Assembly: GCA_002633005.1 (NCBI GenBank) | Contig: NMRA01000624.1 | Location: 179,010-243,009 of the forward strand | Source: Phoronis australis | Lineage: Eukaryota > Animalia > Phoronida | DNA length: 64,000 nt | Direction: 5' to 3' | Shown: piece by piece, positions 1 through 64,000 of the stretch | Layout of the letters: each line of letters starts with the position of its first letter | Numbering within the stretch: the stretch's first letter is position 1 | Translations under genes and position numbers: made by a program | Notes under the pieces: generated by a model | Databases searched by the model: none | Seen by the model: the letters and a program-made list of their open reading frames with translations, nothing else | What the model was told of the DNA's origin: nothing

Positions 1-204
1 CACAAATGCACTCTCTGAGTGCTAAACTAACTCTAACTTAGTATTTGGACATTTGAAAAGGCAGTTAAATCTTTTTATTGCAAATTCTTTGGTGTTATTA
101 CTGGAACATGTTCAGTCATTCAAATGGGGTGATTACCTTCCTGCCGCCTTTTCAGAACTGCCAAGCCTATTTAAATTATAAATTTATTGAAGAGTTCTAT
201 CATA

Positions 205-395
205 TTTTACACGTTTGACTGCTAGCATGGAAAATTCTACACGTTTGACACGCTAGTGTGGCAATTTTTACACATTTGACACATAATGTGTCATGTTTTT
301 ACACGTTTTAAACGTTAGCGTGTCTATTTTGACACGTTTTACACGCTTTTTACACGTTTGACACATTTTTGACACGTTTAACACGCTCAAGAGTG
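205..395. repeat. Imperfect tandem array of ACACGTTTGAC/TTTTACACG motifs (probably subterminal repeats of a DNA transposon)
   Basis: Repeated tttacacgtttgacac-like units at about 11-33 bp spacing. Confidence 0.6.
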
Positions 396-3300
396 TCAAA
401 TGTGTAAGCTTCTCATTCGGCAAAGCAGGTCAGTATACTAAAACGAATACTTCTGTTGTAATAGATAAGGCAAAGAAGTCAGGCTAAATTTCGGCAATAA
501 AATTTGACCGTTACAAAGCAAATCATTATATGCCCTTTATTCAACTAAAGTTCAAATCTGCAGGGTTTCTTTGGGGGGATAAATGGAAACGACGTTTAGT
601 CAAACTGTCTACCATCTACTCATTGTACCCTTGATTTAGACTAAGTTCATGTTACTTTGGGTGTACATGTATATCAAGCCTAGTAACCCCAAGAAATATA
701 CAGAGGAGACTTACAAATTAAAAATCGTTACTCCCTTAATTTATTCAAAGTTCAATCTACAAGAGGAAACAAACACGACTTAGGGGCATGCATTTTACAA
801 ATACAAAATACACCGTACGGTATTTTCAATTTGTAAAATTCCTGCAAAGGTACGTGTATGTAATAAAGTCAACCAGCAAGCCAACAGACTTTACTATAGA
901 CGCACAATGAAAAGATCATCATGCAAAAGGGCCATGAATTCCTACACACACCCAGAACAAAAGACGTCAATTATGTTTAGTTCGTGTAACAAAAACAATC
1001 AAAGGTACATATTAAGCCCAGTAACCCCAGTCTACCCTTGCTAATACCCGATATATCTTCGTCACAGAACTCTTTACCTTGATCTCTCTAAATTAAAAGA
1101 TAGCGTTAATTCAATAGCGCAACCGCATTGATAGCCGATCCCACGGGGAACTAGGTCGCAAGCTTGTCGCATAGATAACGATACAGAGATGTATCCATTG
1201 TTCGCTTTGTTTGTTTACTTATAATTAAGATAATAAAAATAATCGATAACGGGCTGATTAGCTCCTCAGGTGCAATGTTTGTGTCTAACAAAGACACAAC
1301 AAAGGAAAACAATGGAAGTGTCCCCTAGGCGACAACCATACTACGCGCTTGTCGCATGGATCTCGCAAATTAAACAATACCTTGCGATATTCATACAAGG
1401 TCATGATTCTTTGTCAAAGAGCTATGTCGTTGAATCAATCTAGATTTATAAGACAGTTGTAATCCAATAGAGAAATTTGGTTAATAGCGGATAAAACTTC
1501 GTCCGGGAAGGCTTTCCTTCGATTTAGCTAGATTAGAAGAAAGCGCTATTTCGCTAACTAAAGAACGGATATGCCTTCGTCTGAGACTGAGAACTCTTTC
1601 CTTTGATCTATCTAGATTAGGAGATATTGCTACTTCAGTTTTATCTATAGATATTTCGACTGATTACGTCCACTTTGACCCGATGCCTTCATTTTTACTT
1701 GTTAAGTCCATTTTAACTCATGCAATTAATTTTCCCCCTTTTGTCATTCTTGAACCATTTTTCAATATAACATGTATTTTGAGAGGTGTTCCGCTATTAA
1801 TCGACCGTGTGCCCCAATAAAAAAAGTTTTGTTTCAATCATTCTGTTTGACTACAGCAATTACCTCGACAGGATGCAGTATGCAATAGGCACTTGCTCTA
1901 CTTTCTGTGTACATTTCTGCATTACGTTAAAGTCGTGGACAGGTGACAGATGTAAAAACACACTGCAGCATTAGCAGGGGTTTGGTATGATTACTCGGTT
2001 ATTGAATAAAATTTCTGAAATGTTAAGTTACAACTAGAGAATTGTTACTGCATATCGTTGTCAACCTTTGTGCGTTATGCGGAATTCACGAGACGGCTTG
2101 ACATCATGAAATGAATATCAGTCGGCATGATCTGTTGAAAGCGTCTTGTACAAGTACATGTAAATGTACATGTGCAACATTCTGCTGCTGCAATACACTA
2201 CGACATGTATATCCGTGGCAAACGAGGTAAACATGTCCACGTTACATACATTTATGTTAACAAGACATTGCATTTACATTGTTTAAAGCTTTTGCATATA
2301 GTTTCCGGAAGAACATCCAGTAAGCACCAGCTGCAATTGAATATCTGGTACATATTCTCGTTTCAGCTGCCACAATAACCGGGAAAAGTACATGTATGTA
2401 TTTTTGTGGGTTTAATCTTATTGTTATCAACTTCATAATGTCCTACACTTGTTTCCTTGCATAGGAGTAAGTTGGTTAATTACTAAGCTATACTTTCGAA
2501 TAGTATTTTGCTGTGCCATCAAATTTTTATTAATTCCTTGGCAGTTTGTACACAGCGTGCTCGGAGACTTGATTTCGCTGTCACTTAAAACAAAGCAATA
2601 CATGTTTTCACACCTAAAGCATATCTCTGAAATTATATTTTTATGTTGTGTGCATTAACATATAAACAGATTCCAAACCTTCGTCGTTGGTGTCGTCCTT
2701 TCCATCGATTATTAAATGTCTTCTGTCTAGATTCAAAGGTCTTCCATTTTGATGTCTATCATTACATGCCAATCATTGAGTGTGTTCATTATAAAATATT
2801 GTATCTGTTATCGGTAAAAATGTGTCATCAATTACCAAAGACACGTCAATAATCAAACGTCAAATTATGATCTCAAACGGAGACAGTTAACGAAAGATTG
2901 GATGAAAATAGATATCAAGTAAACGTCTGAATACCAATTGAATTGCATAAGCATACTGAATATTAACGTTTATCTAAATATCGTAATACATGTATGTCCA
3001 TTTGAACCATTATTTCCAGTTTGGTGGTGGGATCCATTTTCACCCATTATGTCCCTTATAACGGTAGCAACAATAATAATAATTACATCAAACTCACACA
3101 ATTTTGATTAAAATCCATATCCAAACAATGAAAAATCAACCACGGAATTCTTCATACATATAAGTGATGGAACTTCTCAAGTAGTTTTTTCAAGACTTAA
3201 GTGAATGTGGTGCTAAGGGGATCTCGAGGCTATTTTAAGTTTGTGACAAATTTCCAATGATTTAAGGTTATTTTACTCTGAGGTGACGCTAAGGAGGCTT

Positions 3301-3449
3301 CGAGTAAGTGGATTTATGTGTATAGTGAATGAGATGCTACGATCAGATGACCTCGGGCAAGTTGCCACGGGGTCCAAAATGTATGACTGGGAGCGAACTC
3401 TAATTCAATGACTTTTTGGATGTACTGATCAACTGATTACGTTTTACAG

Positions 3450-3584
3450 CACCTCGACCGTGTGTAAATAAAGTCGCCACACATGTATGTGCTACTTTCG
3501 TACACTGGAAACTCTGCAATTACTTTAAAAGTTGGGCAAGTGACCACTGCGAAGCTTACTGCGGTTTTTGCGTAGGACCTATAG
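3450..3584 (+). CDS. ShKT-like exon A (phase 1-1)
   Basis: ttttacag|...|gtaagt; translates PRPCVNKVATHVCATFVHWKLCNYFKSWASDHCEAYCGFCVGPI; six Cys ending CxxxCxxC; 135 nt. Confidence 0.85.
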
Positions 3585-6500
3585 GTAAGTGTGTAAAGAT
3601 CACAAGGCTTGGGAAATGAAAATGAATCTTGATATACTGTACCTTTGTTAATATTTGAACCGATGACAAATTTAGCAGTAATCAGCCATTGCCAAGTGTT
3701 CCATACATGTATATACTAGTATTCGTTTTGTGTTAATGAAGTGTTTCCCTACATGTATTAGCCACATGCTGCTAAGTTTTACTCATTCATTTATGTAAAG
3801 GTTGGCGTTCTTTATACAGCTGCATTCCTTCTTCAGGACGCAGTAACATGCATTGTCAGTGCTACAATAATACGCGACCTTCCTTAATGACACCTCAGAT
3901 GAGATGTTCAGTCATACTCCACTTGTGCAGTAATACTTAACCAGCGCTAAGGAATAACAGGCAACTTTCCAATTCAGTGACGAAGTGTCGCAAATTAGTA
4001 CATTACTAATTGAATTGGACCTGAGCTAAACAAGCGTTTTGTCGACTCAAAACCTATGTTTAAGGATAAGGATAATTTCGAGCGGTTGTTTTTTTCTTTT
4101 AAGTGGCTGTTTGTTCGAACAGCGCAATTTTGTTTAGTCAATCTAATTGATCATATCACAATCAATTAGTGCATTATGCGTTGCATCGGCAGTGTTTAGA
4201 TGCAATAAGATGATAAATTAATAAAGATTTTGATTTAGCTTAGAGCATATTCTTGTTCCAGAATTAGGTTTATTATTCCAAAGCGATTGTTCGTCCAGCT
4301 TGTTCCGCAATAGTCCGCCATCCACATTTTAACTGCCCCGGTACTTTGCGATTTGCACTCAGCAAGTCACAATCCTCATCTATTTGATGCTGTAAATACA
4401 AACACAACATATGCATGTTGTACGTATTTACCTAAACATCATTCAAGAATGAATAGACTCACCGGAGACAGCCCAAGGGTTATTACATTATTTCTGCGGC
4501 GAAGGATTGTGTCTCCGATGAGTTGCCAGCAATCACTGGTACGGTGCGCAGCTTTAGACGCTCTGCGGCTGGGTTAAATGAATTTTATAGGCCTAATTAT
4601 CCCCAATTCCCGAAATAGATAAATGCAACCACTGTGGTAATAACCACAAGTCTTTAGAGTGCGACAACGTGGAGAAAGAACCGACCTGCGCCAACTGCGG
4701 TGGCCCCCACCCAGCAAACCGCAGGTCCTGCAGTCACTACACTGACTACAAAACTGCAACTATAACAAAGAAGCTGTCATACGCTCAGGCTGCTAAGAGC
4801 CCATCAAACGACCTATAGGTCCTAAGACTGGCTACGACGCTCACCGAGCTGGCGGTGGGTATAATGATAACAAAACTAGGGCTAGACTTCGGAAAGGAAG
4901 AAATCAGCCAGTTGATCGTTGATTCCATCAACACCAACTACAAAACAGATCTGATTGGCTCACGGATCCTCCAGCTGGTGAACAGACTGAAAATATACAG
5001 TATCTAAAGAGACACCTCAGGTTTCCGCCATGGCTAGCCTACTACACATTAACCTCAATGGGGCGAGAGGAAAACGGCAAACTCTAATAGAGCATCTTAC
5101 CGACGAAAAAACAGACGTAGTATCCATGAAAGAAACCTGGCTGTCCGACACCATCAAATTCACAATACCTGGCTACAGCTTTGTCCGGAGAGATCGCTCC
5201 GACCGCTCGGGCGGCGGGGTGGGCATCCTTGTCAGGCAAGGAGTTGATTTCACTCCCATAGACACAAATATGCTCAGAGCTGAAGTAGTTGCGGTTGAAT
5301 GCCGCGTCAACAGAAAAACTACTGCAGTCGTGTCAATCTACAATCCTCTAGGAAGCATTGTAGACAAGTACCTATTTAGGCACTTCACGAACTCCTATAA
5401 ACAGTGCATATGTATGGGCGATTTCAACTCCAAGCATCTGTTCTTCGGAAACAGAAAACTGACATAGCAGGCGAGATACTCTTCAACGCCGTATGAAACT
5501 CAGATCTCCACCTAGTCAACGACACTGGTGAGCCCACTTACCACCAGTGGACTGGCGCACGCCGCCAGATCCAACATCGCGAAGTCTTGGACTTCATATT
5601 CATTACCCGATCTCTACTCAGCTCAGTGCATGAATGCGAGGTTAGGACGACCTCATGAGTGACCACCTAGCGGTACACCTGAAACTAGACAACGCCAGAG
5701 GCCAGCTCGACTCCCTCCCACAAGCTTACATGCACTCATGTAAGAAAATGAATTGGCAACAATTTAAGTGGGATGTGGAGACTGACATAGAATGTACGTA
5801 GAGCCCAATCCGTACTCCAGCCGATATTGATCATGCCTCTCAAGCGTTAAGAAATGCTATAAACAACGCATTGGATAAAAACTGTACCATTGTGAAGATA
5901 CGCCCATTCACATGGCGGTGCTCAGCAGACACACTGATGCTTATCGGGATCAAACGCAAAATCAAGCGCAAGACCCAGGTTTACCCTGACAACCCGATCT
6001 ACTGTAACATCTACAATGTATTGAAAAGACGCGTCGAGAACGCTTTCAAACACGAGAAAAGGCAATCGTACATGCAATTCTGTGAGTCTCTAAATGAGGA
6101 AAGGGGTAAAGGTTTTTGGCAGGCTTTTAAGAGGATTACAGGCAGGGGCCCTCACAACCACCAGAGTGCAAAACCACTGATTCATGACAACAAAACTGCC
6201 TCCTTTAACTCAGACAAGGCCACAGTGTTTGCTACAGAATACCCACAGGATGCACGAAGGCCCGATCTTCTGCAATATGACAAAACGCCTCGTAGACTGT
6301 GCAAAGGTCCGAAAAGCACATCTGTTCAATACCCTTAACACAATTACGCAAGACTGCGGGGATGACCACGAAATGCTTTCTGAAATAAAGCCATTCGAGA
6401 TCAGGCGAAAACTTTCTAAGTGTAAGAAAAACAGCAGCCCAAGAAACGATTCCACATAACCTGGATTTGTCGTGACGACTTGATTGGGACCTCAGGGGTC

Positions 6501-9500
6501 TCACGCTCCACCGGATTATCTACACTAACTTGAAAAGGTTTCGTCCAGTCACGCGTTGTGGGTCATAAATCGAGATAATGATACCCACAGCTGACGCGAC
6601 AAGCAGAACTACTTTCGTTTACTTCATTGGTGCACTAACTGGAGAAATTTAGAATCAGACGTTTAAACAATATCCGATCGTCAACTTTATTCGGGAGACT
6701 TAAATCTCAATGTAGTTTACGCAAAGACGATGCGCGATTTTTAGAGGTGTATTGACGATGATCAACTACGAACTTATTTGCTCTCCGTTTTAAAGTTGAT
6801 CATCGTCAATACACTTCTAAAAATCGCAAATGGTCTTTGCGCAAACTACATTGAGATTTAAGTCTCCCGAAAAAAGTTGACGATCGGATAGTGTTTAAAA
6901 GTCTAATTCTAAATTTCTCCAGTTAGTGCACCAATGAAGTAAACGAAAGTAGTTCTGCTTGTCGCGTCAGCTGTTGGTATCATTATCTCGATGTATGACC
7001 TACAACGCGTGACTGGACAAAGCCTTTTCAAATTAGTGTAGATAAGCTGATGGAGCGTGAGACCCCGAGATCCCAATCGAGTCCTCACGACAACTCCACG
7101 TTATGACCAAGGTTTGGGCACTGCGCTACTGGTAACTGTTCTGAAGGGGTGACGGGGCAGTTTAAAGACAACGGAAAAAAACTGTCCCGACGGGGCAGTA
7201 TAAAGACAAACATGTAGTAGCATGACAGCTGTTGCCAATAAGCCGGATTCATGCGAATCAAAATCTATGCTGACTCTATTAAGCCAGCTTCACACCTAAG
7301 ATGTCAATAATACTGTTGCCATCCAGCCAGCTTCTCGTCTCCACAAGAAGAACACCACCACCACCACCAGCCTACCAGGTCCTGCCGCTCGATCCACGTT
7401 CACACCAACCACAGCAAAGACAGAAGGCGAGATCCACCGATCTTGCGAAGCTGTCCGCGGGCTTCGCCCTCATCTACTCTACTGTCTCTCTTCAATAACA
7501 TATACCAAGCACTTCCAGAACAAGTTGTTGCATGTCAATCTGGGAGTACATAGCGTTTCTCGTTTTAACTGTGACTGTAGCACTTCCACTGGTTCTATGC
7601 ATGTATGATGACATCGACACCAATAAATGCCAATATTATACCACCAACATTTTCATAAGTCAATTGGTAATATGAGCCGTAAATGCCTCTCAACAGGTCT
7701 GATCCTTTCACGTAAATCTGCGCGCATGATCGTCAAGCCGTTCACAGTCTCAGTAGATAGATAGACAGACAGATTGATGGATAGATACATGTAGATAGGT
7801 AGATAGATATATAGATAGATAGATAGATTGGTAGTTTATTTAGCCATTCATAATACAAATAGTCTTGCATCTAAGCAAGTCTTTTTCCTACTTGAGAAGA
7901 ACAACATAAAGTGAAAAGAGTGGGACTTGTAGTAGTCGAAGGCAAACAACTAAACTAAGGTTTTACTAGGACTGCATGTACATGTATAATAGTCGTTGAT
8001 TACTTTAGAAATTTCAAAACAAGGCAAGGAGATTTTCAAAAGGCTAAGGAGCCGCATGCATAAAAGCCACCTCTATCTTCACGTGTAGTTAGTCAAGAAT
8101 AAACTAGGTATTCGTTTCAACAATTTATCTCACTACATGTTAGAAACATAAACCTGAGTTGAGTATCAACAATATGATTATATATCTAATTAAAATGTGT
8201 ACATGTACAAGGAATAAAACTACCGATCCAATAATGGGAGAAACTAAAATAAGGTAGAGATTAAGAAAGATCGCTTAGGTAAGTAGAGGTGAAATGCTCT
8301 AGGAGCACACTGATTGCGGACCAGTAAGGTAGTCATAATCACCAACTGCAATCGTAGAAACAAATGTTTGTGCTTTAATTAATGAAAATATTATCTGGAA
8401 ATAAGTTGAATTACATACCAATGAGAGCCTACCATATCATTTTGACCTCATCATGCCAGATCAAAATGTCTTAATCCCGTCCATAGGTGGCGCACTCAGG
8501 TTGCTGGGGGGCTATAACCACACTTTTCCATTGCTGTGCCGCCCATGTCATCACGATCGTAAATTGCTGTAAAATATCATTAGTTGTTGCTTTTAGCTGA
8601 CGTAAGCATAGACCTGACGACGGTTTTGAGGGCGAGACAAGCATTGGTTGACCTCAATGGATTAGGCCGGTCGACACGTCTTTGCCATGTAGCCGGTTGA
8701 TTTAGGGAAATCTAGGGGAAATAATTGTATCCATTGGTGTCAATATCAACAAACAGAACTAGTGAACGTGTTACAATACCATTTAAAACGTGTGACACAA
8801 ATTACTCCCAGCTTTGCATGTTTGGAAATGTTCCCGGAGTGGCTGGTGGATGGTATTATTAAACACTTCTGTTAATAATAATACATGATTGAGCGACCAA
8901 TAAGCGTACCGATGGTTTTAATTTGATTTTCCAGGGAATGGTGAATACCATAAGACAGGAGACGTGGATGCAGTTATGAACGCAGCAAAAGTGGAAAACA
9001 AAGCTGATTTGTTGAATCTTTCCTTGATTACAATCGCATTAGCTAACGGCGCAGCCACGATCTTTCTACGTACTCTGTAGAAACCAATTTTGTGACTTCC
9101 AATCCCAGGTTTTTAGTTCCATGTACTAATCAACAACGTATTAAATGCTGAGTCTGAATTACCAAAATAGGAAATATAATCTCTGCAATTTGAAAGCCTT
9201 CCTTCATGAGAAGACGTGGAAAAAAGAGTGTATTCTCAAGTCGTCTTTTACATGCAGGTAGTTGAGTTCAACCTATAATCAACTATACAGTACCAATGGC
9301 CTCTTCGTTTCAAACGTAGACAAGCTCTGATGGAACCTAGCTGCATTACGAAATATTTTAACAATGATCCCTGAAACGTGGCCACTTGCTCAATCTTTAG
9401 TTTACTTGAGGAAACCTGGAATTCCATGTTTATGTCCATCTTCTAACGAAGCCCATACACTGCACCTCAACCATCTGAACCATAGGCGTATCTAGGGGTA

Positions 9501-12500
9501 TCAAGGGGTCTGGATTCCCCGGTTTCCTTTGATTTCAGTGATATTGAATCTAGAATTGTTGACACGGACCCCCGCTTTCTAAAAAATCCTAAGTTGATCC
9601 GACCCCCCGCTTTTAAAATTCTCGATCCGCCCCCGTAAACAATTCTATAAAGCATGTTGCCAGCTTCAAAACATAGTCTACCTGTGTTGACCAACTGCTA
9701 AATGCATGGTGATAATACCTCCCAGTAAACATGACAGTATTGGCCCAGTACTGGATATCTGTTGCTTGATAACGCTTGTACCCTATACCGGTTTACCTTT
9801 TTGGGACACTAATGGCCGAGTACCGTCCAACGACACTAACCCAGTGAACCCTTCCCTTACCGGGTCGCCGATGTTGGCCCAATATCGCTTGACCGGTAAT
9901 CACAGACTTGAACACAAGATGGCACCCTGAGGCTTGCCCACAGGTGGGTCAGGCTTACTATTTTAACGATAAAAACGTTTAAGTTTTCTTTAAAAAATTT
10001 TCAATTTTCATAAAAATACTTAATTACCAGCAGATGTATCACAGTATAATTTCATTTTTTAAAGAAAAATTTCCACCAGATGACCCTCATGAAAATACCG
10101 CCAATTTGAAATTTCCGTTGAAGAACTCTTGAGTTGTTTAGAGATTTTCTACAGTTTGAAACCAGCGTGTGTAACAGAATAGTGAAGGATTTTCACAGTG
10201 ATCTTCAGATTTCTGGTAAGTTTCATATTTGTTTACTTTGCATGCCATGCCAATGTCTTTAAGAGGATACAAAACATGATTTATACCACAGATGTTCTCT
10301 GATCGTCTCCAATACAAATTGGGTCTACATTGTACAATGTACTACAGGATATGACTCGGGATTCGCCCATTTCACTTACACAAAACAGGGGTTCAACAAA
10401 CCATGAGCAATATTTCTTTCTCCTGGTAGCATTTACGGTGTCCTGCTCCAGCCACAGCCACAAGTGTCCTCAGCTTCTGATCGTCCCCTGCGGTCCTACA
10501 CACTACATTATAGTTCGGTGAGCAAACCGAAATACAAATTTCATCAGAAGTACTTGAAAAGAGTGTTAAATGAGAGCTTTAGACATGCCATTGATACAAG
10601 TTTTTGAAATTTTCAAATTCATGGTTGGGCGGTTCTCCAGTTATTTAAATTTCAGAGCCTCAAAAATGGCCTTTTTTAGCTAACAGCACCCTGAAATTTC
10701 AGGCCACAGAAAATGGCAAGCTTAGACAACTATAGCATGGTAATTGTTTACAATATGACAGCATTGACTTACGCATACATGTATGATTTTGGTATCGTTT
10801 GATTCCTTGCAAAGTTATCTTTCCAAAAATACACAGGGAATTTCCCTACCCCGTTCCCTTAGTATTTTATCGTGAAATTTCTTCTCGCACTATTCCCCGG
10901 TACTCGGTAGTATTTGAATGGAAGGAGTCCCCTGGCGGTCAAAAACTGAACTTATCATACGCGACTTCTGCTGATCGTCACTTTTCAGAAGTTCAAACTG
11001 ACCGAGACCTGCCTACCCCCTGCCTCAGTTACGGACCCAAGGGTTCGAATTCGATCCTATAGCTACCCTAGTACGCATCTGCTAGTAAGAATCCGCGACA
11101 AAAGCGATGGTTGTTTTTGAGGTCCGAATTGGTGAAAAGGGTATCACTTTAGACAATTTCGTGGAAAATGATCAAATGGTCAATCATTAAAAAATTAGAA
11201 AAGGTGAAATGCTGCTACTTCTCATCCATATTATGTCAGGAAAACTTTAGTGGGAATCTCGGCGCAGGCAAACACCATTCAGAATATATGATGCTGTTTC
11301 ATTCATGAACAACAGGTAACGCTGACATGGCGGTGTCAACCGGGAAATAGTGCGAACCGAAATTCGAGAATAAAATACGGAAGAAACGCGGTAGGGGAAA
11401 CATTTATACATTTTTGGAAAGATAACGCTGCGAGAAATTGAACGATACCAAAATCATGTGTGTTGGCCAATGTCGTCATATTGTAAACAATTACCAATAA
11501 TATGTAGGAAACCATAGCTTACTGTGTTCCTAAAACAAGGAAGTCTTTTACAAGCAGGTTAAGAAGATGGGATCGACACCAAACTACTTGTGACAGGACA
11601 TTTTTACCCCTGAAGCTAAACTGAAAAAGTGGTGTTTTAAAAAGAGAGCAACTTAGTACCTTGAAAATGGCAAAACACTTCAAGAAGACTCTATCCTCAA
11701 AACTGAAGTTAATTTGAATTTTTAAAATATTCTACTCTATTTTAACGAAAATATTTCACCAGTTTGAGCCACTTTGGTAATTAATAGAACATATGACCAA
11801 TTCGGTTCGAGTTTAGGTTGAACCCTGGAAAGGTCAACATGGTTCTTGATTTCGTTAAGTTCTATGCACATTTGAGTAGAAAATACTGAGCAAACCATTA
11901 TGTCTTATTATGTAGCCCAGTGAATGACCTCATTGGTGATCGAAGAACAGATAAACTCAAGTGTCTGCCAGTTTCGCGCCAGCATGACTCTATTTGACTT
12001 GTTTAAAGTATCATAACAAAGAATATTTCTGGCTAAGCAATTGAAAATAGCTCCTGAGCATCAGTTTTCATGAACCACCTGCTAGTATAGAAAAATTGAG
12101 AACATTGCGAGGCTGAGACACAGACTCTAAGGATGTGTGCATTGGGGGGGTTCCTCTTTGATTGAATATTTTGTTTATTAGCGTAACTCTTTTTAAGGCT
12201 TTCTACATAGAATTAGTTAAGTACAGAGTTTACATACCTGATCTAGGGATGAAGTGAACTTGAAAATTTGCTTCTGTAACCTGTTGCTCCCATGCAAAAG
12301 GGGTTGCTTTACTTAAGTTTGAATTCGACCTCTGAAACTGTGCTGTGGGGCTTTAAAGATGGTTATGAACTTCCATCTATTTTATATGCTCATTTTACAT
12401 GTTCTATCTCATTTTAGTTGTTTCACAACGAAACTCCAAATGCCCAAATATCACAATCCAAAACAATGCAGGCTATTGGTAATCTTGTGAAACGTAAACA

Positions 12501-15500
12501 ATCCCCTTTTTGTTGCTGTGTTTACTTCTTTGACAACATCGCTGACCTTGTGCACGCGCGGCATCATTCAATAGATGGGGCATTCAGCCTCGTCTCCAGC
12601 CTCAACATGGTGCTGATCAGTTAAAGTATTTGAGGATTGGTAATGGGAAATGAAATGTGTCAGAATTTTTACAGAAATTGCCGGAATGGCACACGTAATT
12701 TCAAAAATTTCTGCAGTTTTCAAAATAAAACTAATGGTATATTGTAGCAATTTAGATCCAAATTATTGCAAAAATGATGTATTTTGATTCAAAAACAGGT
12801 TAATACTATTCATAAATAAGAATTGAAAAAAGCGCAACCTTTATATTCAGACAATAAGTAAAACAATGCCTTCTGTCTCACGAATGGCTGCAATGTGAAA
12901 ATAATTACCATCTGACCTTGTTCAATGACGTCAAGGCATCGGTCAATCGTGCAGAAAGTAATTCCCATAACCAAGCCTCAAATGGCTAAACCCATAAGCG
13001 TTGAAAAGGTCACATCAGTGTCACAATTGTGTGTAAACACAGTGCAAAACCATCAATTGATGCTCATAAGACTTTTTGTAACACATTGTGAAGTATTTTT
13101 TAGGAATTTCAAAATGGTAACAAAATAGAAATTTTTGGAAGAAATGGAATGAATATAAAGTCGCTATTCTTCTGAAAATATTTATTACAAGAAACTGAAG
13201 TCCTACAACCAGCTCTAATACTTGTGTTAGGAAAGGATGAAACATTTATATCTTGCAGATTATACATTTCAAATAAGTTTCATGTTGGAATGGTATGCAG
13301 TGTCTAGGTAATTCTTATTATGCATAACTTATCTGGAAAATGTATAGTTGAGTCTTTGAGTTTGTACTCTAAGCTACTAAGCAGGGTTTGTTTTATTTCA
13401 GGGATTGTGATCAAGGTGCACAGTAATACTAATGCAAGCTTTATAGTAAAAGAGGCACCATGCTCCGAAACGCTGGAGACAGGGAGGGAGGGCGAAGACT
13501 GTTTGAAGCTGCCAGTCCACTAATAAGCCTGGGACAGTTTTGTAAAAAATAATTACCGGTAGTTGCTTAGTTGTCATTTATATAATTCATAATTTTTTGT
13601 AAGTATTTTACCTGAGCAGTTTCACAGTAACAAATGTATTAAAGAACAAGAGTCTTTCCTTCATGTAAGTCGCAGCTGCACATGCAATACCCACAAACAT
13701 TAATATTCCTGCATTCGGCCTGTAAAGGCACCACAAGTGGTTCAACATTGGCACTGTACTGGTCCACCACTGTACTTTCGTCTATGTAATTTGTGTACTG
13801 GCTTAATATGAGCCCATCAAAGGCCCTGTACTGTGCCAACACAGTCTGTCAATACTGGCCCTTTACAGGGCCGAAACCGGTTATTGGTGTACTGGCCCAG
13901 TAATGGCGTGGTACTGGTCCTTTACTGGCTCGATATCGCAATCTAGTACCGGGGCCAATACGTATTTTCACATTTTTATCATTTGCTTTGTGTTATATAC
14001 TTCTTTACAATATATCTCGTATAACATTGGAGTAACCATGCCAAATGACGTCGTACGGATGTCGCAATATATTGCTTAATTTACATGTATGAGATCTATG
14101 CGACGGGCGTGAACGTGTTGAATGGTTATCGCTTATGGAACACTTTCATTGTTTTCCTATTTGTTCGACGTAACAATACAGGTTGCTTGGATATTGCAGA
14201 TTTGGCGCATGTCAACCCGTTACCCATTAATGCTTGCTGATATATTTATGAAAAGAAAGAAAAACAAAGTGAACAATGGAAACAGCTATCTATCGATATC
14301 TATTCGACGCGCTTGCCATATAGTTTACCTTGGGTTTATGTTTTTTAGTTAACAGTTTGTTTTTAAACGGTATTTACTGAATAAATTACATACATATAAA
14401 GTTCCTCTCACTCTCCCAAACAGTAGTTTAAATCTACCATTCACTGTTCAAAGAGCAGACAAGATGATTACACTTTTTCGGGACCGACACTTGTAACGTT
14501 GGTACATGTAGCTCTTTGATTTGATGTGGTCGCTTTATGCTTTATGTTTTTGTTTCCAAACTTGCTGAAACGACTTTTTAAGTACATAAAAGCAGAGAAA
14601 ATCCAGCTTAGCTCATGGTCCGAGTCTCTGGTCCTGCAACCTAGATGGAGTCGAGTTTGTATAGCCTGCGTCTACATGTTGTGGGGCGTGGGTCGAAGGG
14701 GTCGTGTACCGTGGGTCGATGGTCGAGACGGTTGTTGGTCGAGGGGGTTGCAGGGTGCGGGGGTCGAGTGGGTCAAAGGGGTTTCAGAATAAATGAGTTT
14801 TCGACTGGAAAACAGGTGGTGTCTGCTCTTCGTGGAATTACGTGGGATGACGGCGCTACACATTCAAAACTCCGCAAACCCATACGCTTACGATAAAGCA
14901 ATGAACCTTCCCCAGCTGCTTTCTCACCCAGTGGTGACTATACATCGACGAAAAAAAGCCGAACTGTTCAGATGTAACCTGCCCAACCTCTAAAAATCCT
15001 CTAATGTCCCTCCTGATCTGGACATGGCTACCTCCATTCCTTTGCAGACGTCCTGTAATGCTGCCATATAATAATGAAGTGGCCAATCACAGGTACGACA
15101 TATTGATAACCAGATTTCTCCACTGCACACAGTTTAAACCTTGCCGTCAAAAGATATCTGTAATCTTAGTTTCATACAGTCCAAATAACTACATGTCATA
15201 ACAATCACTAAAGTGAAAAAAAATGTTTAATAAATTGCGAGGTGGTATATTCCTTAATTCTCAAAAATTTCAATGTAATTTTCAAATGTCCTGTCAATCA
15301 AATGTATCGTGTCAAACTCTTCCATGCTCTTGATTCTATTGTTGGCGTCAACTCAATTTAGCACACCTTACCTAATAATCAATTTTCATTTTAGTCTTAT
15401 GGGTCGCATCAACTTAATTTGGATATGAGTATGTTTAATAGATATAATATCCACTTTAATTTATACTGTAACAGCAAATTCTATTTTAGCTACAATACTC

Positions 15501-18500
15501 AGTAATATTGTCTCTGTGTTGATTTGTGTTTTTTAATCAGGTTTTTATACCACAGGAATTGTGTTTTGTAATTTTAATATCTGTCAGTAGTCATCTTTTT
15601 AAAAAAACATGAATCTATAAATTTTGTTGTTGTTATTGTGATTGTTAATCTGCCTGTATTTAATGTTATAGATTTGCAGGCAGAAATTGCATCACGTTTT
15701 GTTTATGTATTTTTTTCAAATGAAATCATTAGACGTCTACCAAAAAAATGACGTCACACGAGCGTCACGAAACTGTGGCAGAGGTCGTTTTTCCGAAGAT
15801 GTACGTGCACATATTTTGGATAACTCTAACAGGTTAGTCTTTTATTATACAAATATATTCAGACTAATGTGACTTAACCGAATAAGAATCAACTCGCTGC
15901 AAAATCGGTCAAAAACTGCAACGCAACACAAAAATAATGCGCAAGTCCATGCAAAATTTGCGTGCAAACGGACGAACTGGTGTTATGCGAGTACGGTAAA
16001 TTCGAAACATTGTCGACATAGTGTTGGAAAATGGCTGCCAAAAATGTCAACCTTTGCAATTTGTATATGTGCACAGCAGGACAGGGACGTTTTGGTATTG
16101 GGTACAACAAAAGCATATCCGTAAGGTGTGTTGAAATTGTGTATCAGTGCTAGAATTACCAAAGGACAAATGCGTTTAAGTTCGGCTAAGGGTTTTGACT
16201 ATCGCTTACACCTGATTACACGGCGGTAAATAATTTCCACTAATAAGACAAGTAATAACTACTGAGTCGACTCCATCTGAAGATGTGATACACAATTTCA
16301 GTAAAATTGTCTGTGTTTGTCAAGTCATTCTTCTTCAAAAAACTTCAGACCTATTGGTGTTTTAAATAATTTATTTTTCAATGTGAAACAAATTCTGATT
16401 AATTAAATATCAACTCTTTTATTCAAATACCATTTTCCAGTTTTCTGTCCCTAATAGCACAGTGCGAGAGCGCGTTTATAGACGTCGGGCAGGATACTAT
16501 TTATTAGGATGAGATGGTCAAAATTACATTGTACATGTAGGCTCGCATAAGCACTGGAGTATTGAAACACTAAATGTTCGTGTGAGAGTTGCCTCACTAG
16601 TTATTCTAATGCATTGATTAGTTCGTGTCGTGTTTCAGCCACGACCCCTCTTGTGACCCCGACTGAAGGTAGGTGTAAATCAGTCTATTCGCCATTTTGT
16701 GTAACCGAGTTGGTGCTGGTTGTTTATTTCTTCATAGAGAAATTCCTGAAAGAATTATTTCACTGCCAAAAGTTTATGTCTTATAGATAAGTAGAGCACA
16801 CGCCGGGGCATTTTGTTACCAACTGGGTCATACATGTAAATTAACTTGTTGTAGTGTGTTTCACACGCACCTGTATTCAGCGTTGATCTTCAGTAGTTGC
16901 AGATGAGGCTTGGGCGCCAAGTCTTGTTGTTTGAAACTGTCTGATGGGGAACTGGAAGTGTCGTAACATTGAATAGATTGTGCAGAGCGTTCTCATCTAG
17001 GTTATATAAGTCCAGACTGACCAGTCCACAATCAATCTGTTCATTGGTTTTCCACACAGTCTTCAAACTGGTAAACTTATTCTGTATTGCCTAAAACGCC
17101 CTTAGAATCACAACATAACAAATCANAGGGGGTTGCAGGGTGCGGGGGTCGAGGGTGTCAAAGGGGTTTCAGAATAAATGAGTTTTCGACTGGAAAACAG
17201 GTGGTGTCTGCTCTTCGTGGAATTACGTGAGATGACGGCGCTACACATTCAAAACTCCGCAAACCCATACGCTTACGATAAAAGCAATGAACCTTCCCCA
17301 GCTGCTTTCTCACCCAGTGGTGACTATACATCGACGAAAAAAGGCCGAACTGTTCAGATGTAACCTGCCCAACCTCTAAAAATCCTCTAATGTCCCTCCT
17401 GATCTGGACATGGCTACCTCCATTCCTTTGCAGACGTCCTGTAATGCTGCCATATAATAATGAAGTGGCCAATCACAGGTACGACATATTGGTAACCAGA
17501 TTTCTCCACTGCACACAGTTTAAACCTTGCCGTCAAAAGATATCTGTAATCTTAGTTTCATACAGTCCAAATAACTACATGTCATAACAATCACTAAAGT
17601 GAAAAAAAAATGTTTAATAAATTGCGAGGTGGTATATTCCTTAATTCTCAAAAATTTCAATGTAATTTTCAAATGTCCTGTCAATCAGATGTATCGTGTC
17701 AAACTCTTCCATGCTCTTGATTCTATTGTTGGCGTCAACTCAATTTAGCACACCTTACCTAATAATCAATTTTCATTTTAGTCTCATGGGTCGCATCAAC
17801 TTAATTTGGATATGAGTATGTTTAATAGATATAATATCCACTTTAATTTATACTGTAACAGCAAATTCTATTTTAGCTACAATACTCAGTAATATTGTCT
17901 CTGTGTTGGTATGTGTTTTTTAATCAGGTTTTTATACCACAGGAATTGTGTTTTGTAATTTTAACATCTGTCAGTAGTCATCTTTTTAAAAAAACATAAA
18001 TCTATAAATTTTGTTGTTGTTATTGTGATTGTTAATCTGCCTGTATTTAATGTTATGGATTTGCAGGCAGAAATTGCATCACGTTTTGTTTATGTATTTT
18101 TTTCAAATGAAATCATTAGACGTCTACCAAAAAAATGACGTCACACGAGCGTCACGAAACTGTGGCAGAGGTCGTTTTTCCGAAGATGTACGTGCACATA
18201 TTTTGGATAACTCTAACAGGTTAGTCTTTTATTATACAAATATATTCAGACTCATGTGACTTAACCGAATAAGAATCAACTCGCTGCAAAACCGGTCAAA
18301 AACTGCAACGCAACACAAAAATAATGCGCAAGCCCATGCAAAATTTGCGTGCAAACGGACGAACTGGTGTTATGCGAGTACGGTAAATTCGAAACATTGT
18401 CGACATAGTGTTGAAAAATGGCTGCCAAAAATGTCAACCTTTGCAATTTGTATATGTGCACAGCAGGACAGGGACGTTTTGGTATTGGGTACAACAAAGG

Positions 18501-21500
18501 CATATCCGTAAGGTGTGTTGAAATTGTGTATCAGTGCTAGAGTTACCAAAGGACAAATGCGTTTAAGTTCGGCTAAGGGTTTTGACTATCGCTTACACCT
18601 GATTACACGGCGGTAAATAATTTCCAATAATAAGACAAGTAATAACTACTGAGTCGACTCCATCTGAAGATGTGATACACAATTTCAGTAAAATTGTCTG
18701 TGTTTGTCAAGTCATTCTTCTTCAAAAAACTTCAGACCTATTGGTGTTTTAAATAATTTATTTTTCAATGTGAAACAAATTCTGATTAATTAAATATCAA
18801 CTCTTTTATTCAAATACCATTTTCCAGTTTTCTGTCCCTAATAGCACAGTGCGAGAGCGCGTTTATAGACGTCGGGCAGGATACTATTTATTAGGATGAG
18901 ATGGTCAAAATTACATTGTACATGTAGGCTCGCATAAGCACTGGAGTATTGAAACACTAAATGTTCGTGTGAGAGTTGCCTCACTAGTTATTCTAATGCA
19001 TTGATTAGTTCGTGTCGTGTTTCAGCCACGACCCCTCTTGTGACCCCGACTGAAGGTAGGTGTAAATCAGTCTATTCGCCATTTTGTGTAACCGAGTTGG
19101 TGCTGGTTGTTTATTTCTTCATAGAGAAATTCCTGAAAGAATTATTTCACTGCCAAAAGTTTATGTCTTATAGATAAGTAGAGCACACGCCGGGGCATTT
19201 TGTTACCAACTGGGTCATACATGTAAATTAACTTGTTGTAGTGTGTTTCACACGCACCTGTATTCAGCGTTGATCTTCAGTAGTTGCAGATGAGGCTTGG
19301 GCGCCAAGTCTTGTTGTTTGAAACTGTCTGATGGGGAACTGGAAGTGTCGTAACATTGAATAGATTGTGCAGAGCGTTCTCATCTAGGTTATATAAGTCC
19401 AGACTGACCAGTCCACAATCAATCTGTTCATTGGTTTTCCACACAGTCTTCAAACTGGTAAACTTATTCTGTATTGCCTAAAACGCCCTTAGAATCACAA
19501 CATAACAAATCAACTAAATATATGTACGCAACTGTCCAGAAATCATCCACATGCTAGTCTGCGTCGTTACATGTAAATGGAAATGACCTCAGATTATCTA
19601 TCGAAAAAAGTTACCCCCTTGGCTGAACACAGACTTATACTAGCGTATAAACGCGTTAAAATGTTAGAGCAACGCGATAAATTGTCACTTGCAGACAAGT
19701 CTCACGTTTAAACTGGAACGTATGCAAACTTGAATACAATTGGAACACAAATTGTTGGCCACGTTTCCTGTTCGTTCATCAAAAAATCCTCCAGATGGCA
19801 ATGTAAAAAGTAACTTCCTAAAATTGCACCTAGATGGCATCACTTTACGGGGTAAGAGCACAATTGGCAGAGTTCGAGGCCACCTTTAGTTTAAACAAAT
19901 TTTCATTGTATTAACAATAAATTTTGACTTGTGACGAAAAACTGATAGCGTTTTACAGCATCCCGACCGTGTTTGGATAAACTCGAAGACTGTTCTTCTC
20001 ACGGAGATGTCGACACACTCTGCACAAAGTATAAAGGGTGGTCAATTGTCAACTGCGAAGCTTACTGCGGCTTTTGCAAAAGACCGTCAACAACCACAGG
20101 TACTGTAAGTGTGAAGCGATCGTCTGGGTTCTGAATGGACAAAAGTTTCTCGAATTCTTTGGTAATGTGAACGTTTAAAGACGCTCATAGGAATAACCAG
20201 CCATAGCCGAATTCAACATGTATGCACGTACATGTATATAGAAGAAGTATACATATCCGAATTCATGCGTTTTTGTGGAAATCGTTTATTAAAGTATTTT
20301 ATAATGAGGCGTATGCAGCTAAGATTCACTCGTATGTTGAGGTCGGTGTCTTGTTTGCAGGCACACCACTTGGTGAGGATGCAGAAACATACGTTGCCCG
20401 TGGAATACAATTTTTTGCGAGCAATTATTCGAAGTGATGTCTCAAATAAGATGTCTTGTTATGCGTGACGCATTTTCTACTTAAAATGCATCTACTGAGG
20501 AATAATAGGTAGCAGTACATTTCAGTAACGAACTGCAGATTGTTTAATGTTTTATGTTCGTTGAAAGAAAGAAAGCTAGTAAATTGTTAATTGAATCGGA
20601 CCTCAATAGTGTATCAACACGTTTGTTTGTCTTAAACCTGTTAATTTTACCTTCCCATTAAAACCAGGTAAAGTGGTAACACTTTTCAACTGAAATCGAC
20701 TGAGATTAAATTCAAGTTGCAGCTTGAACACGTGAATGTACATGTATGCTCTACATCTAAGACTTTTTGAACCCTTTAGCAAAAGTCTTCACACTTTTAT
20801 AACCGGCAGGCAAACGAATTTGAAAGCTTTCTGAGAAATTCCATATCACTTACAGCAATCTGGGCTCAAAATAAGGATCTTAGAAAGAAAATCAGTCAAG
20901 TGATTACACTTGTGAGGACTGCCTAAACTTTAACGCTCTGGTAATCTATATATACATGTACCTGTACGGCTACAAACGATGATAAAATTAGCATAAACCG
21001 CAGGCATAGTCCAAAGCTCACAATACTATGCTCATATTTACATGCAGAACAATGTGGTAGTGTCCAAAATCAAGAGTTTTAATGAATTTTAATTATTTGG
21101 GTATTTCGCAATTAGCCGCGTAATGCCAAGTTTTACTCGTATGTGCATTGTGGTATCTTTTGTACAAAAACATTCCTTGTTGACCATCCATCACGTTTCA
21201 GTGTCCGTGGAACACGATTTTACCCGACTCTGTGGGAGCAATCACCCGAAATGATATCTCAGACATATTACTAGACAAGCGAGTCGCCCCAGACATGGCA
21301 TGTCTGGGTCGACACACTTGCCTAGTGATATGTGCAGTATAGCACTGTAACCAATATCAAGGAGTAGGGACACCAGTCTAATTCAATAACAACATGTTGC
21401 AAATTTATTGTTTCATATTCAGTGAAAGATAAACAAGCGAGTACATTATTAATTGGACTGAACTTGAATAATCGTATAATGTTTGGAAATGTAAATCGAA

Positions 21501-21811
21501 CCGTTTGATTATTACTCAATATGAGTTCTAGATAGAAAGGTGCTGGCAATTAACAAAGGCATGTCTATGATCACACACCAAGCAAAGAATTCAAAGGGAA
21601 ACAGTCAACGAAAATTCAAATCAAAACAAGTATCAATAAACGTATTCTCATCTAAGGCATAAATTCAGTGGACTGCACGATATTACAGTTTATTAATCGT
21701 CTATTCGGAGATTGTAATACGTCCAATTTGACTCACTATTTTCATTTTCATGACTATGTTCATTTTCAACATCTATGTTCATTATAACTGTATAAAAGCA
21801 ATAAAGAGAGC

Positions 21812-21857
<46 letters not shown>

Positions 21858-24800
21858 TTATAAATAGCAATAGTTTTAGTTGTAGCAACAGAAACAGCAG
21901 CAGTAGCAGCAGTAGTAGTAATAAAAAACAAAAATAACTGTAACGAACTCAACAAAGATATTAATAACATTCGTTCATAGACAATGGAAAATTCAACAAT
22001 GTGTTATAAGAAATCGATATTGCCAAGAGTTTTTCGCCACCTCAGAGCCTCAAAGAAGGTGGTGGTAAGACGAGCTCGATGCTAACGTAAGTTAACACGA
22101 GTTTTCGCTGAATTGGCAATATCTTTGATCATGTAGCGCTCAACTGATGACGTTTTACAGGACCGAAACCGTGTGTGGATAAAGTAGAAAACTGTGGTTC
22201 TTACGGACACGTCAGCACACTGTGCACGAGGTATAGAAGTTGGGCAAGTGTAAACTGCGAAGCTTACTGCGGCTTTTGTATAGGACGGTCAACAGCGACA
22301 GGTGAGTGAGAGGATATCAATTGGACTGTGCATTGAAACGGCTAGCTTTTACTGCTTTACAGGTGAGATTTAATTTAGTAATTCGTGTTCATTGCAATCA
22401 TGCTTGTGGTGGTTGGATATTGCTCTTGCGAATGGTGAAGTGAATTTCATTGAAACGCTGTAATGCATATAATTTGTGGGTTATCTGGGTGCAGAATCGA
22501 CGTCATAACATGTTGGGCACATCCATATATGCTCAGTCCTCCACCTCAGAAGCTCACGCAGAACACCTAGACTAACTGTTCCAGTAAGATGCTGATTCTG
22601 GATTTTCCGCCAGATTCCTCTTATTGTAGACTTTGATGCGGTTCTCTTGTCTACACCAAACTGTCACAATCTTTCGACTGTTTCCCCAGTTTCCTCTTCC
22701 CGCTTCTCATCCAGAGCAGTAAGCACCTTTGCCTCACCCATCTCCAAGGCTCACTCCCGCAACTTTGTCAGCCCTTTTGTTACCGACAACTCTTGCATGA
22801 CCCGGCGAAAAAATACAGACAAGGGATTCCAGGTGGGTTTTATGTGGCTCTGCTGTAGTTCGCGCAACATGCTTTGTGAGTCTGTCACAATGGCCGTCCT
22901 GTGAATTTTTGCGAGCATAGCCATCTTAAGTTTACCGCGATTATGCTGAACTTCTTGTTAAAGTTATCGGACTAATGAGTTACAGTACAGTACCCACGAG
23001 AGATACGTTCGGCGAATAGTTTACTGTGGTAGTTATTTTGGAATTTTCGGTTGAAAGAAAAGAAGTTCGCTTTGTGCACTGTTCCACCGAATCGTTATCC
23101 CAAGAATGCTGTCCATTTTCACAAGGCTTTACCGTTTCTTGTGATGGTGTAGATGTTCCGGGGCATTATTTTCTGATTCCTCGCTTCACTGCCGTGGGTT
23201 CAACCTAGATGTTTTAAGCCCTGCACACTGACGTCCAAACAGGTACATGTAACAAGAGACGTCTTCTTAGGCCCATTACTGTTTCATGCGAATAGTTCTC
23301 GTTATGTTTCACGATATCCTCTTCAATCCATTATGCTACTTTTCTCTAATAATATCGACAACCATACTTGTCGTTGTCGTCGTCCTCTCTGTCGATCATT
23401 GTTGCGTTTCGCCACATGTCGATCTCTAAACTGCACTCATTTTCATCTCTAGCTTTTAATTCCCAATCGATGCGTGTATATATATATCAGTTCGCGGTAG
23501 AAAGGTGGTGGCAATTCACAAAGGCATGTCTATCATCAAAAATCGAATTATATCTCAAAGTAAAACAGGCAACCAACGTTGGAATAATATAGGTGTTAAT
23601 GAACATTTTCCCACTTAAGATCGAAACACCCTGAACCTCATTAATCTATTGTGTATTAACGTCTTTTGAGATAGTGTACTAGGTCTTTTTCTACATGCAT
23701 TTGTTTTCGTTTTGATGACCACGTTCATTCTAAGCCTTTCGCCCCCTATAATAATAATAACGATTAAAGTTATAACTTCTAGAAATTCAGAAAGAGTATT
23801 TTAATATTAAAATAACATTCAAAACAATAACAATTATTTTTTACTACATTTCAAAGAATTAAACATCGCAACTTGCTTTTTCAATACTTCAGAGAAGGTG
23901 AAGGTAAGTTGAGCTCTCAGCCACCGCGGGATAACACGAGTTTTCACTGAATTAACTGTAAATTTTATAACGTAGCGATTTTCTGGTGACGTTTACAGCA
24001 GCCCGACCGTGTTTGAATAAAGCCGACAACTGTGCTTCTTACGGATCCGTCGACACACTCTGCACGAGGTATAAAAGTTGGGCAAGTGAAAACTGTGAAG
24101 CTTACTGCGGATTTTGCATAGGGCAATCAACGACAGGTAAGTGTGAGGAGATCACCTATGTTTTGAATGGAAACGGAATCTTAAATCTTCTGTTAGTTTA
24201 CACGGATAGAAGCGATAAAACATGTAAGTTTAGCAGTAACTGAAGCCATAACTAGATTTGCATGTAGGAATGCGTACCAATATCCTAATCAAGCGTTTTA
24301 TGACCATTTATTATTTGAGCGTTTCGCGATGAGAGGCATGGTTGCAAACTTTATACGTATGTGAATGTTGGTGTCCTTAATTGTAGAGGCATATTCTTTG
24401 TTGAGGATACAGGAGGATTCAGTGTCTGTGGAATTTTTGGGACTCGAGAGCTTATTTCCTAAATGATATCTCAGATTAGATGTTCTATCCAGCTTGCCTC
24501 ACGTGCGCACTAATATGTAACAATTCAGTGACGTTCTGCAAAGTTTCCTTCGGTGAAAGATAAACAAACGAGTAATATATTATCAATTAAATCGGCCATG
24601 AATAGAGCAAAAAAATTGGAAACAAAACTTAACTGAAAGTGACTGTGCCTAAAATGAAGTTGCCTATAAAACACGTGTATATGCACTTGATCTAAGTGTT
24701 TTTCCAAACCCGTTTTGCGAGACTATTGTTACTGACAGGCAAAAGACACCAATGCCGGGTTGCATGAAACAGTCCCAATTAGGGACTCAAAAAAGTTCCC

Positions 24801-27800
24801 TAAATCTTTTTCCTGTTTGCGTCTTTGTTTACCCACAGATGTAATCGTTTCCTGTCATTTAATCTTTATCATGATCTCCCCTTTTGATTAAAGACATTTT
24901 ATAACAATATCAATAAAATTGAGCCCTGAATTCAATGAAAATAACTAGGCACATGGTCCTTAAGTTAGGAGTTTTGCATGAAGAGATCCCTATACATGTA
25001 AATTTTCGATAATATTGAGAATTCAACGTCCAGTTCACTCTCGATTTGTATGGAAGCCAAAACTTGACTTAGTAATGAAACTAAAACAGCATCAGAAAGG
25101 ACAGTCAGTGTTTTCACAAGTCCACAAACACGCAGTGGATTTTGGGAACTTAGCCGAGTCCCAGTTTGGGACTATTTCATTCAACCGGCAACTGAGTTCC
25201 TTGCTAATTTTCATATCTGCAGATCTTACGACATTTTTTATCAAAATCAGGAGTCTACCAGAAAGGAAACCAGTCAGTCATTCAGTCAGGGTACAATGAG
25301 TGCAGTAATTTGGTGGCTCTACCATCAAGAATGTTTTACATGTACATGTATGTACACTCACACACACGCACACACACACGCACACACATACATGTACATA
25401 TAAATGCAGATATAGTTAAGTAGTTATACGTATACAGCTACATCTACATCTACTGATACATGTTTGTGTATACATATAAACATACCCACATTCATATATT
25501 GCTTACATACAGAGTACGTGATCTTCATGCATAAGTATTTAATGGTTGTATTATTAATATTGAAATAGAATTTAAGAAAGACATTCTTTTGTAGCTATGT
25601 TCCATATTTAGCTAACCCCTTTTTCTTCAATGATGTAATTTCACACAGCGATATTCAACATACATGTATGAGCCACAAACAATACTGTCCAACACGTAGA
25701 TACTGGCATAAACGAGATCCGGTATGGACTGATCGGCGAGTGCACGTCAGTTATGGGTAGTGGAACAGGACAATGTAATTTCCACTACGTTTCGTTTGGA
25801 CACTGTGTTGAATATATCTTCTCCAGAAGTGGAGTAATATGAGGAGTAATACTTTTTCCTGTTATATTTTTTCATCTTCATCGTGGAAGTTTTCATCTCC
25901 AACGGCCACGACATCCATTGCTTTTCACTCCTCTCCACTAATGTCACAACATAGGCCATAAACACCTTTATTGTGGCATATTGTGTTTTGCAATTTTTTG
26001 ATTTTCTGCATTCCTGTGTTTTTATTACGATTTTAATTCATCATGCCTCTTTGTCGTTGTCGACGTCGTTGTTACTGACATGGCTTAAGTCGGCTTTAAA
26101 CTGTGTAACGATCAATTAATCTGAAATTACTCATACAACCGAGTTCATCATGTTGGCTTAAAAAACCATGTTTAATAGTTAAACCAGTACTGCTTTATTC
26201 GCTGTGCGGACCAGGGATCGTGTTAAATGTGCTACTGGGGCAACAGAAATTGGAATTCAGTATGAAAAATGAAACAGTGTTTGATAAGATCGCAGATGAT
26301 GTTCCCCATCCTCAATGGTTACGACTACGACGCCTGCACGTTCAATGGGTTTTTGTTGAGTCATAATTACACATTCGAAGCTTAACCGTCTACTTTTATA
26401 TTTACATCGTCGAAGGTTGAAATTAGTCCTCCTTGCAGAATTGTGTACAGTAGGTGATGCAAACTGCGGAACCGTGTAGCTGCCCAATTGAACACACGAA
26501 GTACATGTACTGTATAACGTACACATCTTAATTCAGGTTCAACCTAGATCGGACCAGGTCTAAAGATAAACCTGATATCAGATCTGAGGAATATAAAACT
26601 CGATGGTGAAATTGAAACTGATTTCGGTTATGTTTGAACAGGATTCAAACCAGGTTTAATTATACAACTGATTTCAATGTTAAAGCACCTTTGGGAATAA
26701 AAATTATCTCTAAAATTACTGTGAGTAAAATGTATGATTACCAACATAACCTTTCAACCACCTTTGTTTATTCGGCTGATTACGTCCACTTTGACCCGAA
26801 ATTTCCATTTTCACTTGTTAGATCAATTTTGAATCCTGAAATAAATATTTACCCGTTAGGTCAAATTTGAACCATTGACATGTTCTTGGGATCAGGTTAT
26901 TTTGCGAGGTGTTTTTGTTTAATTGGCCCTATACATGTATGTATACTCAAATGGTACTATGTTTGTCATAACCGTCCTCCATGTATATAACCACAGCCCA
27001 ATCAACTAATGTATTTTCCGTTACCTCGACAGCGTGTAGCTACAATGTACAAAACACACATGTGCCTATTTCAGTGCAGATCTATACACTACGTTCAAAT
27101 CGTGAACATTTTTCAGATGTAATAAAAACTTGCCGCACTTGCTCGTGTTCGGTATCATCATATGGTCATGGAATAAAAAATCCGAAATATAATTTTACGA
27201 CAACAAATGCAAAAAACGTACCGAGAGTGGCGTACATGAAGTAATATCCCACGAGGCATTATTCCGCATTTCGATACGAGGAATAATGTCGTATTTATCC
27301 CATCCGCTTCGAATTCCTAAGTTTCTTTCAGTTTTTCGCAAATTTTATGCTTCACTCTGACAGTTCACTTGGCGGATCGCGTATGTACATGTATGTACTT
27401 GCGTGTTAGGTTGAAAGTTTTCTTTAGTAAAAGAAACAGTTGTAAATGTAACGACTTGTTACTTGAAAATAGATAACAAAGATGAAAACAAGGGTAACTT
27501 TGCATTGAACTTGTAACATCGCCTGAAAATAGTTCAATAACAACAATATGTGATATTGACGACGAATCGGAGCCTGAGTTGCAGACGATATAATATATAG
27601 AAATTGAAATATAATTGTCATATAAGTAACAGTCCTGTTCCAGGTGTTACGATTGAGACCTGGTGGCACGCTAAGTGGTATTTACACTGCTACAATTGAA
27701 TTATTTTAAGCTATTTTCCGAAACATTGATGATCTAACCGGCTAACGACGTCGAGTCGACATTGACCTACATTTTGAACCTTCAGGTTCAGAGGTCAATG

Positions 27801-54800: not shown

Positions 54801-57800
54801 ACTATTTCAACCTATGTGGAAACTATTTTCACCTGGGTGGAAATTATTTCAAACTAGGTGAAAACTATTTTCACCCGGGTGGAAACTATTTCAACCTAGG
54901 TGGAAATTATTTTCGCCTGGGTGGAAATTGTTTTCACCCAGGTGGAAATTATTTTCACCTGGGTCCGAACTATTTCGACCGAGGTGGAAATTATTTTCAC
55001 CTGGGTGGAAATTATTCTCACCCGGCTGGAAATTATTTTCCCCCGGCTGGAAATTATTTCAACCTAGGTGGAAATTGTTTTCACCCGGGTGAAAATAGTA
55101 TTCACCTAGGTTGAAATAATTTCCACGCAGGTGAAGATAGTTTCCACCCGTGTGAAAATAGTTTCCACCCGAATGAAAATAGTTTCCACCTAGGTTGAAA
55201 TAGTTTCCACCCAGGTGAAAATAATTTCCACCTAGGTTGAAATATTTCTTCCTAGGTGGAAAAGGAAAAATAGAAAATTAATAAGCTAAAATAGCGATGA
55301 TACTTTCGGGCCACCGTAGATAAAGGATATATGTTGAACACATTAGAAAATTAATGAGATTGTCACTGTCTCTTACATGTAACAGTGTTCAAAGAAATCT
55401 ACCTTACTGTATGTGTCTTGCCACCATAATGAATCATTTTCCACAATCAAATTCAATCACAGGGAAACTTCAAGAAAAAGAAAGGTTGAAAACCTCTCCC
55501 AGTTCCAAATATTCAATAATAAATGGGTCTGGCTACCTATTCTTAATTCGTTATTTATGGTAAATAATCTTTAGTTTAGGCCAGAGAAAAAAATCTTACT
55601 TGATAATTTTGCAGTACTAGCTGTCGCAATCTAAAAGGTACTGTTAGTAGTTTTTCCTGCACGTGAGTGAACTGCTAAGCCTATTTTCAGCCTCTTTTAT
55701 GTGAAAACATGAGCATTGTTTAAAATTTGGGAAATATAAAAAATGGAAATATTGCCCGTGCTCTGTAATTCATAAATGTCGAAAATTCAAATGTTGTTCA
55801 GATTTCAGTATCTCACAATTTTGAAGATTCTTGGATTGGAGAATTTTTAGCGTAGTAACATTTTTACAATTCCAATTATGTGCTATTTAAAACAGGGAGC
55901 GTCAAAAGAAATTTAGCTCTACGGTAAATAAGACGCTATTCAATTTCAAACAAAAATACACGTATTGCCAACATGACCATTCATTTATTTTCAGATGGGC
56001 TGAACTATAGTATTAAGGATGATAAAAATGTTTCTATGTTTCAAATTGTTTGAAGGCAACTGTACAGTGCAATCAATGCTAGTAATGATGCTTATTTTGC
56101 TGAACACTTAGATAATATGAAATTTCACCTGTTGGTCACACTGTGGGCTAAAGTGAAAAGCATTTTGGTTATGTGTTTCAGTTAAAAGGATTACTGTAAC
56201 AAGGTGTTTAGATGAAACGGCATTCAGGTTGACAACGATTTGCTATTTCCGGTACGGTGCACGCTTGCAGACATACATGTATTTTTTAAAGTTTACCATT
56301 AAAGTTGGGCTCGACATTTGTGTTTCCTGGTCAACTCAAGGAAGACATTGAACTATTTGTATGTAAGATACACTGTATAAGGCGACTGATTATCAACAGT
56401 TAACAAAGCACGCTACCACATATTCAGGTTGAAATTTGTAATGAAATCATCTCTGCCTCCTAATCATGATTGTTTGCTGTTACATGCTAAAAGAGCAAAC
56501 TACCACTTTGCCATTTACAAACGAGCCTTGCAACAGCATGTCAGTGCACCATCTTCAGTTGGTAATGGGTGGCTTTTGGAACAGGGTAGTCAGAAGTTCC
56601 ACTGGATGACTTTGTCTAGAAAATGTTATTGGACAGTGTATAGGAAGTGGGAAAATGTGCTCTTGTTTGAAGTTGGGAATTCCATAATTACTGTCGAGAT
56701 TATGTAAACACGGTGTTTCAAGAAACATCTTTTGATGACAATAATGATGATATAAATGATGATGGAGTGGATGAAAATAACATAAGTGTGGGCTATATTG
56801 TTAAAGAACTTGATTTTTGGTAGCCTGATAGAAAGAAACATTTTATCGTGCTGGTAACTATCGATGAAGTCAGATTTTTGAGGTCACATTTCTCGAAAAC
56901 GTGCAAGACAAACCTTGGGATTATTTAAATTATAGTGCTTAATGACATTAAAGCACCAAAAATATCTTGCCCTCAAAAAAGTAACCACGGAAGTATATTT
57001 CTAAGCTTCTTAGAGTCCAAGGACAATGGCATATGACGGCGAATTTAGGACCACTCCGACTATCGATGTGCCCTTAGTGGTAATTTTAGTTTTTTTACGC
57101 TTACCTTTGTATCTTCTGAAGACCTCAGCGGATTTCCAAAAAAAATTAACTGTTGGTTAGGTATTAGTGAGATGGCGCTATCTTCCTGTTTGCGGGTGGA
57201 TTCGAGGTACTTTTCGCCACGGGGTGGCTAATTTTACTGTTTTAGTTTGCTAATCTATCAACCAAACCGCTCAGGTAATGATTGGGAAATTTGACTATTT
57301 GTTTTACTTTGAACAGGATGGCTGAGGATGACCTTCCGACTTCGGCTACTGCGGTGCCTCTTAGGGGCAGTTTTGTTTGTTTTTGGACCCATGACTGTAA
57401 CTCCCGGCTACTAAACGCTCTACTGGATTTTTACTAAATTTTGCCATCCGGCGTATTTATACGAAGTTGAACACGGACGACGACAATTTTCGGACGAATC
57501 GAACTGCAGGTGTGCCCCCTAGTGGCAATTTTTAATATGGAAAATAGGCATCTATTAGTGGGGTAACGTTATTCTCCGGTCTTCGGTTTGATGCGTGGTA
57601 TTTTGTGCCACCTAGAGGCCATTTTTACTGCTCTCAAGTATGTTGGCGTCTATCTTCTGTCAACATAACCATTCTAAGGATTGTTGTGGAAATTGGCATA
57701 ATACTATATGTTCCCTAATATAAAGAAGAGGACTGATAATGGTTCATACTATAAATGTGTTTAAAAGTTCAAAGCTTTGTTATTTTTAATCCAAATTTTC

Positions 57801-60800
57801 CAGCCAGTTTCTGTTTTGTTCTACATTGCGAAATTCTTCGCAAAACATCATACTCTATTTCACTGTGTTAGTTTATCTTTTGTTTGTTTTAAGCACTCTT
57901 TGGGCTTTGTCTGTTTACTCGACCGAACGTTTGAAATTTTACACACAACATGTGTCTCACGATTACCTGAAACTCAAAGCTTGAAGTCGAACACAGGGTG
58001 GCGCCAGAAGTTGCGCGGTTATGTCAATGTTTTCGTAAAGAACGACCTGAAGTGGATCACCCCTTTCTCGCAACAATCTACATTTTCCATTTTCTATGGA
58101 CTGGACCTCTCTTCAGTTTACTTAAACTGCAATGCGTTTTATATGTACTGTACAATGTTCTTCAGTGCATAATGATTTCAAGGTCATTGTCGTGGAAAAA
58201 ATTAACCCTTTTTTCAGCAGTTAGAAGTAGCGCACAATTGAACGTAGTAGCTCTGCAATAGCTGGCAAACGCTATGCGTTAAAGCCATGTCCCACGCGTT
58301 AATTGGCATCGTATATTTATGTGTGTCTAAGTCGTAAAGATCCCGGCAAATGTCTGTCTGACAACGCGAGGTTTTGCAATTTGTCCACAAAATTGAACTT
58401 GTTGTTCTGTAGCTCTGAATGAAGGAAATAATTCCAAGAAGGTTGTCCCTTCTAACAACAATCCTAACACGTTTTCATTCAGAAAAACGGCAGCGATTCT
58501 CTAAGATGACCTACATGTAAATTACTAAGCCACTTCCTTGAAAAAAAGTTTACCCACGCTCAGTTGATAGTCTAACGTTGTTTGCTAAGCTGAATAATAG
58601 CTGGTCTTTATGTTGTGCACCGAATGTCCCCCGGTCAAAATTCCAGGACCCCGATGCCTCCCTGGCTCGGTTTTGAGCTGTCCTGTTATAATGTAGGCGT
58701 CATTCCTAATTTTCTTTGTTAACCCATAGGCGGATTTAGGGGGGCAGGGCCCCGTCCCCTTGGCTGCCGCAAGCAAAATGAAACAGCAGCAGCGTGAAGC
58801 GTGAGGAAATATTGAATATTGAGTTCAGGAGCTAGGGCCGGTAGCGGACGAAAGGGGGGGGTGCTCAGACGCGGAAACGCGTTGCATTTTTTTTTGTCCA
58901 CCAATACATTTTATGAACTCAAGGTCTACATCCTCCCCCCCCCCAACTTTCGGGCCGCCTGTGCACATACAATCGCGCTTTGCCCAATTCCCCCGAGGAT
59001 GTTGAAACCCCTTATGGAATCCAGTTCCGCCACTGTAACCGTCTATGAAATTGTGCATTAACACGATGACATTTGCCAATGGATATGTTATCTTACCATA
59101 TTTATGTTCCTGTTTTTAAGCAACTTCCTATGAGAAGTCATTGACGTATGGGTAATATTCGAAAGTGGCGCTATTTGTGACTTAGAAACAACTTTCGCCG
59201 TAACGACCTCATCAGTCTGAGGTCTACTTGCCGTGATTGTCTCGCCTTGCTTAAATGTGTCAAGTAAATGTAACAAATAAGGTGGTTGTATTGTTTAAAC
59301 TGTGATTGCCATCACTGGGTCAGTCATGGAAGACATAGCAGGACTATTCCACTTTTCAAAACATTTCAGTTTTGTGCTCTCTTCGTTCAGGTATCTAGAT
59401 AAGTATCTCCAAGCGCTATGGGCAATGGGTTATTAGTTTCTCGTGCCTGATGATTTGCAAAACGAATTTTGAAATAACTTGAAATAACTGTCTTGGCAAG
59501 CTACATGGATTAAAGAGAAATGAAACATCTGTTAAGTGTGTTTCGAAAATTTAGAAACATTGAATGATCCATTTCCGTCCGGTTGCTTTTATACAATGAA
59601 TTCCAAAGGCACATGTCAAGGTGTTGTTATCGTTTTATATTTCATGACAATAAAAGATCTCTTATAGAACACATTGAGTCAGTGTATCCTAATCTTCATC
59701 ATCGTGATCGTCTTTTTATTTCATTTATTTACAGATTGCAAAGAACAGTTTTGTTACAATGGTGGCGACCTTGATCCGGAAACCTGCAAGTGCAAGTGTT
59801 CAAATTTCGGTGTCAATAATTATAAACCGGAAGACAACTGCAAACGTAAGTTATCCTTATGGCCTCGTGACAGTTATTTCGCCGTTGGCCCTTGTTTGCC
59901 GCAATACGCTATGAAACACAGGTGCGGGCAAAAAGTCGTTGTACTTGACATTTGGCACACGGCAATGAAGTACAGCAGTTTTCCCAACCAGCTGAACATC
60001 ACCAAAATTTCTAGATCCAAACGTTCTACTCGATTTTTCTCTCTTTCTTTCATCTCCGTAGATTCCACAAAAATGCTGGCTACACCGAGCCACAATATAA
60101 ACAAGTGTCTCTCCACCCGCGTTGGCAAAATCAGGGAAATTAATTAGCAAGGTCATTCATAAAAACTTAGCGATTAATCGCATTTACGTCACTTTAAACT
60201 CCACATCATCGACAGAATATTCAAGTAATACCGGCTAGAAATTTGTCCTTGACGTACACGTAGTGGTCTAGCACAGTCTTGCCAAACTTAAGTCTGATAA
60301 CTTAATTTTAAAGACTGATCAGTGGTAATCTTTGAAGTAATTCATCAGAAAAATGAGCACCTACTGACGAGACTCTCATCGGTCATTCCACGCACCCAAC
60401 TGCTGTGCAGTTTATAAATTAAGTTATAGAATGTGCCCCCTTTAGACGTTTTCGCCAGAACGCCACGGATTCGAGTTCTCGGACATCCACGTAGATTACC
60501 TTAGTGAGCACTATTTCTTCGAGGTTCCTTTTGTACATGTTGCTCAATTTTTTTGTAAATTGGGTTTGAATCGAGAAAGTATATGTTTTTAGACATTGGC
60601 CATTTTACGTTCTGTTTACAAATAAACTCAGTGTTCCGAACATGAATCACTGACTAATGATAGTCCAGATTGACGACTGCTACATCTGATTTCATGAACA
60701 TGGTTTAAAAGTAATTGTGTTTTTAGACTTAGAATAGGTGTATTAGATAATTGTGAATTTCATCAAGTCGGTTTAAATTTTAGATCAGTGGTCAACTAAA

Positions 60801-62312
60801 AACAGTTTATATCTCGTTCAAGCCGGTTTATACTTCACCACCGATGTCTAAATTCCTTAGACCTGCACTTGATCATAAACCAGGTTTAACTTTGGACGTG
60901 ATCAGATTCAGTTTAATACGGTTGACTTCTGCGGTGTAGAGTTGCTCAAACGTACAGTACAGTTGAGAGACCATTTAGGGTGTGTCGCCGACTTCAGAAT
61001 GGACCACGTTCAGTTTTACGTGAGCGATAAACTTGAAAAATCGGTTCCGAATGACAACACTGGCAACAGACTTCATAAAAGTGGCGCTAGGTCAACCAGT
61101 GCAACTAACCTTGAGGAAGCAGAGTACAACGTCAGAACTGAAAGTGTTATTTACGATTCTATACAACCGGTAGCTAATCATACTTTATTTAATTTTGAAA
61201 GTTTGTTTTCAGTCGCATTACAAAACATGCAGGCCCTGTTGCAACTGTCCTAATTGATGATATAATCAAACTGCATAATATGATCAGTGACTGCCGAGCT
61301 GTGACACACTGACTGAGAAGCCCGTTTCTGGTTACGGGACGGTGTTCCTCAGACTCTGTATCGTCGTGATGTTTGAAAAGACGAGTCCCGAGTTCGATCC
61401 CTACCAGTCCCAATTATATAAGTGCGGCTCACACCGCAAGGTACATGTATCTGATAAACCACACCGGTGTTATCCACAAAACTACATTTGTCCTTGACAT
61501 GCACAACAAAACTTCTGAGCCTCCTGACTGGTTTAGTAGCACTATTTTTTTTTTTAATTGCAGGCGGTCTGATACACGTTGTATCAGACGTGCGCAGGCC
61601 TCGCATGTGGGCCCATTGCACTGATCNGGCTCAAAGGTTTAGCAGTGTGACCTGGTGGGACTTGAACCCACGACCTCGAGTAAAGAAAGCGGGCACTTAT
61701 CAACCAGGCCACACTGCCTCCTCTAGTAGCACTAGAAGTGTTATAGGATTTCATCGCAGAGGAGTGCCTGCGTGTTGTGATGCCGCGACTTGTTAGCACT
61801 GCCGCGGGTTGATTGTGTTTTGAGACTCCCTGTTAAATTGTTATGGAGTCCCAGATATCAAATCTATCCAAACACAGTTGAAGACACATACACTGTACGT
61901 GTACATATACTGTATGAACATAATGTATATGCATGTACAGTGTATTCGTGTATAGTGTGGAACCATCTAAGTCTTTCGGTAGAGTGATTTTGCTATCCCG
62001 TTTTCGACGTGAGGCCTTCTTTGCTGCAATTCTTTCACTTTGTACATGTAATTGTGATGTTTACTGACTCGTTGAGACAACAATTACAAAGAATTGCACG
62101 ATGTGTTATCAAGAAGATCATTAGGTATCCAGGCAGTAGCGCGGTGTATCACTTCCTCAAAGCATAGCATTACAATAGGTTTGTTGCTATTTTAGTATTC
62201 TGCAAATCAGCAAAAAAGCCGCCACACTGTACTGAACCCGACTTCCTGGATACGTGTGGCAAATACGGCTCTACACCGTTGCAATGTCCATTTATGTGCA
62301 ACGTTTGCCCCT
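3450..62312 (+). CDS. Spliced gene model (partial): (ShKT)x6-7 - linker - CAP/SCP - EGF-like - ShKT; cysteine-rich venom/secretory-protein-like (Tex31/Mr30-like)
   Basis: 16 AG/GT-bounded exons joined by hand with compatible phases and no stop: 3450-3584, 19959-20099, 22161-22301, 23999-24136, 30909-31049, 35850-35993, 42071-42211, 43081-43101, 46592-46708, 47937-48025, 48502-48586, 49288-49430, 51710-51798, 52604-52683, 59735-59845, 62196-62312 (1833 nt). No ATG/signal-peptide exon or stop exon identified. Membership of exon A is uncertain. Confidence 0.75.
4440..7503 (+). mobile_element. Degenerate, internally deleted non-LTR retrotransposon (I/Jockey group LINE)
   Basis: ORF1 remnant 4621-5007 with gag-like zinc knuckles (CNHCGNNHKSLEC, CANCGGPHPA...C), an SYAQAAK motif and a premature TAG at 4816-4818. 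ORF2 from ATG 5030 encodes an APE endonuclease (INLNG, ETWL, GGGV, IYNP, GDFN, SDH), with frameshifted linker to KNSSPRND at about 6450. RT core absent; C-rich 3' tail about 7300-7500. Confidence 0.88.
6455..7105. mobile_element. Foldback/MITE: near-perfect 650-bp palindrome inserted in the LINE
   Basis: Arms 6455-6767 and 6794-7105 (about 312 bp) are reverse complements with scattered mismatches; 26-bp loop; termini CATAAC...GTTATG; no perfect TSD (TCCA vs ACCA). Confidence 0.9.
7504..9010. repeat. Diverged copy of 62969-64000 (interrupted by an insertion at about 7750-8290)
   Basis: Collinear matches: accaagcacttcc.gaacaa, tgcctctcaac, ttgcggaccagtaag, ccatatcattttgacctcatca, gagcgacc.ataagcg.accg, gcaaaagtgga.aac. 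Confidence 0.85.
7753..7828. repeat. (TAGA)n microsatellite
   Basis: Imperfect tagataga run. Confidence 0.9.
9481..9635. mobile_element. Short GC-rich MITE (GGCG(G/T)ATCTAG...GATCCGCC type)
   Basis: Imperfect terminal inverted repeats cataggcgtatctag / ctcgatccgcccccg; related sequence at 58726; no clear TSD. Confidence 0.45.
9721..13965. mobile_element. Possible non-autonomous CACTA/EnSpm-like element (CCCAG terminus) with internal inverted repeats
   Basis: Left end cccagtaaacatgacagtattggcccagtact; inverted, reiterated gtactggccc / ggggccaatac motifs at 13750-13962; internal IR pair 10739-10768 and 11466-11495; right terminus degraded. Confidence 0.4.
14742..19512. repeat. Near-identical 2.38-kb tandem duplication joined by a single N (probable haplotype/assembly artefact)
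   Basis: 14742-17125 and 17127-19512 differ only by scattered substitutions and 1-2 bp indels; N at 17126 exactly at the junction; duplicated ORF-track entries. Confidence 0.9.
19959..20099 (+). CDS. ShKT-like exon B (phase 1-1)
   Basis: ttttacag|...|gtactg; SRPCLDKLEDCSSHGDVDTLCTKYKGWSIVNCEAYCGFCKRPSTTT; 141 nt. Confidence 0.85.
21812..21922. repeat. (AAT)n microsatellite followed by (AGC/AGT)n
   Basis: Direct reading; shorter AAT runs occur at the equivalent position of paralogous introns (about 3073, 23750, 30405). Confidence 0.92.
22161..22301 (+). CDS. ShKT-like exon C (phase 1-1)
   Basis: ttttacag|...|gtgagt; PKPCVDKVENCGSYGHVSTLCTRYRSWASVNCEAYCGFCIGRSTAT; 141 nt. Confidence 0.9.
22500..22925 (-). 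mobile_element. 5'-truncated non-LTR retrotransposon fragment encoding RNase H
   Basis: Minus strand gives AIVTDSQSMLR and, after a frameshift, FSPGHARVVGNKRADKVA (RNase HI TDS and PGHxGxxGNExAD motifs); stops and frameshifts present. Confidence 0.8.
23999..24136 (+). CDS. ShKT-like exon D (phase 1-1)
   Basis: tttacag|...|gtaagt; ARPCLNKADNCASYGSVDTLCTRYKSWASENCEAYCGFCIGQSTT; lies within ORF 23986..24243; 138 nt. Confidence 0.9.
24753..25190. mobile_element. MITE with about 35-bp TIRs (PIF/Harbinger-like)
   Basis: tgccgggttgcatgaaacagtcccaattagggactc vs gagtcccagtttgggactatttcattcaaccggca; TSD not clear. Confidence 0.55.
25355..25392. repeat. (CA)n microsatellite
   Basis: Direct reading. 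Confidence 0.85.
30909..31049 (+). CDS. ShKT-like exon E (phase 1-1)
   Basis: ttttgcag|...|gtgagg; PRPCVNKINNCASYGPASSLCLLYKSWASERCEAYCGFCVPPSTTT; 141 nt. Confidence 0.9.
33164..34067. mobile_element. About 110-bp Merlin-like MITE split by a solo LTR
   Basis: 8-bp TSD TGTTTAGT (33156-33163, 34068-34075); TIR GGCAATGGTCTGATATAACGTG / CACGTTCTGTCAGACTATTGCC; absent from the paralogous intron at about 1760-1800. Confidence 0.8.
33255..34043 (-). mobile_element. Solo LTR (789 bp)
   Basis: TGTCA...TGACA termini; 5-bp TSD GGCAC (33250-33254, 34044-34048); TATAAATA at about 33700 and AATAAA at about 33357 on the minus strand. Confidence 0.85.
35850..35993 (+). CDS. ShKT-like exon F (phase 1-1)
   Basis: ttttacag|...|gtaagt; PRPCVNKVDCASYGEVNTLCTEYRGWASDNCEAYCGFCVAPSTLPTK; 144 nt. 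Confidence 0.9.
40085..41643 (+). mobile_element. Non-autonomous Kolobok-like DNA transposon with degenerate THAP domain
   Basis: TTAA|AGGAGATTGCCACCC ... GGGTGGCTCTCTCCT|CTAA. ORF 40238..40480 reads CIVPAC...SFFRLP...VCSRYFVDSDF, a THAP pattern with the conserved W and H substituted. Flanks join into the paralogous pre-exon intron sequence. Confidence 0.75.
42071..42211 (+). CDS. ShKT-like exon G (phase 1-1), most divergent copy
   Basis: tttcatag|...|gtaagt; SRPCVDLKDNCDAYPDDMCTNHLYKGFARTNCEAFCGFCIGPSTTT; 141 nt. Confidence 0.9.
43081..43101 (+). CDS. 21-nt linker micro-exon (E-F-T-P-P-K-R)
   Basis: tttttgttccag|AATTCACACCTCCAAAAAGAA|gtaagt; strong acceptor and donor, length divisible by 3, phase 1-1 fits both neighbours. 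Confidence 0.65.
44081..44200. repeat. 12-bp minisatellite (TATCAGATACAG-like)
   Basis: About 8 imperfect units; explains the QYQIQHQ periodicity of ORF 43913..44182. Confidence 0.75.
46360..46387. repeat. (TA)n microsatellite
   Basis: Direct reading. Confidence 0.95.
46592..46708 (+). CDS. CAP protein N-terminal extension exon
   Basis: ttttttcaaatacag|...|gtaaat; phase-1 reading AVPLPQRPAGDCKDKFKYHFSGKHSACFARSSKHKAIT (C...HxxC pattern preceding invertebrate CAP domains). Confidence 0.8.
46855..47135. repeat. About 43-bp minisatellite, 6-7 diverged units
   Basis: Unit like GCTAATGACGTTTCGTCAAACTGATCGACGTTTGTCATCCTAA. Confidence 0.8.
47937..48025 (+). CDS. CAP domain exon 1 (CAP3 motif HNxxR)
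   Basis: polypyrimidine tract + cag|...|gtgaga; GVSDKNKKLIVSLHNKVRSEVSDAKFMLKM. Confidence 0.92.
48502..48586 (+). CDS. CAP domain exon 2
   Basis: tatag|...|gtaaat; RWDDEVAMVAQRWAEVCKFAHDSDRSIP (WDxxxAxxAQxWAxxCxFxH). Confidence 0.92.
49288..49430 (+). CDS. CAP domain exon 3 (GQNI, WxDE, GHYTQ)
   Basis: ttttag|...|gtcagt; GRFYVGQNIAYYSVRSTNWPFIIKLWADEKQYYTHGDKWNETFGHYTQ. Confidence 0.95.
51710..51798 (+). CDS. CAP domain exon 4 (IGC..., YVCNYxP, CAP2 motif)
   Basis: ttgcag|...|gtaagt; MVTAGTYLIGCGEAICEGIGHYYVCNYAPG. Confidence 0.93.
52604..52683 (+). CDS. CAP hinge exon
   Basis: ttgtag|...|gtaagg; phase 2-1; GMSRYPYPKGILGTACPAFIDNNNLC (PYxxG...CP...NLC). Confidence 0.88.
52867..57026 (+). 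mobile_element. Academ-like DNA transposon relic
   Basis: Imperfect TIRs tagtcc...ctccgtggctactttctgggggcaa / ttgccctcaaaaaagtaaccacggaag...ggacaa. Transposase C-terminal remnant 56429-56610 reads LPPNHDCLLLHAKRANYHFAIYKRAL..PSSVGNGW...W, matching the LPP...H.xRA.Y..W...GW motif, and is followed by an acidic tail remnant. Confidence 0.72.
54413..55318. mobile_element. 906-bp foldback DNA element filled with a 21-bp satellite
   Basis: 6-bp TSD GATAAA (54407-54412, 55319-55324); TIR TACG(A/G)TGGCCCGAAAGTATCATCGC; about 29 units of CACCTGGGTGGAAACTATTTT followed by about 8 inverted units, flipping near 55085. Confidence 0.9.
57068..57625. repeat. Diverged repeat with about 150-bp period carrying CTCF-like motifs
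   Basis: GTGCC(C/A)CCTAG(T/A)GG(C/T)AATTTT-like motif at about 57068, 57214, 57355, 57512 and 57605. Confidence 0.6.
58726..58963. mobile_element. GC-rich MITE-like insertion
   Basis: Starts cataggcggatttagggggg and ends ggccgcctgtg; resembles the 9481 element. Confidence 0.4.
59735..59845 (+). CDS. EGF-like exon
   Basis: tttacag|...|gtaagt; DCKEQFCYNGGDLDPETCKCKCSNFGVNNYKPEDNCK (CxNGG..CxCxC..Y....C). Confidence 0.9.
61640..61718 (-). mobile_element. tRNA-derived SINE head (pol III A/B boxes), truncated at a scaffold N
   Basis: Minus strand GTGGCCTGGTTGATAAG (A box) ... GGTTCAAGTCCC (B box); extra bases before the 3' acceptor strand and a poor anticodon arm; N at 61627. Confidence 0.55.
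62196..62312 (+). CDS. C-terminal ShKT/ICR-like exon
   Basis: ttttag|...|gtaagt; LFCKSAKKPPHCTEPDFLDTCGKYGSTPLQCPFMCNVCP (CPxMCxxC); donor shows the gene continues downstream. Confidence 0.88.
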
Positions 62313-62404
62313 GTAAGTATATTGCACATTTCAATATTAAGGGTACAAGTATCCCTATTTAAATGCACTTACACCATTAAGCCCTCGTAAAATACATGTA
62401 ATTT

Positions 62405-62427
62405 TGTGTGTGTGTGTGTGTGTGTGT
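62405..62427. repeat. (TG)n microsatellite ending at a scaffold N (62428)
   Basis: Direct reading. Confidence 0.95.
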
Positions 62428-64000
62428 NAACACCTTATTATTTTGAATTAGCTAATGCAAGAAAATATGAGACTTGAAACAGAGACCCACGAAAGTGTGC
62501 CAAAGCCCCATTATCTTCTTTTGCAAGCTTTTAAATTCATACCTGAGCACTGACTTCATTTGGTTCTGAAGGCAAAATTCGACTTCAAAGGTTCTAGTTG
62601 CGAAGAGATTCCGTGCAGGAGATACAGTTGCTCGAACAAAAGTCGCGTTGCAATGACTTACAATGTTTAAGCTCCGCATTGCGCCATTTTAACAATCTGC
62701 TGCACATGAGCTTCGCTTTTTGGAATGAGTAGCTCGTCATATAGTGGCTGCGAAAACATTACAGCATCCTGGCATATGCAATGATATCGATACTGAAGAA
62801 TTGTTTGTTTACTGGATGAGCTCGTTTCCATGTGTACACTTCATTTTTCTGACCAATAAGAAGACTGGTCTAAAGCGTGTTAGTAATGCTTTACCGCAGG
62901 CCTCATACAGTAAACGTTTGACGCGGTATTTCAATAACAAATATGACTGCTATCCAATGTGGTGACCCACCAAGCACTTCCTGAACAACTTGCTGCATGC
63001 CATCGGGAGCAATTAACGTTTCACGTTTTACCTGTGATGACACCAATAATCCAGTAGTACCACTTCAGGTTCATTCAATCTGTAAAATTAACCTGGTATG
63101 CCTCTCAACTAGCCAAGTCCATTCACTCAAACCTGCTTGCATGCTCGTGAGGCCGTTCACAACATCACCGGAAGTATGCTTGCGTAAGCTGAAGCAGAAT
63201 ACTCCGGGAGTACACTGTTTGCGGACCAGTAAGACAGGTCAACTTTTTCAGTGGCCTTCGAATTCCATTTGGTTTTGTCATAGTCAACAGGTGCCATTGA
63301 CTTATCGCAAGCTCCGCCCCCTTGCGAAATGTCGACAAACAAACAATAACTTTTACCCGGCAACGTGTTGTTTGTCGGGTAAAATGTCGACTTGTAAACC
63401 GAGGGTGTGTCAAGAATGCTGTATTCTGATTGGTCGGATAAGCCATCATTCACAATCCTGGCGATACATGTACTGTATGTCAATTGTAGATACACATGTA
63501 TGAGTTTTACTTACTGGAAAGATTATCTGTAAATAAGTCGAATTACATAAGAGAGCGAACCATATCATTTTGACCTCATCACAGCAGGTCAAGATTTGTT
63601 GATCTCTTCCCGATCGTGAATTACTGGCAGCATCGTCACCATGTGCTGCTTTTAGTTGACGTAAGCGTCTTGAAGGCCGAGCACAGGCTAGTTGAGACGT
63701 CTTTGCCATGTTGCCAGTTAATTTAGGGTGCCCATTTGTTTCAATATCAACATAACTAGCGAACGTGTTGCACTACTACATAATGTTAGGTGTGACGCAC
63801 ATTGCTCCCAGAATTACATGCTTTGAATTGCTTCGAGTGTCTTGTGGATGGCATTTGTATACCTTCTCTCAATTACAAGTGTATTGTTGAGCGACCGATA
63901 AGCGGACCGCTGGTTTTACTTTGATTTTCAAGGGGGTGGTGAGGACTATTCCCGAGGAGTGGTAGCTATGGACGAAGCAAAAGTGGATAACGGAGCTGAT

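What the first reader, a model, noticed from the sequence alone, without database searches (positions are those of the whole stretch)
420..9010. 5' region is a collinear, deleted paralog of 32-64 kb; a LINE bridges a deletion of about 19.7 kb that removed the CAP module
Seen: about 420-4030 matches about 32000-36470 (exon A corresponds to exon F), and about 4040-4440 matches about 42870-43280 (the intron holding the micro-exon). The LINE follows at 4440-7503, and sequence from 7504 matches 62969 onward. The two LINE flanks therefore correspond to sites about 19.7 kb apart in the intact copy, spanning all CAP/EGF/ShKT exons. Inference: a large duplication followed by a retrotransposon-associated deletion left a ShKT-only derivative, either a separate gene or extra exons recruited into this gene.
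Basis: partly seen in the sequence, partly recalled or inferred. Interest (0 to 1): 0.75.

Follow-up and report, generated by a model that had tools for sequence, protein, structure and literature searches.

The report
Expressed ShKT-only gene from transposon-linked deletion
One of two duplicated copies of an animal gene lacks the whole CAP-domain block, likely deleted when a mobile element inserted at the break; RNA reads show the shortened copy spliced to its own last exon, predicted to give a membrane-anchored chain of ShKT domains, a clear example of a known way new genes arise.

Summary
Real, and mostly as described. 430-9008 is a collinear paralog (introns about 82% identical) of an intact-looking (ShKT)6-CAP-EGF-ShK-like gene at 19-64 kb. 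It lacks 6.4 kb (ShKT exon G) and 19.65 kb (CAP, EGF, last ShK-like exon). RNA settles the main question: exon A (3450-3584) is spliced over the insert to its own stop-containing last exon at 8935 (79 and 45 reads in 2 of 3 runs). That exon is homologous to 63933+ and has a GPI-like tail. So the block ends a transcript of its own; it does not mainly feed exons into the downstream gene. The 'LINE' is composite: a separate ~180-bp high-copy repeat, a 5'-truncated LINE without reverse transcriptase, a 650-bp palindrome, then a repeat family's natural 3' end at ~7490. The insert sits inside a 7-bp motif (GTATTTC) shared by both deletion ends (p about 0.01), without target-site duplication. A deletion tied to an insertion is likely; that the LINE itself caused it is about even. 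Duplication, domain loss and LINE-linked deletion are all known mechanisms.

The parts
430..4425 (+). Paralogous block 1 (introns around micro-exon and ShKT exon A); counterpart 31985-36477 and 42863-43269
2367..2393 (+). 27-nt Thr-rich linker micro-exon, spliced to exon A (58 and 44 reads); preceded in RNA by an E-like ShKT exon, inferred to lie upstream of the window
   Evidence: joints and loose end at 2364; (29 of 30 letters match exon E)
3450..3584 (+). ShKT exon A, six Cys, paralog of exon F, expressed
4030..4035 (+). Junction of deletion 1 (about 6.4 kb, removes ShKT exon G); inside one DNA contig 3946-4455
4261..4270 (+). Relic of micro-exon 43081-43101: acceptor kept, donor lost by an 18-bp deletion; skipped in the listed RNA joints
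4426..4600 (.). Unclassified high-copy repeat with internal inverted repeats; forms the left junction of deletion 2 (right end approximate)
   Evidence: (summed depth 9,027-29,847; loose end at 4426)
4600..6454 (+). 5'-truncated, disabled LINE: end of ORF1 (two zinc knuckles, by eye), APE endonuclease, linker; stops just where reverse transcriptase would begin
   Evidence: PF03372 E 8.9e-7
6455..7105 (.). 650-bp near-perfect palindrome (89% self-complementary), high copy; occupies the place of the missing reverse transcriptase
7106..7490 (+). 3'UTR-like repeat segment (tandem unit of about 135 nt in other copies) ending in the family's natural CT-rich 3' terminus
   Evidence: depth 3,028 at 7458-7501 falls to 27.6; loose ends at 7480-7483
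7491..8934 (+). Paralogous block 2: last intron, counterpart 62930-63932; includes a separate repeat at about 7810-8290
8935..9160 (+). Terminal exon: 47 codons to a stop at 9078-9080, hydrophobic GPI-like tail, ATTAAA at 9140 (3' end approximate)
19026..43101 (+). Intact copy, N-terminal array: ShKT exons B 19959, C 22161, D 23999, E 30909, F 35850, G 42071 and linker micro-exons 19026, 29319, 43081
43267..43273 (+). GTATTTC, left end of deletion 2 in the intact copy
46592..62312 (+). Module absent from the upstream copy: six CAP/hinge exons (46592, 47937, 48502, 49288, 51710, 52604), EGF-like exon 59735, ShK-like exon 62196
62926..62932 (+). GTATTTC, right end of deletion 2 in the intact copy
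63933..64000 (+). Start of the intact copy's terminal exon, homologous to 8935-9008, runs off the window

Best explanation
The block at 420-9160 is the spliced, expressed 3' end of a paralog that lacks the CAP-EGF-ShK-like module, likely lost by a 19.65-kb deletion coupled to the insertion now sitting in the junction, and it is predicted to encode a GPI-anchored chain of ShKT domains. SHOWN: collinear paralogy; exon A spliced to a stop-containing terminal exon homologous to that of the intact copy; insert placed exactly between the two break points. INFERRED: (1) a (ShKT)n-CAP-EGF-ShK-GPI gene was duplicated in tandem; (2) the upstream copy lost exon G, a linker micro-exon and the CAP module; every ShKT, linker and terminal exon junction here is phase 1, so the frame survived; (3) the big deletion came later than the duplication, in one event with a retroelement insertion: the 3' end primed at the right GTATTTC site, the 5' end joined at the similar left site; (4) the ~180-bp repeat and the palindrome were added at the 5' junction and in the reverse transcriptase region, in unknown order. 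Odds by step: loss rather than gain 0.95; own main transcript 0.88; deletion tied to an insertion event 0.7; the LINE itself as cause 0.45-0.5; protein functional 0.8; GPI anchor 0.75.
For: Paralogy; pooled intron difference 0.180 over 3,334 columns. Intact copy: 18 exons, 607 codons, 0 stops, 17 of 17 introns GT-AG; CAP exons hit solved CAP proteins in order (E 2.2e-5; weak). RNA: 2393>3450 in 58 and 44 reads, 3584>8935 in 79 and 45 reads, GT..AG, sense strand, runs X5 and X6; the three-exon chain has 0 internal stops. Depth on exon B is at most 15 and 22 against 106 and 63 on exon A, so B is not in proportion to the A transcript. Constraint: 5 of 5 coding indels are multiples of 3 against 19 of 78 in introns (p 0.0009); neutral survival of the three exons over a full branch 0.4%. 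Link to insertion: other copies of the 3' repeat end at 7480-7483 (13 X1 contigs, 14 X2 contigs, 21 X5 reads, agreement 0.39-0.57) and depth drops to single-contig level; flank homology starts at 7491; one contig bridges that junction (7428-7747); no target-site duplication at either junction; both deletion ends share GTATTTC (p 0.007-0.016). Timing: at least 15 of 385 sites private to this 3' piece (shown rows only) and 6 stops or frame changes in about 1.85 kb (read), against about 10% per lineage since duplication. Hallmarks of L1-mediated deletion (tail, no target-site duplication) as in PMC7058536 and PMC4859970 (passages).
Against: The left junction is not LINE sequence but a more abundant repeat, so a one-step LINE event needs a template switch or a second insertion at the same spot. 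Reverse transcriptase is missing, and the endonuclease half and the 3' half are not shown to be one element. Microhomology above 5 bp between the two host ends is the mark of microhomology-mediated end joining (PMC4229983, passages); in L1-mediated deletions the reported microhomology is 1-5 bp and lies between host and L1 5' end (PMC7058536). dN/dS of A/F plus terminal exon is 0.68, not different from 1 (p 0.41, 62 codons). Neutral survival over the last 40% of the branch is 9%, so selection after the deletion is only weakly shown. No relative with ShKT array plus CAP was found (0 of 161 by local search; 0 of 62 by Pfam), so there is no outgroup for polarity. No first exon was found for the intact copy in 9200-19025 and its splicing was not tested. 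The fold model of exon A is low-confidence (pLDDT 61). GPI is judged by hydropathy and eye only.
Confidence: 0.6

Rival explanations
1. Same gene outcome, but the LINE is a bystander. The deletion arose by microhomology-mediated end joining at GTATTTC, or with the ~180-bp repeat, or between two elements that had inserted separately at the two sites; the LINE was already at the right site or arrived later.
For: 7-bp identity between the two host ends. The left junction belongs to a different, more abundant repeat. The palindrome next to the missing reverse transcriptase shows that insertion with adjacent loss happened at this spot independently of the LINE's arrival. A LINE of several kb would be most of the last intron, an easy target for a break that spares the terminal exon (inference). 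The copy had other independent deletions.
Against: If the deletion came first, an insertion has to hit the junction within about 15 bp of a 2,285-bp intron, about 1% without target preference. If both breaks fell inside elements, the shared host motif is unexplained unless both elements prefer it.
Confidence: 0.28
2. One gene with two alternative 3' ends. Either the two blocks share upstream exons (exon A can skip its terminal exon and continue to exon B), or the block is misplaced by the assembly and is spliced from window exon E.
For: The exon before 2367 matches window exon E at 29 of 30 letters, above the 79% of A against F. Homology stops at 430 ~ 31985, just downstream of E. No signal-peptide exon was found for the intact copy. 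No listed contig spans the repeats at about 9500-13960, and 31 joint rows were not shown.
Against: The same motif region is nearly identical between A and F too (alignment). 1-430 holds a tandem-repeat element (summed depth 298 at 200-866) that can hide further homology. 79 joint reads against depth 106 leave little room for another acceptor. Exon B depth is 0.14-0.35 of exon A.
Confidence: 0.13
3. The upstream copy is a transcribed pseudogene decaying since the deletion.
For: dN/dS 0.68, not significant; exons are no more conserved than introns (0.79 and 0.74 against 0.82). Three separate losses. Exon A has the longer branch (0.23 against 0.14). The in-frame indels may predate the deletion.
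Against: Open frame, six Cys, splice sites and hydrophobic tail all kept; accurate splicing at depth 63-106 in about a fifth of two runs; neutral survival 0.4-9%.
Confidence: 0.15
4. Gain, not loss: the ancestor was a ShKT-only anchored gene and the downstream copy received the CAP-EGF-ShK module in its last intron.
For: The module starts and ends in phase 1. ShKT-array relatives without CAP are common (0 of 62 with CAP). PMC6409789 (passages) favours independent recruitment of ShKT modules into CAP proteins.
Against: It needs an unrelated insertion in the other copy at exactly the same site (about 1%). The upstream copy keeps a relic of the linker micro-exon that precedes CAP.
Confidence: 0.05

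Closest known systems
LINE-1 insertion-mediated (target-site) deletion (PMC7058536, PMC4859970, PMC4229983; passages read)
   Same: A retroelement 3' end abuts one break point, the element is 5'-truncated, there is no target-site duplication, and kilobases of host DNA are missing.
   Different: The 5' junction is made by another repeat; reverse transcriptase is gone; the tail is CT-rich, not poly(A); the microhomology is between the two host ends; the product is a retained, expressed paralog in an invertebrate, not a disease or tumour allele.
Molluscan CAP-ShK type II proteins, with Conus Mr30 and Tex31 (PMC6409789, passages read)
   Same: The intact copy has CAP followed by an EGF-like and a poorly recognisable ShK-like domain.
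   Different: It carries six canonical ShKT repeats before CAP and a GPI-like last exon; the passages read describe only C-terminal Cys-rich domains. No tree was built, so membership is untested.
Multi-ShKT proteins with Thr/Pro linkers of molluscs and other lophotrochozoans (multiShKL of PMC6409789)
   Same: The derivative has the same ShKT subtype and linkers, without an enzyme or CAP domain.
   Different: It arose here by subtraction from a CAP gene. Only 6 of 161 relatives have a hydrophobic C-terminal tail (many are partial predictions).
Microhomology-mediated end joining deletions (PMC4229983, passages read)
   Same: 7-bp exact identity at the two deletion ends.
   Different: A 3-kb composite insert sits inside the microhomology.

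Membership tests
LINE insertion-mediated deletion | Inserted retroelement lies between the two break points | tested here: met
   Flank homology ends at 4425-4443 and resumes at 7491
LINE insertion-mediated deletion | Natural 3' end with tail at one break point | tested here: met
   Other copies end at 7480-7483; CT-rich tail, not poly(A)
LINE insertion-mediated deletion | No target-site duplication | tested here: met
   Scan of both left junctions against the right one found none at the junctions; at most TT is repeated
LINE insertion-mediated deletion | LINE 5' end joined directly to the far break point | tested here: not met
   About 180 bp of a more abundant repeat intervenes
LINE insertion-mediated deletion | Both ends belong to one element | tested here: inconclusive
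   Reverse transcriptase absent, palindrome in between; no contig or read shown links the halves
LINE insertion-mediated deletion | Endonuclease target motif at the site; pre-insertion allele | not testable with these tools
   No genome held; no empty-site loose end among the 24 rows shown, 253 not shown
APE-type non-LTR retrotransposon | APE endonuclease | tested here: met
   PF03372 E 8.9e-7, above cut-off
APE-type non-LTR retrotransposon | Reverse transcriptase | tested here: not met
   None recognisable by eye in six-frame translation of 6440-7520; the copy is a relic
ShKT domain (PF01549), exon A | Six-Cys pattern and profile match | tested here: inconclusive
   Six Cys invariant with the other six modules; Pfam E 0.013, 16.4 bits, under the 20.9 cut-off; module G passes at 29.1; fold model weak
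ShK-type channel blockers | Lys-Tyr dyad (PMC6409789) | tested here: not met
   Exon A has no Lys-Tyr pair; exon B has one (by eye)
CAP superfamily (intact copy) | CAP domain | tested here: met
   Exon 48502 hits venom allergen 3, Ves v 5 and GLIPR1 chains (best E 2.2e-5); exons 49288 and 51710 hit CAP proteins weakly and in order; tested exon by exon only
CAP-ShK type II | Placement in the type II clade by CAP-domain tree; signal peptide | not tested
   No CAP relatives retrieved; first exon not found
GPI-anchored protein (derivative) | Hydrophobic C-terminal tail after small residues and a polar spacer (rule recalled) | tested here: met
   15-residue hydropathy up to 1.97 at the C-terminus; N-A-A then polar spacer; no predictor run
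GPI-anchored protein (derivative) | N-terminal signal peptide | not testable with these tools
   The 5' exons are inferred to lie upstream of the window
HINE/Helentron (repeat at 4426-4600) | Subterminal inverted repeats, 3' palindrome, T flanks (PMC4067079, passages) | tested here: inconclusive
   A 14-bp inverted repeat and a short palindrome are present (folding z -1.73), but spacing and flank strand do not fit cleanly; no Rfam match there

The most novel reading that the evidence does not exclude
A germ-line LINE insertion in an invertebrate cut out a whole CAP-EGF-ShK module between two copies of the same 7-bp target motif and so created, in one step, a retained GPI-anchored ShKT array that is now expressed more strongly than its parent in these samples: a new protein architecture made by retrotransposition-mediated deletion, with parent and product side by side.
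Probability: 0.33. Interest if true: 0.55.

Novelty: new member of a known kind. Interest (0 to 1): 0.36.

Why it matters
It is a rare readable snapshot of modular protein evolution: parent, product, break points, the element in the junction and RNA proof of the new splice are all in one window. It shows that ShKT-only proteins can arise by subtraction from CAP-ShK genes, not only by adding ShKT modules, which bears on how such families are read. If the LINE caused it, it would be a constructive case of a mechanism mostly documented as damage in human genomes (papers read cover human disease and cancer). None of my 7 literature searches on these topics listed an equivalent case, but the library is partial and I read passages only. 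Each step is a known process and the function is not shown, so interest is moderate.

Tried and rejected
No whole genome is held, so upstream exons and repeat copy numbers could not be read directly. Summed contig depths are used only as relative signs of repeats. Homologue searches with a CAP exon found nothing. The protein atlas gave no answer. The metagenome scan for the 4426 repeat found 0 matches. Rfam over 4300-7600 gave only two miRNA-model hits on the palindrome, both under gathering score, read as hairpin artefacts. The run search listed no RNA holder by index; RNA came from runs with the same species label. Run X7 has no reads on the unique parts of the block: silence or absence cannot be told apart. 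X2-X4 are the same sample as X1 and may be the assembly's source, so they are not independent. A near-repeat AACATAT at 4406 and 7497 was rejected as a target-site duplication because paralog homology continues past it. The 3543>20054 joint (10 and 3 reads) was rejected as cross-mapping of E-like reads. The 10215>13401 splice was rejected as the intact gene's start: it lies in a high-copy repeat and 133 of 137, 111 of 115 and 162 of 162 sense-strand reads differ from the window at 10202. Positive selection was considered because exons are no more conserved than introns; not significant (p 0.37 against introns). Allelic haplotypes were rejected (18% intron difference). The structure model was weak and its fold search empty. 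Earlier scan notes: none returned. One cited paper was not held. No supplements were opened; those of PMC6409789 may hold CAP proteins with N-terminal ShKT repeats.
Full report
1. Observation. A self-comparison of the window gives same-strand, collinear matches 430-3994 ~ 31985-36403, 4035-4265 ~ 42863-43084 and 7504-9008 ~ 62969-64000, at 70-84% BLAST identity. Ten intron segments differ at 18.0% of 3,334 aligned columns, too much for alleles. Finer alignment extends the first block to about 4030 ~ 36477 and the second to 4425-4443 ~ 43269-43285. The upstream copy therefore lacks two segments of the downstream copy: 6,385 bp holding ShKT exon G, and 19,644-19,660 bp holding the CAP module. 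Exon A pairs with F in a tree of the seven ShKT modules (91/93, not starred) and G is more distant from both, so G predates the duplication and was lost.

2. The downstream gene. Eighteen exons from 19026 to the window end read as 607 codons with no stop and 17 of 17 GT-AG introns: linker, ShKT B, C, D, linker, E, F, G, linker, six CAP/hinge exons, an EGF-like exon, a ShK-like exon and a terminal exon from 63933. The ShKT modules share six Cys and match PF01549 (4 of 4 scanned; only G above cut-off). One CAP exon hits solved CAP proteins at E 2.2e-5; two others hit them weakly, in order. The last ShK-like exon had no Pfam match; the label rests on its Cys pattern. The ShKT, linker, EGF and terminal exons all begin in phase 1, so whole modules can be dropped without a frame shift. 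Its first exon was not found in 9200-19025 (4 weak candidates, against 2 in a control region), and its own splicing was not tested.

3. RNA. Three RNA runs of the same species label were laid on 200-20199, about a fifth of each run. In X5 and X6, 2393 joins 3450 (58, 44 reads) and 3584 joins 8935 (79, 45 reads), both GT..AG and on the sense strand; X7 shows none. The exon at 8935 is homologous to 63933+, runs 47 codons to a stop and ends in a hydrophobic tail (15-residue hydropathy up to 1.97) after N-A-A and a polar spacer, with ATTAAA at 9140. I read this as a GPI signal (rule recalled; no predictor run). Before 2367 the reads carry an E-like ShKT exon end (67 and 65 reads; 29 of 30 letters match E, at most 23 match the other six modules). 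I infer a paralogous E just upstream of the window. Depth on exon B is at most 15 and 22 against 106 and 63 on A, part of it cross-mapping. So the block ends a transcript of its own. A minor long isoform cannot be excluded: 31 joint rows were not shown.

4. Is the derivative functional? For: 5 of 5 coding indels between the paralogs are in frame against 19 of 78 in introns (p 0.0009; alignment-dependent). A neutral simulation keeps all three exons intact in 0.4% of trials over the full branch. Against: only 9% over the last 40% of the branch; dN/dS is 0.68 on 62 codons, not different from 1; exon A lacks a Lys-Tyr pair; its fold model is weak (pLDDT 61; no fold match). I put function at about 0.8. 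The most likely role is a surface-tethered array of ShKT binding modules without the CAP domain; its ligand is unknown and nothing here shows toxin activity.

5. The insert. It is composite. (a) 4426 to about 4600 is a high-copy repeat: summed contig depth 9,027-29,847 against 197-417 on the LINE body, and other loci start matching at 4426. It is unclassified (partial fit to the HINE description in PMC4067079). (b) About 4600-6454 is a 5'-truncated LINE with two zinc knuckles (by eye) and an APE endonuclease (E 8.9e-7), with 6 stops or frame changes by my reading. (c) 6455-7105 is an 89% self-complementary palindrome at very high depth, where reverse transcriptase should be. (d) 7106-7490 is a 3'UTR-like piece. 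Other copies carry a tandem unit of about 135 nt there and end at 7480-7483 with unrelated flanks (13 X1 contigs, 14 X2 contigs, 21 X5 reads); depth falls from 3,028 to 27.6. One contig bridges this right junction (7428-7747). The left-junction contig ends 30 letters into the repeat, one short of the tool's bridging rule. That (b) and (d) are one element is plausible but not shown.

6. Mechanism. The insert lies exactly between the break points; an independent hit within about 15 bp of a 2,285-bp intron would be about 1% (estimate). [quoted passage not shown] Both deletion ends in the intact copy carry GTATTTC (43267-43273, 62926-62932); random pairs reach 7 bp in 0.7-1.6% of 20,000 trials. 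The insert sits inside that motif. This favours one event joining two similar sites. The natural 3' end at the right break and the missing duplication match L1-mediated deletions (PMC7058536, PMC4859970; passages). The foreign 5' junction does not, and microhomology above 5 bp is also the mark of end joining (PMC4229983; passages). I therefore say it works like an insertion-mediated deletion but do not file it as one: about 0.7 for coupling to an insertion, 0.45-0.5 for the LINE as cause. The 3' piece differs from other copies at 15 or more of 385 sites (rows shown only; 100 rows hidden), against about 10% per lineage since duplication, so the insertion is likely younger than the duplication.

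7. Polarity and relatives. A profile of the seven modules found multi-ShKT proteins of molluscs, a nemertean and a bryozoan (names) and 339 library proteins at E up to 0.001, of which 150 were listed. None of the 161 held matches the window's CAP region (no positive control), and none of 62 mid-length ones has a Pfam CAP domain. There is thus no outgroup. Loss is preferred because gain needs the coincidence above and because a relic of the pre-CAP micro-exon survives upstream. PMC6409789 (passages) describes molluscan CAP-ShK type II proteins with EGF-like and poorly recognisable ShK domains after CAP, multi-ShKT proteins, and frequent gene and domain duplication; the passages mention no N-terminal ShKT array and the text has no 'GPI'.

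8. Verdict. A real, RNA-verified domain-loss paralog with a transposon composite in the junction. All steps are known kinds of event. Interest 0.36.

Noticed in passing
window 14742-17125 and 17127-19512: A 99.1% identical tandem copy around a single N at 17126. One DNA contig runs from 14741 straight to 17127 and depth on the first copy is 0-5, so it is most likely a false duplication by the assembly. It doubles the linker micro-exon (16639 and 19026).
   Followed up: yes
window 34648-34674: The intact copy's counterpart of the expressed micro-exon 2367-2393 has AT in place of the GT donor, so each paralog has lost a different linker micro-exon. Its splicing was not tested.
   Followed up: partly
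window 6455-7105: 650-bp element self-complementary over its whole length (89%), very high copy, no clear target-site duplication, next to the loss of the LINE's reverse transcriptase.
   Followed up: partly
window about 9700-13960: High-copy repeat region with a spliced transcript (10215>13401, GT..AG; 70, 63, 57 reads in all three RNA runs); nearly all reads come from other copies. Possibly a DNA transposon with a spliced leader.
   Followed up: no
window 3920-3975 and 36329-36384: About 56 bp of intron identical between the paralogs amid 18% difference; a conserved element or a gene-conversion tract. Introns overall are as conserved as the coding exons.
   Followed up: no
window 19870-42250: ShKT exons B-G were amplified by tandem duplication together with flanking intron sequence, still alignable at 65-78%.
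   Followed up: partly
window 1534-9537: Run X7 has no reads on the unique parts while X5 and X6 do: tissue- or stage-specific expression, or absence of the gene in that individual.
   Followed up: no
window 54470-55262: Minisatellite array (about 21-nt unit) in an intron of the CAP module, with an open frame by chance.
   Followed up: no
window about 7810-8290: A further multi-copy repeat after a TAGA microsatellite, in the upstream copy's last intron, without a match in the intact copy.
   Followed up: no

Follow-up and report, generated by a model that had tools for sequence, protein, structure and literature searches.

In Tc1/mariner transposition, the cut in the non-transferred strand falls a few bases within the element, so that the flanks are left with 3′ overhangs (PMC6943129), which for Tc1 are two bases long and non-complementary (PMC4490562). 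The word taCATGta has been described as a Tc1 excision footprint in Caenorhabditis elegans (PMC3520976, citing Eide and Anderson 1988), where it is called rare, and the germ-line footprints of the worm were varied, with 26 products in 103 animals and polymerase-theta dependent repair (PMC4490562). For Sleeping Beauty (SB), TACAGTA/TACTGTA are the canonical footprints and are described as the NHEJ product of staggered cuts, following experimental excision in cells or embryos (PMC6943129). The published target motifs are CAYATATRTG for Tc1 and RCAYATATRTGY for SB (PMC2577343). Surveys of rice have read DNA-transposon excisions, among them those of TA-targeting Mariner elements, from homologous comparison, and the excisions described there were complex, varied and scored against a known occupied site (PMC4423477). 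In Phytophthora, TACATGTA is very abundant in non-coding DNA (motif-1/AM-20) but is read as a transcription-factor site (PMC3520976, PMC11134190); in what is described of it, a footprint origin was dismissed because of the abundance and conservation of the motif.

The palindromic octamer TACATGTA is the top-ranking 8-mer of the Phoronis window (the whole 64,000 nt stretch of DNA analysed), with 62 copies spanning positions 664 to 63472. Markov backgrounds predict 2-3 copies, giving an excess of ~30-fold and a density of ~1 per kb (0.6% of the sequence). The first-pass annotation had reported more than 40 copies against ~2 expected and had proposed that these are Tc1/mariner excision footprints; its count stands and is exceeded, with a measured GC content of 39.1% replacing its estimate of ~37%. 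The excess also survived the higher-order backgrounds that it had suggested as a check. Orders 0-2 predict 1.9-2.1 copies and order 3 predicts 3.7, and the higher expectations at orders 4, 5 and 6 (11.6, 32 and 54, respectively) are due to the motif feeding its own sub-words into the background; once the motif was masked, the expectation was 1.6-2.8 copies (orders 1-4). When a satellite and one of the two halves of a tandem duplicate (99% identity) were set aside, 60 copies remained in 60,710 bases. None of the copies is located in the 13 exons, spacing is nearly even along the window (variance/mean 1.26), and no block structure was seen within these 64 kb. Among the 16 TA-NNNN-TA palindromes, TATATATA has 18 copies and the 14 others have 0-4 each.

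Words related to the octamer by the length of the central insert were also counted. The window contains 32 TACAGTA/TACTGTA words and 15 TACA-N-TGTA words. After masking, at order 3, TACAGTA/TACTGTA was enriched 2.2-fold (29 copies versus 13.0 expected), and the two 9-letter words TACAATGTA (7 versus 1.2 expected) and TACACTGTA (6 versus 1.1 expected) were also in excess. There was no enrichment of the 4-letter class TACATA/TATGTA (47 copies versus 43-49 expected). Stacked doubles occur five times, versus 0.7-1.5 expected (p=0.001-0.02).

Comparison of paralogous introns showed that the octamer arises mainly by gain of length. The comparisons were provided by seven duplicated modules of intron and ShK-type exon (3450 to 42211, plus strand, with RNA depth), of which six of seven exons match PF01549 at E≤0.05 and two exceed the curated cut-off. 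An alignable homologue was present for 16 of the 62 sites (46 have none), and in 10 of these 16 the motif copy was longer by 5 or 6 bases, with no case of a motif copy shorter by 5 or 6; at TA-centred control sites (n=1,101) the corresponding counts were 100 and 116 (p~2e-7). One of the ten, 3750 versus 24327, is a poor alignment, although the closest paralog of 3750 also gives +5. The six remaining sites lie outside +5/+6 across the alignment anchors (664, 2389, 20229, 20739, 34446, and 34628, which is +7); same-length counterparts exist for the copies at 664 and 2389, so some copies predate the duplication or came by substitution. The three filled/empty pairs of the first-pass annotation are all present where it placed them: 3704-3711 is a clean +6 relative to an empty TA at 36113-36114, 32308-32315 is a net +5, not +6, relative to the TA at 742-743, and 34628-34635 is a clean +6 relative to the TA at 2353-2354, although its direction is uncertain and a loss is possible because a third copy at ~29292 has the length of the filled form. 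The copy at 10776-10783 lies within an inverted repeat and is +6 relative to the opposite arm. For the 7-letter words, +5 at TA was seen in only two of five alignable cases (20101 and 42487). An empty TA was seen at 742, 2353, 21716, the 27030 region, 36113, 25431 and in the sister donors of 20101, and the empty site was AA or CA rather than TA at 2468, 3248, 11468, 1364 and 1872.

The gain could be polarised at five sites, each of which is absent from 2-6 other copies. The copy at 2987-2994 has a decayed form in its closest sister (~35310), whereas two more distant copies lack it, with an empty TA at ~21716; 34152-34159 is +5 relative to the copy at 1872, with an empty TA in a third copy at ~27030; 34746-34753 is +6 relative to 2468 (empty site AA) and is also absent at ~29407; and 35535-35542 is absent from four sister modules, indicating a gain, although none of the four empty copies reads TA and the closest reads AA. 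The fifth is a TACTGTA scar at 20101-20107 (plus strand), which lies in the splice donor of a ShK-type exon and is missing from six sister modules. RNA reads splice at the original GT of this scarred donor (intron 20100-22160; joint covered by 16 and 8 reads). No site was found in all three states (empty, occupied and scarred) in the window and the compared contigs.

Comparison with other contigs indicated that scar-type alleles also segregate, in line with the haplotype comparison proposed by the first-pass annotation, each allele being represented by one contig from one sample. Two of the three indels of at least 3 bases were scar-type (two of ten among all listed indels). At the empty TA at 25431-25432, one run-X2 contig (depth 6.9) carries 6 additional letters that create TACATGTA, and these are not in X3; the extra letters are not a copy of neighbouring sequence. 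At 26502-26514, a further scar of 5 letters, of the TACTGTA type, is stacked on the right TA of TACATGTA, and one X3 contig (depth 3.3, under the depth-5 caution level) lacks the 5 letters. Short direct repeats lie beside both alleles, so they could be deletions, and both, like 34628, are unpolarised. The activity, described as past in the first-pass annotation, is better called past and probably recent. In a repeat-swamped indel listing (10% share), none of the 12 entries considered out of 56 was scar-type, and this listing is uninformative on single-copy indels.

A flank logo built from 120 half-sites of TACATGTA showed A-Y-R on both sides, that is, a preference for A-Y-R-TA-Y-R-T. At position -3, A was present in 76 of 120 half-sites (background 0.32, p=1e-12), with Y at position -2 in 84 (background 0.49) and R at position -1 in 89 (background 0.51). 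The preference for A at -3 persisted without stacked half-sites (60/104, p=5e-9) and given YR (24/47, p=1e-4). In their base preferences, these flanks closely resemble the target motif published for Tc1 and Sleeping Beauty, with the difference that G is admitted at position -1 (0.33), whereas the Tc1/SB motif calls for A there.

Taken together, the length gains, the Tc1/SB-like flanks, the related words and the segregating alleles bear out the footprint interpretation: where homologues can be compared, the TACATGTA copies are mostly 5-6-letter gains at TA, and they are likely repair scars left by insertion, TA duplication and excision of Tc1/mariner-type transposons. A transposon would insert at TA, duplicate it and later excise; in the germ line, fill-in and ligation of both 2-base overhangs would give TA-CA-TG-TA, 3-base cuts on CAG ends that anneal would give TACAGTA/TACTGTA, and mixed 3+2 cuts would give TACAATGTA and TACACTGTA. 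Any family with CA...TG ends would write the identical octamer, and TACATGTA is therefore likely the common product of many families. Each scar also supplies two new TA dinucleotides with a CATG or CATG-like half target, so scars likely draw further landings. No transposase was found among the window ORFs, and the identity of the agent is inferred, as is the genome-wide extent.

The absence of a transposase agrees with the first-pass annotation, but its statement that no element is visible holds only in part, as TA-flanked inverted-repeat elements are present. A high-copy non-coding element with an imperfect terminal repeat (27210-28019) has a GTG-TA right end and is a candidate scar donor; the left end of its family is TA-CAC, mutated in the window copy, and the consensus of loose ends before TA-CAC family ends was ATATA or ACATA (agreement ~0.5, from 120-142 records in each run). 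A second candidate, also high-copy and non-coding, lies between two TA dinucleotides at 36943-37488, with CAT and ATT ends, an imperfect terminal repeat and TACATGTA at its right TA. These unclassified non-coding candidates begin TA-CAC and TA-CAT, and neither is linked to a scar. A third, TA-targeting inverted-repeat element (54415-55316) is TA-flanked, has CG ends, which would not leave a CATG scar, and contains an inner 21-bp satellite. The fourth is a 52-bp TA-CAC...GTG-TA hairpin (61891-61942), either a tiny element or a pile of scars. A scan for TA-CA...TG-TA pairs with matching ends up to 6 kb apart revealed no intact Tc1-like element in the window, its top matches being scars pairing with scars or inner parts of hairpins. 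In a metagenome scan, the right end of 27210-28019 gave three matches, none longer than 20 bases and none, by eye, with a transposase-like long ORF, which is consistent with chance.

The same elements bear on whether the scars could be remnants of TA-targeting inverted-repeat elements formed by another route, either another DDE superfamily (CAC ends, 2-base target duplication) or transposase-free collapse of hairpins. CMC/EnSpm-type elements of this description occur in animals, the window candidates are non-coding and unclassified with one beginning CAC, and the 52-bp TA-CAC...GTG-TA hairpin is present. However, hairpin collapse predicts a ladder of longer palindromes, and TACACGTGTA, TACAGCTGTA and TACAATTGTA have 0 copies each; superfamilies that hairpin the flanks would add letters derived from the flank rather than from the element; and the flanks of TACATGTA agree with Tc1/SB. 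This origin is improbable.

Replication slippage in alternating purine-pyrimidine tracts that converge on TACATGTA is more improbable still. Composite tracts do exist (five copies of TACATGTACATGTA, and seven with adjoining TATG/CATA), the flanks carry on the R/Y alternation, and one segregating allele adjoins an alternating tract (25337-25440); slippage may still extend some stacked copies. As an origin of the octamer it is largely refuted: in nine of the ten filled/empty pairs, as read by eye, no CATG template lies 3 bases or closer to the empty site, 14 of 16 alternating palindromes have only 0-3 copies, 48 of 60 TACATGTA copies are more than 12 bases from the next one, and the A bias at -3 remains given YR. 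The first-pass annotation had named substitution or slippage as the origin that would overturn its interpretation, and the paralogous indels point instead to insertion.

It is also very unlikely that TACATGTA is a transcription-factor site maintained by selection (an Irx-type homeodomain site, or Myb in Phytophthora). The octamer is cited as the preferred Irx site and is an abundant upstream motif in Phytophthora (PMC3520976), where PsMyb37 binds it (PMC11134190), and some scars may have been co-opted later as such sites. In the window, however, it is mostly copy-specific among paralogs rather than conserved between homologues, it arises as an insertion with near-even spread, also in repeats, with a TACTGTA scar sitting in a splice donor, and selection fails to explain the 7- and 9-letter series. 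Least likely of all is that the octamer is a substitution sink of CpG deamination (e.g. from TACGCGTA or TACACGTA), which may explain single sites, given the same-length CpG variant in the paralog of 2389, the mild enrichment of TACACGTA/TACGTGTA (6 versus 2.1) and the TA-flanked element with CG ends, but which is refuted as the main route because substitution is unable to add 5-6 bases, TACGCGTA has 0 copies and the mirror product TATGCATA only 1, CpG observed/expected is 0.88, and TACATGTA density is not higher at low CpG (rho +0.24, p=0.19, 32 bins).

The proposed Tc1/mariner-type scars share with the footprint described in C. elegans the word itself, the TA on both sides and, presumably, a CA and TG derived from the element. 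They differ in that a word called rare in the worm is here the top 8-mer, without enrichment of the 4-letter class, and in that the spectrum is sharp where that of the worm is varied, which counts against the footprint interpretation. Relative to SB, the 7-letter words are minor beside the 2+2 form, and the scars are heritable features of a natural genome, either fixed or still segregating; relative to rice, one fixed word dominates the k-mer statistics while the element is out of view. The footprints themselves are already known; no report of their accumulation to one per kilobase, or of genome-wide TACATGTA scars, was found in a literature search covering few subscription papers and no supplements. 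As the Phoronis window illustrates, a scar origin need not be rejected on grounds of abundance alone.

A broader proposal, which we consider rather unlikely, is that germ-line fill-in end joining makes Tc1/mariner traffic a self-seeding mutation that would place an Irx-type site approximately every kb, at a rate within ~100-fold of point mutation, and so supply raw cis-regulatory sites genome-wide, with the Phytophthora "promoter motif" being the same scar, later co-opted. In genomes of this kind, motif discovery will pick up TACATGTA as if it were a regulatory signal, and a directed class of +5/+6 changes is overlooked by indel models. When a scar falls on a GT-A splice donor, the GT is restored and the scar can be silent. 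A uniform scar reports on the germ-line repair pathway, and the uniformity here contrasts with the varied products in the worm. Because DNA transposon excisions do not normally leave a record that can be counted, turnover is estimated from a few surviving copies; the scars would make this otherwise invisible traffic countable, and the ~60 perfect scars, in addition to the decayed and 7-letter forms, versus no more than four TA-flanked elements in the 64 kb, suggest many landings and departures for each surviving element.

The window is intron-rich eukaryotic DNA (39% GC), and analysis of this sequence together with five coded sequencing runs and published papers showed that TACATGTA, the octamer TA-CA-TG-TA, is its commonest 8-mer, with 62 copies. 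After removal of satellite and of one half of a tandem duplicate, 60 copies were present in 60,710 bases, compared with 2.2 and 3.7 expected under Markov backgrounds of order 2 and order 3, respectively. Expectations from the unmasked sequence rise to 12-54 at orders 4-6 because the background then includes the motif's own sub-words; masking the motif brings the prediction of orders 1-4 to 1.6-2.8 copies, confirming the claim of the first-pass annotation that the octamer is pervasive and far above base-composition expectation, an excess kept at higher orders once masked. The excess is specific to TACATGTA: 14 of the 16 TA-NNNN-TA palindromes have 0-4 copies each, TATATATA has 18, and CATG with other flanks occurs at most six times each in the window. 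Copies are distributed near-evenly (variance/mean 1.26, 32 bins), with no block structure and no link between density and low CpG across these bins (rho +0.24, p = 0.19). No 8- or 7-letter scar word touches the 13 exons (1,623 bases), a weak result as approximately 2 are expected at window density. The tandem duplicate (2.4 kb, 14742-17125 and 17127-19512, 99.1% identical, N at the junction) doubles two motif copies, and probably arose when the assembler joined two haplotypes.

Seven ShK-type exons lie in duplicated exon-intron modules (3450-42211, 65-85% identity), six of the seven matching PF01549 at E≤0.05. Downstream of the modules are further exons, and the window also contains a disrupted LINE and a number of high-copy repeats. 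Between 47937 and 62313, exons that we take to resemble a CAP/CRISP-type gene (no Pfam match when searched singly) precede a CXCXC-repeat exon (PF03128) and another exon that is rich in cysteine. The LINE-like remnant, with an endonuclease domain (PF03372), and the 650-bp near-perfect hairpin element that splits it occupy 4570-6450 and 6455-7105, and TACATGTA is absent from the span around it (3758-7785). Nested high-copy repeats (24750-25190, 27210-29058 and 32557-34070) have a read depth of hundreds to thousands times single copy, with RNA-run reads on both strands.

The first-pass annotation had proposed tabulating indels between paralogs. All 56 self-matches on both strands were aligned and length was taken between anchors, giving 16 of the 62 motif sites an anchored homologue. 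The motif copy was 5 or 6 letters longer than at least one homologue at 10 of these 16 sites (11 of 21 comparisons) and 5 or 6 shorter at none, against 100 and 116 of 1,101 TA-centred controls (p = 1.8e-7). A stricter first alignment pass gave +5/+6 in 6 of 10 comparisons; gaps of length 6 were the commonest in it (14, versus 7 each at 4 and 5), with in-frame exon gaps contributing part. Among sites without +5/+6, 664 and 2389 are matched at the motif by a counterpart of equal length, the gain is +2 at both 20229 and 20739, and the motif at 34446 is present in the paralog as well. Site 34628 is +7 across anchors and +6 at the site itself; the six extra letters claimed for it relative to 2353 were found, but the difference may be a loss instead of the claimed insertion, a third copy also being long. 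Direction comes from extra copies at 2987, 34152, 34746 and 35535, and for TACTGTA at 20101, all of which read as gains. Empty sites (homologous copies without the scar letters) are TA at 742, 2353, 21716, 36113, near 27030 and in the sister donors of 20101, and AA or CA at 2468, 3248, 11468, 1364 and 1872; partial loss of TA would be expected at 20-30% divergence. At 35535 none of four empty copies is TA, so a prior change to TA is required. TACAGTA/TACTGTA showed +5 at TA in two of five alignable sites (20101 and 42487) and -5 in none of the five.

Among 120 half-sites flanking the motif, A is found at -3 in 76, Y at -2 in 84 and R at -1 in 89, compared with frequencies at other TA sites of 0.32, 0.49 and 0.51. 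The preference for A at -3 is kept without stacked half-sites (60/104) and given YR (24/47, background 0.25). These flanks resemble the target motifs of Tc1 (CAYATATRTG) and Sleeping Beauty (RCAYATATRTGY) in a table of PMC2577343, and are evidence independent of the core word.

With the octamer masked, and against order-3 expectations, TACAGTA/TACTGTA occurs 29 times (13.0 expected), TACAATGTA 7 times (1.2), TACACTGTA 6 times (1.1) and TACAAGTGTA 3 times (0.25). As a graded scar series the small classes are suggestive only, because the choice of words followed a survey of every TA-n-TA word. TACATA/TATGTA shows no enrichment (47 versus 43-49 expected), and the longer palindromes TACAGCTGTA, TACACGTGTA and TACAATTGTA have no copies in the window. 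Five stacked doubles were seen (0.7-1.5 expected), which unit doubling by slippage could also produce. At 808-817 a decayed 5-letter scar sits on top of a TACACTGTA-type word that predates it, and TACAATGTA at 27041-27049 exceeds its paralog in length, which hints that 9-letter words may also be gains.

According to PMC6943129, Tc1/mariner excision cuts the non-transferred strand a few bases inside the element, NHEJ footprints are the first or last 2-4 element bases, and the Sleeping Beauty footprint is TACAGTA or TACTGTA. Tc1 leaves 3′, 2-base, non-complementary overhangs; in worm germ cells, polymerase theta carries out most of the repair of these breaks and the products vary, and without it one class, maybe from blunt ligation, makes up 32 of 39 products (PMC4490562). 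PMC3520976 names taCATGta a rare Tc1 footprint. The Phoronis germ line would fill in both 2-base overhangs, many CA...TG families would converge on one word, and scars would re-seed targets for new insertions; we infer that Tc1/mariner-type scarring of this kind very probably accounts for the TACATGTA excess. The first-pass annotation had likewise read the octamer as Tc1/mariner excision footprints, a reading supported by the polarised gains, Tc1-type flank signature and two segregating alleles, which were directly observed, as was a scar within a functional splice donor.

The main remaining alternative, scars left by another TA-targeting superfamily or by hairpin collapse, is improbable. For replication slippage, 9 of 10 filled/empty pairs offer no local template; a selected binding site predicts conservation between copies that is not seen; and CpG decay cannot lengthen a site and is not accompanied by its precursor and mirror words. 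Individual Tc1 and Sleeping Beauty footprints are already known; no report of build-up to the commonest 8-mer (0.6% of sequence) was found in the main texts of mainly open-access papers. In Phytophthora the same word was interpreted as a transcription-factor site, and its origin as a scar was dismissed (PMC3520976; PMC11134190). Rice excision products are varied, unlike the one dominant word here (PMC4423477).

For Tc1/mariner-type scars, no transposase was found in the window, and a metagenome scan found no longer relative of the candidate donor. This unclassified candidate (27210-28019) has the right end GTG-TA; on the left, 96% and 95% of read depth disagree with the window and restore TA-CAC, and 120-142 loose ends per run have a consensus ending ATATACAC or CATACAC (approximately 0.5 agreement), which is an A-Y-A-TA half-site as in scar flanks. 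A second candidate, high-copy and unclassified (36943-37488), is bordered by TA at each end, begins with CAT and has a scar at the right TA. An unclassified inverted-repeat element (54415-55316) is bounded left and right by intact TA and has CG ends; its interior repeats a 21-bp quasi-palindromic unit approximately 38 times.

The stretch 19601-27430 was compared, at a 55% share, with two RNA runs and with a pair of DNA runs from a single sample, which revealed 10 indels: six single-base, one TA unit, one 11-base loss and two scar-type. The scar-type alleles, both unpolarised, are a gain of six letters behind 25429 that turns TA at 25431 into TACATGTA (one contig of run X2, depth 6.9), and a loss of five at 26506 that turns TACATGTA-CTGTA into TACATGTA (one contig of run X3, depth 3.3, below caution depth). 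The DNA sample may come from the source animal of the window assembly, so the alleles probably represent both haplotypes of a single animal. In RNA, the exon that ends at 20099 is joined to the one that begins at 22161, which puts at least this pair of exons in a single transcript, and the original GT of the scar-bearing donor is used (16 and 8 reads, among the joints listed, from animals not genotyped for the 20101 scar); splicing at the GT five bases further on may occur beside it at the 20101 donor.

To keep perfect octamers at one per kb in the face of substitution, approximately one new scar per 125 substitutions would be needed. The listed contigs carry 33-47 substitutions, predicting approximately 0.4 scars where 2 were seen, a rough agreement of the same order. 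One-mismatch neighbours of TACATGTA number 77 against approximately 43 expected, and as the perfect class (58) outnumbers this excess of approximately 34, the sequence suggests that scar formation is young or continuing.

What the first reader, a model, noticed from the sequence alone, without database searches (positions are those of the whole stretch)
3450..62312. Hidden gene: an array of 6-7 ShK-toxin-like domains fused N-terminally to a CAP-EGF-ShKT venom-type protein
Seen: seven paralogous exons (typical spacing C-x6-C-x9-C-x10-C-x3-C-x2-C with Thr/Ser/Pro linkers), a micro-exon and eight CAP/EGF/ShKT exons splice in one open frame; no separate signal-peptide exon was found between 42211 and 46592. 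Known: CRISPs and Conus Tex31/Mr30-type proteins carry the CAP domain first and Cys-rich/ShKT-like modules C-terminally; ShK itself is a Kv1 channel blocker. Inference: an expanded N-terminal ShKT array on a CAP protein is an unusual architecture and a candidate defensive, toxin-like or extracellular-matrix polyprotein.
Basis: partly seen in the sequence, partly recalled or inferred. Interest (0 to 1): 0.85.

Follow-up and report, generated by a model that had tools for sequence, protein, structure and literature searches.

The report
Six ShK domains fused before CAP
An invertebrate animal expresses a gene in which an array of sea-anemone-toxin-like (ShK) domains, most likely six, is spliced in front of a CAP (venom-allergen-like) protein, the reverse of the usual order; it likely encodes a secreted surface or mucus protein rather than a channel-blocking toxin.

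Summary
The gene is real and expressed. Seven ShKT exons exist (Pfam PF01549, ShK fold), and RNA reads join exon G through a micro-exon into the CAP exons, so the N-terminal array is not an artefact. The CAP gene carries six ShKT exons (B-G), starts at a missed first coding exon ending at 18219, and has three missed Thr/Pro linker micro-exons. Exon A most likely belongs to an upstream, roughly tenfold more abundant sister transcript with no CAP exons behind it. 11 of 18 junctions are listed in the read tables; the E-F link is inferred; the stop exon was not found. None of 161 closest ShKT relatives has ShKT before CAP, but a CAP-side search failed, so rarity is only partly tested. Toxin activity is unsupported: 0 of 7 domains have Lys at the ShK dyad position, and their closest relatives are mucin-like, VWA and ADAMTS matrix proteins. 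Best reading: a likely secreted CAP-ShK type II-like protein that gained a shuffled phase 1-1 ShKT array. The scan had not noted this on other DNA. New variant of a known kind; interest 0.4.

The parts
18135..18219 (+). First coding exon, coding part (in-frame ATGs at 18135 and 18186; in-frame stop at 18117; donor at 18219). Weakly hydrophobic, signal-peptide role uncertain. A 99% identical second copy ends at 15832.
   Evidence: Joint 18219>19026, 10+10 reads; sense depth of 2-4 back to 17127; frame analysis; best 9-residue hydropathy 1.59 against a median of 2.58 in 154 relatives
19026..19055 (+).
   Evidence: Joints on both sides, 10+10 and 12+12 reads
19959..20099 (+). ShKT exon B (domain 1)
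   Evidence: Pfam ShK E 0.18; joints u1>B and B>C, 16+8 reads
22161..22301 (+). ShKT exon C (domain 2)
   Evidence: Pfam ShK E 1.4e-4, above cut-off; model pLDDT 82, ShK fold; C>D 6+6 reads
23999..24136 (+). ShKT exon D (domain 3)
   Evidence: Pfam ShK E 7.7e-4; D>u2 16+11 reads
29319..29345 (+).
   Evidence: D>u2 16+11 and u2>E 10+3 reads; composition
30909..31049 (+). ShKT exon E (domain 4)
   Evidence: Pfam ShK E 0.0025; u2>E reads
34648..34674 (+). Linker micro-exon u3, paralogue of u0 and u2; its donor reads AT in this assembly (a GT lies 6 nt upstream, in frame); inclusion inferred
   Evidence: Paralogy; bin depth equals 13x and 6x over the exon, matching E's own 14x and 6x; joints not among the listed rows
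35850..35993 (+). ShKT exon F (domain 5)
   Evidence: Pfam ShK E 0.0033; F>G 18+14 reads
42071..42211 (+). ShKT exon G (domain 6)
   Evidence: Pfam ShK E 1.5e-6, above cut-off; G>u4 10+20 reads
43081..43101 (+). Linker micro-exon u4, joining the array to CAP; encodes a Lys-Arg pair
   Evidence: Joints on both sides, 10+20 and 12+12 reads; translation
46592..52683 (+). Six CAP-domain exons: 46592-46708, 47937-48025, 48502-48586, 49288-49430, 51710-51798, 52604-52683
   Evidence: In frame, AG..GT; exon 3 matches Sol i 3 (E 2.2e-5) and Ves v 5 84-109, exons 4 and 5 match Ves v 5 112-164 and 165-196 weakly but in order; joints 1>2 (13+11) and 3>4 (12+11) in reads
59735..59845 (+). Six-Cys EGF-like exon (label by Cys pattern; Pfam gives only CXCXC)
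62196..62312 (+). Non-canonical ShKT-like exon (Cys spacing 8-8-9-3-2; alternative acceptor 62211); ends in phase 1, so the stop exon lies further on
2367..2393 (+). Linker micro-exon u0 of the upstream sister transcript
   Evidence: 136+114 reads run from an ShKT exon end into these 27 nt and then CAC
3450..3584 (+). ShKT exon A, most likely of the upstream sister gene, not of the CAP gene
   Evidence: Pfam ShK E 0.013; segment 430-4430 is a 71-75% paralogue of 31985-36403 and 42863-43272; not itself laid with reads
34121..34237 (+). Decayed ShKT exon with stops (relic); paralogous relics near 1857-1980 and 27010-27150
   Evidence: nhmmer E 2.4e-5; paralogy of the three places

Best explanation
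This is one expressed, spliced gene in which an array of ShK-fold exons with Thr/Pro linkers (most likely six; the E-F link is inferred) is joined in front of a CAP domain, and it likely encodes a secreted epithelial-surface or mucus protein whose ShKT modules would act as repeated binding arms rather than as potassium-channel blockers. Shown: the exons, their frame, 11 of 18 junctions, the ShK fold, the CAP identity, presence in 2 of 3 RNA runs. Inferred origin: every ShKT and linker exon is phase 1-1 and sits in tandem exon-plus-intron units, so the array grew by tandem duplication inside the phase-1 intron that precedes the CAP region (class 1-1 exon shuffling); relic exons and a sister gene next door record gains and losses. 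Inferred working: after secretion the linkers would be O-glycosylated and extended, the CAP domain would anchor the protein to lipids or cell surfaces (a role discussed for CAP in PMC6409789), and the ShKT arms would bind matrix, mucus or microbial partners, as in the mucin-like, VWA and ADAMTS proteins that carry the same ShKT subtype. A Lys-Arg pair in the last linker could let a convertase separate array and CAP (untested).
For: Junction reads, X1+X2: first exon>u1 10+10, u1>B 12+12, B>C 16+8, C>D 6+6, D>u2 16+11, u2>E 10+3; F>G 18+14, G>u4 10+20, u4>CAP1 12+12, CAP1>2 13+11, CAP3>4 12+11; all GT..AG and all on the sense orientation. 19 of 19 exons open and in frame, 622 codons without the tail. 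dN/dS below 1 in 21 of 21 exon pairs, 0.27-0.96. Model of exon C: pLDDT 82; 10 of 10 chains with Z>=2 among 48,161 are ShKT or CRISP Cys-rich folds, best MMP23 ShKT (Z 4.5, rmsd 1.9, 37 aligned). The 161 closest relatives are multi-ShKT proteins, those with names from molluscs, a nemertean and a bryozoan, with VWA, ADAMTS, C-lectin, astacin, MAM, IgGFc-binding, CBM14 or no other domain. Non-venomous molluscs have CAP-ShK type II genes, mantle-specific in oyster (PMC6409789); ShKT-astacins are mostly expressed in barrier epithelia (PMC9848320 passages).
Against: Function is not tested at all. The first exon is a poor signal peptide by hydropathy (1.59; 41 of 154 relatives score as low or lower). 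The u3 donor is AT in this assembly. Short reads show adjacent junctions only, not one molecule with all six domains; the counts do not balance (B>C 16 against C>D 6 in X1; D>u2 11 against u2>E 3 in X2). The tissue of runs X1-X3 is unknown, so a gland-specific role is not excluded.
Confidence: 0.6

Rival explanations
1. A defensive or venom polyprotein: the ShKT domains modulate ion channels and CAP localises them, as proposed for snail CAP-ShK proteins and snake CRISPs.
For: ShK fold confirmed, with MMP23, BmK1-type and hookworm ShKT domains nearest; expression in 2 of 3 runs only; 7 of 7 domains keep Lys/Arg between two aromatic residues one place before the dyad position; PMC6409789 notes that a missing dyad does not rule out channel activity; Lys-Arg pair before CAP.
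Against: 0 of 7 domains have Lys at the dyad position (ShK Cys numbering recalled); net charge -3 to +1; the shifted Lys/Arg is common in relatives (174 of 587 domains); no solved toxin matches the profile at E<=10; dN/dS below 1 throughout; 3-20 junction reads per run in about 12 million records.
Confidence: 0.2
2. A young read-through chimera in decay: a tandem copy of a multi-ShKT gene came to lie upstream of a CAP gene and splices into it without a selected function.
For: Weak signal region; u3 donor AT; relic ShKT exons; the sister ShKT transcript has about ten times the reads and another CAP paralogue has 34+20 reads against 12+11 at CAP3>4.
Against: All 19 exons open; all 36 ShKT cysteines of B-G kept although dS between exons is 0.34-1.09; nearly all CAP exon 1 molecules come from the array, so the CAP part has no detectable promoter of its own.
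Confidence: 0.12
3. Exon A and further upstream ShKT exons belong to the same gene, giving a longer minor isoform with seven or more N-terminal domains.
Against: 10 of about 12 molecules at u1 come from the exon ending at 18219, which has an upstream in-frame stop; the u0 transcript has 136+114 reads while B has a depth of 15 and 22; the A segment copies the 3' end of the array and is followed by a retrotransposon remnant.
Confidence: 0.12

Closest known systems
Molluscan CAP-ShK type II proteins (Cumia CreCAP-ShK 4-7; clade of Conus Mr30 and Tex31), PMC6409789
   Same: CAP followed by EGF-like and poorly recognisable ShKT-like Cys modules
   Different: Those have only a 30-50 aa low-complexity spacer before CAP and all Cys modules behind it; this gene has about 345 codons with six canonical ShKT domains before CAP. 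Placement in that clade was not tested.
Lophotrochozoan multi-ShKT mucin-like, VWA-ShKT and ADAMTS-ShKT proteins (P0001-P0016 and others)
   Same: Same ShKT subtype (Tyr/Phe..Trp-Ala loop, 36-58% identity per domain), tandem arrays of up to 16 domains with Thr/Pro linkers; one has five ShKT before an IgGFc-binding domain (P0104)
   Different: None of 161 has CAP behind the array; the one with CAP (P0143) has a distant CAP first and ShKT after
ShK and ShK-like channel modulators (sea anemone ShK, MMP23 ShKT, nematode ShK-like peptides)
   Same: Six-Cys two-helix fold
   Different: Domains are embedded in a large protein, 20-28% identical to the solved ones, neutral to acidic, without Lys at the dyad position
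Vertebrate and snake CRISPs; insect antigen 5 (Ves v 5, Sol i 3)
   Same: CAP domain with colinear matches
   Different: CRISPs carry one ShKT-like domain C-terminally; antigen 5 proteins have none (PMC6409789)

Membership tests
ShKT domain (PF01549) | Six cysteines in ShKT spacing, ending C-x3-C-x2-C | tested here: met
   7 of 7 exons
ShKT domain (PF01549) | Profile match | tested here: met
   7 of 7 cover model positions 1-37, E 1.5e-6 to 0.18; 2 of 7 above the curated cut-off
ShKT domain (PF01549) | ShK fold | tested here: met
   Exon C only: pLDDT 82; 10 of 10 chains at Z>=2 are ShKT/CRISP folds, best Z 4.5, rmsd 1.9, 37 aligned; Foldseek rows agree but E>1
ShK-type Kv1 blockers | Lys-Tyr dyad six and five residues before Cys4 (Lys22-Tyr23 from PMC6409789; Cys numbering recalled) | tested here: not met
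   Ser or Gly at the Lys position in 7 of 7, Trp or Phe at the Tyr position
ShK-type Kv1 blockers | Potassium-channel block | not testable with these tools
   Needs electrophysiology
CAP superfamily | CAP domain with its motifs in order | tested here: met
   Exon-wise: exon 3 to Sol i 3 E 2.2e-5 and Ves v 5 E 7.4e-5; exons 4 and 5 follow in order at E 0.17 and 1.2; Pfam CAP E 0.13 on exon 3 alone. The whole domain was not scanned as one query.
CAP superfamily | Two His and two Glu of the CAP cavity (recalled) | tested here: inconclusive
   Both His and one Glu are present by eye; the other Glu position is Gln, as in Ves v 5 (alignments)
CAP-ShK type II (Mr30/Tex31 clade) | C-terminal EGF-like plus non-canonical ShKT-like modules | tested here: inconclusive
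   Two six-Cys exons with fitting patterns; Pfam gives neither EGF nor ShK; own ShKT profile E 0.012 on the last exon
CAP-ShK type II (Mr30/Tex31 clade) | Only a signal peptide and a 30-50 aa spacer before CAP | tested here: not met
   ShKT array spliced in front of CAP against the description
CAP-ShK type II (Mr30/Tex31 clade) | Phylogenetic placement of the CAP domain | not tested
   No animal CAP relative could be retrieved
CAP-ShK type II (Mr30/Tex31 clade) | N-terminal signal peptide | tested here: inconclusive
   Short, weakly hydrophobic first exon; no signal-peptide predictor on hand

The most novel reading that the evidence does not exclude
A recently assembled (ShKT)6-CAP-EGF-ShKT architecture with no counterpart in other lineages, caught beside the ShKT-only sister gene it came from or gave rise to, whose phase 1-1 ShKT exons are spliced as cassettes to give isoforms with a variable number of domains, and whose array is released from CAP at the Lys-Arg linker as a multivalent defence protein with targets other than the classical Kv1 pore.
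Probability: 0.2. Interest if true: 0.65.

Novelty: new variant of a known kind. Interest (0 to 1): 0.4.

Why it matters
CAP plus ShKT is a common pair (more than 600 proteins according to PMC6409789), described with the Cys-rich modules behind CAP. This locus shows, with RNA support, that the pair has also been built the other way round, from a different ShKT subtype that otherwise serves in mucin-like and matrix proteins. It supports independent recruitment of ShKT to CAP and gives a compact example of exon shuffling with its intermediates in view (tandem units, relic exons, a sister gene without CAP). It also adds six natural ShK-fold domains without the classical dyad for asking what such domains bind. 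It is a gene-annotation and domain-evolution result, not a new mechanism, and gives no evidence of a new toxin.

Tried and rejected
No whole genome is held, so the upstream sister exons, the last exon and the CAP paralogue could not be located. No RNA holder was listed by the index; three raw-read runs of the same species label were laid instead. CAP-side protein searches found no candidates: CAP exon 4 and the frame holding CAP exon 3; both are weak negatives. The Atlas gave no answer. P0143 was tried as a scaffold for the CAP exons; the alignment was meaningless and was dropped. A local scan of the 161 relatives with single CAP exons found nothing but also missed P0143's CAP, so it was set aside for Pfam. 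The first fold (7 rows) had pLDDT 50 and was not used. A tree of the seven exons has 0 of 4 supported inner branches, so the order of duplication is not resolved. A scan for strongly hydrophobic ATG exons gave five candidates, none linked to the gene by a listed joint. Rejected: a separate start in 43100-46590; the 14742-19512 duplication as a real second gene copy (99% identical, meets at the N at 17126, most likely unmerged haplotypes); further intact ShKT or CAP exons in the window. Paper searches for the reversed architecture: searches gave 0 papers; some searches gave listings in which I saw no such report (5 papers opened in part). Earlier findings of the scan: nothing that bears on this.

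Full report
WHAT IS THERE. The window is animal genomic DNA (39% G+C, three single Ns at 17126, 61627, 62428). A six-frame scan finds seven ShK-like exons on the + strand (A 3450-3584, B 19959-20099, C 22161-22301, D 23999-24136, E 30909-31049, F 35850-35993, G 42071-42211) and one C-terminal six-Cys exon ending at 62312. All seven are AG..GT, phase 1-1 and 62-83% identical in DNA, and their flanking introns are also paralogous, so exon-plus-intron units were duplicated in tandem. Pfam ShK matches 7 of 7 over the whole model, 2 of 7 above the curated cut-off. A model of exon C built on 39 rows has pLDDT 82; all 10 chains with Z>=2 among 48,161 are ShKT or CRISP Cys-rich folds, best the MMP23 ShKT domain (Z 4.5, rmsd 1.9, 37 aligned). 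Six exons from 46592 to 52683 encode a CAP domain: exon 3 matches Sol i 3 (E 2.2e-5) and Ves v 5 residues 84-109, and exons 4 and 5 match Ves v 5 112-164 and 165-196 weakly but in order.

RNA TEST. Three raw-read runs with the same species label were laid on 30001-49900 and 17127-31950 (about 18-19% of each run); a fourth, contig-only run was laid on the first stretch and showed no depth on the exons. Runs X1 and X2 give GT..AG joints in the sense orientation: exon ending 18219>u1 (10+10 reads), u1>B (12+12), B>C (16+8), C>D (6+6), D>u2 (16+11), u2>E (10+3), F>G (18+14), G>u4 (10+20), u4>CAP1 (12+12), CAP1>2 (13+11), CAP3>4 (12+11). X3 has none of them. That is 11 of the 18 junctions of a 19-exon model. 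The E-F link is inferred: the bin holding u3 has a depth equal to 13x and 6x over the micro-exon, against 14x and 6x for E's own 5' part. The u3 donor reads AT in this assembly, with an in-frame GT 6 nt upstream.

CORRECTIONS TO THE MODEL. B is not entered from A in any listed joint. Its upstream chain is u1 (19026-19055) and an exon ending at 18219, which has an in-frame stop at 18117 and in-frame ATGs at 18135 and 18186, with sense depth of 2-4 back to 17127. This is most likely the first coding exon. Its hydrophobic stretch is weak (best 9-residue mean 1.59; median 2.58 in 154 relatives), so secretion is likely by domain content but not shown. The corrected model is first exon, u1, B, C, D, u2, E, u3, F, G, u4, CAP (6 exons), EGF-like, ShKT-like: 622 codons from the first ATG, all open, plus a last exon that was not found. 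Exon A most likely belongs to another transcript: 136+114 reads that fit only the last 46 nt of E, with a foreign 5' part in 107+87, run into micro-exon u0 (2367-2393, 27 of 27 letters) and then CAC, the start of A (also of E and F); the foreign part was not found in the window. Segment 430-4430 is a 71-75% paralogue of the u3-F region and of the intron around u4, but the u4 body and donor are deleted there, a non-LTR retrotransposon remnant follows, and no CAP remnant lies behind it. So a sister multi-ShKT gene, about ten times as abundant by read count, appears to end at the left of the window without CAP. A decayed ShKT exon at 34121-34237 (E 2.4e-5; best of 3 shuffles 0.069) has paralogous relics near 1857 and 27010. 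The 2.4-kb duplication 14742-19512 is 99% identical and meets at the N, most likely unmerged haplotypes.

IS THE ARCHITECTURE UNUSUAL? From the ShKT side, a word-based search gave 16 proteins, none with CAP among the precomputed domains, and a full HMMER search gave 341 at E<=0.001, of which the best 150 were listed: 161 distinct proteins in all. Of the 145 new ones, 71 have an ShKT-free stretch of 120 residues or more; Pfam found CAP in 1 of these 71, P0143, with CAP first and ShKT after; the other 74 were not scanned, having no room for CAP. So 0 of 161 show ShKT before CAP; 191 weaker hits were not seen. Partners of this ShKT subtype are VWA, ADAMTS, C-lectin, astacin, MAM, IgGFc-binding, CBM14, TSP1 and VWC domains; N-terminal arrays on other domains occur (P0104). 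Named relatives are from molluscs, a nemertean and a bryozoan, which suggests a lophotrochozoan host (inference). From the CAP side nothing could be retrieved, so (ShKT)n-CAP proteins with more distant ShKT types remain possible. In print: PMC6409789 (sections 3, 6, the first part of 8, and passages; figures and supplements not seen) describes molluscan CAP-ShK types I and II with the Cys-rich modules C-terminal and at most a 30-50 aa spacer in front, places Mr30 and Tex31 in type II together with non-predatory molluscs, and counts more than 600 CAP+ShKT proteins without listing their domain order in the parts I read. PMC10730640, PMC3744408 and PMC9848320 (passages) and PMC13273113 (abstract) describe multi-ShKT proteins without this fusion in what I saw. 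Searches for the reversed order found 0 papers; the other listings were read as titles and abstract starts.

HOW IT MOST LIKELY WORKS. Shown: a spliced transcript, present in two of three samples, with symmetrical ShKT cassettes and Ser/Thr/Pro-rich linkers (3-7 of 6-9 residues) before CAP. Inferred: class 1-1 exon shuffling and tandem duplication built the array in the phase-1 intron ahead of the CAP region; whether the sister gene is the donor or a truncated derivative cannot be told (tree unresolved). Inferred: the product is secreted, its linkers glycosylated, CAP binds lipids or surfaces and the ShKT arms bind protein or microbial partners at an epithelial or mucus surface. Against a classical ShK-type blocker: Ser or Gly at the dyad Lys position in 7 of 7, net charge -3 to +1, dN/dS below 1 in 21 of 21 pairs, and no match of the profile to any solved sequence at E<=10. 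For caution: all seven keep Lys/Arg one place earlier, but so do 174 of 587 domains of the relatives, and a missing dyad does not exclude channel activity. A Lys-Arg pair in u4 could be a processing site (untested). Unbalanced junction counts hint at exon skipping, but the numbers are small and paralogue reads interfere at D and E.

VERDICT. Observation partly confirmed (architecture real; six domains, not seven; first exon and three linkers added; end missing). New variant of a known kind. Gene structure about 0.85 likely as drawn; function as a non-toxin surface or mucus protein about 0.6. Interest 0.4.

Noticed in passing
window 430-4430 and upstream of the window: Sister multi-ShKT gene, about ten times as many reads as the CAP gene; at least one, probably two, of its ShKT exons lie outside the window (reads at 31004-31049 and at 24111); its copy of the last linker exon is deleted and no CAP follows.
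   Followed up: partly
window 48558>49286: Reads of a second, more abundant CAP paralogue (34+20 against 12+11) with other letters in exon 3; its locus is not in the window.
   Followed up: no
window 4600-6400: Decayed non-LTR retrotransposon: zinc-knuckle-like ORF1 remnant, endonuclease (Pfam PF03372, E 8.9e-7) and a further open frame, directly behind the sister gene's homology break.
   Followed up: partly
window 14742-19512: 2.4-kb tandem duplication, 99% identical, meeting at the N at 17126; holds the first coding exon and u1 twice; probably an assembly overlap of two haplotypes.
   Followed up: partly
window 34121-34237, about 1857-1980, about 27010-27150: Decayed ShKT exon relics in introns, one per large duplication unit.
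   Followed up: partly
window 54450-55280: Minisatellite of about 38 copies of a 21-nt, partly palindromic unit inside the intron behind the CAP exons.
   Followed up: no
window 6495-7066: Inverted repeat with 273-nt arms, 93% complementary, 26-nt spacer (MITE-like).
   Followed up: no
window 7504-9008 and 62969-64000: Two copies, 70-83% identical in pieces, of an interspersed repeat.
   Followed up: no
window 17127-19025: Sense-strand reads cover at least 1.1 kb upstream of the first donor and, in X2 only, the first intron: a long 5' exon with upstream ATGs, or retained intron.
   Followed up: no
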